A stretch of DNA of 63,810 nt, filler included. It is 6 parts of 6 records of this genome, joined end to end, with 100 filler letters (N's around TTAATTAATTAA, not from the genome) between each part and the next. Parts side by side here need not be neighbours in the genome. Positions count along the whole stretch, not along the records: positions 29,243 to 47,237 come from SRR31156797_6792; 5 more parts are not named here. One strand, given 5' to 3'. The notes under the pieces were generated by a model, which was not told the DNA's origin, searched no databases, and worked only from the letters and a program-made list of their open reading frames with translations. Below are positions 1 to 63,810 of the stretch, one piece after another. Position 1 is the stretch's first letter; each line of letters opens with the position of its first letter. A program made the position numbers and the translations under genes.

Positions 1-10
1 TAATTAAGCA

Positions 11-33
11 CTTTTGAGACAGCCCCTTTTTTT
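11..33. repeat. Bacteroidota intergenic REP/terminator-like repeat arm (CTTTTGAGACAGCCCC + T-run)
   Basis: 11-26 is the near-perfect reverse complement (15/16) of GAGGCTGTCTCAAAAG at 16501-16516, at the other end of the same contig. Confidence 0.55.
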
Positions 34-289
34 GATACTAATTTCATTTCAAACTTAAGATAGTTATTAAAGCGCTTTCTTAAAAGTATACATTTAATCA
101 ATTTCTTGTGATTTATGTAAAAATGTAAGCATACACATTAAGTAAAAAATTACCTTTCAATAACTCATTATTTCGACATAGCACAATTGAATCTATTGCA
201 AAATATTAAGATACTTCTTCATCGCCATTTTTATTATCTTTTTAGACTAATTCTAATTCGAAATATAATAATTTCAAAAGTCATATAAA

Positions 290-1447
290 TTAGAATTCAC
301 CAAATCCCCAAACTAATCCAACTTTTGCCATCAAAAAGTTACTTTCCATTCCCTTTATCGCAGTTTCGATTGGATAAGTGTAACATACATCAAGTTTCAA
401 ACTTATATATGATGATATTGGATAATAATATCTTCCTTGTCCAGGTTCAAATGTAAAAAGGTTTATCTCTGAGTGAATACCTGGTCCAAATCCAAAAGTA
501 TTCATAACTGTTAAATTATCTTCAGGTTTTGAATCATCAGGATTAAATTTATCAGTATCAATCTGAACACTAAGAAAAGTTAGATATGGAGCTAAGTGAA
601 AATTATCATTTCGCTTAATAAAGTAACCCAAAGATGCACCTCCCTGAAAATATGTGAAATGATCATTATTGTCAAAAGCATATTGGACACCATCCTTCTC
701 TACAGTATAGTTACCACCTGACTCCAATGAACCAGCTGCCAGATACAATGAAAAATATGTTCGATGAATATTAATATCAAATCCCATATAACCTCCAAAC
801 ATGCTACCATACTTATTCCCTCCACTAATTGGAAAACCAAATGATGGTCCTAAATAAATTGAATATGATAAGCGTCCCAGAGGTTTCCCCATAAAGTATT
901 TCAATGCATTTTCATACACTGTTTCGGAATATTCCTTTTCATATTTCCGATACATTTCTCGATAAACCTCATCAGCTTTATCAGCTTTTAGCAAATACAA
1001 AAGCATCTGCAAGAAATTCTTATCCCGTGCTGTGATATCTGAATTCTCAAGAGCTAATTTTAAATCGGAATAATTCCTTACCAATTCATCATATAAAGTT
1101 TCACTTATTGGCTCCATACCCTGAATAGGTGTAAACTTATATTCTTTTGTATACTTGGCCATTAAGTTTGCCACGTTCTCCCATTCTTTAAGAAGGAAAT
1201 TGATATAAATCTCTTCCGTAATGAAGAAAGGGTCCATCTTAGAATCAGTAGTTACTTCTTTAAGGTAATTATAGACATCTGACATTTTCTGATAATCACC
1301 ATTCAATGCAGATTTTTCCAATAAACTCCGCCCGTTATTTACAATTAAGTTTGTTGTATCGACAAACGATTTAATTTCATCCTCGATTTGTGCATTGAGT
1401 TTACTGAGTGAAAATAATGCAATTAAAATCAGTAATAATTTTCTCAT
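290..1447 (-). CDS. Exported hypothetical protein, probable outer-membrane beta-barrel C-terminal half
   Basis: 385-aa ORF; signal peptide MRKLLLILIALFSLSKLNAQ; helical N-half; amphipathic aromatic beta-strand pattern in the C-half ending GLVWGFGEF. Confidence 0.6.
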   Translation of the reverse strand: MRKLLLILIALFSLSKLNAQIEDEIKSFVDTTNLIVNNGRSLLEKSALNGDYQKMSDVYNYLKEVTTDSKMDPFFITEEIYINFLLKEWENVANLMAKYTKEYKFTPIQGMEPISETLYDELVRNYSDLKLALENSDITARDKNFLQMLLYLLKADKADEVYREMYRKYEKEYSETVYENALKYFMGKPLGRLSYSIYLGPSFGFPISGGNKYGSMFGGYMGFDINIHRTYFSLYLAAGSLESGGNYTVEKDGVQYAFDNNDHFTYFQGGASLGYFIKRNDNFHLAPYLTFLSVQIDTDKFNPDDSKPEDNLTVMNTFGFGPGIHSEINLFTFEPGQGRYYYPISSYISLKLDVCYTYPIETAIKGMESNFLMAKVGLVWGFGEF

Positions 1448-1461
1448 AGTTATTTTTTCCT

Positions 1462-1469
1462 CAAAGATA
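1462..1469 (-). promoter_or_regulatory. Bacteroidota -7 promoter element (TAnnTTTG)
   Basis: TATCTTTG on the - strand, 14 nt upstream of the ATG at 1447. Confidence 0.5.
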
Positions 1470-1495
1470 AAAACATTAATTTTTGTCTATGGAAA

Positions 1496-2119
1496 TTAAT
1501 CATGCTCTTGATTAATGAAGTATTGCTTTGTTTCTTTGAAAAAGAGGTAAATAAAAACAAAAGGAACTCCAAATAAAATACCTCCAAGGATTCTTAAATC
1601 ATTTTGTAATTGCAAAGCAATAATTTCAATTATCATTAAAACCCCAAACAAGGCAATAACAGAGATAACAAAATATCTTAAATTTTTAAATATTGGTTGC
1701 TCATTAATATTAAGTTGCATTACTCTGATCATGAAGTTTATAAAAAATCCAAGCATTGCAATCCCTGATAATAGCAATAACATTAAAAGACTCTGTTGAC
1801 GCAACGTATCACTTGCTAATGTTAATAAACCTGATAAAATTACTAACCTAATAAGCCATGTCAAAACCATTTGTAATTGAATTTGTCCTAGTGCCTTTAC
1901 AAGCACTTCTCTCAAAGAGTGCCAAATTGTGGCATATAGAAAGAAATATATTGCCACCCTAAATGCACCCGTAATACCCAAATTAGTTGCTTCGCCCTCT
2001 GATTCTGTTACAGTAAAAGCATTTAGCACATTTATTAAAATAAAAAATACGGTTGATAACATACCTATGTTATAAGTACGCTCTGAAATCTTATTATTTT
2101 CCATAAAACTACCATTCAT
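1496..2119 (-). CDS. Integral membrane hypothetical protein (~6 TM)
   Basis: 207-aa ORF with repeated hydrophobic segments; no recognised motif. Confidence 0.6.
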   Translation of the reverse strand: MNGSFMENNKISERTYNIGMLSTVFFILINVLNAFTVTESEGEATNLGITGAFRVAIYFFLYATIWHSLREVLVKALGQIQLQMVLTWLIRLVILSGLLTLASDTLRQQSLLMLLLLSGIAMLGFFINFMIRVMQLNINEQPIFKNLRYFVISVIALFGVLMIIEIIALQLQNDLRILGGILFGVPFVFIYLFFKETKQYFINQEHD

Positions 2120-2215
2120 TGGCCAAATTTATTGATTTTAAAGAAAACAAAAGATTATTAAATAACCTTTTATATGCAAAATAATAAGTTAAGAAAATTG
2201 GATTGGGATACAGTT

Positions 2216-2563
2216 TTAAACGATAACCGCTTCGATTTCTCTTTTACTGAATGGCTTCTGAAAATACCTTTTAATCAAACCTTGATCTATTGCTTGTTGC
2301 ACTTCGTTGGTAATTTCAAATCCTGAGAGCATATAATACTCTATATCAGGATAATGCTGGGAAGCTTTAGAAATAAATTCCAAACCATTCATTCCTGGCA
2401 TACGCATGTCACTAATAATAACCTCAGGTTTCTCAATCTTTGTTAATAATTCGAGTGCCATTTGCGCATTAGATGCAGTTTCTAACTCACATTTTTTACA
2501 AAACATAGTCTCAAAGAGCATTAAGTTCATCTCTTCATCATCTACGTAAAGAATTTTTTTCAT
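2216..2563 (-). CDS. Single-domain response regulator (CheY-like receiver)
   Basis: KILYVDDE acidic pair, SDMRMPGMNG phosphoacceptor Asp, KP motif. Confidence 0.92.
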   Translation of the reverse strand: MKKILYVDDEEMNLMLFETMFCKKCELETASNAQMALELLTKIEKPEVIISDMRMPGMNGLEFISKASQHYPDIEYYMLSGFEITNEVQQAIDQGLIKRYFQKPFSKREIEAVIV

Positions 2564-2568
2564 GCAAT

Positions 2569-4053
2569 TTATAATTCAGTGGTTGTCGGCATGGAAATTA
2601 CAAATGTTGTGCCTTTTTGTAACACCGATTGACATTTAACATTTCCTTTATGCTCCATGATAATTTTCTTCGCAATAGAAAGCCCAAGTCCGGTGCCCTC
2701 TCCAGGATCTTTGGTGGTAAAAAACGGATCAAAAATATGTTTTAAATTTTTTTCACTAATTCCTTTTCCTGAATCTTCTATTGTTACAATTAAGCTTTCA
2801 TTAACTGTTTTGGTTTTAATATCAATAAAACCTTCTCCAGGTATAGCCTGAATTGAATTTAAAAGTATATTTAGCAACACCTGGTGCATTTGCCCCTCAT
2901 TAGCAAGCACATAGGAATTACCAGCAGCATAGTTTTTATTGATCTTAATCCTATCTTTATATTGATTATAAAGCATAACCAACGCATCATCAATTACCTG
3001 GTGAATATCAACTTTTGTCCATGGCAGATCTTCACTTCTAGAATAACGTCCCAGGCTTTTCACAATGTTAATTGTCCGTTCAATACCAATATCTATCGCT
3101 TCAAAAAATGGTTTTAGATCCTCCCTTTCATGCTCACAATTTTCTTCCATATAATTTTCAATAGCACTTATTCCACTATAAATATAATTTATAGGGTTAT
3201 TAATTTCGTGAGCAACCCCTGCAGTTAAAATACCTAAAGAAGCCATTTTCTCAGCGTCAATTAGCCTTGCCTGAGCAGTTTTAAGTTCAGTTAACGTCTC
3301 ATTTAGTTTTTCATTTTTTAGATTAATTTCATCCTGATATGAAATCAATTCTTCATTTTGAACCACAAGCTCCTCTCCACTTTCTTTTAATTCTATATTC
3401 CTCGATTCCAGTCTTTTAGACTGCTCTTCTAATTTTTCTTCATAAATAGTATTTCTTCTTCTCAAATAAAAAACAGAAAGGTTAATAAAAGAAAATATAG
3501 CAATTTGCGATAGTTTATAATATGCCATATTATCTTTCAATATAGTTACAATTGGTATATCAACAGATATCATTTCAATAATAACTATATCATAAGCAAG
3601 TAACATTGCTAAAAAGTAAATGATTGAAACAATATAAATTAACTTCTGCTTTTGATAAGAAAAAATAAAGTGTGGAATTAATGATAGTGCAACAATACCA
3701 AATGGTACATATAGTAAATATTCATCTCTAAACAATCCGAAAAGAGTTGGAAAATATGCTAATATGGCCACCGGAAAAACGGTTACCATAAACTTGCTTA
3801 GTCCGGGATAACCAATTCTGGATAAAAGTAAATTTAAAATCCCTACTACTGCAAGTAAAGAAATCCGATAAGTTCCATAAGAAAGCGGACTATCAATCAT
3901 AAAATACAATACAACCTCTACTGCATTTATAAATAATGCAGTTAAAAAAATAGTAAGATTAATAGTATTAGTAAGCATAATATTTCTATTCTGACATTGA
4001 CTTTTTGTTGCAGTTGTGCCAGCATATATAATATTATCTATAATTTTTTTCAT
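2569..4053 (-). CDS. Membrane sensor histidine kinase
   Basis: Multi-TM N-terminus, coiled coil, H-box AGVAHEINNP, N-box NILLNS, DSGKG, FDPFFTTK, GTGLGL. Confidence 0.92.
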   Translation of the reverse strand: MKKIIDNIIYAGTTATKSQCQNRNIMLTNTINLTIFLTALFINAVEVVLYFMIDSPLSYGTYRISLLAVVGILNLLLSRIGYPGLSKFMVTVFPVAILAYFPTLFGLFRDEYLLYVPFGIVALSLIPHFIFSYQKQKLIYIVSIIYFLAMLLAYDIVIIEMISVDIPIVTILKDNMAYYKLSQIAIFSFINLSVFYLRRRNTIYEEKLEEQSKRLESRNIELKESGEELVVQNEELISYQDEINLKNEKLNETLTELKTAQARLIDAEKMASLGILTAGVAHEINNPINYIYSGISAIENYMEENCEHEREDLKPFFEAIDIGIERTINIVKSLGRYSRSEDLPWTKVDIHQVIDDALVMLYNQYKDRIKINKNYAAGNSYVLANEGQMHQVLLNILLNSIQAIPGEGFIDIKTKTVNESLIVTIEDSGKGISEKNLKHIFDPFFTTKDPGEGTGLGLSIAKKIIMEHKGNVKCQSVLQKGTTFVISMPTTTEL

Positions 4054-4189
4054 TAAATGGCATTCTATTGGAGCAAGGTTTCACATTATAAAATAAGTAA
4101 TCAAATTAATAATAAATTGTTTAACAATGAGCGAAACTTCTTTTATTTAACTTTGCATTAGGTTTATGCATTTGAACTCGAATGTTAAT

Positions 4190-5608
4190 TTATTCCTTGC
4201 TATAAACTAAAGGAAAAGTTATCAAAATGGTAGTTCCTTTGTGAGGTGCTGATTCACATATAATCTCACCGTTATGCTCAAGAATAATCTTTTTAGATAT
4301 TGATAATCCCAAACCCGTGCCTTGCCCTGGATCCTTTGTGGTGAAAAACGGATCAAAAATGTGTTTGAGATTTTGCTCTTCTATTCCTTTTCCTGAATCT
4401 TTTATAGATAGCCTGATTTTATGATCCAGAACTTTAGAATCAATATCAATGCCCCCTTCACCTTCAATAGCCTGAATAGCATTTAGCAATATATTGAGTA
4501 AAACCTGATGAATTTGACCTTCATTGGCTAAAATGATAGGGCTTTCTGTTGTGTAATTTTTATTAATTGTAATTCTTCCTTTATATTGATTAACAAGCAT
4601 AAGCAAAGCACTATCAACAACCTCATGCAGATCAACTTCAGACCAGGGTAAATCCTCACTACGTGAATATCTGCCAAGACTTTTCACTATATTCACAGTA
4701 CGTTCTATACCGGTATCGATAGCATCTAAATATGGCTTAATAGCTTCCTTACTTTTTAAATCATTTTCTGCTAAATAATTATCAATAGCTTGAATTCCAT
4801 TATATATAAAATTAACCGGATTATTGATTTCATGAGCCACTCCTGCTGTTAGTATACCTAAAGATGCCATCTTTTCAGAATCAATAAGTTTCTCCTGAGC
4901 ATTTTTTAAAGAACTGAGTGCTTTATTCAATTCCTCACGCTGCAGAAACAATTCTTCATTTGTTGCTTTTAATTCTTCATTTGCGGTAGCTAAATCATCT
5001 GTTTGTATGGCTACTTGTTTGGCCAACTCATCATTATAACTTTCTAATTTATTAGTGAAATTTTGATATGTCTTAAGAAACATTCTTGTAATAATCAAAA
5101 CTATTACAGCCACAAGCGTAATATGTATTATATTAATTATCCAGGGGTACAATTTAAAAATATACTCATTAGGGATATAATTATCCGGTATATGAAGCAT
5201 CCCTGTTGAGTGCATATAACCTAGAATAATAAAACCAATTACAGTGAAAAGATGTATGATTATAACCGATACAAATCTCAAATACATAAATGAGAAAAAA
5301 GGAATCAAAATAATATAAACTCTTGCGGATGAGAGTAATCCATATATTGCAGCATCATAAAATGAAAAAGCTAACGTTAAAACTATAAAAACCATTGCTT
5401 TAAAAGCATTTGAAAGTTTCTTTCTAAAAATGGTTGTTACAATAATTGAAGCAATAACAATAAATTCAAACAGATAAGAAATTGTAATTGGATTAGCAAG
5501 AAGACGTGTTAAACTAATTAAATATGCCAATGAGCCAAAAGCGGAACCATATACAAGAGACCTGTTCAACACCTCTTCTCTTATGTTATATAAAGAGTCT
5601 TTCAACAT
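4190..5608 (-). CDS. Membrane sensor histidine kinase (paralog of 2569-4053)
   Basis: Multi-TM N-terminus; H-box AGVAHEINNP, NILLNA, DSGKG, FDPFFTTK, GTGLGL. Confidence 0.92.
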   Translation of the reverse strand: MLKDSLYNIREEVLNRSLVYGSAFGSLAYLISLTRLLANPITISYLFEFIVIASIIVTTIFRKKLSNAFKAMVFIVLTLAFSFYDAAIYGLLSSARVYIILIPFFSFMYLRFVSVIIIHLFTVIGFIILGYMHSTGMLHIPDNYIPNEYIFKLYPWIINIIHITLVAVIVLIITRMFLKTYQNFTNKLESYNDELAKQVAIQTDDLATANEELKATNEELFLQREELNKALSSLKNAQEKLIDSEKMASLGILTAGVAHEINNPVNFIYNGIQAIDNYLAENDLKSKEAIKPYLDAIDTGIERTVNIVKSLGRYSRSEDLPWSEVDLHEVVDSALLMLVNQYKGRITINKNYTTESPIILANEGQIHQVLLNILLNAIQAIEGEGGIDIDSKVLDHKIRLSIKDSGKGIEEQNLKHIFDPFFTTKDPGQGTGLGLSISKKIILEHNGEIICESAPHKGTTILITFPLVYSKE

Positions 5609-5621
5609 ATAATTGTAATTT

Positions 5622-8318
5622 CTATGTTAAAAATAGTTTTATTGTTTCTTTCACTTCTTTCGGATCAATTGGTTTTCCTAAAAAGACATCTACACCTGAC
5701 TGAATATTCTTTTTCCATCTTTGATGTGACCCGTCTTTAGTTAGTCCAATAATTGGGATTTCACTATATTCATTCTTAACCCTTGATACAAATAATGTCA
5801 AATCAATCTCTGGCATACTCATATCAAGAAATATAACACTAATATTTTGTTTTTCAAGCTCTTTAATTGAGTTTTGCAAATCAGAAACCTGTATCATATT
5901 AGCACCTGTATCTTTCATAGCCACTTGAAATGTATCAAAATCATTTTTTGAATCAAACACAAGTATATGATGAAAAGATAAGTCCATCAAAGCACCATCA
6001 TAACCCACTCCTCTATCAATAATAGACAGCTGCATACTTATTTTGTTACCCCTTTCCAATGAAGACTCAAGTATCAATGAACAATTCGCATTTTCCAACA
6101 ATTGATTTATATCAGCAATTTTAAGTGCTCCATATCCTAAATCAGAGATTTTGTCAAGTGAAAGAAGGTTCAAGTTAGTTCCATTATCAGATATTGAAAT
6201 TTCAATTGTTTGTTCATTGATTTGTTTACATTCTAACTCAACAATATTTCCTTCAGTAGCATCTGCAAATAGGTGTATTATTCTGACCAAAATAGACTCA
6301 ATCCAAAATGACTGCAGAGAGAATGCCAGTTTTTGAGAAGGTAAATTGCCTGTAAGTTTAAGTATGGTCCCTGGTTTATTTAATTTAAAATATTGATCAA
6401 AAATGGTTGAGATTAAATCAATGGTTTCTTTTAACGAAAACAATTTGGTATTCTTCGGGTCCGAGTTATAATCATTTACTCCTTCCAGTATCTTTCTTGT
6501 TAAACCTGATAATGAAGTTAATAAATATGCCCCTTCATGTGGGTTATATGTTTCAGGTGAAAGAAACTGATTAAATAGTTTTTGATTAATGATTCTAAGC
6601 ATCATTAAATAAAAATTCAGCACGCCACTTATTGATTTATTCACAAGATTGCCCGAAACGGGTTTCAATAAATTTAATTCCTGATTCTTAAGTTTTAGCA
6701 AATCCTCTTTAGCCTTTACTTTAGTTTGAATAAAAATTAACTGAGAATAAACACTATCAATCAACATAAACTCTGTAGTCATGTTCACAGTTATTGATCT
6801 ATTCAGTTCATCATAAATATCACAATCAAAAGAACTATTGGTTTTAACTTCTTCCAAATATCGCTCAACCCTACTAAGATCATATGTATTGATAAAAATA
6901 TTTAAAGGTTGCTCATTAAGATTTGCAGAAGTATTGCCTATAAGTTCCCCAAATAATTCGTTAGCAAATAGTATTTTCTTATTGCTGTATATTAGTGCAG
7001 GAATTGAGAAAGAATTTATTACTTTTTCAATATTACTGTACGTAAAGCCAATTTCAAAATTTTGATGCAGATTAGAAATTTTATTTTTCTTAAGATCATT
7101 ATGAAGTAATGCAAAGGAATTATATACCTCTCCTTCAATAGATTCATCATTAAAACGCGCTTTAAAAGGAGTAATCAGAAAATCACCAGCATTTATAAAT
7201 GAAAGAACTTTGCGAATATTCGAAACTGAACTATTATACTTATTGGTTAACGCATTATAATCAGACTGAAGTTTCTGAAACTGTTTCTTTAATTCATTAT
7301 AATCTTGAGCGGGTTGAATTCTAATTAGATTTGAAAATGGCTGTGTTTCAATAATCATATTCTTCATCTCAATGATAGAAAATGCAGCCTTTAGAGATTT
7401 AGCTGTTTTCCAATGATCATAGCGTTCCGGGTAAAGTCTCTTTCTGAAGCTCAGCAAGTAATTAATCATCGGGTTTGCCATGACTATTACACCATTTGAT
7501 AAATGATGTTGATTCTGTTCCATTGTTCGCATAAGCTTACGCGCCTGGGAATCAATAGCATTAACCTTGCGCACATCAAAAATCACAAAAAAACCTTGCT
7601 TTCTTAAGTCTATCTCAAGCTGATTACTTATTTCAACAACTTTTTGCTGTAAAACCTGGACATCAATTGCAGAAACTCTACCTTCTATCTCATAAAGAAT
7701 TATATGATTATCAAAAAATAAAACTTTTGTTTTTAGGGTTTTGTCTTGACTTTCATATTGCCAGTCAGGTAATTCCAAATAACGATAAACTTTATTACCA
7801 ATTTTTTTTGTATACCGGGTTTTTGTCCAAAACTCAGCAAAACGCCCTTTAAAAGTATCTTCCTGATCAGGAGCGCTCTTGATATTTCTTGCGAATGCTA
7901 AAGCTTCATTTATACTGCTTGGGAATAAGCCAAAAATCGATTCATTTTTCTTTTTCCAAACTGATAAAATTAATTTATAAATGAATTTTCCCGGAAATAC
8001 TATTGTGACATCTATGCTTAAATTTTCAAGTTGCTTCTTTATTAATTGAAAAGATTTTAGTCCAAATAAATCGCTAAAATCCCAGACCAGGACTGTTTTA
8101 TAATTTACAATACGCTGATTTATTTGAAGATGATAGTTTTCGATGAATTGTATCTGTTTACTAACTATTTCTTGCCTCAGTTTTCCGGCTGACCTCAAAA
8201 AAAGAACACCATCAGCAGGTGTTGTAAAAGTATAACCACAGTTATTATCGGCATATGTTATATCCCAGCTTTTTGAATCTATTCCGAGCTTTTCAAACGT
8301 AAATGCTTGCTGTGTCAT
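5622..8318 (-). CDS. Hybrid sensor-kinase-like protein with degenerate kinase core, PAS-like domain and C-terminal receiver
   Basis: C-terminal REC (FLDMSMPE...FLGKPID); PAS-like KILFANELFGELIG; remnants of HATPase (IEISISDNG, ESSLERGN) without a recognisable H-box or N-box. Confidence 0.65.
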   Translation of the reverse strand: MTQQAFTFEKLGIDSKSWDITYADNNCGYTFTTPADGVLFLRSAGKLRQEIVSKQIQFIENYHLQINQRIVNYKTVLVWDFSDLFGLKSFQLIKKQLENLSIDVTIVFPGKFIYKLILSVWKKKNESIFGLFPSSINEALAFARNIKSAPDQEDTFKGRFAEFWTKTRYTKKIGNKVYRYLELPDWQYESQDKTLKTKVLFFDNHIILYEIEGRVSAIDVQVLQQKVVEISNQLEIDLRKQGFFVIFDVRKVNAIDSQARKLMRTMEQNQHHLSNGVIVMANPMINYLLSFRKRLYPERYDHWKTAKSLKAAFSIIEMKNMIIETQPFSNLIRIQPAQDYNELKKQFQKLQSDYNALTNKYNSSVSNIRKVLSFINAGDFLITPFKARFNDESIEGEVYNSFALLHNDLKKNKISNLHQNFEIGFTYSNIEKVINSFSIPALIYSNKKILFANELFGELIGNTSANLNEQPLNIFINTYDLSRVERYLEEVKTNSSFDCDIYDELNRSITVNMTTEFMLIDSVYSQLIFIQTKVKAKEDLLKLKNQELNLLKPVSGNLVNKSISGVLNFYLMMLRIINQKLFNQFLSPETYNPHEGAYLLTSLSGLTRKILEGVNDYNSDPKNTKLFSLKETIDLISTIFDQYFKLNKPGTILKLTGNLPSQKLAFSLQSFWIESILVRIIHLFADATEGNIVELECKQINEQTIEISISDNGTNLNLLSLDKISDLGYGALKIADINQLLENANCSLILESSLERGNKISMQLSIIDRGVGYDGALMDLSFHHILVFDSKNDFDTFQVAMKDTGANMIQVSDLQNSIKELEKQNISVIFLDMSMPEIDLTLFVSRVKNEYSEIPIIGLTKDGSHQRWKKNIQSGVDVFLGKPIDPKEVKETIKLFLT

Positions 8319-9841
8319 TCATCTATTCGTGAAAAATACAATTCATTAAAATGCAGATCAGGATTTGGCAGATCAATTCTAAAACCTTTTATCTGACCTG
8401 TTCCATCCACCTCAAAAATCACTCTACCATGAGGCAAGGAGGGAACTAGTGGCCAATTTACATCAAAAGTTAACATTTCTGTCTGTACCAACTCACCTTT
8501 GAAGATTTTTGATTCTGTCCAATCTATAGTATAATTATCTTCAGCTTTTCCAATTTTCACCTTCCCAATCAATGAATCATAGTATGTACCGACATAAAAA
8601 TCTGGTTTTATATCATCGGGGGCTGCATATAATTTAGCCGGTATGGTTTCCTGATTTTTGAATTTTTTCATTAACTCATTCGCAGTAGTAATATAATCTC
8701 TATCTCCATTTCCAAGCACCTCATCCAATATATGGTACATCAAAACATTAGGTAAAGCGGTTGTTTTATTTGTTAAAAATACAGCACCCAAATTCTTATC
8801 AGGAATTAAAACCATATGACAAACCATACCATCTAATCCACCACTATGATGCAAAACTTTGTAACCTTTATAATCCATCATTGCCCATCCCATGCCAAAA
8901 CTTCTGAAGTTAACAGGAGACTCTAAATACGTTTCAACCCAGGATAACTTATCCGGTGTTTTTTGCTTCCATAGTTCTTTGATTAAATCACCATTTACAA
9001 CCTTTTTATCCTTATAAACTCCATTATTTAGCCACATCTGTAAATACTTACCCATATCAGCCGCTGTAGAAAATAATCCTCCGGCTGCATCCATGTTGTT
9101 CCATGAAAGATATGGCTGAATTTCAATTTTACCATCTTTTTCAACATGCGGTAATGCAATATTCTTTGATTTTAATGCATCTTCATAATCTGAGAAAGTA
9201 CGTTCCATTTCAAGCGGAGTAGTAATAATGCTATCTACTAAAAAATCAAATGATCTGTTGTACTGATTCTCCAATATATTTCCTACCAGTAAATAGAAGA
9301 TATTAGAATAGCCAAAATGAGTCCTAAAACCATACTTAGGCTGCAAATATCTTAACCTACTTATAATTACAGAATCATCTATTTTGCTACCATACCAGAT
9401 TAAATCACCGCTAAAGTTTGTTAAACCAGAACGATGAGAAAGCGCATCAGCAATAGTAATTTGAGAAGTCACATAGCTATCATACAATTGAAAATCAGGA
9501 TAGAGATCTATTATTTTACTATTGAAACTAAGCTTCTCACTTTCAACTGCATCAGCCACAATTGCCGATGTAAAAGTTTTGCTTAAAGAAGCAATTCCAA
9601 AAACAGTATTTTTATCAACAGGAGCGTCACTATCAATACTTAATGTACCATATCCCTTTTCCAACAGAACTTCATTACTAGTTACAATTGTAACTGCCAT
9701 GCCAGGAACTTCATATAGCTCCATTGCATGACTAAAATCCTGATCAAGCTTGCTTATATCAAGTTTTTGTGAATGCGAGCATTGCACAAAATTTAATGAT
9801 ACTAATACAAACAAAAATACCTTTATGTATAAATTCCTCAT
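8315..9841 (-). CDS. Serine hydrolase, beta-lactamase class C/AmpC-like family, with C-terminal DUF3471-like domain
   Basis: SxxK (IASLSK), LSHRSG, YSN and HSGG motifs; signal peptide. Confidence 0.88.
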   Translation of the reverse strand: MRNLYIKVFLFVLVSLNFVQCSHSQKLDISKLDQDFSHAMELYEVPGMAVTIVTSNEVLLEKGYGTLSIDSDAPVDKNTVFGIASLSKTFTSAIVADAVESEKLSFNSKIIDLYPDFQLYDSYVTSQITIADALSHRSGLTNFSGDLIWYGSKIDDSVIISRLRYLQPKYGFRTHFGYSNIFYLLVGNILENQYNRSFDFLVDSIITTPLEMERTFSDYEDALKSKNIALPHVEKDGKIEIQPYLSWNNMDAAGGLFSTAADMGKYLQMWLNNGVYKDKKVVNGDLIKELWKQKTPDKLSWVETYLESPVNFRSFGMGWAMMDYKGYKVLHHSGGLDGMVCHMVLIPDKNLGAVFLTNKTTALPNVLMYHILDEVLGNGDRDYITTANELMKKFKNQETIPAKLYAAPDDIKPDFYVGTYYDSLIGKVKIGKAEDNYTIDWTESKIFKGELVQTEMLTFDVNWPLVPSLPHGRVIFEVDGTGQIKGFRIDLPNPDLHFNELYFSRIDE

Positions 9842-9844
9842 ATG

Positions 9845-11767
9845 CTAGTTTAATTTAATAACAGTCATTTCAGTTCGTCTATTTTTGGCTCTACCTTCTT
9901 TAGTATCGTTATCAGATACCGGTTTATTCATACCGTATCCTTTGAATGATAATCGGGCAGCATTAATGCCTTGTGCGATTAAGTAATCATACACAGTTTT
10001 TGCTCTTTGTTCAGATAAATTCTGATTGTAAGATTTTTCTCCTTGATTGTCAGTATGTCCTGCTATTTCAACATGTAGCTTTTCATTTTGTTCCAGAAAC
10101 CGCTGCAATCTTAATAATTCAGCTATTGACTCATCACTTAACTCATAGGAATTAAATTTAAAAAAAACATTTTTCAAAACCACTGACTGACCTTGTTTAA
10201 TGGGTTGTAAGTTAATAGTTAGTTCCTTCACAAAGTCTTCATTTTTCTGAACCAAATCAAAATGATCTGAATAGAATAGGTATCCTTTCTTTTCAACCAT
10301 CAACCCATAGCGGCTGTTGGATGGTAAACTCACAAGTGCACTTCCATCAGAGCCTTTAGCCCTTATATCAATAATATTTTCTCCAGATTCAACATCAAAT
10401 AAATTCACAATAGCACTCAATGGTCGAAAGCTTTCTTTATCACGCACAAATACTTTTACATAAGTGACATATTCGGGTTTAATTTCATCAGGTACACTAA
10501 ACCTGAAAATACTACGCTTAGTATCACTATCATCAGTTGCATAATAAGCAAATTCTCCAGGAGCATCAATAAACAAACCTATTTCGTCGGTATTCTTATT
10601 GATAGGATAACCTAAATTCTTTGGTGTACTCCATTCATTTGGACCTTTCTTTTTAACCATAAAAATATCCTGCCCACCCATTCCCAGATGATAATCTGAT
10701 GAAAAATATAAGGTTTTATTATCAGCATGAATAAATGGAGCATATTCATCTCCAACGGTATTTACAGAATCACCTAAATTTACAGGCTTGGTCCATTTTG
10801 GATAACCATCATCTGTTTCACCATTTCGCCGACACAAATAAATATCTGCGCCACCTTTGCCACCTTTGCGAGTGCTGCTAAAATACAGGGTCTTTCCATC
10901 AGATGAAATTACAGGACGACTATCCCAGGCATTAGAATTTACTGTTCCTCCAAGATTAACACCCCGCTGCCATCTTCCATCCTTTTTAAGTGAAACATAC
11001 AAGTCACAGCTTCCAAAACCATCACGCATTCTACATCCTGTGTATAAAAGATAACGGCCATCAGGTGAAATAAAAGAAGCGCCTTCGTTATTTTGTGAAA
11101 GTACCTCACTATTCAAACGAAATGGTTTGCCAAATGAATCATTTCTGATAATGCTGGCAAAAATATCTTCCTGAAAAGCGAACCCTTGAAGCGGAAGCTT
11201 AGCAGTAAAATAAAATGTACTATTATCAACTGTCATCGAAGGCCAATATACATCCCCAACACCGTTTATAAGATTACTAAGCGGATGAGGATCAATATCT
11301 ATGGGATTTGCCATGCTTTTTTTTGCAAAATCAACCTGTTCAATAATTCGGTTAGCACTGGATATATCGTTACTGCTTATTTCAGGAACACTTTTGAAAA
11401 ATCTGGCGTGTTGCGTAGCAACATCGTATTCACCAGCTTTAAAATGCGCTTTAGCACTGTTAAGATATGTATATTTGAAAAAAGAATCATTGATTGCAAT
11501 AGCTTTCCGATATAATTCAGCCTCTTGTTTTGACTTCCCTAACATATTTAATAATTGTGCCTTAAAAAGATAAGCTTCAATAAAATTTTCATCTCTGTTA
11601 ATTGCTTCATCAATATACTCTAGGCTTTTTTCATATTGCGTATATTGGTATGCTTGTGTGGCAGCCTGAAAAAATTTAATGGCACGTTTATTTTCGGTCG
11701 AATATTTCTGAGCTAAACTACTTGAGAAAATTGCCAATAATAGAAAAGCTGATATGATTATTTTCAT
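9845..11767 (-). CDS. TPR + PD40 + OmpA-domain protein (PorE-like architecture)
   Basis: N-terminal TPRs; PD40 repeats (SPDGRYL, SSDGKTLYFSS, ADNKTLYFSS); OmpA-C (GHTD...LSEQRA...NRRTE); start moved to ATG 11767 (MKIIISAFLLL signal peptide). Confidence 0.88.
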   Translation of the reverse strand: MKIIISAFLLLAIFSSSLAQKYSTENKRAIKFFQAATQAYQYTQYEKSLEYIDEAINRDENFIEAYLFKAQLLNMLGKSKQEAELYRKAIAINDSFFKYTYLNSAKAHFKAGEYDVATQHARFFKSVPEISSNDISSANRIIEQVDFAKKSMANPIDIDPHPLSNLINGVGDVYWPSMTVDNSTFYFTAKLPLQGFAFQEDIFASIIRNDSFGKPFRLNSEVLSQNNEGASFISPDGRYLLYTGCRMRDGFGSCDLYVSLKKDGRWQRGVNLGGTVNSNAWDSRPVISSDGKTLYFSSTRKGGKGGADIYLCRRNGETDDGYPKWTKPVNLGDSVNTVGDEYAPFIHADNKTLYFSSDYHLGMGGQDIFMVKKKGPNEWSTPKNLGYPINKNTDEIGLFIDAPGEFAYYATDDSDTKRSIFRFSVPDEIKPEYVTYVKVFVRDKESFRPLSAIVNLFDVESGENIIDIRAKGSDGSALVSLPSNSRYGLMVEKKGYLFYSDHFDLVQKNEDFVKELTINLQPIKQGQSVVLKNVFFKFNSYELSDESIAELLRLQRFLEQNEKLHVEIAGHTDNQGEKSYNQNLSEQRAKTVYDYLIAQGINAARLSFKGYGMNKPVSDNDTKEGRAKNRRTEMTVIKLN

Positions 11768-11946
11768 TTTAATAAAAGGTAAAATAGGATTTGGAATTTT
11801 AATACGCCGTAACAATATTAAACTCAAACTTCCACGATACATTGTCCGTTTTTGTACATTTTTATTCTAAACTACATCAAAATTATGACCTTTTCAATTT
11901 TTTTATATTTTTAACATTTCATTAGCTTACACTTAACCCGTTTGAT

Positions 11947-14900
11947 ATGAAAGTATTACTCATTTCTTTACTCATTAGCGTTGCTATGTTTGCAAACGCA
12001 CAACAATTCATCAACTTTACTTCGGGAAAAACAACCACTGAAAGTAGCGTTTATGAACTTCCAAAAAGAAACATTTCTTCTACTAATTTAGCTGAATTTA
12101 AAGCTCAATTTAATATTGTTGGTGGTAAGATTGCTCAAAAAAGCCACAACAAAGACAATTATCAATTCATCCAGATTAAAGGCTTTGGTAAGATAAATAC
12201 TCCTGGGCATCCCGCCTTGCCTATGACCATTGAGCATATTTTAATGCCCAAAGGAGCCAAACCAACTATTAAAATAACTGATAACAAGTTCAGTGAAATG
12301 GATGGATTTATGATTCACCCTGCTTTAGAACCAGCTCAAGACACATACAATGCTGAGCCGCCGGAATGGAAAAAAGATGAGGCAATTTATAGTAAAGATG
12401 CCTGGTATCCTGAAAATCCTGTTTCAATACATACTATTCAGGATCGAAGAGGATTTCCAATTGCATTGGTTCAAATTAATCCAGTTCAATTCAATCCGGT
12501 AACCGGTAAAATACGAGTTTATGAGTTCCTTGAATACAATCTGGAATTCAATGGTAATTCTAGATCAATCAATGAATTATCTACAAACCACACCAATCAT
12601 TTCACACAGCTTCTTAGAAATGAGGTAATTAATAAGAATATTATCCCAACAGGCAAAAATAGTTATTCAAAAAGCGATGGTAAAAACTATATTATCATCA
12701 CACATGAAGCATATAGAGCTGCTGCTGACACACTTGCCAAATGGAAAAGACAAATGGGCTACAGTGTTGAGATTGTTAGCCAAACTGCCTGGACAAGTGA
12801 TCAGGTTAAAGAAGCTATTCACTCAAGATATGATAGCTGGACCATTAAACCTGATTATTTCGTAATTATTGGCGATCATACTGGAGACTATGCAGTACCT
12901 GGCGAAACCTTTCAGGCACCAAATGGTGATGGAACATATGCCTCAGATTTATATTATGCCTGCATGGGTGGCTATGCTGACTACAAAGCAGATATGGCTT
13001 TTGGAAGAATTTCAGTAAATAATACGGAACAAGCCATGACTGTAGTTTTAAAAAATATTAATTATGAGCGCAATCCTATTTCTAACAGTGATTTTTACAG
13101 CGATGCAATTGCCTGTGCTCAATTTCAGGATGTAGCAGATAATGAAGCTCCGGATGGATATGCAGCAAGACGTTTTTGTCATACCAGTGAAGATATAAGA
13201 AACTATACCATAGGCCAGGGATACAATACCAACAGAATTTATTATACTGATGGGGCTAATGATCCCACAAACTATAATAATGGTTATTATTCAGATGGAC
13301 AGGCAATACCTTCAGAATTATTAAGAGAAAACGGTTTTGCATGGAATGGAAATGCTAGTCATATTCAAAATGCCATCGAAGATGGTAAATTTCTTGTATT
13401 TCATCGTGATCATGGTTTTGCTGGAGGTACAGGTTGGTCTCATCCTTATTTTTCATCATCAAATGCAGCAGCATTAAATAATGGATCCTTATTACCTGTA
13501 GTTTTCAGTATCAATTGCCATACAGGTGAATATAGCTTAGGAAACTGTTTTGCAGAATCCTTCATCAGAAACCCTAATGGAGGAGCCGTGGGTGTTGTTG
13601 CCGCTGCATATTACAGCTATAGTGGTTACAATGATGGATTCTCTGCCGGTATGATTGACGCAATCTGGAGTGATCCAGGATTAACACCAAATTTTGGTTA
13701 CGGTGGAGTATATAATCCTCCTTCAAGTTCTGCCAATAACATTCGTACAATGGGTGATGTAATGAATCAGGGTCTTGTGCGCATGGAACAAACTTGGGGA
13801 TCCAGCACCTACTCGCATAGACTATTCCATTATTTTGGAGACCCTTCATTACGAATTTGGACTGAAAACCCAAATGAAAATCTTATTACAGTAAGCCACA
13901 ACACAACAATCAGTTGTGATGAGTCAATTTTCAGTGTAACTGATTGTAATATCGAAGATGCCAAAGTAACTATTATCCAAGGTGATGAATTAGTTGGAAC
14001 AGGCTTTATATCAGAAGGTTCAGCAGATATTGAATACGCATTTACACAGTATAATTCAGTTGCAACATTAACTATTACAGCTGAAAACCATAAACCATAT
14101 GTTACGACTATTGATCTAACAGGTAACTGTGCATTTCCTCCAATTGTAACTACGGGAGATGCCACACTTGAAGAAGGAAATATCATATTAGCTACAGGAA
14201 ATATCATCGATAACCAATTTGGCACAAATTCAATAAGTGGAATATGCTATTCACTTGAAGAAAATCCTATACCCGGTAATGATAATTCTTTAATTGTACA
14301 AAGCGTTCCAACTGTAAATGAAGGTACTATTGAAGTTCAAATTGAAAACCTGGCTGCATCAACCAGATATTTTTATAAAGCCTTTGCAACAAACGAATAT
14401 GGAACTGGCGAAGGTGAAATAAAATATTTCAATACTGCGTGCGGTGCGGTAAATGAATATCCTGTATCAATAGATTTCAGAGGAAATCTAATCCCTGCAT
14501 GCTGGGAGGCTTCTGTATTTTCAGGAAACCAGGGTTGGAGATTTGACAATCCCGGTGCCCATGAATTCCAATCTTCTACAGCTTCAAACGGATTTGCAGC
14601 GCTTGATAGTGAATTTTATGGTAATGGTGGAATACAAAATGCTGATTTAATATCAACAACTTATGATTTTGCTGCCTACGGTCAAGTATCACTTTCATTT
14701 GAACACTACTTCCGTTCAGCAAACTCAGGTGACACAGCCACTTTGTACTATAGTATAGATGGTGGAGAAAATTGGAGCTTTTTACAAGAGTGGTATTCAA
14801 CTACAGGAAGCCTTGCAAGCCCAAATAATTATAATATTGATTTATCCAGCGAATTATCGGGAGAATCAAATGTTAAATTCAAATGGAATTACGAAGGTGG

Positions 14901-16476
14901 AAGCGATTACTATTGGTTAATTGATGACATTCAAATAAATGCATCACAATTCAGTCGTCCATTAATTACCAATAATGATATAGAAATTGAAAATGAAGGT
15001 CATTTTTATGATTATACTTCAGTAGACCCTGGTAATACTATCACCTTTGATTTTAAATTATACAATCTTGGAGATTTAGATTTAAATATTGACAATATTG
15101 AAATTACAAACTCAGAGTTCTCCATTACAGCACAGCCCTCAACTTTGGTAGAAAGTGCAGATAGTACCACATTCTCCGTAACTTATAATCCTACAGATGC
15201 AGGTAGCGATGAACTTATTGTTACTATTAATTCTGACGCAACAATGCATGGAAGCTATATATTCACTATGTATGTGAACCTGGAAAGCACATATAACGCT
15301 ACGCTTGAATTAGTAAATTCATATGGTGACCCAATTGAAAATGCTACAATTGTTTTGTCAGAATATGGTACATTACAAACAGATGCATCAGGAAATGCTA
15401 CATTTGAAAATATTACAGTGCAAGAAATAACAGGTTACAATATTACACATGCTGATTACCTGGAGCAAAGCGGCAACTTCATGGTAACTCATCAGGATAT
15501 TACAATTACAAATGAATTAATCGGAGCTCCAGTAAATCTCACATTTAATGTTTCAAATGGAGACGATCCATTAAACAACGCCACTATTACACTTGAAGAT
15601 GGTAACTATGCTATTACATCCGGTGGAAGTGCAACAGTTGAAGTGAATGGAATGCAAAACATGGCTTTCGAAATTTCACGATCGGGTTATGAAGATTATA
15701 CAGGTAATGTAAATGTGCTGGCAACTGATCAAAGTGTTGACATAGTAATGATAATTGAAGGAAATCAGGTAACAGTTAATGTGACTTCTGGTGGGACACC
15801 TGTGGAGAATGCAAATGTTACAATAAATGACGTTTATACAGCTCAAACAAATGCAAGTGGGGTTGCCATTATTGATGGAATCCCTTCTGGTTATAATCGT
15901 TCGCTAGATGTTACTGCTGAAGGATATCATCCATACAATACAAATGTGAATATTCTGACTGATGTGGAAGTAGATGTAAACCTACAACCTGCAGTATTAT
16001 ATGATTTGACAATTCTTGTAATGCATAATGATGCACCACTTGAAGGTGCAACGGTTGATATTGATGGAACTTATAACGGTGAAACTAATAGTAGCGGACA
16101 AATTGCATTTACTGAAATTCCGAATGGAAACAGAAGTATCTCAGTTACAAAAGCTGGATTTGAACCAATTTATGGAACCGTAAATCTTGATTCAGATACT
16201 ACCATTACCTACCAAATTTCTGAAACCGGAATTAGTAGCAATCATAATTCGCAATTTAGAATTTACCCCAATCCAACAAATGCAGGGTTCAATATTGAGA
16301 CTATATCCGGCTCTAAATCAACTCTGAGAATATTCAACAGTACAGGAAAATTAGTTTACGAAAATGACTTTGCTACCAAACAAAAATACTTTAATATTGC
16401 TTTGGACAACGGATTATATTTCGTTAGAATATTAAATGAGAAAGGACAATCGATTCAAAAGTTAATTATCGAATAA
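11947..16476 (+). CDS. C25-family (gingipain-like) cysteine peptidase with T9SS C-terminal sorting domain
   Basis: Propeptide-like N-terminus; KWKRQMGY, SDLYY, GRIS, catalytic H(G) in HRDHG and C in SINCHTG, GDPSL; Ig/carboxypeptidase-regulatory-like repeats; CTD IYPNP...GLYFVRI...QKLIIE. Confidence 0.9.
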   Translation: MKVLLISLLISVAMFANAQQFINFTSGKTTTESSVYELPKRNISSTNLAEFKAQFNIVGGKIAQKSHNKDNYQFIQIKGFGKINTPGHPALPMTIEHILMPKGAKPTIKITDNKFSEMDGFMIHPALEPAQDTYNAEPPEWKKDEAIYSKDAWYPENPVSIHTIQDRRGFPIALVQINPVQFNPVTGKIRVYEFLEYNLEFNGNSRSINELSTNHTNHFTQLLRNEVINKNIIPTGKNSYSKSDGKNYIIITHEAYRAAADTLAKWKRQMGYSVEIVSQTAWTSDQVKEAIHSRYDSWTIKPDYFVIIGDHTGDYAVPGETFQAPNGDGTYASDLYYACMGGYADYKADMAFGRISVNNTEQAMTVVLKNINYERNPISNSDFYSDAIACAQFQDVADNEAPDGYAARRFCHTSEDIRNYTIGQGYNTNRIYYTDGANDPTNYNNGYYSDGQAIPSELLRENGFAWNGNASHIQNAIEDGKFLVFHRDHGFAGGTGWSHPYFSSSNAAALNNGSLLPVVFSINCHTGEYSLGNCFAESFIRNPNGGAVGVVAAAYYSYSGYNDGFSAGMIDAIWSDPGLTPNFGYGGVYNPPSSSANNIRTMGDVMNQGLVRMEQTWGSSTYSHRLFHYFGDPSLRIWTENPNENLITVSHNTTISCDESIFSVTDCNIEDAKVTIIQGDELVGTGFISEGSADIEYAFTQYNSVATLTITAENHKPYVTTIDLTGNCAFPPIVTTGDATLEEGNIILATGNIIDNQFGTNSISGICYSLEENPIPGNDNSLIVQSVPTVNEGTIEVQIENLAASTRYFYKAFATNEYGTGEGEIKYFNTACGAVNEYPVSIDFRGNLIPACWEASVFSGNQGWRFDNPGAHEFQSSTASNGFAALDSEFYGNGGIQNADLISTTYDFAAYGQVSLSFEHYFRSANSGDTATLYYSIDGGENWSFLQEWYSTTGSLASPNNYNIDLSSELSGESNVKFKWNYEGGSDYYWLIDDIQINASQFSRPLITNNDIEIENEGHFYDYTSVDPGNTITFDFKLYNLGDLDLNIDNIEITNSEFSITAQPSTLVESADSTTFSVTYNPTDAGSDELIVTINSDATMHGSYIFTMYVNLESTYNATLELVNSYGDPIENATIVLSEYGTLQTDASGNATFENITVQEITGYNITHADYLEQSGNFMVTHQDITITNELIGAPVNLTFNVSNGDDPLNNATITLEDGNYAITSGGSATVEVNGMQNMAFEISRSGYEDYTGNVNVLATDQSVDIVMIIEGNQVTVNVTSGGTPVENANVTINDVYTAQTNASGVAIIDGIPSGYNRSLDVTAEGYHPYNTNVNILTDVEVDVNLQPAVLYDLTILVMHNDAPLEGATVDIDGTYNGETNSSGQIAFTEIPNGNRSISVTKAGFEPIYGTVNLDSDTTITYQISETGISSNHNSQFRIYPNPTNAGFNIETISGSKSTLRIFNSTGKLVYENDFATKQKYFNIALDNGLYFVRILNEKGQSIQKLIIE

Positions 16477-16501
16477 ATCTCATGAATAGAATAAAAAGAA
16501 G

Positions 16502-16527
16502 AGGCTGTCTCAAAAGGGGCAGCCTTT
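16502..16527 (+). terminator. Hairpin downstream of the C25 peptidase (probable terminator; also repeat arm)
   Basis: AGGCTGTCTC-AAAA-GGGGCAGCCT stem-loop followed by T's up to the contig end. Confidence 0.55.
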
Positions 16528-16627
16528 NNNNNNNNNNNNNNNNNNNNNNNNNNNNNNNNNNNNNNNNNNNNTTAATTAATTAANNNNNNNNNNNNNNNNN
16601 NNNNNNNNNNNNNNNNNNNNNNNNNNN
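16528..16627. other. Artificial contig linker
   Basis: N44-TTAATTAATTAA-N44 (stops in all six frames). Confidence 0.99.
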
Positions 16628-17388
16628 GAAATCTAAGACGTGTATTTGCAAAACTATTTAGAAAAACTGTTAAGATACTACTTAAAGATAAAGAGACTAA
16701 AAAAGTTTCTATTACAACTAAAAACTTAACAGAATTTTTAGAAAACCCTATTTTTGAAATAGACCCAGCTGAAAAGAAAAACTCTGTTGGAGTTACAAAT
16801 GGTTTAGCTTGGACTGCTGTTGGTGGAGATGTTTTAAAAACAGAAGCGGTAAGACTTAGAGGAAAAGGTATTTTAAGTGTTACTGGAAATATGGGTGATG
16901 TAATGAAAGAATCATCTAGAATTTCTTACTCTGTTGTAAAACTTTTAATTGATAATAAAAAACTGAAAATAGATGATAATCTAATCCCTAAAACAGCAAA
17001 AGAGATAGAAGAAAAAACAAAAGTAGACCCAAGTGAAATCTATAAAAGATTTGATATCCACTTACATATTCCAGAAGGTGCTACACCAAAAGATGGACCA
17101 AGTGCTGGTATAACAATGGCTACAACTATTGCTTCTATTTTAAGTAATAAAGAAGTTAAATCCGATGTTGCTATGACAGGTGAGCTTACACTTACAGGTA
17201 AGGTTTTACCAATTGGTGGGTTAAAAGAGAAACTAATTGCAGCTCATAAAGCAAAAATGAAACTTGCATTAATTCCAAGAAAGAACTTCCAACGGGATTT
17301 AGATGATATTCCATTAGAAGTAAAAGAGAATATGGAAATCAAAGCAGTAGATACTATAGAAGATGTTTTAAAAGAGACTCTTATCTAA
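16628..17388 (+). CDS. lon: Lon protease (endopeptidase La), 3' part
   Basis: Frame open from the contig start (NLRRVFAKL...GLAWTAVGG); HLHIPEGATPKDGPSAG catalytic Ser; PIGGLKEK Lys. Confidence 0.95.
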
Positions 17389-17393
17389 GTAAA

Positions 17394-17966
17394 ATGAAGG
17401 TAAAAAGAACAAGACCTAATGATAGTACCATTATAAACAATCTTTTTACCTTTGCGACAATTGTTATGATTACAATAACAATTGTTCTATATAACACCTT
17501 TATTGTCGAACCACAAAAAAAAGAAGAAACTACACTTTCAAAAGTAGAAAAACTACCTTGTCAAAAAGAGACTCCCACTAAAGTAATTATTAAAAACCAT
17601 GAACTAGTAAAAAAATCATATAAAGCAATTGAAAAGGGTTACTATAAAATAGAAGGCTCTTTTTTAAAACTTGAAGAAAACTCTAAAATTGAAGATATTA
17701 TAAAACTTGCTGAAGTAGATAGTTATATTAAAAGCTTACTTAATATAAACCCTAAAGAAGATTTACAAAAGTATTTAAAGATAAAATATGAAATAATAGA
17801 GAGTTCCAAAGATAACTTAAATGCAGGAACAATAATAACATCATTTAGAATTAACTCAAAAGAGATATTTTTTATGCAAAGTGATTTTAAATTTATGTAT
17901 AAAAATGCTATCAAAGAACGAGTTGATTGCTCAATAAAGGTATATAAAAACTATGTTCAGAACTAG
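17394..17966 (+). CDS. Membrane-anchored hypothetical protein
   Basis: 190-aa ORF with a single N-terminal TM, tightly packed between lon and the rhomboid gene. Confidence 0.6.
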   Translation: MKVKRTRPNDSTIINNLFTFATIVMITITIVLYNTFIVEPQKKEETTLSKVEKLPCQKETPTKVIIKNHELVKKSYKAIEKGYYKIEGSFLKLEENSKIEDIIKLAEVDSYIKSLLNINPKEDLQKYLKIKYEIIESSKDNLNAGTIITSFRINSKEIFFMQSDFKFMYKNAIKERVDCSIKVYKNYVQN

Positions 17967-18486
17967 ATCTAATTTCACACTTACTAATATCACAATTGCA
18001 ATAACAATTTTTATGTACTTAGTACAAACAAATATAAGCTATGGAGGTTTATATTTAGGTCTTAATATGTATTTTGTTGAAAGCAACTTTTATTGGCAAC
18101 CTCTTACAACTATGTTTGCCCATGGAGGACTTGGTCACTTAGCTATGAATATGTTTGTTTTATATCAATTTGGAAATGCTATTGAGATGTATAGAGGAAA
18201 AAAAGAGTTTGTAATAGCATATTTTATAGCAGGACTTGCAACTTCAATTCTTAGCTTTTTATATATTTACTATTTAGATAATTTTGTAAACTTAGTTGGA
18301 GCATCTGGTGCTATTTGTGCACTTATGGGATATATAGCTTATATAGATAGATTTCAAAGAAAAGCAATAGTTACTTGGGTTTTAATTATCTCAGTAGCAC
18401 CTGTACTTATTGGTCTTCCAATTGCTTGGTATGCTCACTTTATTGGACTTGGAATTGGGTTTTTAATAGGAGCTATTAGAAAATAG
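17953..18486 (+). CDS. Rhomboid-family intramembrane serine protease
   Basis: WQ...FAHGG..HL.MNM, GASG catalytic Ser, AHFIG catalytic His. Confidence 0.9.
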   Translation: MFRTRSNFTLTNITIAITIFMYLVQTNISYGGLYLGLNMYFVESNFYWQPLTTMFAHGGLGHLAMNMFVLYQFGNAIEMYRGKKEFVIAYFIAGLATSILSFLYIYYLDNFVNLVGASGAICALMGYIAYIDRFQRKAIVTWVLIISVAPVLIGLPIAWYAHFIGLGIGFLIGAIRK

Positions 18487-19242
18487 TTATTGGAAATATT
18501 TTTTTGATATTTCCTCTACCTTTTTATTTTCTAATAACTTTTCAATAGCTTTATCTATTTTATCTACTTGTTTTATCAAGCTTGATTTTTTTGATATTCC
18601 TATATAAAGATTAACTTCATTACCAGGTTTATATTCTGCTTTTGAAATAATATGATTAAAGCCTAATCTACTAATATCATAATCAGCTTGACAATCTGTT
18701 CCAATTATCACATCAACTCTATTAAATGCTAACATTCTAACTAGTTCTAGTTCCGAAGAAACCACTTTCTTATTTAAAGTTTTATCTTCATCAAACTTTT
18801 TAAAATATGCAGAGTTAGTTACATATCCTATTTGATAATTTTTTAAATCGCTATAGCTTTTTATACTATTTCCAGCTTCATTAAGTATATAAAAAACAGT
18901 TGAGCATTTATAATAGGGGTTTTTTGAATAGTAAATATACTCTTCTCTCTCTTTAGTTTTAGCTACTCCTGAAATCAAGTCAACAGTTCCTGCTTTCATA
19001 TTAGCTAAACTTCTACTCCATGGATATCTTTTATAGTTGATTTCAATATCTAACTCTTTTGATAGTAAAGATAAAAAGTCAAAATCAATTCCACTGTATT
19101 TATTATTTTCTGAGATTATTCTAAAAGGAGGCCAAGCATCTATAGGTACTTTTATACTATTTTCTTGGGCTAAACCTTTTACTGAAAAAATAGCTGAGAC
19201 TAAAAGTATAAAACATAGGTTAAAAGTATTTAATAGTTTCAT
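18487..19242 (-). CDS. Periplasmic substrate-binding protein, family 3
   Basis: Signal peptide; WPPF, GIDFD, YPWSR, KTKERE, RVDVII motifs. Confidence 0.85.
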   Translation of the reverse strand: MKLLNTFNLCFILLVSAIFSVKGLAQENSIKVPIDAWPPFRIISENNKYSGIDFDFLSLLSKELDIEINYKRYPWSRSLANMKAGTVDLISGVAKTKEREEYIYYSKNPYYKCSTVFYILNEAGNSIKSYSDLKNYQIGYVTNSAYFKKFDEDKTLNKKVVSSELELVRMLAFNRVDVIIGTDCQADYDISRLGFNHIISKAEYKPGNEVNLYIGISKKSSLIKQVDKIDKAIEKLLENKKVEEISKKYFQ

Positions 19243-19310
19243 TGTTACATCCTTAAGACTATTATACTAATAATATCAATAGTAATGAAAATGTAACTTA
19301 ATTATATCTC

Positions 19311-19481
19311 TTAATTTAAATTGATAAAAAAACTAACCGCATACATCACTATAGTAACAGCAGCAATTCCTATAACAATTTCTTTCATTTTAACTGTAGG
19401 GTTTAATGTTCCACAATATGGGCATTGTCTTTTTTTTGTTTCGATTTCTCTTTTACAATGTCTACATGGTTCAAGTTTTAT
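19311..19481 (-). CDS. Small zinc-ribbon + TM protein (56 aa) with probable ATA start; absent from the ORF track
   Basis: Hand translation (M)KLEPCRHCKREIETKKRQCPYCGTLNPTVKMKEIVIGIAAVTIVMYAVSFFINLN*; two CxxC plus a C-terminal TM; AAGGA Shine-Dalgarno 6 nt before the ATA. Confidence 0.7.
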   Translation of the reverse strand: MKLEPCRHCKREIETKKRQCPYCGTLNPTVKMKEIVIGIAAVTIVMYAVSFFINLN

Positions 19482-19650
19482 GATAAATCCTTCATTTTTT
19501 GTAATTTTAACTATATAAAGCTGTAAGTTTTATATAATGTATATTTTCCTTTTTTGTTACATTTATGATATAATATATTTTTAGAAAAATATTATCTTAA
19601 GTTATATAACTATAAAATATTATGACTCTTAACGTAAAATAAGGCATGCA

Positions 19651-20691
19651 ATGAATTTTAAAGATTTACAGATTATATCCATAGATGACAATGAAAATAA
19701 CCTATTTTTAATTGAAGCTATTTGTGAAGAGATGAAGCTAAATGTAAAAAGTTTTTCAGAACCACTTGAAGCTTTAATGTATGTACTTCAAAATAGAGTT
19801 GATTTAATTGTAATTGACTATATGATGCCAAACCTTGATGGAATTGAATTTATAAAAGAGTTTAGAAGAAAAAACAAAAAAGTTCCTATTGTTATGGTAA
19901 CTGCTGCGGGGGATGATGAGACAGTTCATAAAGAAGCCTTTGAAGCAGGAGTAAATGACTTTTTAAGTAAACCTGTAAACTCTGTTTTATTTAAAGCAAG
20001 AGTTACAAACCTTTTAACTAACTATCAAAATACTTTATTAATAGAAGATAGAGCCAAACTTTTAGAAGAAGAAGTAAAAAAAGCTACAGAAAATCTTATC
20101 AATAGAGAACATGAAACTCTATATATCTTAGGAAAAACTGCAGAGTACAAAGACCCAGAAACAGCATCACATGTTGCTAGAGTTGCACACTATTCTAAAC
20201 TTATTGCAAAAGCCTATGGATTAAATGAAAAAGAGCAAGAAATTATCTTTTATGCAGCTCCTTTTCATGACCTTGGAAAAATTGGAATTGAAGATAAGAT
20301 TCTTTTAAAACCAGGAAAACTAGATAACGAAGAGTTTGAACAAATGAAAAATCATGCTCAAATTGGGTATGAGATATTAAAAGATTCTCAAAGTGAGTTT
20401 TTAAAAGCAGGAGCTATAATTGCAGTAAGTCACCATGAAAAGTATGATGGCTCTGGCTATCCTAAAGGTTTAAAAGGCGATAACATTCATATTTATGGAA
20501 GAATAGTAGCTGTTGTTGATGTATTTGATGCTTTAACTTCTCATAGACCCTACAAAAAAGCTTGGTCATTTGATGATGCTTTAAATCTTTTAAAAGAAGA
20601 GAGTGGAAAACACTTTGACCCTACTCTTGTAAATCTATTTATTGAAAATACAGAAGAAATAAAAAAAATATATAACTCATTTGGAGAATAA
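19651..20691 (+). CDS. Response regulator with HD-GYP cyclic-di-GMP phosphodiesterase domain (RpfG-like)
   Basis: REC (IDDNE, IDYMMP, SKP) plus HDLGKIG and HHEKYDGSGYP. Confidence 0.93.
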   Translation: MNFKDLQIISIDDNENNLFLIEAICEEMKLNVKSFSEPLEALMYVLQNRVDLIVIDYMMPNLDGIEFIKEFRRKNKKVPIVMVTAAGDDETVHKEAFEAGVNDFLSKPVNSVLFKARVTNLLTNYQNTLLIEDRAKLLEEEVKKATENLINREHETLYILGKTAEYKDPETASHVARVAHYSKLIAKAYGLNEKEQEIIFYAAPFHDLGKIGIEDKILLKPGKLDNEEFEQMKNHAQIGYEILKDSQSEFLKAGAIIAVSHHEKYDGSGYPKGLKGDNIHIYGRIVAVVDVFDALTSHRPYKKAWSFDDALNLLKEESGKHFDPTLVNLFIENTEEIKKIYNSFGE

Positions 20692-21909
20692 ATGAAAAAA
20701 ATTTTTAGTCCTTTTTTTAATCCATATATTGGACCTATTTTAGTAATAGGCTTAACTCTTATTTATCTTATAGTTTTTATTTTACCAGAGTTTTCAAATA
20801 AAAATAAAATGGATGAGATGACAAAACAATCTATTGAAATGGTAAGTAATTTAAAAAAAATCAGAAGCTATTATACATCTCATGTAATAAAAGAAGTTAA
20901 AAATAATAGTGATATAGAAATAAACTATGAGCATGACAATAAAAAAGGAGTTATTCCTTTACCTGCGACATTTCTTCATGACTTAAGTGAGCTTGTTACA
21001 AAAAAAGATATGCATATAAAAATGTATAGTAACTATCCTTTCCCAAATAGAAAAGATAGAGTTTTAAGTGATTTTGAAAAAGAGTCTTTACGATACTTAG
21101 TAAATAATCCAACAAATATCTATAAAAAAGAAGTAAATGAAGATGGTCAAAAAGTATTTAAAGTAGCAATTGCTGATATTTTCTATGACCAGTCTTGTGT
21201 TTCATGTCATAATACAAGAGCTGATACTCCAAAAAATAATTGGAAATTAGGTGACGTTAGAGGAGTTATTCAAGTTTCAATACCTATTGAAGACAATTTC
21301 TTACTGACAAGTAAACAAATTATTCTTACTATGTCTGCTTTAGTTGGTATTATATTTATCTTGGGAGTTCACTACACAGTTATCTCAATTGAGAGACAAA
21401 AAGAGCATAAAAATGCTAGAAGAAAACTTGAAGAAAAGGTAGAAGATAGAACACAAACTCTACAAAATACAGTTAAACTACTAAACCAATATAAAAAAGC
21501 TGTTGACTCTAGTGCTATTGTTTCTAAAACTGATAAAAGGGGCATTATTACTTATGTAAATGATGAGTTTATAAAAGTTTCTCAATACAAAGAAGAAGAG
21601 CTTATTGGAAAAAGTCACAATATCGTAAGACATGAAGATATGCCAAGTGAAATCTTTGAAGATTTATGGAAAACAATCTGCGCTAAAAAGATTTGGAAAG
21701 GTCAAATTAAAAACAAAGCAAAAGATGGCAGTGCATATCATGTAGCTTCTACTATTGTGCCTATTTTAAACTACAATGATGAAATAGAGGAGTTCTTAGC
21801 TATAAGATTAGATGTTACGGATATTGTTCATGCCCAACAAAAAGCGCAAAAGGCGGATGAGGCGAAATCGACGTTCTTGGCAAATATGAGTCATGAAATA
21901 AGAACACCA
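20692..21909 (+). CDS. Sensor histidine kinase with periplasmic DUF3365-like CxxCH domain and PAS, 3'-truncated
   Basis: TM, LPAT...YPFPNR, CVSCH, WKLGDVRG, TM, PAS (SKTD..GIITYVN), H-box FLANMSHEIRTP at the contig end. Confidence 0.88.
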
Positions 21910-22009
21910 NNNNNNNNNNNNNNNNNNNNNNNNNNNNNNNNNNNNNNNNNNNNTTAATTAATTAANNNNNNNNNNNNNNNNNNNNNNNNNNNNNNNNNNN
22001 NNNNNNNNN
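21910..22009. other. Artificial contig linker
   Basis: N44-TTAATTAATTAA-N44. Confidence 0.99.
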
Positions 22010-22587
22010 TCATGCGAAAAAGAAAAAATATCGACAATACTTCCACGAACTGAAAACTGTCCTGGTTCGTAAACAAAATCAACACGTTCAAAACCGTATT
22101 CGTACAAAAATTCGTTGATAAAGTCAATTGAAATTTTATCGCCACTTTTTACCTGAAGTGTATTGTTTTCAAGGTTGGCGTTTGAAATTACTTTTTCAAC
22201 AACTGCTTCGGGGTATGAAATTACACAGAATGGTTTCTCTTTTTTCGATAGTAAATTTAGTACTTCGGTACGTTGTACTATATTTTCCTGCTCGGGATTA
22301 TCGTATTGAACAGAGCGTTTATAAGAGGAAGGGAAAAATAACGTATTTTCTGAAAATCCCAGGTTGTTCAGGTCGTCGAAAAAATAGGCAGCTTCTTCGC
22401 GGTTGTTTAACAAAACCACCAGGTTTTTTTGGATGCCATTAAAAAGGGACGCAAGTAAGATGGTTTTTAATGAGCCAATAATACCATGCAGGTGAAATTT
22501 TTCACCCGGGGGGGCAGCAGTTTTTTTAACTACTTGCGCAAAACCATTGTGCCCCTCAAAATATTTTAGAAACGAAGCAGTTTCCAA
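22010..22587 (-). CDS. mfd: Transcription-repair coupling factor Mfd, 5' part
   Basis: EEAAYFFDDL, FFPSSYKR, RTEVL, FERVDFVYEPGQFSVRGSIVDIFS (UvrB-homology region); TTG start at 22587 preferred because a promoter element overlaps 22605. Confidence 0.9.
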
Positions 22588-22602
22588 AACCGAAATTTTC
22601 GG

Positions 22603-22610
22603 CAAAGATA
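22603..22610 (-). promoter_or_regulatory. Bacteroidota -7 promoter element for mfd
   Basis: TATCTTTG on the - strand. Confidence 0.55.
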
Positions 22611-22632
22611 ATTTTTAAGTGTTTTGGTAAAT

Positions 22633-22663
22633 AAAAAAGAGAGCAAACTTTGCTCTCTTTTTT
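22633..22663 (-). terminator. Intrinsic (bidirectional) terminator
   Basis: AAAAAAGAGAGCAAA-C-TTTGCTCTCTTTTTT inverted repeat directly after the stop at 22665. Confidence 0.8.
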
Positions 22664-22664
22664 A

Positions 22665-23057
22665 CTATTTAGTATTGTTCTTTCCGTTGTAATGGTAGAT
22701 AATCTTTACTAAACCACTTGGTGTAATTACAGCACGTTCGTCTTTTAGTTTCATTTCAATGTCTCCATCACCGTCTATATCTGCACTTAGCGAAATTCGT
22801 ACAATAGCAAACGGCATAGAGAAATTCAATAGAGGATCATCACTATCAAGTTGAAATGTAAGTACACGTAAGTAATTTCCCGATGGGCTGATTTTAATAC
22901 TTTCAGTACCATTCTCCAAGGTGAAGGAATATTTGCTATTTCCAAAACTAATGGATACATCGGTGCTGTTTGTAGAAGTTACTTGCGCATAAAGTTGGGT
23001 TGAGCTAATTAGGGAGAAAACAAAAAGTAACATTAGATATGAGCCTAACTTTTTCAT
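22665..23057 (-). CDS. Secreted hypothetical protein
   Basis: Signal peptide MKKLGSYLMLLFVFSLISSTQLYAQ from ATG 23057; beta-rich; DIDGDGD motif. Confidence 0.65.
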   Translation of the reverse strand: MKKLGSYLMLLFVFSLISSTQLYAQVTSTNSTDVSISFGNSKYSFTLENGTESIKISPSGNYLRVLTFQLDSDDPLLNFSMPFAIVRISLSADIDGDGDIEMKLKDERAVITPSGLVKIIYHYNGKNNTK

Positions 23058-23392
23058 CTTCTTAATTTTATGGGTTTGTAATTGTTGCAATTTAAGGATT
23101 GTTTTTGATAAAATCCAAATTCTCAGGTACATCTGTTCATGTTTCATCTTTTATATCCTTAAAAAACGTATTGTTTTGTATACCAGCAAGTAAAATGTTG
23201 TGCAAGCAAGTTTTCTTTCAAAAATGGTTGAAAACCTTCTTCAATTGGTCCAGTCGTGCGTACCGGAATGTCCTCTAAGGTGTAGTTTTTTATCCTTTTT
23301 AAGCAGTTAACGCTAATGCTGATAGAACTATTTTTTTCGAAATGGTATTGTAAAACATTTATATCCAATACGAAAAAGCCTATTTTTAAAAT

Positions 23393-23809
23393 ATGGGTCA
23401 TGCCTATTCATACCGATGCGATCATTGTGGTTTTCAGGAAAACTTTAACCAGGGACATGGATTTTTAGTGCATTCGCAATTGCTAACCGATTACCTTCAT
23501 TTACCTACCAAGATATTCCATTATAAAACGCATCAACTGTTACGTCGATTGGCAACCCAAAAAAAAGACTTGTTTGTAAAAGCCGGATTTCAGATTTATA
23601 AATGTCCTAAATGTAAAACACTCTACGATAAAATAGAGGTTTCGGTTTTTGATGAAGAAAAGAAAATTCATAAAAGTGAATTCAGGTGCAAAGAGTGCCG
23701 GTCGCGTTTAAAACTTACCAATATCCATCGTTTAAAAAGAGCATTTTGCCCCAAATGTCGTCATCGTTCCTTTCATCGCGATTTTGTACAACACGAGCTG
23801 TGGCCTTAA
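23393..23809 (+). CDS. Zinc-ribbon protein with four CxxC motifs
   Basis: CDHC, CPKC, CKEC and CPKC in 138 aa; His-rich. Confidence 0.65.
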   Translation: MGHAYSYRCDHCGFQENFNQGHGFLVHSQLLTDYLHLPTKIFHYKTHQLLRRLATQKKDLFVKAGFQIYKCPKCKTLYDKIEVSVFDEEKKIHKSEFRCKECRSRLKLTNIHRLKRAFCPKCRHRSFHRDFVQHELWP

Positions 23810-24546
23810 ATTTTTTCTTCACACTCTGTTTTATATTCTGCAAAGGTTTTATTGGTGGGGTATTTTTGAGTTAGAATTTTAAAATGCGCCAAACCAATCT
23901 GTGGTTTTCCTTCAATTTTCTGATACATGCGTGCAAGAAAAAAATGTGCCACAGTATTCAGAATTACATTCTCTTCTCCTGCAAATTTTTCCATACGTTC
24001 TAACTTTTTTTCGCGGGTAGCCGACTTTTTAGCATTAGCAAAAAAGTTAATGTTTTCGATGTACTGGTACATGATAACATAGGTTTCGAAAAGTTTTTGT
24101 TCGTCACCGTTAAAAGGCGGATCTTCTTTTTCAATTTCACGAATTAAGTCGCGTATATCTGCCCTGGCCGAGAGCATCCCAAAAAGATTGAATTTCTTTT
24201 TTTCGTAACGTAACTGGTAAGATCTTACAATTATCTGGAGCATTTTTTTTTCGTAGGTATCCGTTTCCGGAAGTATTGAATTATCAATTAAATCATCGAG
24301 TTTACGCGAGTTTTCTTTCGAATAAGTTGTTCTGTACTTCCACCAATGCAAATCGAGGTTTAAAAAGGTATTGTAAAATTCGCTCAGTTGATTTTTTCCA
24401 TCGCTTAATGTTTTTTCAGCTTCTGGTAAGTTTTGCTCGTAGATTAAAGTAAAAACACGGTGTGCGATACTATCGTTGTTGCTGGCAATTGCTTCGTTGT
24501 TAAAGTTTAGAATTAAAAAAAGAAATAGAATTACCCGTTGAATCAT
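23806..24546 (-). CDS. Secreted helical (TPR-like) hypothetical protein
   Basis: Signal peptide; C-terminal TPR-like AHFFLARMY...KYPTN; paralog of 24630-25367. Confidence 0.7.
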   Translation of the reverse strand: MIQRVILFLFLILNFNNEAIASNNDSIAHRVFTLIYEQNLPEAEKTLSDGKNQLSEFYNTFLNLDLHWWKYRTTYSKENSRKLDDLIDNSILPETDTYEKKMLQIIVRSYQLRYEKKKFNLFGMLSARADIRDLIREIEKEDPPFNGDEQKLFETYVIMYQYIENINFFANAKKSATREKKLERMEKFAGEENVILNTVAHFFLARMYQKIEGKPQIGLAHFKILTQKYPTNKTFAEYKTECEEKI

Positions 24547-24629
24547 CTCGTAAATTTTCTCTAAAATAAAAAGAATCCAGGCTTATAACCGGTTACATGG
24601 GTTTAAAATTGTATAAAATGCACAAAATC

Positions 24630-25367
24630 TTAGTTGAGGTGATCGTTACACTCCTTTAAAAACTCAGGAAAAATAACATTGTCAGGGTATTTGTTTTTTA
24701 GCCACTCGAAATGCGTTTTGGCCATTTTGGGATTTTTTTCGTATTTCAAATAAGTTTTTGCCAAAAAATAGTGGGTTAAGGTTTGCACCAGTTTTTCTTC
24801 TGATTTGCTTAGATCTTCCATTTCTTTTAGAGCTTGTAAACGTTTTTGTTTTTGATTGCCCGGCAAAAATGTTTGTAAATATTGATCGAAATATTCAAAC
24901 AGAGCGTTGTACAGCAGAAATAAATTTTGGTGTTTCGTCGGGAGTTTGTCTTTGTTCGTTTTTAATTCTTTAAACAATTTCTTTGTCTGTTGTCGCGAAC
25001 CAATGGCTGCAACTATTCGAAAACGTTTTAATTCATATCGAAGTTGGTATGAAAGGAAGACCAAATGAATGACTTTCTCGTTAAAAGTTGTTGGATTGTT
25101 TGTTTTATAACAATCCATATCTTTCTCAAATGCTTTGTAATTTGGCTGAAATGTTCCGGTTACATTTTTCCAGTAACTTAGCTCAATGTTGGTTACCGCG
25201 AAGTAGAAAGAATCCAGTTCCGTTTTGTTTTTATGAATTAGTTGGTAAGCAACTTCGTAATTTTGGTTATATATCTCGTTAAAAATATTTTCAACAATAC
25301 TGTCTTGTGGATTTCCTGCCACAGAAACTGAAAAAAATAGTGCTATAAAAAATCCGAAGAGCCGCAT
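24630..25367 (-). CDS. Secreted helical (TPR-like) hypothetical protein
   Basis: Signal peptide; THYFLAKTY...KYPDN; shares YQLRYE block with 23806-24546. Confidence 0.7.
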   Translation of the reverse strand: MRLFGFFIALFFSVSVAGNPQDSIVENIFNEIYNQNYEVAYQLIHKNKTELDSFYFAVTNIELSYWKNVTGTFQPNYKAFEKDMDCYKTNNPTTFNEKVIHLVFLSYQLRYELKRFRIVAAIGSRQQTKKLFKELKTNKDKLPTKHQNLFLLYNALFEYFDQYLQTFLPGNQKQKRLQALKEMEDLSKSEEKLVQTLTHYFLAKTYLKYEKNPKMAKTHFEWLKNKYPDNVIFPEFLKECNDHLN

Positions 25368-25370
25368 GTG

Positions 25371-25823
25371 TTATTTTATTGAAGAATCGAAGAGCATTCC
25401 AAAATGAGGAATACCATCTTCAAGATATTCTTCGGTTATAATTTTAAAATCCAAATCCTCGTAAAACTTACGCAGGTATTTTTGTGCACTGATTTTTATC
25501 TTTGTTGCTTTCCATTCGTTTATAATGAATGTTTTTGCTTCTTCAATAATTTGAATGCCAAGCCCGGTTCTTCTATCAGAATTTTTAACAAGCACACGGC
25601 CAATTGAATAATCGTGGAAGCGGGTACCTGGTTTTAAGAGACGGGCGTAACCAATAATTTCGTTGTTTTTTAAAACAAAAATATGGGTAGCTTCTTTATC
25701 CAGGTCGTCCAAATCGTTAAAAACGCAATCTTGTTCCACTACAAAAATTTCGGCCCGCAGCTTTAATATGTCGTACAGTTCAGTGTTTGAAAGCTCGTTA
25801 AAACGCTTGAATATAAAAGTCAT
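25371..25823 (-). CDS. ElaA-family GNAT acetyltransferase
   Basis: F.EL...ELY.ILKLR.EIFVVEQ.C, IGRV, SAQ.YL..FY, YLEDGIPH. Confidence 0.9.
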   Translation of the reverse strand: MTFIFKRFNELSNTELYDILKLRAEIFVVEQDCVFNDLDDLDKEATHIFVLKNNEIIGYARLLKPGTRFHDYSIGRVLVKNSDRRTGLGIQIIEEAKTFIINEWKATKIKISAQKYLRKFYEDLDFKIITEEYLEDGIPHFGMLFDSSIK

Positions 25824-25958
25824 AACAATTGTCTGGAGCAAGGCAAAACGCGCATTGCGGTTATTTTGTACAATGATACTACTTTTTACTGGTGCAAATT
25901 ATAGCAAAGTATTTTTTATTCGCTGACTTTTTTCCTATCGGTAAGAGAGAGTTCCCTT

Positions 25959-27317
25959 TTAAAAAAACAAACTCGCCAATAAGGTAAATACGAGTCCACA
26001 AACGGCAATTATCGATTCCATTACTGTCCACGACTGCAAAGTTTGTTTCTCGTTCATTCCAAAGTATTTTCCAACCAGCCAAAAGCCGCTGTCGTTTACG
26101 TGCGAAAGTAAAGTGGCTCCGGATGCAATAGCCAAAACAACTAATGCCCGGTGTGGATCGTTTAAGCCAAATTCGTTTAAAACCGGGGCAACAATTCCGG
26201 CAGCAGTAATCATTGCCACAGTTGCCGATCCTTGAGTTACACGAACTACTGCCGCCAATAGCCAGGCCAAAAATATTGGAGGCAATGCCGAGTTGGCCAT
26301 TCCTTCTGCCATAATTTTTCCGATTCCACTATCCACCAATACTTGTTTTAAAACGCCGCCGGCTCCTGTAATTAGAATGATAATTCCTGCCGGGCCAAGT
26401 GCTTTTGTTGAAAGATTCAAAATTTTTTGTTTGTCCATGCCTCGTTTTAGGCATAAATAGTAGGTGGCTGTTAAGGTTGCTACTATCAAGGCACAAAAAG
26501 GGTGGCCAATAAACTCGAGCACTTCGGTTACAACAGATTTTGAAACGATTTCTTTTTTAACGGCTAAGCCAGTAAAGGTATTTACCAATATGAGCAACAA
26601 AGGAATGGCTATGATTAATGCGATCAGACGAAACGAAGGCAGATTTTGGTCGTCATACGTATTTTCTTTTGCAATTTCAAACGTTTCAGGTGGAGTTAGA
26701 TGGATCTTCTTTGAAATGAATTTTCCCCATAACGGACCAGCAATAACAGCCGTTGGAAATCCTAAAATGGCTCCAAAAAGGATCACCCATCCGAGTTGCA
26801 CATTGATAATATCGGCAACAGCAACAGGCCCCGGGGTTGGGGGAATAAAACTATGGGTTACCGCCAAACCGGCAAGCAAGGGGATGCCATAATACAACAA
26901 CGAACGTTTGGTATCGCGCGATAAGGCATAAATGATAGGAATGATGATGATTAATCCAACATCGAAAAAAACAGGAATGGCCACAATAAATCCGGTTAAA
27001 ACCATGGCCCATGAGGCTTTGTCGGTTCCAAATTTTTTGACCAGATAATGTGCCAGCGATTCAGCTCCTCCCGAGCTTTCCAGCATTTGCCCAAAAATAG
27101 CACCCAAACCAACAACGGTAGCTACAAAACCAAGGGTTCCGGCCATACCATCCTGTATGGCTTTTGTTACCTCTTTTAATGGCATTCCGGCTATTATTCC
27201 AACATAAATAGCAGTTATCAACAGAGAAATGAATGCCGAAATCTTTAGTTTCAGCACCATGAAAAGCAGCAACACCACTGCTGAAAACACAATAAAAATC
27301 AGGAAAGACGTAGACAT
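25959..27317 (-). CDS. GntP-family gluconate:H+ symporter
   Basis: IPVFFDVG, HSFIPPTPGP, QGSATVA, SHVNDSGFW motifs; many TMs. Confidence 0.92.
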   Translation of the reverse strand: MSTSFLIFIVFSAVVLLLFMVLKLKISAFISLLITAIYVGIIAGMPLKEVTKAIQDGMAGTLGFVATVVGLGAIFGQMLESSGGAESLAHYLVKKFGTDKASWAMVLTGFIVAIPVFFDVGLIIIIPIIYALSRDTKRSLLYYGIPLLAGLAVTHSFIPPTPGPVAVADIINVQLGWVILFGAILGFPTAVIAGPLWGKFISKKIHLTPPETFEIAKENTYDDQNLPSFRLIALIIAIPLLLILVNTFTGLAVKKEIVSKSVVTEVLEFIGHPFCALIVATLTATYYLCLKRGMDKQKILNLSTKALGPAGIIILITGAGGVLKQVLVDSGIGKIMAEGMANSALPPIFLAWLLAAVVRVTQGSATVAMITAAGIVAPVLNEFGLNDPHRALVVLAIASGATLLSHVNDSGFWLVGKYFGMNEKQTLQSWTVMESIIAVCGLVFTLLASLFF

Positions 27318-27452
27318 GTGGTTTAGTTTTAGTTCTGTTTAAAGTTAGAATTTGTGCTGTGTTTTGCAAAATACATAGTGAAAGGAAAAGAACAATCAAC
27401 ACTCATTTAATAAAGTTTTATCACATTATTTTCATTTAGAGTCCTCCTTGTT

Positions 27453-27460
27453 TATCTTTG
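27453..27460 (+). promoter_or_regulatory. Bacteroidota -7 promoter element
   Basis: TATCTTTG about 20 nt upstream of the start at 27482. Confidence 0.5.
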
Positions 27461-27481
27461 GTTAACAAAAAGTAACAATTT

Positions 27482-29142
27482 TTGAGACCTACCCTGCTTT
27501 GCATAATGTTAGTTTTCATGTCTGGTTTTTGTTTTGCACAGGAAAACTTAGTTGTACGAAAAGTAAAATTTCGTGGGAACAAACATTTTCCCAATTACCG
27601 TCTTCGTGATGAGATTACCATGGAATCAAGTTACTGGATAAAAGAAAAAATATTTGGGAAAGAACCAGTCTATTACACCACAAAGCTATACCAGGAGGAT
27701 TTAAAAAGGCTTAAAATTTTTTATCAGAAACAAGGTTACCTGCAGGTTCATTTTAAAGCTCCGGAGATTGTAGTAAAAAAACGAAAAGTAGAGGTAAATA
27801 TTTCTATTGAGGAAGGCGAGCCGGTCTATATTTCAGATATCTCTTATACCGTTGATTCTGTTTTTAACCTGGAAGATGTGTTACGAATTCGCGAAAAAAA
27901 GAAACTGTTGTTTCAAACCGAAGCAGTAGATTCGAAAATATTTCACGACGAAGCTATCACAAACGATAGGGTTTTAATTGCAGAGGCATTTTTTGACAAT
28001 GGATATCCATATACCAATGTCGAACACAGTTTGCAGGTTGATACGATTAGTAAGCTAACTAAAATTGACTGGATGGTTACCCGTGGTCCCAGGTCTTATT
28101 TTGGTTCAACCAAAATAGAAGGAAATAAACGTGTACCAACAAAAAGTATCATGCGGCAACTGGATTATAAGAAAGGAGAAGTTTGGAGCAAAAAAAAGAT
28201 CGATCAAACACAAAAGCAGATTTATAACCAGGGAAACTATCGTGTGGCATCGGTACGGGCTCAGATGGGGATTGCGATGCACGATACCATTCCAATGGCT
28301 GTAACAATTAAAGAAGCACCACGTTGGTCGGTACGATTTGGTGCCGGATATGGCAGGGAGGATAAATTCAGGGCCTTTACCGATGTGCAATACCTGAGTT
28401 TTTTAACACACACCGGACGATTAAATTTTTACGCCAAACACTCGGGGCTCGAACCTTATAATGTTTATTTAAAATTTTCACAACCTTCTTTCCTGTTTCC
28501 TATGAATACCTTAACCGTTCATCCTTTTGTACAAAGAGAGGATGAGCCAGGGTATGACCTAAAGAAGGCCGGTTTTAACATTACTTTTCTGCAAAGTTTT
28601 TCGGAAGAATTAAATACTTCAATTGGGATTGTTTACGAAGATGTGAAATTGGATACAACCGGTTATTCCGAAGGAAATAATTCTTCTGATATCGAATCGA
28701 TCTACAAAAAAACAGGGATAGTAGTCGGTGGAATTTATAATAATGCTGAACCAATACTCGATCCTGTACAGGGCTATTCTGTTTCGTTTAATACGAAAAC
28801 AAATGATATAATTTTTAAAGGAGATATGCCATTTTACAGGCTTTTGCTTGAATTGAAAACCTTTGTTGGAGTAAAAAAAGGGGTGGTATTGGCTTTAAAA
28901 GGAAAAATGGGTGGCGTTGGCCGAACTGACAATGAGACATTTATACCAGTGGAAGAACGATTTTATGCCGGGGGGAGTCATTCCGTTCGGGGATGGTCAA
29001 GAAGTGATCTTGGTCCGAAAGACGAGAACGGAGTACCAATTGGGGGGAATAGTTTGCTGGAAGGATCGGCTGAATTACGATTTGAGATAGGACGGAAATT
29101 TAAGCTGAATGTGTTTATGGATGCCGGTAATGTTTGGGAAGA
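27482..29142 (+). CDS. BamA/TamA (Omp85) family outer-membrane protein, 3'-truncated
   Basis: POTRA repeats (V.F.GN, Y.KQGY, I.EG, IEGN); barrel motif ERFYAGGSHSVRGW, F.DAGNVW. Confidence 0.9.
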
Positions 29143-29242
29143 NNNNNNNNNNNNNNNNNNNNNNNNNNNNNNNNNNNNNNNNNNNNTTAATTAATTAANN
29201 NNNNNNNNNNNNNNNNNNNNNNNNNNNNNNNNNNNNNNNNNN
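29143..29242. other. Artificial contig linker
   Basis: N44-TTAATTAATTAA-N44. Confidence 0.99.
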
Positions 29243-29361
29243 TGACCAGACTTGGAGTTAGAGAGCATCGAGGTTTATTTTTAAACGCTGTCAGATCTGA
29301 AAAAGACGCTGATAGGTTGAAATATTAAAGTTAGTTGTATTCGGAAGCTCGGGTGAAGGCA

Positions 29362-29379
29362 CCCGTCCTGAAGGACGGG
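29362..29379. repeat. REP-like GC-rich palindrome
   Basis: CCCGTCCT-GA-AGGACGGG perfect inverted repeat in an AT-rich intergenic region. Confidence 0.5.
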
Positions 29380-29464
29380 GTAATACCAAATTAACATTTA
29401 GAAAGTGTTTTTCTGTCAGGCAGAATACGATATACAAACTCGCTAGCCGAAAGAATTGAAAACA

Positions 29465-29965
29465 TTAGTTTCTATTCACAAATCGATCTTCGGCGATCAA
29501 CTTATGGTAGTTCTTTAATCTTTCTTTAGCCTGATCGTGCATACGGACTGAACGGATCTTAAAATCGTTAACGAAAGTTCCTAGATTACCGATTAATGTA
29601 TTTTTGCCGCGAATAGCTTTTAATAAAGCACTTAAAAGAATCAACAGAACACATAATGCGAACATCACATATTTTAAAAATTGCATGCCTTTTCCTGTAA
29701 ATGAACAATCAATACCTAAGCTATATTTCTGATCGACGAATGCTAGTAATTCTTTGAAATAAAAACCTATTATTACTAATCCAACCGTACCCATTAAGAA
29801 AAATGACCAAGAGAAAATAAAATTGACAAATGAAGTTAATGGTTTAAAGGCAACAGCTATTTGTGCATCCGCTTCGAACTGACCAATTAAACCCAAATTT
29901 TCTTCCAATTCATTAATCTGTGACTTGTACTCATTTTCAATTTCAGTGCGTAAAGTTTTATCCAT
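29465..29965 (-). CDS. Two-TM membrane hypothetical protein
   Basis: 166-aa ORF with two hydrophobic segments; TACGTTTG (-7 element) at 29996-30003 upstream. Confidence 0.65.
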   Translation of the reverse strand: MDKTLRTEIENEYKSQINELEENLGLIGQFEADAQIAVAFKPLTSFVNFIFSWSFFLMGTVGLVIIGFYFKELLAFVDQKYSLGIDCSFTGKGMQFLKYVMFALCVLLILLSALLKAIRGKNTLIGNLGTFVNDFKIRSVRMHDQAKERLKNYHKLIAEDRFVNRN

Positions 29966-30515
29966 TTCAAATAGGTTTTAATATTTCATAATTTACAAAC
30001 GTAATTATATTATTTGTAAAATAGACATGTCAAGTTAGCCAAGTTAATTTTGCTCCTTATAAAATATCTATTCTACTCAATCTCCCATTCTGGAATTAGC
30101 TAAAGAATTAAGCAATCTGATTTTATGGAGTTCTTTTAAATGTTCGTCTTCCTCTTTTTGCAATGGATTTAGCCATTTTTTTTAACCCAATGAAAGTATT
30201 CTTAATACTCTGAGGAAAAACATGCTTGTGATTTCATTACTACATTTCTTGTTTGTAGTCGATTTAAGAATACTACACCAATGGCATTCCGATGAAATTA
30301 GAGGCATTCTAGTGAATTGCCAAATTTTACTTTTTATTGAATCAATAATCCTTATAAAAACAGTCAATATTAGCAATCGCATAAATCAAAGCATCTTATG
30401 AGTCTTCTACTTATCTTAATTTATAAGAATTTCTAAAATACATCTTATTTAAAAAGGCATTTTAGATTTAAAAGAGTAACTTTACTGGATAGTTTTACCC
30501 AGTAAAAACAGAAAA

Positions 30516-31376
30516 ATGGCAAAATATACTTTTTCGGGACATGAAACCTTTTACTGCAGACATTATTGGCTGAAAAAAGGTTATGATTTCTTAAGAGAAG
30601 GCAATAAATTTAGTGATGATAATGCAGTTACAAAACTTGGTGTAGGTAAAAATATGGTTACCTCCATCCGATTTTGGATTCGTGCATTCGGCATCATTAA
30701 TGAAAACAAAGATGGTGAAAATAATCAATTGACTAGTGAATTTGGGGATAAAATATTTGCGGACAATGGATTTGACCCATTTTTAGAAGACAGTAATTCT
30801 TTGTGGCTACTACATTATCATTTAGTAAAAAAGAAATATGCTTCCATTTATCATTTGTTTTTTAATAAGTTAAAAAATGGAAGTCGTGAATTTAATGATG
30901 ACAGAATAAAAAAAGGAATCGTATATCTTACCGAAGAGCATAATCAAGAGAGACCAAGTGATAAAACTTTAGATAGTGATATTAAAGTTTTTAAAGCTAA
31001 TTACATGCAACCTAAAAGCCCAAAGAATATAGAAGATGAATTCATGGGATTGCTTCAGGAACTTCACCTTTTTGAATCAAATAAAAATATTGTTGTTGAC
31101 AATACTGATAGAGATGAGATTTCGGAAGAGCTATTTTTGTATTGCCTTTTAGATCGATTTGAGGGAGAAAATTCTATTTCAGTTGAAACTATTTTAAAAA
31201 CTGAAAATAGCCCTGCACTCATATTCTGCATAACAGAACATGGTGTTATTAAAAAGTTAAAAAAAATAGAAGAAAAATATGATTCAATCATATTTTCTGA
31301 AAACTCAGGAGTAAGAGAATTGCAGTTACAAATGCCACTAAAAAAGTGGGAAATTTTAGGAGATTATTATGGATAA
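30516..31376 (+). CDS. DUF4007-family protein, SspB-like
   Basis: Family-typical N-terminus FSGHETF..R..WLKKG, LGVGKNMV.SIRFW, DPFLED..SLWLLHY; first gene of the DUF4007-ATPase-PAPS reductase operon. Confidence 0.85.
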   Translation: MAKYTFSGHETFYCRHYWLKKGYDFLREGNKFSDDNAVTKLGVGKNMVTSIRFWIRAFGIINENKDGENNQLTSEFGDKIFADNGFDPFLEDSNSLWLLHYHLVKKKYASIYHLFFNKLKNGSREFNDDRIKKGIVYLTEEHNQERPSDKTLDSDIKVFKANYMQPKSPKNIEDEFMGLLQELHLFESNKNIVVDNTDRDEISEELFLYCLLDRFEGENSISVETILKTENSPALIFCITEHGVIKKLKKIEEKYDSIIFSENSGVRELQLQMPLKKWEILGDYYG

Positions 31377-34300
31377 TAAAAACTATTCACCTTCTGTAAA
31401 TATTATTAGAGATAAGGATATCTCCTTGAATTATATCGTAACACCAAATGCAGAACAAGTTGCTAAATCTATCGCAACGGGATATAATGAAACAGGACAT
31501 TGCTTTAACATTATTGGTTCTTATGGAACCGGTAAATCAAGTTTTATATGGGCTTTAGAACAAAATCTAAATAGAAAAGAGGAGTTCTTTTTTCAATCTG
31601 GAGAATATTTCAATGAAGCAAAAGATTTTGATTTTATTAACTTAATAGGTTCGTATTCTTCTTTAACGGAAAGTTTAGGGAAACATTTAGGTACTGAATC
31701 AAATAAAGGAAAAGATGTTCTTAGTGCATTAGACCAATATTATTTAAAATGTAAGAGCGAAGGAAAATTCCTATTTATTGTTATTGATGAATATGGAAAG
31801 TTCTTGGAATATTCAGCAAAGAATGACATTGAAGAAAATATCTATTTCATACAGCAACTTGCTGAATATGTAAATGATCCAAAACGAAATATTATTCTTC
31901 TAACCTCATTACACCAAAGTTTTTCTCAGTATGGTTCCGCGCTTAATAGAAAAGAACAAGATGAATGGCAAAAAGTAAATGGTCGATTCATTCATATTAC
32001 TTTTAATGAGCCTGTGGAACAATTGCTTTATTTGGCTGGAGAGAGAATTAAGCAATGGAAGTTTGAAAAAAGCAAACTGGATGAAATTTCATCGATTAAT
32101 CAGGCGATACTAGATTCTAAAATTATAAAAAATTATGCCAATTATGATTTAGATTACGCTTCGGCATTGTATCCGATGGACTTGGCTTCTGCCAATTGTC
32201 TTACTCGCGCATTACAATCATACGGGCAAAATGAGCGTTCGTTATTTACTTTTCTGAACAGAAAAGAAGCTAATTCGTTGTATGATTTTGCTAAGAAATC
32301 GAAGTGGTATAACCTGAACAAAGTCTATGATTTTTTAGTACAAAACTTTTATGGCGCTATTATTAGTAGTAGTAATCCTGACAAAAATGGATGGGACGCC
32401 ATAAGAATAGCCTTGGAAAAGGTAGAAACTGGTTTTACCAAAGACATTAGACTTGCTGAAAAGTTGGTTAAAACTATTGGTTTATTAAGTATCTTTTCAT
32501 CCCAAGGTGGGAAAATCAATCCCGATTTATTACTAGCCTACTTCTTTGAAAATGATAAAAAGAAAGTCGAGAGTATACTAAAGCAATTAGAGCTAAAACA
32601 AATCATTCGTTACAGAGAGTTTTCGGAAAGATTTATTCTTTTTGAAGGAACAGATTTGGATTTTGACAAAGCGATGCTAGAAGCTGCTGTCAAGGTTACA
32701 AAATCGAATGATATTTCCAGACATTTAGAAAAATATTATCAGTTACCTGTTTTACTTGCTAAGTCTGTTAGCTACACCAGAGGGACTCCAAGATTTTTTG
32801 CTTATAAAATATCGGATACTCCACTTGCTCAACAAGCAAAAAGTGAATTGGATGGGTATGTTAATTTGATTTTCACGGAGCAAAATGTAACTGATAAAAT
32901 CAAAGATGTAAGTCTAAAATATCCAAGTAATCTTTATGCCTTCTTTAATAGAACTGAAGAAATTAAAAGCATACTTTGGGAAATAGATAAAACAGAATAC
33001 GTAATCAATGAAAATTCTGAAGATCTTGTTGCTTGTAGAGAATTGGAAAACCTAAAAGAAAAACTTGAAAATGATTTAAGTAAAGAGGTTCTCAATAATT
33101 TAACAAGTGAGAATGTAAGCTGGTATAGAAGTGGGGAAAGCATTTTAATTGAATCACAAAAAGAATTAAATCGAGAACTATCGAGAATTTGTGAGGATGT
33201 TTATCATCAGACTCCTACTCTTCGAAACGAACTCATTAACAGACACAAAGTTAGTCCTGCAATTGCAACTGCTCGAAGAAATTATATGCGTGCATTAATT
33301 CATCATTCGGATCAAGTAGATTTAGGATTTGCAGCCCATAAATACCCTGCAGAAAAAACAATCTATTTAAGTTTACTAAAGGACACTCAAATTCATCAAC
33401 ATTTCGCAGAAAGTAAATGGGAATTTGAAGCTCCTGATGAAGATGGTGTATTTCATGGTTTGTGGCAAAAATCAATGGAAATTCTAAATCGAGCTAAACA
33501 AGAAAAAATTAATCTGCAGGTATTTTACGATGAATTTTCTACAGCGCCTTTCAAGTTAAAAGATGGATTCCTTTCCTTTTGGATACCAAGTTTTTTGCAT
33601 ATTCAGCAAGATAATTTCGCTTTATTTAATAGCAAAGGTTATGTACCCTTCTTAACAGAAGAAGTTTTTGAACTCATTCAGAAAAGTCCGAAAGAATATA
33701 GCCTTAAAACATTTTCGGTTGAAGGGGTTAAGCTAAACTTACTGAATACATATCGTACTTTAATTAATAAAAAGCACGAAATAAGTGGAAAAAGATCTGT
33801 TTATATAGAAACGATTCGACCCTTATTTGTTTTTTACAGGGAACTACCCGATTATACAAAAAGAACAAAAAACTTGCCGATTGAGGCAATTCAGTTCCGA
33901 GAAGCTATTGCCAAGGCTCAGGACCCAGAAACAGCTTTTTTTGTAGATATACCAAAGGCATTAGGATATTCGGGACTAGACTTAAAAAATGAAAACATAG
34001 ATTTAGATGATTATACTCTTCAGTTAAAATCTGTGATAAGAGAATTGCGAGAATGCGAGCAAAATTTGATTGAACAAGTAGAAGATAAGTTTAAGAAAAT
34101 TGTAGGTGCATCAAATAGACCTTTTAAAGAATACAAAAATCAGCTAGAGACTCGATTCGATGATATAGACATACAAATCATCCCTCCTCATTTGAAGAGG
34201 CTGTTACAGAAATTTAGAATGCCTAGCTCAAAAAAATCTGATTGGATAAAAAGCATTTACAATAGTTTGTTCAATAAAAATTTCTCAGAGATCAGAGATG

Positions 34301-34581
34301 AAGAAATTTCTATATTTATTACTAAATTCAAGAAATCGTTTCAGCAGTTAGAACGATTGGTTGATATTCACAAACTAAATACTACTCGAAGTTATGAAAG
34401 TGTTTATGCAGTAGATATCATTGACCAAACTGGTACTGTAAAACAAGAACGAATTGTTTTTCCAGAAGAAGTTTCAGATGTTTACCTGAAATCTGAAAAT
34501 GAGATTGAGAAACTCATAAAGAAACTACAACCAGAGGAACAAAAGGCTTTACTATTGAGAAAACTTCAGGAATTAATATAG
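31369..34581 (+). CDS. Large P-loop ATPase, SspC-like
   Basis: SVNI.RD N-terminus, Walker A GSYGTGKSS, Walker B IVIDEYGKFLE, QNERSLF.FL; 8-nt overlap with the DUF4007 gene. Confidence 0.8.
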   Translation: MDNKNYSPSVNIIRDKDISLNYIVTPNAEQVAKSIATGYNETGHCFNIIGSYGTGKSSFIWALEQNLNRKEEFFFQSGEYFNEAKDFDFINLIGSYSSLTESLGKHLGTESNKGKDVLSALDQYYLKCKSEGKFLFIVIDEYGKFLEYSAKNDIEENIYFIQQLAEYVNDPKRNIILLTSLHQSFSQYGSALNRKEQDEWQKVNGRFIHITFNEPVEQLLYLAGERIKQWKFEKSKLDEISSINQAILDSKIIKNYANYDLDYASALYPMDLASANCLTRALQSYGQNERSLFTFLNRKEANSLYDFAKKSKWYNLNKVYDFLVQNFYGAIISSSNPDKNGWDAIRIALEKVETGFTKDIRLAEKLVKTIGLLSIFSSQGGKINPDLLLAYFFENDKKKVESILKQLELKQIIRYREFSERFILFEGTDLDFDKAMLEAAVKVTKSNDISRHLEKYYQLPVLLAKSVSYTRGTPRFFAYKISDTPLAQQAKSELDGYVNLIFTEQNVTDKIKDVSLKYPSNLYAFFNRTEEIKSILWEIDKTEYVINENSEDLVACRELENLKEKLENDLSKEVLNNLTSENVSWYRSGESILIESQKELNRELSRICEDVYHQTPTLRNELINRHKVSPAIATARRNYMRALIHHSDQVDLGFAAHKYPAEKTIYLSLLKDTQIHQHFAESKWEFEAPDEDGVFHGLWQKSMEILNRAKQEKINLQVFYDEFSTAPFKLKDGFLSFWIPSFLHIQQDNFALFNSKGYVPFLTEEVFELIQKSPKEYSLKTFSVEGVKLNLLNTYRTLINKKHEISGKRSVYIETIRPLFVFYRELPDYTKRTKNLPIEAIQFREAIAKAQDPETAFFVDIPKALGYSGLDLKNENIDLDDYTLQLKSVIRELRECEQNLIEQVEDKFKKIVGASNRPFKEYKNQLETRFDDIDIQIIPPHLKRLLQKFRMPSSKKSDWIKSIYNSLFNKNFSEIRDEEISIFITKFKKSFQQLERLVDIHKLNTTRSYESVYAVDIIDQTGTVKQERIVFPEEVSDVYLKSENEIEKLIKKLQPEEQKALLLRKLQELI

Positions 34582-35760
34582 ATGGCAAAAATTAAACATG
34601 TACTGGGAATTAGCGGAGGAAAGGACAGTGCTGCCCTCGCCATATACCTGAATAAATTATACAGCAAGAAAGATCTTCCTATTGAATATTACACTTGTGA
34701 TACTGGTAGAGAATTGGCTGAGACTTATGTTCTAATTGAACAATTGGAACATGAGTTACAGATATCTGTAAAAAAGTACCAGGATAAAAATTACCAGAGT
34801 ACTAATGAGGATAATCCGTTTGACTTCTACTGGAAAAAATACGGAGGCTATCTGCCTGCACAAAATGCAAGATGGTGTACAAAAAGTTTAAAACTCGCAC
34901 CGTTTGAATCTGAGATTGGAGATACTCCAGCTATTTCGTATGTTGGAATTCGAGGAGATGAAGACAGAGAAGGTTATATTTCGACCCGCCAGAATATTCA
35001 ATCTATTTTTCCATTCCGTAGAAATATTTGGAGTGTAGATGTTATCAATAAAGTATTGCACAATTCTAAAATTGATGAAGTTTCGGAATATTACCAAAAG
35101 CATCTAGATGGAGCTGTACTTGATAAGGTCATAGAAATTGTGAAACAAGAGATTTCGCCTTTTTTCTCCACCAGACAAAAGCTAGATGCTTTACTTGATG
35201 TTCATGTTATTGGATTTAATAAAGTTGTTTTTGATTGGTTAAAAACAACTGACTACCCAGTAGGACAGTTGGATTATTTTCCTTTGGTTGAAAATGAAGA
35301 TATTTTAGTTCGACAAGACATTTTTGATTTGATTGAGGAAAGTAATGTGGATTTACCCAATTACTATCTACCAAGGGAATATGAAGTGGATGGTGAAAAG
35401 GGAAAATACTTTAGAAGTAGATCTGGCTGCTTTTTCTGCTTTTATCAGCAAAAGATAGAATGGGTTTGGCTATTAGAACAGCATCCGCATTTGTTCCAAG
35501 AAGCAATGAAATATGAAAAAGATGGTTACACTTGGATACAGGGTGAAAGCCTGGAACAGCTATCTGAACCTGAACGAGTAAATCGCATAAAAAGAGAACA
35601 CCTTAAGCGTATGAAGAGGCGTTATGAAAATCTGCAGACTAAAACAAGTTGGCAAGATGATATTTTAGGAGTGAAAAAGGAGAAGAATTCAGCTGATCCG
35701 AATTGGTTAGATGAATTGTTGGATGCTGAGGGTGATGGTTGTGCAAGTTGTTTTATTTAG
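34582..35760 (+). CDS. PAPS-reductase-family ATP pyrophosphatase/sulfurtransferase, SspD/DndC-like
   Basis: PP-loop SGGKDS, DTG.E, RWCT..LK..P, GIR.DE, RSGCFFC, C-terminal CASC; starts immediately after the ATPase stop. Confidence 0.85.
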   Translation: MAKIKHVLGISGGKDSAALAIYLNKLYSKKDLPIEYYTCDTGRELAETYVLIEQLEHELQISVKKYQDKNYQSTNEDNPFDFYWKKYGGYLPAQNARWCTKSLKLAPFESEIGDTPAISYVGIRGDEDREGYISTRQNIQSIFPFRRNIWSVDVINKVLHNSKIDEVSEYYQKHLDGAVLDKVIEIVKQEISPFFSTRQKLDALLDVHVIGFNKVVFDWLKTTDYPVGQLDYFPLVENEDILVRQDIFDLIEESNVDLPNYYLPREYEVDGEKGKYFRSRSGCFFCFYQQKIEWVWLLEQHPHLFQEAMKYEKDGYTWIQGESLEQLSEPERVNRIKREHLKRMKRRYENLQTKTSWQDDILGVKKEKNSADPNWLDELLDAEGDGCASCFI

Positions 35761-35802
35761 TAATAATTATTGTTTTTTATAAATACTAACCCTATTAAAA
35801 CG

Positions 35803-36597
35803 ATGGATACTTATTTAAAGATTTTCACATGCAAATTGACCGTATATACATTAATAGTTATCCTATTGATTATTCTTTCATTATGGATTTTTGGTACGGA
35901 TAACCAGTTATTATTGGTCGCAATCTCTATTGGAACTTCGGTTTATGCTAGTTTTTTAGTGGGAGCATTCTTTCAAAACCTAATGAAAGAAGAATTCTCT
36001 AAGGAGCATTTTCAAATAATGCAGCATAAAGATGCATTTAATGAATCAGGAATAATACAATACAGTGGCAGCTTTAGTGATATATTAGATGACCTTAGAT
36101 TGACTGTTGCTGATTCTAAGGAGGTGACAATATATATAGCTTATGGTAGAACCGTTCTTAGTAACCTAAAGGAATCCATAAATAAACTACTAAATACAAA
36201 AGACACTACTTTAAATATTTATCTGCTAGATAAGGAAAATCCTTTTGTTAATGCATATGAAAAGCTATGGGGATATGGAGAAGGCAAATTATCTACATTA
36301 ATTGATGATTCAAATGAACTATTGGTAACTAAGATTAAAGAATTAAAAGAACAAAATGAATTGAGAGGTAAATTACACCTCTATTCCAATAAGAAATATC
36401 CAATCCATTCATCTTTTTACATCTGTGATAATGTTATTTATTTTGTACCGTCGAAACATAATGGATCAAGGGATTTCGTGCCACAAGTAGTTAAAGCTCA
36501 AAAGACGATCAATAAAAAATCACTTTTTAATAAAGTGACAAAGGACCTTGAGGAAATGAGAAAGAATTGTGAGCTAACAGCTTATAAAGAAAATTAA
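35803..36597 (+). CDS. 2-TM protein with cytoplasmic PLD-fold-like (DUF5919-like) domain
   Basis: Two N-terminal TMs, then an alpha/beta pattern (SKEVTIYIAYG, LNIYLLD.ENP, LHLY, FYICDN.IYF); ATG at 35803; the domain call is inference. Confidence 0.55.
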   Translation: MDTYLKIFTCKLTVYTLIVILLIILSLWIFGTDNQLLLVAISIGTSVYASFLVGAFFQNLMKEEFSKEHFQIMQHKDAFNESGIIQYSGSFSDILDDLRLTVADSKEVTIYIAYGRTVLSNLKESINKLLNTKDTTLNIYLLDKENPFVNAYEKLWGYGEGKLSTLIDDSNELLVTKIKELKEQNELRGKLHLYSNKKYPIHSSFYICDNVIYFVPSKHNGSRDFVPQVVKAQKTINKKSLFNKVTKDLEEMRKNCELTAYKEN

Positions 36598-36599
36598 GT

Positions 36600-37136
36600 A
36601 TGAATATTTGTTTTATAGATTTTGAGACTACAGGTATAGATGTATTTAAGGACAACCCTGTTGAATTTGGAGCTGTATTAGTAAATGAAGAGCAGGAAAT
36701 AATAAAGGAATTTCATTCCTTTATTACATTAAGAACTAAAAGAAAATTTTCTGCGCAATCAAAAGCAATACACGGATTAGATGAAACAAATTTAATTGAT
36801 AGTTGTGAGCAAAAAGAGATGTTGGTTCGATTTTTTGATGAATTTGGAACTAATTATCGATTTGCTGGTTGGAATATTAATTTTGATGTTTCATTTTTTC
36901 GCAGAATGTGTCACCTGAACAATTTTATGCGAGAGTATAATAAAATTTATCATCGACATATTGATGTCCAATCTATCTCCTATTTTTTATCACAGAAAGA
37001 GATTTTACCTGACAGGGAAAAATCGTTGAGTGATTTGGTTGATATATTTGACCTAGAGAGAAGGGAAAAGCATAGTGCAATTGAGGATGCTCGGTTAACT
37101 TTTGAGGTATATAGGAAATTAATGGCTATCGGGTAG
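36600..37136 (+). CDS. DEDDh 3'-5' exonuclease (DnaQ-like)
   Basis: ExoI IDFETTG, ExoII N..FD, ExoIII HSAIEDA. Confidence 0.9.
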   Translation: MNICFIDFETTGIDVFKDNPVEFGAVLVNEEQEIIKEFHSFITLRTKRKFSAQSKAIHGLDETNLIDSCEQKEMLVRFFDEFGTNYRFAGWNINFDVSFFRRMCHLNNFMREYNKIYHRHIDVQSISYFLSQKEILPDREKSLSDLVDIFDLERREKHSAIEDARLTFEVYRKLMAIG

Positions 37137-37147
37137 ATAGCCATTAA
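37119..37147. terminator. Hairpin at the junction of convergent operons
   Basis: TTAATGGCTATC-GGGTA-GATAGCCATTAA, a 12-bp perfect stem overlapping the exonuclease stop. Confidence 0.55.
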
Positions 37148-37180
37148 AAAGCAATGTTAAGTATTGAAAATAAGGAATAA

Positions 37181-38434
37181 TTATTTTTTATATTTTATAC
37201 CAAGTTTATCCAAAAGTCCTGTTTCAGAAGCAATATCGTATGTTAGTTTAGATAAGGGACGTTTACTGAATTCGTTAATATTAATATAATTGCCTAATAT
37301 TAATCTTGCAAAATCTTTAGTTTGAAATAGTTTATTTGAATCTTCATTAATATTTTGGATGTGATCAATTTTTATTCTATTTAAATCATCAAGTCTATCT
37401 TTATTATAAAGAAATGATTTCAAAGAGATTTCCTCAACACAATCAGAATGAAATGCATACAGTTCATTTATTTTAAAAGTTTGGATTGTTTTGTTTGTTT
37501 TTGATCTCATTTCTTCAGAAATATTATCACGCACCTTTATTTCATAATTTATTTTTCTATTAAACATTGTTAACTCTTTGACTTCTTTAATTTTTGATGG
37601 AATTATTACAAATTCTGCATATTTATGAAAAGAATCAATATATGGATGAATATGAGGTTCCGAAAAGAAGTCAAAATCATTTTTCAAATCTGAATTACAC
37701 ACATGACAACTTGGAATTAAATTGCCAATGGATAACGCTAAAAAAGGATAAATTGATTGAGGGTAAAAATGATCTAAAGCAGGACGCGTACTAGCATCTT
37801 TAGTATTGAGAAAATTGATGAAATTCCTGTTGCAATATGGACAAACGCTAATTTCTATCGCTTCAACAAGAGCATATGCTCCCCAACCTACTTTACTTTT
37901 AGAAAAACTTTTGTAATTGAAAATTTTGAATAGGCGACTTTCAAAATCTGATACTTTAATTCTTTTTGCATCATCTTTCAATTTTTTCCTAAGATTTTCT
38001 TTAGTTGTTTTGTTTGCTTTATTATTATATACAGCTAAAGCTTCTTCTGAATCTGAATGTATGCTAATATAAAGTTTTAGGTTGCTTATTATTTCACTTA
38101 TTTCATCATCTGATACATTTTCAAAATTCTCTTTGTTATTTAAGGTTAATTTTATTTGCCTAATTAAAGTAGTATCTGAAGTGTTATTAATACCGTGATA
38201 AAGCGTGATCCATTCTTTTAAATCCCAATTTTTAGGATGTCCAATTAAAATATTTTTAAGAATTGCATTATCGTTCTCAATTAGATAATTGTAAAAATTC
38301 CTTTCCGAAGCATCTATATTTTGGTCTCTTGAATAATTAATTAAATTCCTATAACCAGATGATTCGAAAAAAAAATTTAAGTGTTTATTTAAAGATTCTT
38401 GTTGAATAAAATTTAATTTAATCATAAGCTTCAT
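37181..38434 (-). CDS. HNH endonuclease, PtuB (Septu)-like
   Basis: CPYCNR...LDHFYPQS.YPFLALS..NLIPSCHVCN; overlaps the upstream ATPase by 17 nt. Confidence 0.8.
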   Translation of the reverse strand: MKLMIKLNFIQQESLNKHLNFFFESSGYRNLINYSRDQNIDASERNFYNYLIENDNAILKNILIGHPKNWDLKEWITLYHGINNTSDTTLIRQIKLTLNNKENFENVSDDEISEIISNLKLYISIHSDSEEALAVYNNKANKTTKENLRKKLKDDAKRIKVSDFESRLFKIFNYKSFSKSKVGWGAYALVEAIEISVCPYCNRNFINFLNTKDASTRPALDHFYPQSIYPFLALSIGNLIPSCHVCNSDLKNDFDFFSEPHIHPYIDSFHKYAEFVIIPSKIKEVKELTMFNRKINYEIKVRDNISEEMRSKTNKTIQTFKINELYAFHSDCVEEISLKSFLYNKDRLDDLNRIKIDHIQNINEDSNKLFQTKDFARLILGNYININEFSKRPLSKLTYDIASETGLLDKLGIKYKK

Positions 38435-40370
38435 CTATTTTCATTAATTGATCATGATGCCATTGCTTAATTTGCTCTAGCCCTTCTTTAGTTAATTTAT
38501 GAGTATTTTGAATAATGATTTCGTGCATTTTTAAACGTATCATATCGTCTCCTATTTTATCAATAATAGTCATAAAACTATCTATATCCTCGGCGTTAAG
38601 ATTACTCTTTTTATCAGTAAGCCTATGTAGAATTTGATTTAGTTTACTGTTTGCAAATTCACCCAGAGTTCCATCCTCTAAGAAAAAGTGTTTATTAAAC
38701 AACATATAAATATTAGATCCAAAAGTATTTTTTTCTGTAAAATAATTTACCACCTTTTCTTTACCATCTGAATCTTGAATATTTTTAAGGAGAATTAGAT
38801 TTTCTTTTGGTAAATCAGCCACTAAAAAAGGTGAATGGGAAGTTAGAATTAATTGAACATTTTTATCTATGAAGATTCTATTAATAAAACCCATAATATC
38901 ATTTAAAAAGCATCTTTGCATTTCTGGATGAAAATATAGATCGCCTTCGTCAATACATATTAATACATTCTTATTTTTTACTTTGGAAATATTTGCAAAA
39001 ATATTTGAAAACAGATTTAGGTATGCTTTCATACCTGAACTAAGCTTAGCCCAATCGTGCTTTATGATTTTTATTTCGTTGAAAATCGAACAGTAATCAT
39101 CTAATTTAGAAATTAAATGATCATTAAACTTAAAAATAATACGATTACTAGAGCTACCTTCTTCTTTTTTGATTTTACTAATTTCATTTTTTTGAGGATA
39201 GGTGATCTCTAAAAGATTTAGAATGTCAGCCCATATTTTAAATTTTTTATCGAATAATTTTATATCTATTAGTTTAATAAACTTATATACAATTGGATTT
39301 AAAATATTAATAGGTTGTTCTGCAACTTTTCCTTTAGAATCTTCAGAAATTAGAACTTGGTATAATATCAAGTCAATAACATTAATATTGTATTTCTTAA
39401 GTAAATGTTGATTAAATTTACTTTTGTCGTCATCCCCTAAAATAGTATTTACCTTTAAGTCCTGAATGACTTCATGATCAAGTATTTCTTCAATTATCTC
39501 TGAATCTAGCTTTTGTTTTACTTCTCTTTTGTATTGCAAAGAAAACAAATAGGTAAAAACTGAATAGATAAGAGCGTAATGTAATGCATTAGTATCAGAA
39601 GTAAGTAAAGCTCTATAATATCTTCCTTTGAGACATTCGTAATTTTCATAAAGAAAATCTTTTTTAAAAGAATCGCTTATTAACTTCTCAGATTCAATTG
39701 TACACTCAAACAATAGATTATCCATATCTAATCTTGTCTCTACAGAACTGAGCTTTGCTCCTGGAGATTTCTTCCTTGAATATAAGTCTAATAAATAGTC
39801 TATTTTATTTGCTTGATTCTTTCTGTTTGTTTCGTATGATAAGTTACATACCTTATCGTTTCCATCGAATGAAAGTTCTCTACCATCTGAAACATTTGAG
39901 TAGAAAACACAATCCCAATATTTTTCAGGATCTTCGGATTTTTTCAACTCTGTTCTATTAAATATCTTTGCAGTAATCTTAGGTTTATTATAGATTATAT
40001 CGAGTTTATTCCAGATAAAAAACTCATTGTTATCTTCAAATATAAAAAAATAGCGACCTAATAAGTTTCTTCTTCCCGATACTATTGAGGTACACAAAAA
40101 ATCTAAGATATTACTTTTACCCGTGCCATTTTTTCCTATGATAGCCGATATTTCCTTAATTGATGTACCAAAAAAATTTGGTATATATTCATTGCTTTTT
40201 GCTATTGAAATATGGCAATCTTTATAGATTTTTTTATCTCTTGATTCCTTTTTAACAGGTTTTTTAATAGTTATTGATGGATCGAATGTTACAGTAAATT
40301 GACTTGAAAAATTTATTCCTATACTTGACATGTTTCTGTATTCGTCAATCCAAGCATATATTAATTGCAT
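38418..40370 (-). CDS. ABC/AAA_21-type ATPase, PtuA (Septu)-like
   Basis: Walker A GKNGTGKS, signature LSSG, Walker B/D-loop IDEGDLYFHPEMQ, H-loop TSHSPF, TFGSNI. Confidence 0.8.
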   Translation of the reverse strand: MQLIYAWIDEYRNMSSIGINFSSQFTVTFDPSITIKKPVKKESRDKKIYKDCHISIAKSNEYIPNFFGTSIKEISAIIGKNGTGKSNILDFLCTSIVSGRRNLLGRYFFIFEDNNEFFIWNKLDIIYNKPKITAKIFNRTELKKSEDPEKYWDCVFYSNVSDGRELSFDGNDKVCNLSYETNRKNQANKIDYLLDLYSRKKSPGAKLSSVETRLDMDNLLFECTIESEKLISDSFKKDFLYENYECLKGRYYRALLTSDTNALHYALIYSVFTYLFSLQYKREVKQKLDSEIIEEILDHEVIQDLKVNTILGDDDKSKFNQHLLKKYNINVIDLILYQVLISEDSKGKVAEQPINILNPIVYKFIKLIDIKLFDKKFKIWADILNLLEITYPQKNEISKIKKEEGSSSNRIIFKFNDHLISKLDDYCSIFNEIKIIKHDWAKLSSGMKAYLNLFSNIFANISKVKNKNVLICIDEGDLYFHPEMQRCFLNDIMGFINRIFIDKNVQLILTSHSPFLVADLPKENLILLKNIQDSDGKEKVVNYFTEKNTFGSNIYMLFNKHFFLEDGTLGEFANSKLNQILHRLTDKKSNLNAEDIDSFMTIIDKIGDDMIRLKMHEIIIQNTHKLTKEGLEQIKQWHHDQLMKIDEAYD

Positions 40371-40384
40371 ATTATTCTTGTATT

Positions 40385-40412
40385 AAAAAAGCTACTCCGT
40401 GAGTAGCCTTTT
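40385..40412 (-). terminator. Intrinsic terminator of the desulfurase-Pbe-like operon
   Basis: - strand AAAAGGCTACTC-ACG-GAGTAGCTTTTTT. Confidence 0.7.
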
Positions 40413-40490
40413 ATGTATTAATAATTTTCAGCGTCTTAAATAGTTTTACAAAACAACTCTCAGTAAATCAATGCAAAACACATTTATACT

Positions 40491-41039
40491 TTAAACTGAT
40501 AAAATCATTTTGTGATCTTCGACAGCTTCACTAACCTGCTGAACTTTTTTAAGAAACCATCTTTTCTCATTGAAGACAATCTTGTCAGTTTCGTATTGCT
40601 CCTGAAGCATTAATAAACCAGCATTGGTGTATTCAGCAAATTCTTCTCTTAATTGTCGAGCTCCTTTTTTAATATCATTTTCTTCAGCATTCTCCAGAGC
40701 TATGAAATCCAGATCCGTTTTAGCAACTAGAGCCATGAATATGTATCGCTGTAAGACTGTATAATCTTTACGATCGTATTGTTTTCCCTTTTTACCCCAA
40801 TGCTTAATTTCATGACTAAAATCGATTCTTTCACCTTCAATTGGAATGCGAGAGTTGCCGTATAAGCCTAGAAAAAATGCATAGATATACAGCTCATAAT
40901 TATTACTAAAAATTTTACCTGCATCTTCCTTGCCTTCTTCCGTACCGCTACCTTTCCTGGATAACTTAACAAATAAAGGTTCGTATATTTTATCGTATTT
41001 GGGAGCTTGTGATGCCCATCTATCAAAAAGTTCGTCCAT
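40491..41039 (-). CDS. Hypothetical protein in the PbeD position (phosphorothioation-associated)
   Basis: 182 aa; F..NYELYIYAFFLGL and EYTNAGL motifs; directly follows the SMC-like ATPase; assignment by gene order. Confidence 0.55.
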   Translation of the reverse strand: MDELFDRWASQAPKYDKIYEPLFVKLSRKGSGTEEGKEDAGKIFSNNYELYIYAFFLGLYGNSRIPIEGERIDFSHEIKHWGKKGKQYDRKDYTVLQRYIFMALVAKTDLDFIALENAEENDIKKGARQLREEFAEYTNAGLLMLQEQYETDKIVFNEKRWFLKKVQQVSEAVEDHKMILSV

Positions 41040-41042
41040 TTT

Positions 41043-43205
41043 CTATAAATTAATAATATGAGAGTCGACAGTACTCATCTCTTCAGGGTTAATATTCTGA
41101 TCTAATTTCACCCAAAATCCTTTATCTTTTTTGATTTTATTAAACCCTTCACCAATAATGAATTTACCATCACCAGAGTCAACAAGAAAATCTTTGGTCA
41201 TTATGATACTTTGCTCGAAATTTTCACGACACAGTCTATAAAACTCTATTGATTTAGCCAGGTCGAATTCAGAAGTTGGTGCATCAAAAATCATTGGCAA
41301 AGCTTCTCCTGAATTCTTAATTGACAAGTCAGAAATAGCCATTAGGATAGAGATATTAATAGAAGTTTGAGTCGAACTACTTAATGTATGAGTGATGTCT
41401 ACATCAGAGTCTACGTCAATGGTCTTTATAATTATACTATTATCACCACTTCTTTTGATTCTGACAGAACCTGTAAAACCGGAACTAGCATCACCAAATT
41501 TCTTGTAATATTCGTTGGTTTTTATTTCGAGTTCGTTGATGAATTTATCAAAGACATCTTCTCTAACCTCTTTAGTGATTCTTTGTAAGTCGCGGAGCAT
41601 GCTGGTTTTAATATTTTCAGAATCTAAACCTTCTTCAATATTAATTCTATCAATTTTATCCTGTATTACGGATAACTCCATTTTGAAATCTTTAATATCT
41701 TCTTTATTCTTTGATATTTTTTTCTCTAAACGAGGAATGTCGATATTATACTCTCGAATACTAGTTGCTGCATCAAGAATTGTTTCTTCACCAGCATTAC
41801 TTTTATTAATTATTTTAGCACGCTCTTCTTCAAACTTATCAATGCCTTTTTGCTTCTCTACAATTCTCATTTTCAGCAAATCGAGCATATCATAATTTTC
41901 CAGAATCTCTTTCCCTATTATTGAATTATTGATGTTCTTTCGCTTTTTACTCATCTCATTATTTAAAGCTCTCAGTTCATCAATAAAATCATTTTTAAAA
42001 GCTTCTTTCGATTCTTCTATTTCAAGGTCTTCAGGCGTATAATATTCGATAAACTTCTTAAGTCTTTCTTGCATATAATTATAAGCATCAGAACCTTTCA
42101 ATGCTTCTCTATTACACACCTTACACAACTCTTCCTCAAGCATTTCTTCCATATGCTCTTTGGTAGGTGCACCTATCGGAAGAGGTGTTCGAGTTTTTGT
42201 TAATTCGTTTAATAATTCTTTTTTGCCTTTCAGCTTCCCTTGCTCCTCATCGAACTGCTTAGTTAACACTCTCTTTTTTCTACTCAAAGAGTTCACCTTT
42301 TTCTCGAAAGCATCCTGCACTTTATCAAAGGACATTAAAAGCCATTTAGAATCAAATAAATCAACAGTGAAATTAGAGTAGTTATTGTATTTGAATTGTA
42401 AGTCTGATCTCTCTTTTTCGAAATTTGTAATCTTACTATTCACCTTTTGTAGCTGGGGTCCCGACTCGATAAAAGATATATTATCTTCCATTCGTTTACG
42501 TATCTGATAAAGTTCTTCGTCGGCACTTCTGTTTTTAGCCTCAAGATCTGATATTTTATTGTGCTTATAATCTCTGTCTTGAATTAAACGGTTGTATTCT
42601 TTTTGTTGTTTATTATTTGATCTTACTCTTCTATCTAAAACTTTTGTATGTCTCGAATAAGCTTCTTTTGCGATATCAACATAGGTATCAAGCGTACGAA
42701 AATCAGATAGTGCATTTACTAAATTTAATAATGCATCTTTATTTTCTTTAGGGTCGAATATATTTAGAGATCGTTCACCTTTAAAAAGTGAATATTTTCT
42801 TAAAATAGTAGGAAATAGACTATCTAACAATTCTTCTCCATTGGCAGGTATTCTGTCTCCATTATCATTATCAACTAAGCCCGTACAAGTCGATTTAGTA
42901 GCTTGAAACTTGTTGCCAATTTTAGACACCTCAAATGATCGTTGAACTTGATAAACCTTTCTATTTCTTTCACATGTAAATCTGACAGCAACAACAAAGT
43001 CAAGATTATTTGCTTTGGCTTTTTCTGAAATTAACTGTTCACGATTATGATCTTCACCATTCAAAAGCCAATTAATACCATCAAACAGTTTACTTTTACC
43101 ATGTGCGTTAGCTCCCAAAATAATATTCATTCCCTTCTCGAACTTGAATATTTTTCGACCGTAATAGCATTGGAAATTTTCTAATTCAACCTCTTTAATA
43201 ATCAT
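41043..43205 (-). CDS. SMC/Rad50-like coiled-coil ATPase, PbeC/DndD-like
   Basis: I..V.LENFQCYYG, Walker A GANAHGKS, LFKGE, long coiled coil with central CKVC zinc hook, LSSS signature, MIFDAP Walker B. Confidence 0.8.
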   Translation of the reverse strand: MIIKEVELENFQCYYGRKIFKFEKGMNIILGANAHGKSKLFDGINWLLNGEDHNREQLISEKAKANNLDFVVAVRFTCERNRKVYQVQRSFEVSKIGNKFQATKSTCTGLVDNDNGDRIPANGEELLDSLFPTILRKYSLFKGERSLNIFDPKENKDALLNLVNALSDFRTLDTYVDIAKEAYSRHTKVLDRRVRSNNKQQKEYNRLIQDRDYKHNKISDLEAKNRSADEELYQIRKRMEDNISFIESGPQLQKVNSKITNFEKERSDLQFKYNNYSNFTVDLFDSKWLLMSFDKVQDAFEKKVNSLSRKKRVLTKQFDEEQGKLKGKKELLNELTKTRTPLPIGAPTKEHMEEMLEEELCKVCNREALKGSDAYNYMQERLKKFIEYYTPEDLEIEESKEAFKNDFIDELRALNNEMSKKRKNINNSIIGKEILENYDMLDLLKMRIVEKQKGIDKFEEERAKIINKSNAGEETILDAATSIREYNIDIPRLEKKISKNKEDIKDFKMELSVIQDKIDRINIEEGLDSENIKTSMLRDLQRITKEVREDVFDKFINELEIKTNEYYKKFGDASSGFTGSVRIKRSGDNSIIIKTIDVDSDVDITHTLSSSTQTSINISILMAISDLSIKNSGEALPMIFDAPTSEFDLAKSIEFYRLCRENFEQSIIMTKDFLVDSGDGKFIIGEGFNKIKKDKGFWVKLDQNINPEEMSTVDSHIINL

Positions 43206-43210
43206 ACTAC

Positions 43211-43429
43211 TTAATCGTTTAATGTTTTTAATAGCGTACTTGCAACTTCATCTTTAGAACAATTTTGAATCTCTACAGATTTAACCATTGTTCTAATAAT
43301 TTCAACCATTCTACAATTTGTTGAAGGACCTACTACTAATAAGTCATTTGAACTATTATCAAAGTCATACTTCTCTTTTATTAAAGGATGAGAAAGCATC
43401 GCATTAAGGATTTTATCTTTTTTAGTCAT
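43211..43429 (-). CDS. Small protein in the PbeB position
   Basis: 72-aa ORF; ATGACTAA 8-nt overlap with the helicase stop and 5 nt from the SMC start. Confidence 0.6.
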   Translation of the reverse strand: MTKKDKILNAMLSHPLIKEKYDFDNSSNDLLVVGPSTNCRMVEIIRTMVKSVEIQNCSKDEVASTLLKTLND

Positions 43430-45641
43430 CGCTATTTATATTATCATTAATGTTGAACAAGTTGAGTTTAAACTTTCTGCAGATATCATCGAGCACTTCG
43501 AAAGTGTGGTATTTATTATTAGCTAGAAATGAGAAATTCACAACTCGCTCTAACTCTTTCTTCACTATATTTTGCTGCATTCGAAAGTTGATTTCTGATT
43601 CTTCATTCAAATTAGGAACTACAATTAAATCGTGAATGGTAGCAAAATTTTTACCTTCTGCTTGACGAAGAACTCTACCTCTACGCTGAATAAATTGTTT
43701 TGGATTACCTGTACTAGCACAAAAGAAAGCTAATTCTGTTTGTGGAATATCAACCCCTTCATCCAAACATTTCATAGATATAAGCACGTTAATTTCACCT
43801 GCTGAAAATTTACCTAAAATCTCTTTTCTATTTTTTGTATTAGAAGTAAACTGAGACACTGTCAGCATCTTATCGATATCACGCACTTCTTTTGTGAACT
43901 GCTTAAGTATATTTATATGAAAATCAGGTTCATCTTGTATCTCTTCGTCAACATCTCCTTCTGGAGCATAAACTAGTGCATTTCTAAGATGTCCTCTCTT
44001 ATTATATTCATCATTTAATATTTGCTTAAACTTTGGTAGTTTATTTTGGGCTTTATGAATTATTCTCTTTCTTTTTTGAAGAAGAATCTCAACTATCTCA
44101 TTTTTCGCATAGCTATTTTTATCAGCATCATAAAATTTTGCCAGCTTCTTTGATATCTTATCGTATTCTTCTAATTCTACTTCAGAAAGATAAACCACAT
44201 GAGGATAATAGTAATATTCACACAAAACACCATTATCAATAGCCTGTTTCATTGTATAAGAAAAAGTATATGGAGGATAGGAATTGAAAAAATCTCTAAT
44301 TTTTCCATTCCCATATTCATCGTATTGCCTTTCGAGAGTAGCAGACAGACCTATTCTTTTCTGCAGCATTATATTGGGTAAGAACTTAAGCAAACTGTTA
44401 CTTCCCATATTATGGGCTTCGTCTGCAATTAAGATACCATTGAACTTACTAATATATTTTCTGAATTTTGGACGAACAAGAGAATTGTAGGTTACAATAA
44501 CGATAGTTGAATATTTTTGACCTAAAGATTTTCTAAAGAAATAATCCGTTAAATCTTCTTCCCATTTATTACCACCTCCTACTTTAATAACATTATTGAA
44601 GTTAAACTTTGCACATTCCTCGGCCCATTGTTCGACTAATGCAATTGATGGCACTAAAATTAAAGCATTGTAATAGCCTGTTTTTTGACACTCCTCTAAA
44701 ACACAATTTAAAGACGTTATTGTTTTACCTGTACCAGTTGCCATATCAAAAATTCCTTGACAGGAATTCTCTAACCAATTTTTGTATGCTTGAGCTTGAT
44801 ATTCTCGAGGACCAGTAGGGTATGGAAATCTAGGTTGGTTTTCTAATTTAAAGAGTTCCTTTTCTAAATTTTGAATTTTTTTCTTGGTGCTGGAATTACT
44901 ATTGGATAAATATTTTTCTTTTTGAGAAAGAACTAATTCATCCTTAATAAGATCAGGCAAATCTTTATTGCCGAATTCATTTATTAATACTTCCTCTATT
45001 TCAGAAGCATTGAGATATTCAATGTAGTTTGCATTTTCAGAAAAGATATCATCAAATTTTACTTGGTTTTCTTTTACTGCGTATTGGTCTGAATCGTCCC
45101 AGGAGAATTTCACTCCGATTTCTTCTAAGTTATTGAATAGTGCGTTCGCAGTAAAATTGCATGATCCTTTGAATAGAATATTGTTTTTGCCATCAGAAAA
45201 AACTCCTGATTTATAATGTGCGATACCTGGACTATCTTTAGGTTTTATAATTTTTATTTCAATTCTTTTTTGAGCAATTAACCAGGCTATACAATTAAAG
45301 AAGTGCTCACCAGCTTCTGTAAGATTATTCTTTACATCCTTTATTGATAATTCTTTCCCATAGAATTCTTGTGGCTCCATCGAAAGACCATTAACAATTG
45401 CTTGTTTGTCTTCTTTACGGAGAAATTGGTTGATTGCCATGCGCATGTGACCACCATTTGCCAAGAACTTTGTAAATCCAAACGCCAATACATTTATTGC
45501 GCTAGAACTAAAATATCCAAGTAATAAATCAAACTGCTTACTATTGGAAAGTGCATCTAAATAAAATCCGATTGGTTCATGAGTGGTTCCTGACGAATAC
45601 TCTTTTGATAAAGGATAGTTTATTGATTTTAGGTTACACAT
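43422..45641 (-). CDS. PLD-nuclease + SF2 (DEAH, ResIII-like) helicase, PbeA-like
   Basis: GYFSS, HYKSGVFSD...GSCNFT (HKD-type PLD); PREYQ, MATGTGKT, DEAH, SAT, EGVDIP, QRRGRVLR. Confidence 0.85.
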   Translation of the reverse strand: MCNLKSINYPLSKEYSSGTTHEPIGFYLDALSNSKQFDLLLGYFSSSAINVLAFGFTKFLANGGHMRMAINQFLRKEDKQAIVNGLSMEPQEFYGKELSIKDVKNNLTEAGEHFFNCIAWLIAQKRIEIKIIKPKDSPGIAHYKSGVFSDGKNNILFKGSCNFTANALFNNLEEIGVKFSWDDSDQYAVKENQVKFDDIFSENANYIEYLNASEIEEVLINEFGNKDLPDLIKDELVLSQKEKYLSNSNSSTKKKIQNLEKELFKLENQPRFPYPTGPREYQAQAYKNWLENSCQGIFDMATGTGKTITSLNCVLEECQKTGYYNALILVPSIALVEQWAEECAKFNFNNVIKVGGGNKWEEDLTDYFFRKSLGQKYSTIVIVTYNSLVRPKFRKYISKFNGILIADEAHNMGSNSLLKFLPNIMLQKRIGLSATLERQYDEYGNGKIRDFFNSYPPYTFSYTMKQAIDNGVLCEYYYYPHVVYLSEVELEEYDKISKKLAKFYDADKNSYAKNEIVEILLQKRKRIIHKAQNKLPKFKQILNDEYNKRGHLRNALVYAPEGDVDEEIQDEPDFHINILKQFTKEVRDIDKMLTVSQFTSNTKNRKEILGKFSAGEINVLISMKCLDEGVDIPQTELAFFCASTGNPKQFIQRRGRVLRQAEGKNFATIHDLIVVPNLNEESEINFRMQQNIVKKELERVVNFSFLANNKYHTFEVLDDICRKFKLNLFNINDNINSDD

Positions 45642-46798
45642 TAGTCAATAATATTTTTTAATAAAGTTATTGACTGCTTTATCTCTTCTTGTGTTGTTGA
45701 CTTTCCAAAACTAAAACGCAAACAATTTTCAGCATCAGAATTTGCCATCCCCAAGCCTCTCAAAACATGAGAAGGCTCAACAATTTGAGTTGTACATGCG
45801 GAACCTGTAGAGAAGAATAATTTATCTTTTAAAGGGAAAATAATTTCCTCACTATCGTTATTTAAGAAATGGATATTTGAGATAAATGGAGAACGATTTG
45901 CTTCTTTAGCCACAACGGCAATTTTTCCTGTTTTCAAAAGTTCACTTTCAAACTCCTCTTTTAATAGAGTCATTCGTTCATACTCTGAATCTCTTTTACC
46001 TTTTAATAATTCAGCAGCTTTTCCTATTCCTACAATACCAGGTACATTTAAGGTTCCGGATCTTAGATTTGTTTGTTGACCTCCACCATGAATCAAAGGA
46101 ATTAGTTTTTCGTTCTTTCGAATTAATAAGGCTCCTACTCCCTTAGGTGCATACATTTTATGCCCCGAAAAAATCACAAAATCAGGAGAAAACTGCTCTA
46201 AATTCACTTCTAGTTTTCCTACAGCTTGTGTAGCATCACAAAGAAAACTTACTGATTTCCTCTTACATATTTCAGAGATTTTCTCAGTATCATGAATGAC
46301 TCCAGTTTCATTATTTACAGACATTAAGGCAACTACAAGAGTTTTTTCATTAATCGATTTTTCCAGATCTACTAATGAAATATTGCCATTAATATCTACC
46401 GGAAGATATTCGATTTCTGCTCCAAGGGTTTCCAAATACTCACAAACCGATAAAACTGCCTTGTGCTCTGTTTTACAGGTAATGATTTTATTCCTGCTAT
46501 TACCATAAAGCGCAAAGAGGCTTTTTAATGCCGTATTAATCGATTCTGTTGCTCCACTAGTAAATATTAGATTGTAATCCCAGGCATTCAACAAATCCTT
46601 AATTTGCTCTTCTGCTTTCTTAATAGCATTAGTCGCAGATTGACCAATTGCATTAATAGCGTTTGATGGATTGCTATATATTGTAGTGAAATATGGTATT
46701 ATCTCATTAAGTACCTCTTCGTCTACAGGAGTCGAAGCTGCATAATCCAGATAAATAGGTCTTTTATTTGACATATACAATTTTACTTTAGCTTTCAC
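45641..46798 (-). CDS. Cysteine desulfurase, IscS group (SspA/DndA-like)
   Basis: YLDYAASTP, SGATES, EHKAV, DATQA, PLP Lys SGHK, RSGT, catalytic GSAC; TAATG overlap with the helicase start. Confidence 0.92.
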   Translation of the reverse strand: MKAKVKLYMSNKRPIYLDYAASTPVDEEVLNEIIPYFTTIYSNPSNAINAIGQSATNAIKKAEEQIKDLLNAWDYNLIFTSGATESINTALKSLFALYGNSRNKIITCKTEHKAVLSVCEYLETLGAEIEYLPVDINGNISLVDLEKSINEKTLVVALMSVNNETGVIHDTEKISEICKRKSVSFLCDATQAVGKLEVNLEQFSPDFVIFSGHKMYAPKGVGALLIRKNEKLIPLIHGGGQQTNLRSGTLNVPGIVGIGKAAELLKGKRDSEYERMTLLKEEFESELLKTGKIAVVAKEANRSPFISNIHFLNNDSEEIIFPLKDKLFFSTGSACTTQIVEPSHVLRGLGMANSDAENCLRFSFGKSTTQEEIKQSITLLKNIID

Positions 46799-47097
46799 TA
46801 AAGTAAGAAAAACACATTTAAAAACAGAGAATCTATGAGTATTAAAATATATTGAATCATTAACTCAACTACACAAAGAATACCTATAATGCTTATAATA
46901 ATACATATACGATACTGCTTGTCAAATTTTGCCAAATATGTCAAGTTTTGTCATCTGATTATAGAAATGCATATTCCTAAAACATTCTATCAAATTCAAA
47001 CTAAATCTGTCTATACATATTGTTTGACTTCTTAGAATATTTTAACTTTAGTATTATAAATAATAATTGATTGTTAAATCAGTAGTTTAGTAAGAAG

Positions 47098-47129
47098 AGC
47101 TCTTTCGGTCCGGGAAGGGCTTTTTTTTT
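47098..47129 (+). terminator. Intrinsic terminator-like hairpin
   Basis: AGCTCTTTC-GGTCCG-GGAAGGGCT followed by a T-run. Confidence 0.6.
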
Positions 47130-47237
47130 CTTCGACTCCGCTCAGAAACCTGATTCTTAGATCAAATCCCGAAGGGTCGGGACCAGCATAGCTGGAAGGA
47201 GAAAATCCCAAGGACCAAAATCCAAATTCCAAAAGGA
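47130..47237. repeat. Cluster of short Bacteroidota REP-like palindromes at the contig end
   Basis: CTTCGACTCCGCTCAG (47130-47145), TCCCGA-AGGG-TCGGGA (47167-47182), CCAGC-ATA-GCTGG (47183-47195), AAATCC(C)AA/AATTCCAA iterations. Confidence 0.45.
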
Positions 47238-47337
47238 NNNNNNNNNNNNNNNNNNNNNNNNNNNNNNNNNNNNNNNNNNNNTTAATTAATTAANNNNNNN
47301 NNNNNNNNNNNNNNNNNNNNNNNNNNNNNNNNNNNNN
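47238..47337. other. Artificial contig linker
   Basis: N44-TTAATTAATTAA-N44. Confidence 0.99.
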
Positions 47338-47654
47338 AAAGACGCTTGGAGGAAGCCTCCAAGCGGACCAAAGAGTATTCATACCGAACCCTCACGCCAC
47401 CCGAAGCGGACAAGCACCTCATGGCTTTTTCCGTCACCATTCCCCCTAAAACGGGGCACGAAGGGGTCGGTTATCAGCATGAGGGTGAGGAGTTTGTTTA
47501 TGTTGTTTCGGGAGAAGTTGAACTGCTCGTGGACAAGGAAAAACACCGTCTGGGTGAAAAAGAATCCCATCGTTTCAATGCCAATGTGGATCACCACCTG
47601 TCCAATCCGGGTGATGAGACGGCAGAGTTGCTGGTAATTCTTTACGTGCCTTGA
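47338..47654 (+). CDS. Cupin domain, probably the C-terminus of an XRE-cupin transcriptional regulator (5'-truncated)
   Basis: Y.Y..LT, HEGEEFVYVVSGEVE, F.A...H.L.N cupin motifs; frame open to the contig start. Confidence 0.8.
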
Positions 47655-47668
47655 TCCACCTCACCGCT

Positions 47669-48979
47669 TCATCCTGACGCCAGATACTGTTTGATGCTCC
47701 TCGAAAGAGTTTCGAAGGTTTCCGTGAACCTGCGTTCTTCGGTTTCCAGCAGGGTTACCCGAAACCCCTGCAAATCGGAACTGAAAGAGGTCAGGGGAAC
47801 GACGCAGATACCGGTGGCCCCCAGCAGATAATAGACAAACCGTTTATCCGGCTGCATTTTTTCGTCTTTTGCGGTTAAACTCTCGATGAGCTCCCGGACT
47901 TCGGGGTTGGCAATGGTCAGGGTTTGTTCCCGGTTTATTCTCCCTTCTTCAAAAACCACGGTCATATAAAAGGCGCCATTGGTTTGGTTCACCATGATGC
48001 CGGGAATGTCTTTCAATTTTCCGTAACCGATTTCCGAGAAACGTTCATAGCGCTTGCGGCGTTTCATGAGATGATCCGCGTAAGCAGGGTGTTCAAAAAC
48101 CCGGGGAATGGCCTTTTGTGGAAGGGTTGTGGAACATACCTCCACCATTTTCGCATTAATGATGCTTCTGATATAGTTTGCGAACATGGGATCCCGATCC
48201 GCATTATACACTTCCATCCATCCGCAACGCCCTCCCGGCCAGGGAAGTTCTTTGGAAATGCCTTTCATGGAAATGGCCGGTACATCTCCGATCAGTTCAG
48301 ACAGAGATTTCCCTTTATGACCGTTATATGCAAGATTCAGATAGATTTCGTCCGCGATGATAAAGAGATCAAAATCTCGTGCAATGGAAACGATTTCTTC
48401 CAACAGGTTCTCCGGATACACCATTCCCGTGGGATTGTCGGGATTAATGATGAGGATCGCAGCAACCGCCGGGTTATATTTGACCCGTCGCCGCAATTCC
48501 AACACATCCGGATACCAGTGGTTCCGGGGGTTGAGGGGATAGCACACGGGCGGGAGTCCCGCATGGGCGGCTTCCGAGGACGAGTGGGTCGTATATGTGG
48601 GTGAAGGGGTAATCACACGGGCGGTTCGACGCAAAAAACCGTATACTTTGGTGATGGCATCGCCTAAACCGTTAAAGAAAAGAATATCTTTTTCATTCAG
48701 GTGGACCCCGCTTGTCCGGTTGGTCATGGCGGCCAGGTATTTTCGCGTTTCCAAATCGCCCAATGTGGCGCTGTAGGCGTATGAATCGTCCTCCATGGCC
48801 AGATCCGCGATGATGCTTTTCAGCCACTCGGGTATTTTTTCGCCTTTCGCCACGGGGTCCCCGATGTTTTCCAGGGTGACTTCCATGCCCATGGCGGTCA
48901 GCTTTTCCACCACCTGCATGATTTCTCGAATTTCATAGGTCAGTTCGCCTGCGCCGATGTGAACAATATCGGTTCGCAT
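47669..48979 (-). CDS. PLP-dependent aminotransferase class I/II (related to AlaA/AlaT-type alanine transaminases)
   Basis: LTYEIR, ENIGDP, INPDNPTG, ADEIY, PLP Lys SK, RCGW, GAFY; true ATG at 48979 with GAGGAGG RBS. Confidence 0.85.
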   Translation of the reverse strand: MRTDIVHIGAGELTYEIREIMQVVEKLTAMGMEVTLENIGDPVAKGEKIPEWLKSIIADLAMEDDSYAYSATLGDLETRKYLAAMTNRTSGVHLNEKDILFFNGLGDAITKVYGFLRRTARVITPSPTYTTHSSSEAAHAGLPPVCYPLNPRNHWYPDVLELRRRVKYNPAVAAILIINPDNPTGMVYPENLLEEIVSIARDFDLFIIADEIYLNLAYNGHKGKSLSELIGDVPAISMKGISKELPWPGGRCGWMEVYNADRDPMFANYIRSIINAKMVEVCSTTLPQKAIPRVFEHPAYADHLMKRRKRYERFSEIGYGKLKDIPGIMVNQTNGAFYMTVVFEEGRINREQTLTIANPEVRELIESLTAKDEKMQPDKRFVYYLLGATGICVVPLTSFSSDLQGFRVTLLETEERRFTETFETLSRSIKQYLASG

Positions 48980-49020
48980 AAATGATTCCTCCTCTCCCTT
49001 AATAAATCTCTCGCGTCCAC

Positions 49021-49052
49021 AAAAAAAAAGGGCCGCAAATTTCAGCAGCCCC
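49021..49052 (-). terminator. Leader terminator 2
   Basis: - strand GGGCTGC-TGAAATTT-GCGGCCC followed by T9. Confidence 0.7.
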
Positions 49053-49083
49053 AAAAAAAAAGGCTGCGAGTCGCCCGCAGCCT
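49053..49083 (-). terminator. Leader (attenuator) terminator 1
   Basis: - strand AGGCTGCG-GGCGACT-CGCAGCCT followed by T8. Confidence 0.85.
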
Positions 49084-49102
49084 GGTTGGTCTTGTTGATG
49101 GT

Positions 49103-49252
49103 TTATGCCATCGACAGCCCTCCCGGAACCACGGGCACCACAGATGCCGCAGCGGCGGATGCCGCCCCGCTCAACATGTGAAGTCTGCCGATGATCCGTT
49201 GGTTACGAAAAATAGACACGTCGATGATCCCTTCGAAAATCTTAAAATTCAT
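49103..49252 (-). CDS. Putative Ala/Val-rich leader peptide (49 aa); absent from the ORF track
   Basis: MNFKIFEGIIDVSIFRNQRIIGRLHMLSGAASAAAASVVPVVPGGLSMA*; AAGGGAG RBS upstream; stop 19 nt before terminator 1. Confidence 0.7.
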   Translation of the reverse strand: MNFKIFEGIIDVSIFRNQRIIGRLHMLSGAASAAAASVVPVVPGGLSMA

Positions 49253-49278
49253 AAACTCGACACTCCCTTATGACATGC

Positions 49279-49308
49279 TTTATAAAACAATTCAAGGTTT
49301 TTTTTCAA
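49279..49308 (-). promoter_or_regulatory. Putative sigma70 promoter of the leader/aminotransferase transcript
   Basis: TTGAAA-N18-TATAAA on the - strand just upstream of the leader RBS. Confidence 0.45.
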
Positions 49309-49466
49309 TGATTCTCATTTTCGGTAAAAACGAATTGGCATTGGCTTTTCCATGAAGATAGGGTATGGATAGCGAGTTCCTCTGATATGTGGGGCCGGGC
49401 CCATGTGCCCGGCCATTCAAATAAACGGGATGCGCTGCCGGGGCATCCGAAAAAGGAGTCAGCCAT

Positions 49467-49853
49467 ATGATCGAGGCAGAAGGAAAAGTTTTTCAGTGGG
49501 AAAGTCCCGATAAAATCAGAGCCGATTTTCTGGAAACCTTTGATTTTGACAGTCCCAATCAATATATCAAAACCGAAACACGGGAATTCATCGCCGCATG
49601 TCCCTTCAGCGGCCTGCCCGATGTGGGCCGTCTGATTATCGAATATTACCCGGAAGGGGGTAGGTGTATCGAACTGAAATCGCTCAAATATTATGTCGTC
49701 AGTTTTAAAAACGTGGGCCTTTTTCAGGAGGGCGTCACCAGAAGGATTTATGACGATCTGAAAACGGTTTTGAAAACAAAACGGTTGAAAGTCACCACCA
49801 TTTACAATACTCGGGGTGGATTCGATACCACCTGTATGGAAGGAAACTTGTGA
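49467..49853 (+). CDS. queF: preQ1 synthase (7-cyano-7-deazaguanine reductase, short type)
   Basis: EF...CPFSGLPD catalytic Cys/Asp, QueF motif [23 protein letters not shown]. Confidence 0.9.
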
Positions 49854-49889
49854 GAGGTCTCTTAAAGAAAGGAACCAAGGGGTTCGTTT

Positions 49890-51137
49890 ATGAATCTTTT
49901 TTTGATCATCATTCTGATTATTCTCATTGGCGATTATGTGCTGGGGCTGGTAGTGGATGCCCTGAATGTCAAACACCTGAAAACCGATCTGCCCGAAACC
50001 TTCTCCGGTTATTACGACGGGGAAAAATATAGAAAATCCCAACAGTATCTCAAGGAAAACACACGATTTGAATTGATCACCGGTTCCATAACGACCCCTG
50101 CGATTATTGTTTTTATTCTGCTGGGAGGATTCAACTGGGTGGATCAATGGGCGCGAAGTTTGGAGTGGGGGCCCATTGCCACCGGGCTTGTCTTTGCCGC
50201 CATACTCCTGTTCGGGTCCCAGATCCTAAGCCTTCCCTTTTCCATCTACAGCACCTTTGTCATTGAGGAAAAATATGGATTTAACAAGACAACCCCAAAA
50301 ACCTTTGTGCTGGATCTTCTCAAGGGATGGTTGCTGGCCGTTGTCATCGGTGCCCCCGTGTTTTCAGCCGTTTTGTGGTTTTTCGGGCAAACCGGCACCA
50401 TGGCCTGGGTTTATTGCTGGGCGGCGCTCACGGGTATTCAAATTTTTCTCATGTTCATCGCTCCGGTGGTGATCATGCCTCTTTTTAATAAATTCGTTCC
50501 TCTGGAGGAGGGGGAATTGAAGACCGCCATTGAGGATTATGCCAAAAAGCAGGCGTTTAAAATGAAAGGCGTTTTCTCCATGGACGGATCCAAACGCTCC
50601 ACGAAATCCAACGCGTTTTTCACGGGGTTTGGTCGTTTCAGGCGCATTGTGCTGTTTGACACCCTTATTTCAAAGCATACCACCGAGGAACTGGTTTCCA
50701 TTCTGGCCCATGAAATGGGGCATTATAAGAAAAAACACATCTTGAAATCCATTATCATTTCCATCCTGTCAACCGGACTCATGTTTTATATTCTTTCCAT
50801 CTTCATGAACAACCAAGCGCTGTTCGGGGCTTTTCAAATGGATCATGTTTCCATTTATGCCTCCCTCTTCTTTTTCGGTTTTCTCTATGCCCCCATCGAG
50901 ATGATTCTCTCCATTTTCGGGAATATTTTATCCCGCCGGCACGAATATGAGGCCGATGCCTGGGCGGTCCGGACCTACCATCGACCCCAATCCATGATTT
51001 CGGCCCTCAAAAAGCTTAGCGTGGACAACCTCTCCAACTTGACGCCCCACCCCCTCAAGGTGTTTCTGTCCTACAGCCATCCGCCGGTTCTGGAACGGAT
51101 CCGCGCCATTCAGGGATTCAAAGGAACGTCCAGATGA
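49890..51137 (+). CDS. M48 (Ste24-like) membrane metallopeptidase
   Basis: IEEKYGFNK, DGSKRS.KSNAFFTG, HEMGH (HExxH), EYEAD, SHPP..ERI. Confidence 0.93.
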   Translation: MNLFLIIILIILIGDYVLGLVVDALNVKHLKTDLPETFSGYYDGEKYRKSQQYLKENTRFELITGSITTPAIIVFILLGGFNWVDQWARSLEWGPIATGLVFAAILLFGSQILSLPFSIYSTFVIEEKYGFNKTTPKTFVLDLLKGWLLAVVIGAPVFSAVLWFFGQTGTMAWVYCWAALTGIQIFLMFIAPVVIMPLFNKFVPLEEGELKTAIEDYAKKQAFKMKGVFSMDGSKRSTKSNAFFTGFGRFRRIVLFDTLISKHTTEELVSILAHEMGHYKKKHILKSIIISILSTGLMFYILSIFMNNQALFGAFQMDHVSIYASLFFFGFLYAPIEMILSIFGNILSRRHEYEADAWAVRTYHRPQSMISALKKLSVDNLSNLTPHPLKVFLSYSHPPVLERIRAIQGFKGTSR

Positions 51138-51146
51138 AATTGGAAT

Positions 51147-51992
51147 TCAACCCAACTCAAAGGTGGTAATCCCGAAAATCTCCTTTAACGGCAAAGGCGG
51201 CGGTGTTCGGTTATACATGCGGGCCGTTTCAAATACCACCTTCATATGATGCTTCTCGGCCAGGGCCACGGCGGCAGGGTTGATCTCGGGCACATCCAGG
51301 AAGATCGGGGCCCCTTTTTCCGCATGGCCCGAAAGGGACCGAAACAGGGCTTTTGCAGAGACCGGATCCGGCGCGAACAGGGGACCGATCTTGTAGCCCG
51401 CCCGGCAGGGGCGGAGCACCCCGTACCCCGCCAGACTGCCGTCTTGGCGTATGCCGAGGGCCGTGCTATGGGGCTGGCTGATCCAGCTCTTCAGAAACAC
51501 TTCCCTTTCCCCGGGGAAGAACCTGCCGTCGCAGGCATTGATTTCCTCAAGGGAGAGACGCGCCAAGGGCACAATGTCCGGATGATGAATCTGTTTGCCC
51601 CCGCCGACCCCTTCGTATCGGATGTTTCGATGGACCAGGGCAAAGCCCGCTTTCTTGTAATTCTCCTGCTGGGCCACCACGCCGTCAATGCCGATGGCCC
51701 GTCCTTGCAGATGCCTAAGGGCCCGCTGGCCGATCTCGAACCCGTAGCCCTTGCCCCGGTGCTCCGGCTTCACCATGAAAAAGCCGATGAACCCGAACCC
51801 TTTTCCGTATCGAACGGCGGAAATGGCGGAAACGGGCTCGTCGTTTAAAAATCCCATGAAGAACCCTTCCGGGTCCGCGGCATAAAAGGGATCGGCATCC
51901 TGAAGCCCCGGATTCCATCCCTCGGCAGCGGCCCAGTCCATGGCCAGGTCCAACTGTTTGCGGGTCATGGTTTTGATGTGATAGTCTTCCAT
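51147..51992 (-). CDS. Tandem-domain GNAT acetyltransferase (YitH-like)
   Basis: WAA.EGWNPG, V.PEHRGKGYG acetyl-CoA motif, KIGPLFA, FETARMY. Confidence 0.85.
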   Translation of the reverse strand: MEDYHIKTMTRKQLDLAMDWAAAEGWNPGLQDADPFYAADPEGFFMGFLNDEPVSAISAVRYGKGFGFIGFFMVKPEHRGKGYGFEIGQRALRHLQGRAIGIDGVVAQQENYKKAGFALVHRNIRYEGVGGGKQIHHPDIVPLARLSLEEINACDGRFFPGEREVFLKSWISQPHSTALGIRQDGSLAGYGVLRPCRAGYKIGPLFAPDPVSAKALFRSLSGHAEKGAPIFLDVPEINPAAVALAEKHHMKVVFETARMYNRTPPPLPLKEIFGITTFELG

Positions 51993-52991
51993 CTATTTCA
52001 TAGCCTGTTCAACCGCTACCGCCACCGCCACGGAGGCGCCCACCATGGGGTTGTTTCCCATGCCGATGAACCCCATCATCTCCACATGGGCGGGAACCGA
52101 AGAGGAGCCGGCAAACTGAGCATCCGAATGCATCCTGCCCATGGTATCGGTCATCCCGTAGGAGGCGGGGCCGGCGCCCATGTTGTCGGGGTGAAGGGTT
52201 CTTCCGGTGCCGCCGCCGGAAGCCACGGAAAAATATTTCTTGCCCTTCATTTGACATTCTTTCTTGTAGGTGCCGGCCACCGGGTGCTGAAACCGTGTGG
52301 GGTTGGTGGAATTACCCGTGATGGACACGTCCACCCCTTCATGGTGGTTGATGGCCACCCCTTCCCTTACGTCGTCGGCCCCGTAGCACTTCACCTCGGC
52401 CCGCTCACCTTTTGAGTACGGTGTTTCCTGGACGATTTGAAGGGTACCGGTGTCATAGTCGAATTTTGTGATCACATGGGTAAATCCGTTGATGCGGGAG
52501 ATAATGTGGGCCGCATCTTTCCCGAGCCCGTTTAAGATGACCCGTAAGGGGTCTTTTCGGGCTTTGTTGGCGGATTTGGCCAGACCGATGGCCCCTTCGG
52601 CAGCGGCAAAGGACTCATGCCCCGCCACAAAAGCAAAACAGTGGGTTTCTTCTTTCAGCAGCATGGACGCCAGGTTGCCGTGTCCCAGGCCCACCTTCCG
52701 GTCGTCCGCAACGGAACCGGGAATGCAGAAGGCCTGCAGCCCTACGCCTAGGGTTTCCGCGATTTCAGATGCCCTGCCCTGCCCTTTCTTGATGGCGATG
52801 GCCGCCCCCAACAGATAAGCCCAGCAGGCGTTTTCAAAACAGATGGGCTGAACATCCTTTACCACCCGGTATATATCCAATCCCTTTTCCTTGCAGATCG
52901 CCTCGGCCTCTTCCAGGGAGGTGATGTTATGCCCTTCCAGGGTAGAGGTGATCTGTTTGATCCGTCTGTCATATCCTTCAAAAAGTGCCAT
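51993..52991 (-). CDS. GGGtGRT-family protein (function unknown)
   Basis: Literal signature SVASGGGTGRTLHPD; QPICFENA, GHESFAAAEGAI. Confidence 0.9.
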   Translation of the reverse strand: MALFEGYDRRIKQITSTLEGHNITSLEEAEAICKEKGLDIYRVVKDVQPICFENACWAYLLGAAIAIKKGQGRASEIAETLGVGLQAFCIPGSVADDRKVGLGHGNLASMLLKEETHCFAFVAGHESFAAAEGAIGLAKSANKARKDPLRVILNGLGKDAAHIISRINGFTHVITKFDYDTGTLQIVQETPYSKGERAEVKCYGADDVREGVAINHHEGVDVSITGNSTNPTRFQHPVAGTYKKECQMKGKKYFSVASGGGTGRTLHPDNMGAGPASYGMTDTMGRMHSDAQFAGSSSVPAHVEMMGFIGMGNNPMVGASVAVAVAVEQAMK

Positions 52992-53003
52992 TGATTGATC
53001 CCC

Positions 53004-53531
53004 CTATCGGTGTCTCGGATTGATGGTTTGAGCTGCATCCTGAAAGCGGCCGTAGGTTCCCGTGGCCTTTTTGAGGGCATCATTTGCATCCATGCCCTTT
53101 TCGATCAGGTCCATCATGATGCCCATTTGAACAAATTCATATCCGATGATCTCATGGTTTTCATCCAGGGCGATTTTTTTGACGTATCCTTCGGCCATTT
53201 CAAGGTATCGGGCGCCTTTGGCATTTGTGCCGTACATGGTGCCCACGACGCTTCGAAACCCTTTCCCCAGGTCTTCCAACCCCGCACCGATGGGAAGTCC
53301 CCCTTCTGAAAAAGCGGTTTGGGACCTTCCGTAAACGATCTGCAGAAAAAGTTCCCGCATGGCCACATTGATGGCGTCGCACACCAGATCCGTGTTCAGG
53401 GCCTCTAAAATTGTCTTTCCCGGAAGGATTTCCGCTGCCATGGCCGCGGAATGGGTCATCCCCGTACATCCGAGGGTTTCCACCAGGGCTTCTTCAATAA
53501 TGCCGTTTTTCACATTCAATGTGAGCTTGCT
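53004..53531 (-). CDS. NifU/IscU-like protein partnered with GGGtGRT, 5'-truncated
   Basis: KLTLNVK.G.I.EALVET.GC.GMTHSAAMA.E.L.GKT..EALNTDLVCDAIN; conserved Cys residues; adjacent to GGGtGRT. Confidence 0.8.
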   Translation of the reverse strand, partial: SKLTLNVKNGIIEEALVETLGCTGMTHSAAMAAEILPGKTILEALNTDLVCDAINVAMRELFLQIVYGRSQTAFSEGGLPIGAGLEDLGKGFRSVVGTMYGTNAKGARYLEMAEGYVKKIALDENHEIIGYEFVQMGIMMDLIEKGMDANDALKKATGTYGRFQDAAQTINPRHR

Positions 53532-53631
53532 NNNNNNNNNNNNNNNNNNNNNNNNNNNNNNNNNNNNNNNNNNNNTTAATTAATTAANNNNNNNNNNNNN
53601 NNNNNNNNNNNNNNNNNNNNNNNNNNNNNNN
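53532..53631. other. Artificial contig linker
   Basis: N44-TTAATTAATTAA-N44. Confidence 0.99.
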
Positions 53632-53666
53632 AAAGAGATTGGGAAAAATAACCATTTATGGTGTTT

Positions 53667-55388
53667 TTAAACCATAACAGTAGAAAGGGCCTCTTCAATG
53701 GTCGTAATCCCCTGCCTTATCTTGTCGGCCGCATCATCCTTCAATGTTTTCAGCTTGCCGCTTTCCCGTGATACGCGGGTTATTTCGCTTGCCGAAACCC
53801 TGTCCAGAATCATATCCTCTATTTGATCATCAATAACCAAGACCTCAAATATACCGGTCCGGCCCCTGTACCCTGTATTCATGCAGTGGTAGCAGCCCTT
53901 GCCCCGCATGAATTCTACGCCCTCAGACTTGTCTATGCCGAAGAAATTCATGGCTTGTTCCGGGGGGTTATACTGCTCCTTGCAATCCGGGCATACTTTC
54001 CTTACCAACCTTTGAGCAAAAGAAACCAGCATAACCGACGCTACCAGAAACGGCTCAATACCCATGTCTATAAACCTGGTAATAGCGCCGGCCGCATCAT
54101 TTGTGTGCACCGTACTCAAAACCCGGTGGCCGGTCAAGGCGGCCTGGACGCCTATCGAAGCGGTTTCCGAGTCACGAATCTCGCCCACCATTATCACGTC
54201 CGGGTCCTGGCGGAGTATGGAACGAAGGCCGCCGGCAAAAGTCATGCCCGCCTTTCTGTTCAACTGCACCTGGCGGATGCCCTCCACGCGGTATTCAACA
54301 GGATCTTCAAGAGTGATAATGTTTGTATCAGGTTGGTTAATCTCCTTCAATATCGAATACAGCGAGGTGCTCTTTCCGCTTCCGGTTGGGCCCGTACTCA
54401 AAATCATGCCGTAAGGCTTTCTGATCATCGGCCCTATTTTATCCATATCCGGCTGGTTCATTCCCAGTCTATCCAGAGAATAAACACCCGCGCTCATATT
54501 CAAAAGACGCATGACCACGTTTTCACCATATATGGTCGGTATGGTGGAAACGCGAACGTTAATTTCACTATGCCCCATGTTTACGGTGAAACGGCCGTCC
54601 TGCGGTATACGCGAAACAGCAATATCCAGGTTGCTTAAAATCTTCAATCTCGAAACTATGGGCAGAAATTTCGTCTTGGGCGGCGCGGGTACGTTTTGCA
54701 GCTTGCCGTCAACCCTGAACCTGACGCTTACAAAATCCTTTTCCGGGCTTATATGAACGTCGCTGGCCCCTTCGCGAACCGCCTGGGTCAGAATGCTGTT
54801 AACAAATCTAATTACGGGCGCTTCTTCAGCCATGTCTTCCAGGCTGCTTACCTGCAAATCGCCCGCCGCGGTTTCCGGTTGCACCTCCGCCTCATCCTCA
54901 TGCTCTATGCGCACGTCTTCCATGTCTTCCAGAACGCCGCCGTAATTGGAATACTTGCCGTACATGGCGCTGAAAAGACTGTTATACTGCTGCTCAGTGC
55001 AGATTACCGGTTCAACTTCGCAGTTGATCATCCTTTCCAAAGAATCCCGGGCGATAATGTCGGTCGGATCGGGCATGGCCACGAGTAAAAGCGATCCCTT
55101 TTTCATCAACGGCACAACCTGGTTCTTCTGAGCAATTTCCGCGTTCATAATATCGGCCAGGTGCATTTCCACTGAATATTCATTCGGGTTGTATTTTTCA
55201 ACCTTCAACTGCTGTGATACAGTATCCACAATCTGGTTTTCATTCACAATTCCATTGCGGATAAGGAATTGCCCCAGCTTCATCCTGGATTTCTTCGCTT
55301 CCGCCAGAGCCTGTCTCAGCCTATCCTCGGTTAAGAAACCGGCCTCGATGAGCATTTCCCCTAATCTTTTTCTTTCTCTCAATTTCAC
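53667..55388 (-). CDS. PilB/GspE-family extension ATPase with N-terminal MshEN-like domain
   Basis: RLGEML..AG, ASDVH, PQDGR, Walker A GPTGSGKS, EDPVE, LRQDPD..MVGEIRD, CPDC/CYHC Zn site. Confidence 0.93.
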   Translation of the reverse strand: MKLRERKRLGEMLIEAGFLTEDRLRQALAEAKKSRMKLGQFLIRNGIVNENQIVDTVSQQLKVEKYNPNEYSVEMHLADIMNAEIAQKNQVVPLMKKGSLLLVAMPDPTDIIARDSLERMINCEVEPVICTEQQYNSLFSAMYGKYSNYGGVLEDMEDVRIEHEDEAEVQPETAAGDLQVSSLEDMAEEAPVIRFVNSILTQAVREGASDVHISPEKDFVSVRFRVDGKLQNVPAPPKTKFLPIVSRLKILSNLDIAVSRIPQDGRFTVNMGHSEINVRVSTIPTIYGENVVMRLLNMSAGVYSLDRLGMNQPDMDKIGPMIRKPYGMILSTGPTGSGKSTSLYSILKEINQPDTNIITLEDPVEYRVEGIRQVQLNRKAGMTFAGGLRSILRQDPDVIMVGEIRDSETASIGVQAALTGHRVLSTVHTNDAAGAITRFIDMGIEPFLVASVMLVSFAQRLVRKVCPDCKEQYNPPEQAMNFFGIDKSEGVEFMRGKGCYHCMNTGYRGRTGIFEVLVIDDQIEDMILDRVSASEITRVSRESGKLKTLKDDAADKIRQGITTIEEALSTVMV

Positions 55389-55407
55389 ACCCTTAACAAT
55401 TTGGATT

Positions 55408-57162
55408 CTACTGGTTCAGTTGAAATACATCCGCATAGAATAACGATTCCTCGTTCCAAAGGGATGAAGCTTCGGCCCTGGCCGCGACCTGCCCCGGCAG
55501 TTTGTTTATAGCCAGTTTCGCGGATTCAACGTCCATAAAATATTCCCAAAGCACTACCTGGAAACTCAAGCCGTCCTGCTCGCTCCATACAGGAACAATC
55601 CTCAGGTTATACGAGAGTTCCGGGTAGGTCCTTACAAAATCAAAAGCCGGATCAAGACCATTATAACTGCTTAACACAACCCAAAAATTCTTACCTCTTA
55701 CAGGCCTGATATCAGCTTCAACAGCAGGAAAATAGATCATGCGGTTTACAGGTATCTTCTCGATATCTGTAATATGCGGGTTGTGCCTCATCACCCGGTC
55801 AAGTATCTCATGGTTATAAACGCCATAAACCCTTCTTATCATACCGGATAATGTCTGGCCTCTCTTTATTCTAGACTCCCCGAGCATTGCAGGAGGTTCT
55901 CGTTTTACAACCGGCTCTTCCAATGCAGCGACCTTTTGCGGCTCGCCGGATGCATCCTGAAAGACCGCCTCTTTGTTACTTGCCAGAGAAACAACCTCGT
56001 CAGCAGCCGGCTCGGAAGAGACCGGATGGTCCATTTGACCCCACGCCGGCGGAACCAGACCTGTCGGCTCTTCCTTTACTTCAACATCCGCGGGTTTTAT
56101 CCCTGCCGGCGGTTCTTCCTTAATCCCAACCGCCGGCTTGGCGCTCTCATTGTTCACCTTCTTGACTATTGATGAACTCACCACCGGAGCGGGTTCATCA
56201 GACCTGGAAAACCTGCTGATTATTACATCGGCACTAAATGGAACTTTAATCCCCGGAACCAGATCAAAAACAATTGCACCCGCAACCAGAACAACTAAAA
56301 ACGCAAGACCGGCCGCACGCCGCATTACCATGGATCGGCCTGGAGCAACGTTCTTCGCGCAATTTCTTACCAAAAACCAGTCAATTTTGGTCCGCTTTTC
56401 AATAATCACCGCCAAGGTGCACAAGTGGCAAAGATTGATTATTTTACGCGGAAATCCACCCGTGGCCTTGTAAACCGCCCAATAACCGCCGGACGTGAAC
56501 AAGCTCGAAGCTCCAGGGCTCTGGCTTGAATGCTCCAGCCTGAACCTGATCATTTCCCGTGTGTCCTGAAAATTCAGCGGCTGCAGCAAATGATATAAAT
56601 TAATTCTGTCCGCGAAATTAGCCAACCGGCGAATAGTTACGTCAAACTCCTTTTGAGCGAAAATCACGATTTGAAGGAGCTTGTATTCATTGGTCTCGTA
56701 ATTTAAAAATTCCCTTAAAATTTCCAGACAGTAAACCGGTATCTTCTGGCCCTCGTCCACTATCAGAACGACCGTCTTGTTGTCTTCAACACCCCTGCGG
56801 AATAGATACTTTTTTATTTCTTCCTTAATCTGCCAGTCGCCGTCCGTCTCTTCGGGCCTTTGCCCCAAAAACATCTCGGCTACCTTGGCCAAAAAATCCG
56901 TTGCATTGTCAAAACTGGGATCAAGAACCAAATGGGTCTCTAATTCGTCGTCCCCGGCCAGACGGCGGATCATCTGACGGCAAAGCGTGGTTTTTCCCGA
57001 CCCTACTTCGCCGATAACAACATTCAAACCGCGACGCAGGCGTATGGATACTTCAAGCTTCTGCAAACAGCCGTAATGCTGTCGGGACTGAAAAAAAAAC
57101 TCCGGGTCCGGGGTGTTGGAAAACGGCTCCCTGCTCAGATTGAGAGCTTTTAAATAATTCAT
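55408..57162 (-). CDS. ExeA/GspA-like AAA ATPase with TM, LysM and SPOR-like C-terminus
   Basis: PF..TPDP.FFF, GEVGSGKTT, LIVDEGQ, GFPR.IN.LC; TM; LysM-like IKRGQTLS...NPHI.D...I. Confidence 0.85.
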   Translation of the reverse strand: MNYLKALNLSREPFSNTPDPEFFFQSRQHYGCLQKLEVSIRLRRGLNVVIGEVGSGKTTLCRQMIRRLAGDDELETHLVLDPSFDNATDFLAKVAEMFLGQRPEETDGDWQIKEEIKKYLFRRGVEDNKTVVLIVDEGQKIPVYCLEILREFLNYETNEYKLLQIVIFAQKEFDVTIRRLANFADRINLYHLLQPLNFQDTREMIRFRLEHSSQSPGASSLFTSGGYWAVYKATGGFPRKIINLCHLCTLAVIIEKRTKIDWFLVRNCAKNVAPGRSMVMRRAAGLAFLVVLVAGAIVFDLVPGIKVPFSADVIISRFSRSDEPAPVVSSSIVKKVNNESAKPAVGIKEEPPAGIKPADVEVKEEPTGLVPPAWGQMDHPVSSEPAADEVVSLASNKEAVFQDASGEPQKVAALEEPVVKREPPAMLGESRIKRGQTLSGMIRRVYGVYNHEILDRVMRHNPHITDIEKIPVNRMIYFPAVEADIRPVRGKNFWVVLSSYNGLDPAFDFVRTYPELSYNLRIVPVWSEQDGLSFQVVLWEYFMDVESAKLAINKLPGQVAARAEASSLWNEESLFYADVFQLNQ

Positions 57163-57345
57163 GGTACCTTATAAGACTCGCTTCCTTGCCTGACAGTATA
57201 ATCGTTGTCAGGTTCTGACAAGTCGTCTCAAGACGGATGTAAAAACCAAGCCGTCTCAAAGTATGCATAAGGCCCAATACCTCTATAGAAATCGGGCCCA
57301 ATATCTATGTATGAAACGCCTTGCCGCGCACCGGCACAGCCGCCC

Positions 57346-58911
57346 TTAGTTGGTCGAGCCCGCGTTCACCCCCACCGTCACGTCTTCCCCTTGCCTCTGC
57401 TTCAGCACGTAAGGGGTTATGAATATCAACAGTTCTTCCAGGTTTGTAGAATCGGAATCTGTCTTAAAAAGCCATCCCAGAATCGGAATGTCCTTCAAGC
57501 CTGGTATGCCCGAATCCGAATCCCGCATTGTTTCCCTGTTCAAACCGCCGATAACCGTTGTCTCGCCGTTCATCAACACAACATTGGTTTCGGCGTTCTT
57601 GGTCAGGATAGTCGGGTTGCCCAAAACAGTATTCGTAAAGTCAAGCTCGTCTTTTTTCGTCTGAATGGTCAACTTTAGTATCTCGCCGTCAATAACATGC
57701 GGCGTCACCTCGAGCAGCATGGTCGCTTTTTTCCATTCAATAACTATTTTTCCGTTTTCATCCACCGTCTGGAATGGAACTTCCTTACCGCTCTCGATTA
57801 TGGCTTCCTGGTTGTCCAGGGTTGTTACGGACGGGCTGGAAAGAATGTTCAGCTTGCCGTCGGTTTGTAATGCATTTAGCTGGGCCTGCAGCATGTTGCC
57901 GCCGATTGTTCCAACCATCCACCCAAGACTGAAGTTCGGGCCCGTGGCAATGTCGTTAACCAGGTTGGCATTCGGAAAGTTGGCCGCCCAACCGCTGACC
58001 GGGGGAGCAACGCCCACGCCTCCCGTGCCTGAATTCGCGGCCAGGCCGTTGGCGCCCGGGTACACCCACTGGTTTCCATCCTTGTACAAACCGCCCCATT
58101 GGACGCCCAACTCCCGGGCCGTCTCCTTGGTGGCTTCCACAATGTGAGCCTCTATATGCACCTGGGACGTCGGCTGGTCAATGGCCTCTATAACAGGCAG
58201 CAACCGTTGAATATCCTCTAAAGAAGCCTGGATGATCAAGGCGTTGTTATGAGGGTCCACCAATACCGTGCCGGTTTTCATGGCCGCGGCCTCGCCTTCG
58301 GCGTCTATCTCCTCCGCGCTGTACGAAGTCAAAACAGCCTGGATGTTCTTCTGCATCTGAGCCGCATCGGCCCACTCAATAGGAACGATCAGAGTCCGGA
58401 TATCTCTCTTTTTCTCTGTCTGCCGGTCTTCAACCCTCATTATCCGGATAATGTTGCCTTCCCAGGCATACGTAAGGTTCTGGCTGTTCAAAATACCGGT
58501 AAAAACATCGTCCCAGGCCACATTCTTGACATCAACGGTGACTTTACCCGAAACTGCTTCATTTATAAGAATATTCTGGTCCACAGCCCTGGCAATGGCC
58601 CGTAAAACCATGGAAACTTCCATATCCCGCAGTTTTACCGTGATTTTCCTCTTGGGCAAAGGCTTTACCGGCCCGACCTTCAATTCCTTGCGCAGGTCGT
58701 ACCCCAGGCTCTTTTTGTCATCCAGCCCTCTTTTCTTCTTGGGGGTCGGCGTGAATCCCTTGGACTTTTCCGCCGTATCCTTCCACTTGTCAAACCAGGG
58801 ATTTTCAAACTTGCTCGCCCTGTCCCTGGCGCACCCGGAAAAAACAAGGCCGATTGATATCATTAAAACGATTACACAGGCGGCTATTCTGCTATTTCTA
58901 TTGCCCTTCAT
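57346..58911 (-). CDS. pilQ: PilQ-type secretin (probable lipoprotein, no AMIN domains)
   Basis: Lipobox-like LVFSGC; N0/N3 domains; QVHIEAHIVE, ILSSP..TLDNQEA.I.SG, LEVTPH, IPGLKDIP.LGWLF, ELLIFITP. Confidence 0.88.
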   Translation of the reverse strand: MKGNRNSRIAACVIVLMISIGLVFSGCARDRASKFENPWFDKWKDTAEKSKGFTPTPKKKRGLDDKKSLGYDLRKELKVGPVKPLPKRKITVKLRDMEVSMVLRAIARAVDQNILINEAVSGKVTVDVKNVAWDDVFTGILNSQNLTYAWEGNIIRIMRVEDRQTEKKRDIRTLIVPIEWADAAQMQKNIQAVLTSYSAEEIDAEGEAAAMKTGTVLVDPHNNALIIQASLEDIQRLLPVIEAIDQPTSQVHIEAHIVEATKETARELGVQWGGLYKDGNQWVYPGANGLAANSGTGGVGVAPPVSGWAANFPNANLVNDIATGPNFSLGWMVGTIGGNMLQAQLNALQTDGKLNILSSPSVTTLDNQEAIIESGKEVPFQTVDENGKIVIEWKKATMLLEVTPHVIDGEILKLTIQTKKDELDFTNTVLGNPTILTKNAETNVVLMNGETTVIGGLNRETMRDSDSGIPGLKDIPILGWLFKTDSDSTNLEELLIFITPYVLKQRQGEDVTVGVNAGSTN

Positions 58912-58924
58912 ATTCCCATCCAGT

Positions 58925-59473
58925 CTAAAACTCGGTTTCTTCCAAAGGTATTATTACTTTCGACGTTGATCCTTCTCTGCCAATCACAACCTGGATTGGT
59001 GTAATACTCTTGACAATATATCCACCTTCCTGATCCAGTCTCTCGCCTTCTTCATACTCAACCCCGTTTATCACCGCCAGGCTTTTAGAACCAGCAGTCA
59101 AATATCCGGAATACGTCAACCCCAGATCCTGGTTGGTGAATTCAGGCGTCTCTTCCTGAACCTTTTCAGCCTCAAAATTGATCAATGATTCCTTTTCCAT
59201 AAAAGGATCGCTGCTCCAGTCGGCCGAAGCCCTGGCCACTATGTAAGGCGCGACAGCCGACGCCATTTTCCTCTTGGCCAGTTTTGCCATAATATCGGCC
59301 GCAAATGCCTGCACTTCAGAAACCCGATCCTGGGCGGCCACAGCCGCTTTCTGCCCGGATTTGTCATCCTTGGACTCGAAAAATAGAGAATAAACTCCGT
59401 AAATCGCCACCAGAATCGTCAGGCTTATTATTATTTTTTCCCTGTTTGACATCTCGGTATGTTCCGTCCCCAA
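58925..59473 (-). CDS. PilP/GspB-like pilus assembly protein
   Basis: N-terminal TM, DPF motif, C-terminal L..SGY.....LAVING..Y..GE; lies between PilO and the secretin. Confidence 0.6.
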   Translation of the reverse strand: MGTEHTEMSNREKIIISLTILVAIYGVYSLFFESKDDKSGQKAAVAAQDRVSEVQAFAADIMAKLAKRKMASAVAPYIVARASADWSSDPFMEKESLINFEAEKVQEETPEFTNQDLGLTYSGYLTAGSKSLAVINGVEYEEGERLDQEGGYIVKSITPIQVVIGREGSTSKVIIPLEETEF

Positions 59474-59527
59474 TTCTGTATTGGAATCCCGTTAATCATC
59501 GGATACCTCATGCAACCCTTCCCGTCC

Positions 59528-60064
59528 CTACTCCAGGGCCATCCAAAGCCTTAGTCCAATATTGTCATTTCCCTGGGCCCTTTGTATCTTGATGCGTTCA
59601 GTATGCTCCAAATATGAGAGTCGGCTCAGATTTATCAAAAATTTTCTTAAATCGAAAAAGTCGCCGTTAACGGATACATCCACCAACAGGAGACCGCTGC
59701 CCCTGTTCAAGGAATTAACCTGGGGCAGAACCGTGTCAAATTGCAGGTTGCTCTCATCCGCCATCAATGTGAAGATCTCGGAAAGTCTGCCCAAATCCTC
59801 TCTGCGCAGCTTCTCCAGTTTCGGGAACGGCAGTCCCTCCGGCTCCTCAAACTGCGCCTTTTTATAAAGGCTCATATATATAGGATGCAGAATCTTCTGT
59901 TTGTCTATTTCCGCCGATATCCTGGCGATCCGGTTTTGCTGCTTTTCCATGGCCCGATATTGCGGCCAGAGCCCGAATAGAACCAGCAGGACGATCGCAG
60001 CCACAAATATGATGGTGATGATGGTAATTGTCGCCAGTCCGCCTTTTCCTGTTTTAGCTGCCAT
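59528..60064 (-). CDS. PilO/GspM-like protein
   Basis: TM, coiled coil, V.V.GDFFDLRKFL..L ferredoxin-like motif; ATG at 60064. Confidence 0.7.
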   Translation of the reverse strand: MAAKTGKGGLATITIITIIFVAAIVLLVLFGLWPQYRAMEKQQNRIARISAEIDKQKILHPIYMSLYKKAQFEEPEGLPFPKLEKLRREDLGRLSEIFTLMADESNLQFDTVLPQVNSLNRGSGLLLVDVSVNGDFFDLRKFLINLSRLSYLEHTERIKIQRAQGNDNIGLRLWMALE

Positions 60065-60074
60065 ATCCGAGCCC

Positions 60075-61973
60075 CTACATAACTTCCAGTTCAGCGGAAA
60101 AGAGCAGAACTTCCCTGCCCTCGAACACCCTGATCGATTGTTCCTTAATACTGGGTTGACCAAATAGAGGGGACATCTGCAGACTTAATAAATATTGAGC
60201 CAGTGCAGGTTCGATCTTATTCCTGTCTCCCACCACGATTCCCTCAATCTCCAGTTTCTTATCAACCTTCTTTTCTTCCGCTTTCTTTTTATTCTTTTCG
60301 GCCTGTTTGGCTTCCCGGGAAGGTTCCCCAAGTTCAGCCTTAATGCTTGTCAGCCTTACATGGGCCGGCGTCATACCCGCGAGTTCGCTTATTATCGCCA
60401 TCCCCTGGTATTTTCGGCCGTATTTGTCCATTGTAGCTTCATTACGCTTCAGGATGCCCAATAGCTGAGTAATAAGATCCCGGTTGACATTTGGCACAAA
60501 CTTGTCAAGCTTTTCCTGCAGTTTGTCCGCTTCCGCCGTTTTATTCGCCAGGGAACGGCCCTGCCAGAGGAAAACTCCTCCTAATACCAGAAAAATAATC
60601 AGAAAGACCGAAAACAGTCCGGCCTGCATCCGGCGCACGTTGTCCGCGGCCTGCTTGTCTTTATATGTGTAATTGAAATTAGGAGTGTATGTATTGTCCG
60701 ATAACGCCATTCCCAAAGCAGGCGCATACGTAACTCTCTCGGCCACAGACCTGGGACTGGGCGTGCCGCGAGGCGCCGTAAAAGGAGCTCCCATTCCGAA
60801 CGGATCGACCGTTTCCACCTGAACGCCAAGTTGTCCGGCGATATAATCGAGAATCCTTCTGTTGCTGCTTACCTGGCCGGTAGAATATATAATCCCAACC
60901 GGTTCGCCCTTTAACTTCTGATAATAGTGCTCCAGCGTTCGCTCTATCTGTCTTACCAAACGGTCGAGAGCCGGCTGCAGCATATTAAAAACTTCGTCCT
61001 CGGTCAGTCCGTATCTCTGTAAAGCGTCGGTCTCTATGGAATCATCCACCAGGTCGAAAAATATATCGCCCGCCTCTTCCATACCGATCGGCCCCTTTTC
61101 TTCCTTGGCAGGCACCTTCTCGGAATCCTCGTCAGCCAACTCGATCGTTATTTCTATCTCGCCTTTTTCAGCGTCTATCTTTTCGTTAAAGCCGTCCCTG
61201 ACCCCCTCGATCATACTGTTCATACCGGCCTTGATGCCCCGGGACAACAAGAGATTGCCGCCGGTAAAGACATCGATCCGGGACCAGTTTCGCCCCACAT
61301 AAAGGTTGCAGACGTCGCCTTTTTTATCGTCTATCCATTTCGTGCGGAAAAGATTCTGAAAAGCAAAGGGAACGGCAGTAATGCCTGTCAGGGAATAACC
61401 CGTTTTGGAAACCAGGTTCTTGAGCTCGCGAACATCCTGGATAGGAGCGGAATAAGCCAGAACCTCCGTCTTTTTTATTCCTTCTTCTATCGTATCCCCT
61501 ATTATGTCAAAATCAAATATGGCTTCCTGTTCGTTAAACGGGTTTTCCTTTTTATATGTCCAATAAACCGCATTGGCCACTTGCCTTTTCGGCAAACGCG
61601 GAATACGCAGGTAACGCATCTCAACGCCCGCGGTCGGAATAACCGCCCATAATTCAGTGTCTTTTCGGCAAAAACCGCTCAAAGCCGTCTTTAGAAATTG
61701 AGGAAACTTGGCGCTGTCCCGCGTCACATCATGCGGGAAAGAAATCGTTTGAAAATCAAGCAGTTGACGCTTCTTATTTATCTTCGCCAGTCTGATGCTG
61801 TCGTAACCGATATCCAGGCCGACCGTACCGGCCCGCCTCATGGATGGAGACTTTACCTTAACAGGACCCTTCTGCTTCGCTGGAGTCCGTTCCGGAGCCT
61901 CCATATCCGCATCGCCGTCGCGAATGACATTTAACAACTTCTCAGTAGATGAGATATCGTCGTATCCGGCCAA
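60075..61973 (-). CDS. PilM-PilN fusion (GspL-like architecture)
   Basis: Actin-like PilM motifs (VGLDIGYDSIRL, QIERTLEHY, ALGMAL) continue in frame through PNF, a TM, a coiled coil and the PilN-type TP..VRLTSI...IEG...L..SPLF; TTG start with GGAG RBS. Confidence 0.8.
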   Translation of the reverse strand: MAGYDDISSTEKLLNVIRDGDADMEAPERTPAKQKGPVKVKSPSMRRAGTVGLDIGYDSIRLAKINKKRQLLDFQTISFPHDVTRDSAKFPQFLKTALSGFCRKDTELWAVIPTAGVEMRYLRIPRLPKRQVANAVYWTYKKENPFNEQEAIFDFDIIGDTIEEGIKKTEVLAYSAPIQDVRELKNLVSKTGYSLTGITAVPFAFQNLFRTKWIDDKKGDVCNLYVGRNWSRIDVFTGGNLLLSRGIKAGMNSMIEGVRDGFNEKIDAEKGEIEITIELADEDSEKVPAKEEKGPIGMEEAGDIFFDLVDDSIETDALQRYGLTEDEVFNMLQPALDRLVRQIERTLEHYYQKLKGEPVGIIYSTGQVSSNRRILDYIAGQLGVQVETVDPFGMGAPFTAPRGTPSPRSVAERVTYAPALGMALSDNTYTPNFNYTYKDKQAADNVRRMQAGLFSVFLIIFLVLGGVFLWQGRSLANKTAEADKLQEKLDKFVPNVNRDLITQLLGILKRNEATMDKYGRKYQGMAIISELAGMTPAHVRLTSIKAELGEPSREAKQAEKNKKKAEEKKVDKKLEIEGIVVGDRNKIEPALAQYLLSLQMSPLFGQPSIKEQSIRVFEGREVLLFSAELEVM

Positions 61974-63341
61974 AATACAACTCCGTTTTCTTAATTTTTT
62001 TTAATCCCCAGTTGCCTAATAACACACCTAACTTATCATAATTCCATGATTAAAACAACAAGTATTTCATATTTGGGACATTTTGGCTTCATTCTTGTAA
62101 TCACAATTACACAAAAACAGCCTGCCGATTATTGAAAAGATTTATCAAAAAACATAAATCTTCCATCGTCAATAAATCGATTTAACAAAAACCCAATTTT
62201 ATTCACTATAATTGATCTGTTGTTTTTCATTTCATGGGAATCCGCATCCATGCGGCAACTTACAACTTATGCTACTTAAACTATTGATAATATATCGAAT
62301 AGTGTGATTGTTCATTAAATTATAAATATAATTTATTAAATCCGCGTTCATAATTACATCAGTCTTTAAAATGCGGATATCGATTGTATTTATTCGCAGC
62401 CAAACGGCTTGACGACCACATTCAACAGCTTATTTCCTGCCCATATTTGGTCTATTGACCTTTTATCTTGTTTGATTAGACGGCTGGTAATTGAAACCTG
62501 ATGCCGTCAAATCTTTCCCCATGAATCAGATATCTGCAACATCCTATACAAATATGCAGAAAAAAGTTTTATTAAAAAACTCAAACCCTTTCATGGTCAA
62601 ATATATTTTCATCCGGCGCGACGTTGGGAAGTGCAGTGGAAAATGAAATATTACCTTATTTTTTTTCCGGTAAGGAATTAGTCCTCCGCCGGAGAGCAGC
62701 CCCTGCTCATTTCCACTTAATCAGATCGGTTTTCGCATCAATACTCATCCCCAAAATTATTATTGGCCCCCGGCGGCTGACACCCGTGCCGGCTGATAAT
62801 CTTCAGGCGAAAACCAAATTGATCATCCTGCAATATTATTCATTTAATTATCTGGAATACCTCCTATTTTCCAGATAATCCCCGTTCCGGCCTCAAGTTC
62901 TCTCCTAAAGAACGAAGCCTGGCTCGGCGGCGGATGACATCCCAAGAATTTTGTGTATTTTATTTGTGACCTAATTCTATAGATGTAGCTTGGCTACTCT
63001 AAAGGACGCACTTCCGCCTCAATTCGATCAAGCCGAATTTACCCAAACTATCTCAAAAATAATCAGTTTGATATCTCGAAAGTCTTCAACGCAATCACCG
63101 CAAAGGTATTTTATATTTTTGGGTCTGCGTATCAAGTCTTTCCTTAACCACAAAAAGCGGAAGGATATCATGTTGTCTTTTTTGAGACGGTAAAAACTAT
63201 TCAGTTTTCATATTGGCGCGGTCAAGGTATCAATTGCCAAATATTCTTCAGCGATCTCAACCCGGTCACCGGCAAGCAACACTAGCAGACTTTACTTAAA
63301 TCCGCAATCAGGAATACCCTTAAATTTAACTTCTAAATGTA

Positions 63342-63810
63342 TTACCTCTGTTTAACAGCCACACAAGAATACCCGACCGCGAATTTCCCCCCTTTGTCAA
63401 TAATTTCGTCTATTTTATTGAAAGGCAGCACGCACAGCCATTTATTCATGAAAAAAGCTATTTCCCGTACAACAGGCAAGTGCCACAATAAGCATAGAAA
63501 AACGGTCGATAACTGGTGTCCCAGGAAACAAAAAAGACCTCCCTTGCTTTTGCATTCCAGGATTTCAAAACCATGTCGCGTCAATAAGCGCCTTAAGCCA
63601 TATTCTGTAAATCTGTAAAAATCATACGGCTCTTCATGCAACCGGCTGATATGAGGCACGGAGATGATAAGAATTCCGCCAGGCTTTATAATTCTCCTGA
63701 GTTCTGAAAGAGCTGCATCCGTATCCGGAACGTGCTCCAATACCTCAAGGCAGATGGCCGTGTCGTATACGTCATCCGGAATTATCGACATGTCCTGAAT
63801 GTCGCCTTCA
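63342..63810 (-). CDS. Class I SAM-dependent methyltransferase (type 11-like), 5'-truncated by the window end
   Basis: YDTAICLEVLEHVPD...L.E..R..KPGG.LIISVP, HEEPYDFYRFT; frame open to the window edge. Confidence 0.85.
   Translation of the reverse strand, partial: EGDIQDMSIIPDDVYDTAICLEVLEHVPDTDAALSELRRIIKPGGILIISVPHISRLHEEPYDFYRFTEYGLRRLLTRHGFEILECKSKGGLFCFLGHQLSTVFLCLLWHLPVVREIAFFMNKWLCVLPFNKIDEIIDKGGKFAVGYSCVAVKQR

What the first reader, a model, noticed from the sequence alone, without database searches (positions are those of the whole stretch)
30516..46798. Hybrid phosphorothioate defence island: Ssp-type modification genes paired with a PbeABCD-like effector
Seen: two convergent, tightly overlapping operons. 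On +: DUF4007 protein, large ATPase, PAPS-reductase-family protein. On -: cysteine desulfurase, PLD+SF2 helicase, 72-aa protein, SMC-like ATPase with zinc hook, 182-aa protein. Established: desulfurase + DUF4007 + ATPase + PAPS reductase is the SspABCD single-strand PT modification set, whose characterised partners are SspE or SspFGH. PLD-helicase/small/AAA-SMC/small is the gene order of PbeABCD, characterised in haloarchaea with the double-strand DndCDEA set. No SspE-like (DUF262/DUF1524), DndB, DndE or DndFGH gene is recognisable on this contig. Inference: Ssp-type marking is read here by a Pbe-type restriction module in a bacterium. I know of no experimental characterisation of this pairing, although comparative surveys may have listed it.
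Basis: partly seen in the sequence, partly recalled or inferred. Interest (0 to 1): 0.85.

Follow-up and report, generated by a model that had tools for sequence, protein, structure and literature searches.

The report
Ssp sulfur-marking genes joined to Pbe
A Bacteroidota contig carries genes that put sulfur marks on DNA (SspABCD) wired to a four-gene anti-virus module (PbeABCD) so far studied only with a different marking system, and the same pairing recurs in many other genomes although I found no paper describing it.

Summary
A 275-aa membrane-anchored protein and a DEDDh exonuclease are coupled to sspD. A Septu-like PDC-M62A/B pair is inserted at the convergent junction. The window is two contigs joined by an N/TTAATTAATTAA linker at 47239-47337, so "this contig" is only 47.2 kb, and no whole genome is held.

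The Ssp-Pbe link is not an accident of one island. In 401 sampled Bacteroidota genomes, PbeA (8) and SspC (15) are adjacent in 6 (Fisher p = 2.4e-8). Adjacency also occurs in 4 of 5 close loci, one alphaproteobacterial plasmid and 19 of 80 metagenomic PbeA loci, often as one same-strand array. No SspE or SspFGH is on the contig.

Every paper I could read pairs Pbe only with Dnd, and Ssp only with SspE or SspFGH. Earlier notes of this scan found the same pairing on other DNA.

Verdict: a new variant of known kinds. Function is inferred, not shown.

The parts
30516..31376 (+). sspB: DUF4007 DNA-recognition/nicking subunit of the PT writer
   Evidence: PADLOC SspB 1.7e-90; Pfam DUF4007 8.3e-77. 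Overlaps sspC by 8 nt. Similarity to the relative G005 begins about 40 nt upstream of its start.
31369..34581 (+). sspC: large BrxC-like ATPase of the writer
   Evidence: PADLOC SspC E = 0, 1145 bits, full length; BrxC 8.4e-77. Walker A GSYGTGKS at 50 and Walker B FIVIDE at 136.
34582..35760 (+). sspD: PAPS-reductase-family sulfur transferase
   Evidence: PADLOC SspD 1.4e-82; Pfam PAPS_reduct 4.5e-8. PP-loop SGGKDS at 11; CxxC at 283 and 387. 90% identical to the L005 copy.
35770..36597 (+). 275-aa protein of unknown family with two N-terminal hydrophobic segments; accessory gene coupled to sspD
   Evidence: No PADLOC, Pfam or NCBIfam family. Lies 9 nt after sspD; hydropathy peaks at residues 15-52. 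Homologs follow sspD in L005 (59%) and G397 (29%). None found in 80 metagenomic loci or in 10 other Ssp loci.
36600..37136 (+). DEDDh (DnaQ/RNase T-like) 3'-5' exonuclease, last gene of the + operon
   Evidence: PADLOC DEDDh 3.1e-23; Pfam RNase_T 1.7e-21; NCBIfam 3'-5' exonuclease 3.6e-17. 2 nt after the 275-aa gene. 90% identical in L005 and 45% in G397.
37119..37147 (.). 12-bp-stem hairpin at the convergent junction; likely terminator
   Evidence: Terminator-like site. MFE -17.6 kcal/mol, z = -4.2, 0 of 200 shuffles fold as well.
37181..38434 (-). PDC-M62B: PtuB-like HNH nuclease; part of an inserted Septu-like pair, not part of Ssp-Pbe
   Evidence: PADLOC PDC-M62B 5e-73; NCBIfam PtuB 9.5e-9. 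No homolog in any related locus.
38418..40370 (-). PDC-M62A: AAA_21/AAA_15 ABC-type ATPase, partner of PDC-M62B
   Evidence: PADLOC PDC-M62A 5.6e-73; PtuA and AriA families about 1e-15; Pfam AAA_21 4.5e-16. Overlaps M62B by 17 nt and lies 120 nt downstream of pbeD.
40491..41039 (-). pbeD-family small protein (182 aa)
   Evidence: NCBIfam TIGR04062 'DNA phosphorothioation-associated protein 4' at 9.1e-4 for this protein; 24 of 43 family members match it (best 4.6e-9), and no other family matches. hhalign to PbeD-slot proteins of distant Pbe loci: probability 93%, E 3.3e-7. TIGR04062-named genes sit directly after the ATPase in a dndBCDE-pbe plasmid.
41043..43205 (-). [quoted passage not shown]
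   Evidence: Walker A GANAHGKS at 31, CKVC at 361-364, Walker B MIFDA at 638. C361 and C364 invariant in 9 of 9 orthologs. PADLOC LmuB 1.3e-20, PbeC 3.2e-10. PbeC is the top hit for the L002 and L005 orthologs. Profile hits Rad50/SMC heads in the PDB.
43211..43429 (-). 72-aa ORF in the pbeB position
   Evidence: A small ORF of 70-107 aa occupies this slot in every complete locus examined. Only 13-30% identical among orthologs. hhalign to distant PbeB-slot proteins is inconclusive (probability 48%).
43422..45641 (-). pbeA: HKD (PLD-family) nuclease fused to an SF2 DEAH helicase
   Evidence: PADLOC PbeA 4.7e-291, full length; NCBIfam TIGR04095 'DNA phosphorothioation system restriction enzyme' 2e-124, below its cut-off. 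H142-x-K144...D150 and GSCN at 159 invariant in 8 of 8 orthologs. Helicase motifs GTGKT 303, DEAH 407, QRRGR 652.
45641..46798 (-). sspA: cysteine desulfurase, first gene of the pbe operon
   Evidence: PADLOC SspA 3.9e-130 / DndA 2.7e-128; Pfam Aminotran_5 3.5e-78. PLP-lysine motif SGHK at 211 and catalytic-cysteine motif STGSAC at 330. Stop overlaps the pbeA start by 1 nt. A desulfurase also directly precedes pbeA in L002, L003, L005 and in 8 Ssp-linked metagenomic loci plus L034.
46898..46925 (-). promoter-like site about 100 nt upstream of sspA (weak evidence)
   Evidence: TTGACA-16-TATTAT, 11 of 12 matches. The scan uses a sigma-70 consensus that may not apply to Bacteroidota.

Best explanation
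This is a two-operon phosphorothioate (PT) defence unit in which an Ssp-type writer is functionally coupled to a PbeABCD effector.

Writer (function inferred from family): SspA takes sulfur from cysteine. SspD (PP-loop ATP pyrophosphatase) passes it on. SspB (DUF4007, DNA recognition/nicking) and the SspC ATPase place it in the DNA backbone of the host chromosome.

Effector (inferred): the zinc-hook ABC ATPase PbeC, with the small PbeD protein, loads on and scans DNA. PbeA, an intact HKD nuclease fused to a DEAH helicase, translocates and damages or stalls DNA whose PT status marks it as foreign. The small, fast-evolving PbeB modulates the complex. Putting sspA at the head of the pbe operon ties sulfur supply for marking to expression of the effector.

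The 275-aa membrane protein and the DEDDh exonuclease are lineage-restricted accessories of the writer operon. PDC-M62A/B is an unrelated Septu-like system dropped into the junction.

Shown here: gene content, intact catalytic motifs, operon fusion and recurrent linkage. Inferred: that PT is made, that Pbe depends on it, and in which direction (PT protects self, or PT licenses the effector).
For: Family matches and intact motifs for all nine core proteins.

Linkage:
- 401 sampled Bacteroidota genomes: PbeA in 8, SspC in 15, adjacent in 6; odds ratio 128, Fisher p = 2.4e-8.
- 4 of 5 close loci carry SspB/C/D within 10 kb. The fifth is cut 1.4 kb after pbeA but has sspA-pbeA.
- Same-strand arrays with abutting or overlapping genes in L002, L004, G124, G289 and G329, and on plasmid CP099618.1 (sspA-B-C-D-pbeA-B-C-D).
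- 19 of 80 metagenomic PbeA loci are Ssp-linked against 12 Dnd-linked. Among the 28 with enough flank the split is 14 Ssp, 6 Dnd, 8 neither.
- sspA directly precedes pbeA in the window, L002, L003, L005 and in 8 Ssp-linked metagenomic loci plus L034.
- SspD and PbeA distances co-vary among 11 linked loci (Mantel r = 0.74, p = 2e-4).
- Genome G329 has two sspBCD copies, 95.6% identical over 5413 nt. One is joined to pbeABCD, the other to sspG/sspH, a characterised Ssp effector.

No SspE, SspFGH or Dnd genes on the 47.2-kb contig. No convincing SspE in 5 relatives' genomes (best 31 bits).

Published: PbeABCD needs DndCDEA-made PT to block a haloarchaeal virus (PMC6459918, passages). About 84% of sspBCD loci lack SspE/SspFGH, and the authors propose further partners (PMC8092258, passages).
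Against: - No experiment or PT measurement exists for this or any Ssp-Pbe locus that I could find.
- Pbe modules also occur without any PT writer: G052 and G404, and 8 of 28 informative metagenomic loci. Rakesh et al. argue that CxC/Pbe systems can act on their own (PMC10853773, section 16).
- On the SspD tree the Pbe-linked rows are scattered (8 label changes, at least 5 forced, no better than shuffled labels). The partnership is therefore repeatedly made and broken.
- Between the window and its close relative, SspD is 90% identical but PbeB/C/D only about 26%. The effector core has been exchanged independently of the writer.
- The metagenomic sample is biased towards relatives of an Ssp-linked query alignment.
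- The Mantel correlation is partly due to shared ancestry.
- The window's own genome could not be searched.
Confidence: 0.68

Rival explanations
1. Independent neighbours: PbeABCD is an autonomous (for example abortive-infection-type) system, and SspABCD is a solitary epigenetic or separately acting module. They merely share a defence island.
For: Pbe loci without any PT writer exist: G052, G404, L070, L073, L079, L085, L095. Partner labels are scattered on the SspD tree. The pbeBCD cassette was exchanged independently of sspD. Unrelated systems are inserted in the same loci: PDC-M62 here, NsnA-like and SIR2-like genes in L002 and L005. Rakesh et al. question Pbe as a dedicated PT restriction arm (PMC10853773, section 16).
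Against: Operon fusion with overlapping codons in several lineages and on a plasmid. sspA is embedded at the head of the pbe operon. Co-occurrence is far above chance. Experimental PT dependence of Pbe in haloarchaea (PMC6459918).
Confidence: 0.17
2. The two modules are coupled, but PbeCD works on the modification side, as DndD-DndE do in Dnd systems. It would alter where or how Ssp places PT, rather than acting as a restriction arm.
For: PbeC belongs to the DndD/CxC ABC ATPase assemblage: PADLOC DndD hits for the L002 and L005 orthologs, 5.7e-20 and 1.4e-11. Rakesh et al. describe PbeD as a DndE cognate (PMC10853773).
Against: SspBCD is sufficient for PT in characterised systems (PMC8092258 and the BREX type 4 preprint, passages). 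PbeA carries an intact nuclease-helicase. In the haloarchaeal system dndCDEA alone confers modification (PMC6459918). The PbeD family shows no profile similarity to DndE here.
Confidence: 0.05
3. The PT-dependent effector of this island is not Pbe but one of the genes the reader missed: the PDC-M62A/B ATPase-HNH pair, or the 275-aa protein with the DEDDh exonuclease.
For: Both are nuclease-bearing and sit between the two operons. The 275-aa/DEDDh pair is tightly coupled to sspD.
Against: PDC-M62 has no homolog in any of the related loci examined. The 275-aa/DEDDh pair occurs in only 3 of 11 Pbe-linked loci of the genome and plasmid set, and in 0 of 80 metagenomic loci and 0 of 10 other Ssp loci. 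In L005 the same slot holds different cargo.
Confidence: 0.04

Closest known systems
DndCDEA-PbeABCD of Haloterrigena jeotgali A29 (Xiong et al. 2019, PMC6459918; passages read)
   Same: Same four-gene effector in the same order: HKD/helicase PbeA, small PbeB, zinc-hook ABC ATPase PbeC, small PbeD. It lies next to a PT writer that includes a cysteine desulfurase.
   Different: The writer here is the Ssp type (DUF4007 SspB, BrxC-like SspC, SspD), not DndC/D/E. The host is a bacterium (Bacteroidota). PbeA here has an intact HKD motif, whereas that paper states a nuclease active site is not present in its PbeA. PbeC and PbeD are very divergent.
SspABCD-SspE (Xiong et al. 2020; paper not held, known through citing papers) and SspABCD-SspFGH (Wang et al. 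2021, PMC8092258; passages read)
   Same: Same writer gene set and sspB-C-D order. The desulfurase is encoded apart from sspBCD.
   Different: No SspE or SspFGH on the contig; pbeABCD occupies the partner position. In the Bacteroidota sample, 6 of 16 SspC loci carry Pbe, 2 carry SspG+SspH, 1 carries an SspH-like fragment, and none shows SspE among the neighbours scanned.
CxC ABC ATPase-DndE systems (Krishnan et al. 2020, not held; Rakesh et al. 2024, PMC10853773, section 16 read in full)
   Same: Same module under another name. That work lists partner swapping ('mix and match') and occurrence with or without modification genes, as seen here.
   Different: The listed partners are DndD-centred PT modules, C5/N4 cytosine methylases and MTaX1. 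An SspBCD partner is not mentioned in the main text, and I could not see the supplementary tables. I could not reproduce PbeD-DndE similarity by profile comparison.
BREX type 4 (BrxP/BrxC/PglZ/BrxL; Yuan et al. preprint 10.1101/2024.06.03.597175 and PMC12839542, passages)
   Same: Homologous PT writer parts: SspB matches the C-terminal region of BrxP and SspC matches BrxC in PADLOC. SspD orthologs in related loci also match BrxP weakly.
   Different: No PglZ or BrxL here. The writer genes are separate rather than fused, and the effector is Pbe.

Membership tests
SspABCD PT modification module | SspB: DUF4007 protein | tested here: met
   PADLOC SspB 1.7e-90; Pfam DUF4007 8.3e-77, full length.
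SspABCD PT modification module | SspC: about 1000-aa P-loop ATPase related to BrxC | tested here: met
   PADLOC SspC E = 0, positions 1-1037 of 1039. Walker A and B present.
SspABCD PT modification module | SspD: PAPS-reductase-family protein with PP-loop | tested here: met
   PADLOC SspD 1.4e-82; PAPS_reduct 4.5e-8. SGGKDS at residue 11.
SspABCD PT modification module | SspA: dedicated cysteine desulfurase | tested here: met
   PADLOC SspA 3.9e-130, not separable from DndA (2.7e-128) or NifS/IscS models. Dedication is inferred from its 1-nt overlap with pbeA and the same position in relatives.
SspABCD PT modification module | Makes single-strand PT at a short motif (CpsCA in characterised systems) | not testable with these tools
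   Needs LC-MS/MS or PT-specific sequencing.
SspABCD-SspE / SspABCD-SspFGH defence systems | SspE (DUF262-DUF1524) or SspF/G/H encoded next to sspBCD | tested here: not met
   No such hit among the 12 island proteins or the other ORFs of the 47.2-kb contig. The rest of the genome is not held.
PbeABCD (CxC ABC ATPase system) | PbeA: HKD nuclease fused to an SF2 helicase | tested here: met
   PADLOC PbeA 4.7e-291, full length. HKD residues invariant in 8 of 8 orthologs. Helicase motifs I, II and VI present.
PbeABCD (CxC ABC ATPase system) | PbeB: small, fast-evolving protein between pbeA and pbeC | tested here: inconclusive
   Position and size are conserved. Profile comparison with distant PbeB-slot proteins gives probability 48%.
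PbeABCD (CxC ABC ATPase system) | [quoted passage not shown] | tested here: met
   CKVC at 361-364 of 720, invariant in 9 of 9. Walker A and B present. PADLOC PbeC only 3.2e-10, with LmuB higher, but PbeC is the top hit for 2 of 4 orthologs.
PbeABCD (CxC ABC ATPase system) | PbeD: small protein directly after pbeC (NCBIfam TIGR04062 family) | tested here: met
   Window protein 9.1e-4; 24 of 43 family members match TIGR04062. hhalign probability 93% to PbeD-slot proteins of distant loci. The slot is confirmed on an annotated dnd-pbe plasmid.
PbeABCD (CxC ABC ATPase system) | PbeD is a DndE cognate (Rakesh et al. 2024) | tested here: not met
   Profile against PDB sequences finds no DndE. hhalign of both PbeD alignments against a 6-sequence DndE alignment gives probability below 1%. 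These were shallow alignments, so power is low. The fold comparison could not be run.
PbeABCD (CxC ABC ATPase system) | Linked to DndCDEA, as in the characterised system | tested here: not met
   No DndC, DndD or DndE on the contig. SspBCD takes that place. This is the variant feature.
PbeABCD (CxC ABC ATPase system) | PT-dependent block of virus replication | not testable with these tools
   Needs plaque assays with writer and effector deletions.
PDC-M62 (Septu-like candidate system) | AAA_15/21 ATPase followed by an HNH-type nuclease | tested here: met
   PDC-M62A 5.6e-73 and PDC-M62B 5e-73; PtuA and PtuB families as weaker hits.

The most novel reading that the evidence does not exclude
PbeABCD is a writer-agnostic effector chassis that can read single-strand Ssp marks as well as double-strand Dnd marks or methylation. 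Its reading part is the block made of the PbeA helicase end plus PbeB, PbeC and PbeD, and this block is exchanged as a cassette.

Support:
- One PbeA clade is found with Ssp (9 loci), Dnd (4) or neither (6).
- Between two close relatives the nuclease head and SspD stay 82-95% and 90% identical, while the helicase end falls to 35-60% and PbeB/C/D to about 26%.
- One genome pairs near-identical sspBCD copies with Pbe and with SspGH.

If true, Ssp-Pbe would account for part of both the 'orphan' sspBCD loci and the 'solitary' PbeAC loci in the literature. It would also imply a PT-reading mechanism that does not need both strands marked.
Probability: 0.35. Interest if true: 0.75.

Novelty: new variant of a known kind. 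Interest (0 to 1): 0.6.

Why it matters
Two published puzzles meet here. About 84% of sspBCD loci have no known restriction partner (Wang et al. 2021). More than half of PbeAC loci were counted as lacking a PT writer in a survey made before Ssp was described (Xiong et al. 2019).

In the Bacteroidota sample, Pbe is the commonest recognisable partner of SspBCD (6 of 16 loci). The pairing also occurs on a proteobacterial plasmid and in gut and environmental metagenomes.

It gives a direct test of whether one effector family can use chemically identical marks laid down on one strand in a 3-nt motif rather than on both strands in a 4-bp motif. Cultured, non-pathogenic carriers exist for the test: Sediminibacterium salmoneum NBRC 103935 and Prolixibacteraceae bacterium JC049.

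Annotation pipelines appear to report the two modules as separate systems ('PT_PbeABCD' appears as its own system name in a preprint). Here PADLOC scores the ATPase higher as LmuB than as PbeC, so the link is easy to miss.

Tried and rejected
No fold comparison with DndE was therefore possible.
- The window's own genome is not held, so 'sspE/sspFGH elsewhere' could be tested only in relatives. One SspE model (PDLC02783) over 5 genomes gave weak partial hits in 2 (31 and 22 bits). DUF262 proteins exist in all 5 (14 places). The two inside the loci are NsnA-like by PADLOC.
- The profile of the PbeD family against PDB sequences gave only a chance-level Cas11c hit (E 0.33).
- hhalign of the PbeD family against DndE was negative.
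- The PbeB profile comparison was inconclusive.
- PADLOC at E up to 10 found nothing for the 72-, 182- and 275-aa proteins.
- PF27807, precomputed for some PbeD homologs, is not in the Pfam copy searched.
- No tRNA and no Rfam family in the region.
- The sigma-70 promoter scan is of little value for Bacteroidota.
- Sequencing runs: no RNA holder listed. Laid contigs show the probable source run covering the stretch exactly, and about 90%-identical pieces of the pbe-sspA segment in other runs. Parts without cover, including the PDC-M62 segment, cannot be interpreted.
- Flank synteny with G005: none found.
- Papers not held: Xiong et al. 2020 and Krishnan et al. 2020. Supplementary tables of Xiong 2019 and Rakesh 2024 could not be seen and may list such loci.

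Full report
WHAT IS THERE

On the + strand are sspB (30516-31376), sspC (31369-34581) and sspD (34582-35760). On the - strand are sspA (45641-46798), pbeA (43422-45641), a 72-aa ORF (43211-43429), a 720-aa zinc-hook ABC ATPase (41043-43205) and a 182-aa ORF (40491-41039). Genes abut or overlap.

All catalytic motifs are present:
- SspD: PP-loop SGGKDS.
- SspC: Walker A and B.
- SspA: PLP-lysine and catalytic-cysteine motifs.
- PbeA: H142-x-K144...D150 and GSCN, plus helicase motifs I, II (DEAH) and VI.
- ATPase: Walker A, CKVC at 361-364 and Walker B.

The HKD residues are invariant in 8 of 8 PbeA orthologs. The two hook cysteines are invariant in 9 of 9.

Four more genes lie inside the coordinates.
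- A 275-aa protein with two N-terminal hydrophobic segments and no family match (35770-36597), and a DEDDh exonuclease (36600-37136), follow sspD with gaps of 9 and 2 nt.
- A PDC-M62A/B pair (38418-40370 and 37181-38434), an ABC-type ATPase plus a PtuB-like HNH nuclease, lies downstream of pbeD.
- A 12-bp-stem hairpin (37119-37147; z = -4.2) marks the convergent junction.

The window is not one contig. Positions 47239-47337 are N runs around TTAATTAATTAA, an artificial six-frame-stop linker. GC jumps from about 30% to about 50% there. The island's contig is therefore 47.2 kb and ends about 440 bp upstream of sspA. No whole genome is held. On that contig nothing else is PT-related. The nearest named homolog of the 182-aa protein is from an uncultured Marinifilum (74% identity).

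IS THE - STRAND MODULE REALLY PbeABCD?

- PbeA is unambiguous (PADLOC 4.7e-291, full length).
- The ATPase scores higher as LmuB (1.3e-20) than as PbeC (3.2e-10) in the window. Its orthologs in L002 and L005 have PbeC as top hit (5.6e-33 and 2.8e-24). In L001 and L004 LmuB is marginally ahead. Its profile hits Rad50/SMC heads among solved structures.
- The 182-aa protein hits NCBIfam TIGR04062, 'DNA phosphorothioation-associated protein 4', weakly (9.1e-4). Of 43 family members, 24 hit that family (best 4.6e-9) and nothing else. On a Ruegeria plasmid with annotated dndB-C-D-E and a desulfurase, the gene with that name sits directly after the ATPase of a pbeA / small ORF / ATPase array. On a Pseudanabaena plasmid it is in the same neighbourhood. 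A profile of the 182-aa family matches PbeD-slot proteins from haloarchaeal, cyanobacterial and alphaproteobacterial plasmids and two divergent Bacteroidota loci (probability 93%, E 3.3e-7).
- The 72-aa protein shares position and size with PbeB, but homology is inconclusive (probability 48%).
- I could not reproduce the published statement that PbeD is a DndE cognate. There is no DndE among PDB-sequence hits, and hhalign probabilities against a six-sequence DndE alignment are below 1%. These are shallow profiles, and the fold test could not be run.

IS THE PAIRING CONSERVED?

Close relatives of PbeA in species-representative genomes gave five loci, from a Cytophagales MAG, Sediminibacterium salmoneum, a Bacteroidales MAG, a Prevotella MAG and Prolixibacteraceae JC049. 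Four have SspB/C/D within 10 kb. The fifth is cut 1.4 kb after pbeA and shows sspA-pbeA.

In an even sample of 401 Bacteroidota genomes, the PbeA model hits 8 and the SspC model hits 15, at 16 loci. In 6 genomes the two are adjacent. This gives an odds ratio of 128 and Fisher p = 2.4e-8. G052 and G404 have Pbe without any SspC in the genome.

I scanned 51 of the 127 ORFs of at least 100 aa at the other 10 SspC loci, namely the neighbours:
- 2 loci carry SspG and SspH.
- 1 has an SspH-like fragment.
- 2 have DndB-like genes.
- 3 have a helicase-only module.
- 2 have nothing recognisable.
- None shows SspE at E <= 1e-12.

Among plasmids, 27 records have a PbeA relative and 45 an SspC relative. 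One record, CP099618.1 (Sphingomonadaceae), has both, as a single-strand array of desulfurase, DUF4007, 1100-aa protein, PAPS reductase, helicase, 74 aa, AAA ATPase and 148 aa, next to an integrase.

A metagenome scan with a ten-sequence PbeA alignment gave 216 relatives among 592 pattern matches, of which the best 80 were kept. 19 are Ssp-linked, 12 Dnd-linked and 49 neither, and 41 of the 49 are on short contigs. Of the 28 loci with at least 8 kb upstream or 12 kb downstream, 14 are Ssp-linked, 6 Dnd-linked and 8 neither. This sample leans towards relatives of an alignment made mostly of Ssp-linked members.

HOW THE PARTNERSHIP EVOLVES

- On a maximum-likelihood SspD tree of 21 loci, the Pbe-linked rows need 8 label changes (at least 5 forced by well-supported branches). 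That is no better than shuffled labels. Two long branches make some placements unsure.
- Among the 11 linked loci, SspD and PbeA distances correlate (Mantel r = 0.74, p = 2e-4). This partly reflects shared ancestry.
- Genome G329 holds two sspBCD copies that are 95.6% identical over 5413 nt. One is followed by pbeABCD. The other faces sspG and sspH.
- Between the window and Prolixibacteraceae JC049 the locus is a mosaic: SspD 90%, DEDDh 89%, PbeA residues 1-180 at 82-95%, the PbeA helicase part 35-60%, SspA 66%, SspB 60%, SspC 57%, the 275-aa protein 60%, and PbeB/C/D 26-27%.
- The flanking genes differ between the two genomes, and similarity starts about 40 nt upstream of sspB.
- The slot at the convergent junction holds PDC-M62 here, and an NsnA-like gene with two others in JC049. 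In Sediminibacterium an NsnA-like gene and a SIR2/ThsA-like gene lie between sspD and sspA.
- The 275-aa/DEDDh pair is seen only in the window, L005 and G397.
- Pbe loci without a PT writer are flanked by a type IIG-like N6 methylase (L073), DndB-like genes (G404, L073), large sigma-r4/alpha-CTD-like proteins (L070, L095) or nothing recognisable (G052).

LITERATURE

- Xiong et al. 2019 (PMC6459918, passages) characterised DndCDEA-PbeABCD. They found pbeAC next to dndCD in 235 bacterial genomes and counted 320 of 553 PbeAC as lacking dnd genes. This was before Ssp was described.
- Wang et al. 2021 (PMC8092258, passages) found 2211 of 2678 sspBCD without sspE or sspFGH and proposed further partners. 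The word 'pbe' does not occur in that paper.
- Rakesh et al. 2024 (PMC10853773, passages and section 16 in full) equate Pbe with CxC-ATPase systems. Their listed partners are Dnd modules, cytosine methylases and MTaX1.
- The BREX papers, a 2025 review (PMC12707154) and four further papers pair Pbe only with Dnd, and Ssp only with SspE/SspFGH.
- A search for compound names of the pairing found only an unrelated physics paper. Searches found nothing further.
- Xiong 2020 and Krishnan 2020 are not held, and supplements were closed.
- Earlier notes of this scan report the same pairing on other genomes, also without finding it in print. No notes exist for this genome.

VERDICT

It remains an inference about function. 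I file it as a new variant of known kinds: a known writer joined to a known effector in a combination that I could not find described.

Noticed in passing
window 47239-47337: N runs flanking TTAATTAATTAA: an artificial six-frame-stop linker joining two contigs. The left part (1-47238) has about 30% GC and Bacteroidota-type genes (T9SS-tailed C25 peptidase). The right part (47338-63810) has about 50% GC with type II/IV secretion genes, and may come from another organism in the same bin.
   Followed up: partly
window 37181-40370: A Septu-like PDC-M62A/B pair is inserted at the convergent junction of the two operons. The same slot holds an NsnA-like DUF262 gene plus two others in L005 (15158-18594). 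In L002 an NsnA-like gene and a SIR2/ThsA-like gene sit between sspD and sspA (6971-8863). The inside of Ssp-Pbe units seems to be a landing site for other defence genes.
   Followed up: partly
window 35770-37136; L005 18609-19933; L018 7660-9064: A 275-aa membrane-anchored protein of no known family, plus a DEDDh exonuclease, is tightly coupled to sspD in three loci only. Its role is unknown; it could process nicks during PT insertion or be a separate small module.
   Followed up: partly
G329: L012/L013 (contig C1 about 748-760 kb) and L028: One genome carries two sspBCD copies that are 95.6% identical over 5.4 kb. One is followed by pbeABCD. The other faces sspG and sspH.
   Followed up: yes
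window 40491-45641 versus L005 9998-15151: Mosaic locus. The PbeA nuclease head is 82-95% identical between two relatives, but the helicase part is 35-60% and PbeB/C/D about 26%, while neighbouring SspD is 90%. This suggests cassette exchange with a breakpoint inside pbeA.
   Followed up: yes
L020 1614-7278; L021 2314-7140; L024 12855-18423: Three SspBCD loci without Pbe carry another recurrent neighbour set: a helicase of about 515-550 aa (weak PbeA-helicase and type IV REase hits) beside a protein of about 640 aa in L020 and L021 (weak MzaB hit in L020 only). In L024 the helicase instead follows a 750-aa protein and a NERD-helicase-like protein. L020 also has a desulfurase. This may be a further unnamed Ssp partner.
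   Followed up: no
L055, L058, L061, L065, L072, L075, L076, L078, L100: A divergent Ssp-like writer with a long (about 540-590 aa) SspD-like protein, placed either before sspB or after sspC. In most of these loci it is followed by a desulfurase and pbeA. At least one of these loci (L058) is a human-gut metagenome contig.
   Followed up: no
L070 7042-9930; L095 7339-10008; L114 8768-11848: A large (about 890-1030 aa) protein lies directly upstream of pbeA in some Pbe loci. It has sigma-70 region 4 (L070, L095) and RNA polymerase alpha-CTD (L095) hits, and is annotated as sigma-factor-like in L114. It is absent from the window. An earlier scan note describes a similar protein as a DNA-reading subunit.
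   Followed up: no
window 16891-17388: A 165-aa ORF consists only of a Lon protease C-terminal proteolytic domain (Lon_C 5.4e-54). It is either a fragment or a stand-alone domain.
   Followed up: no
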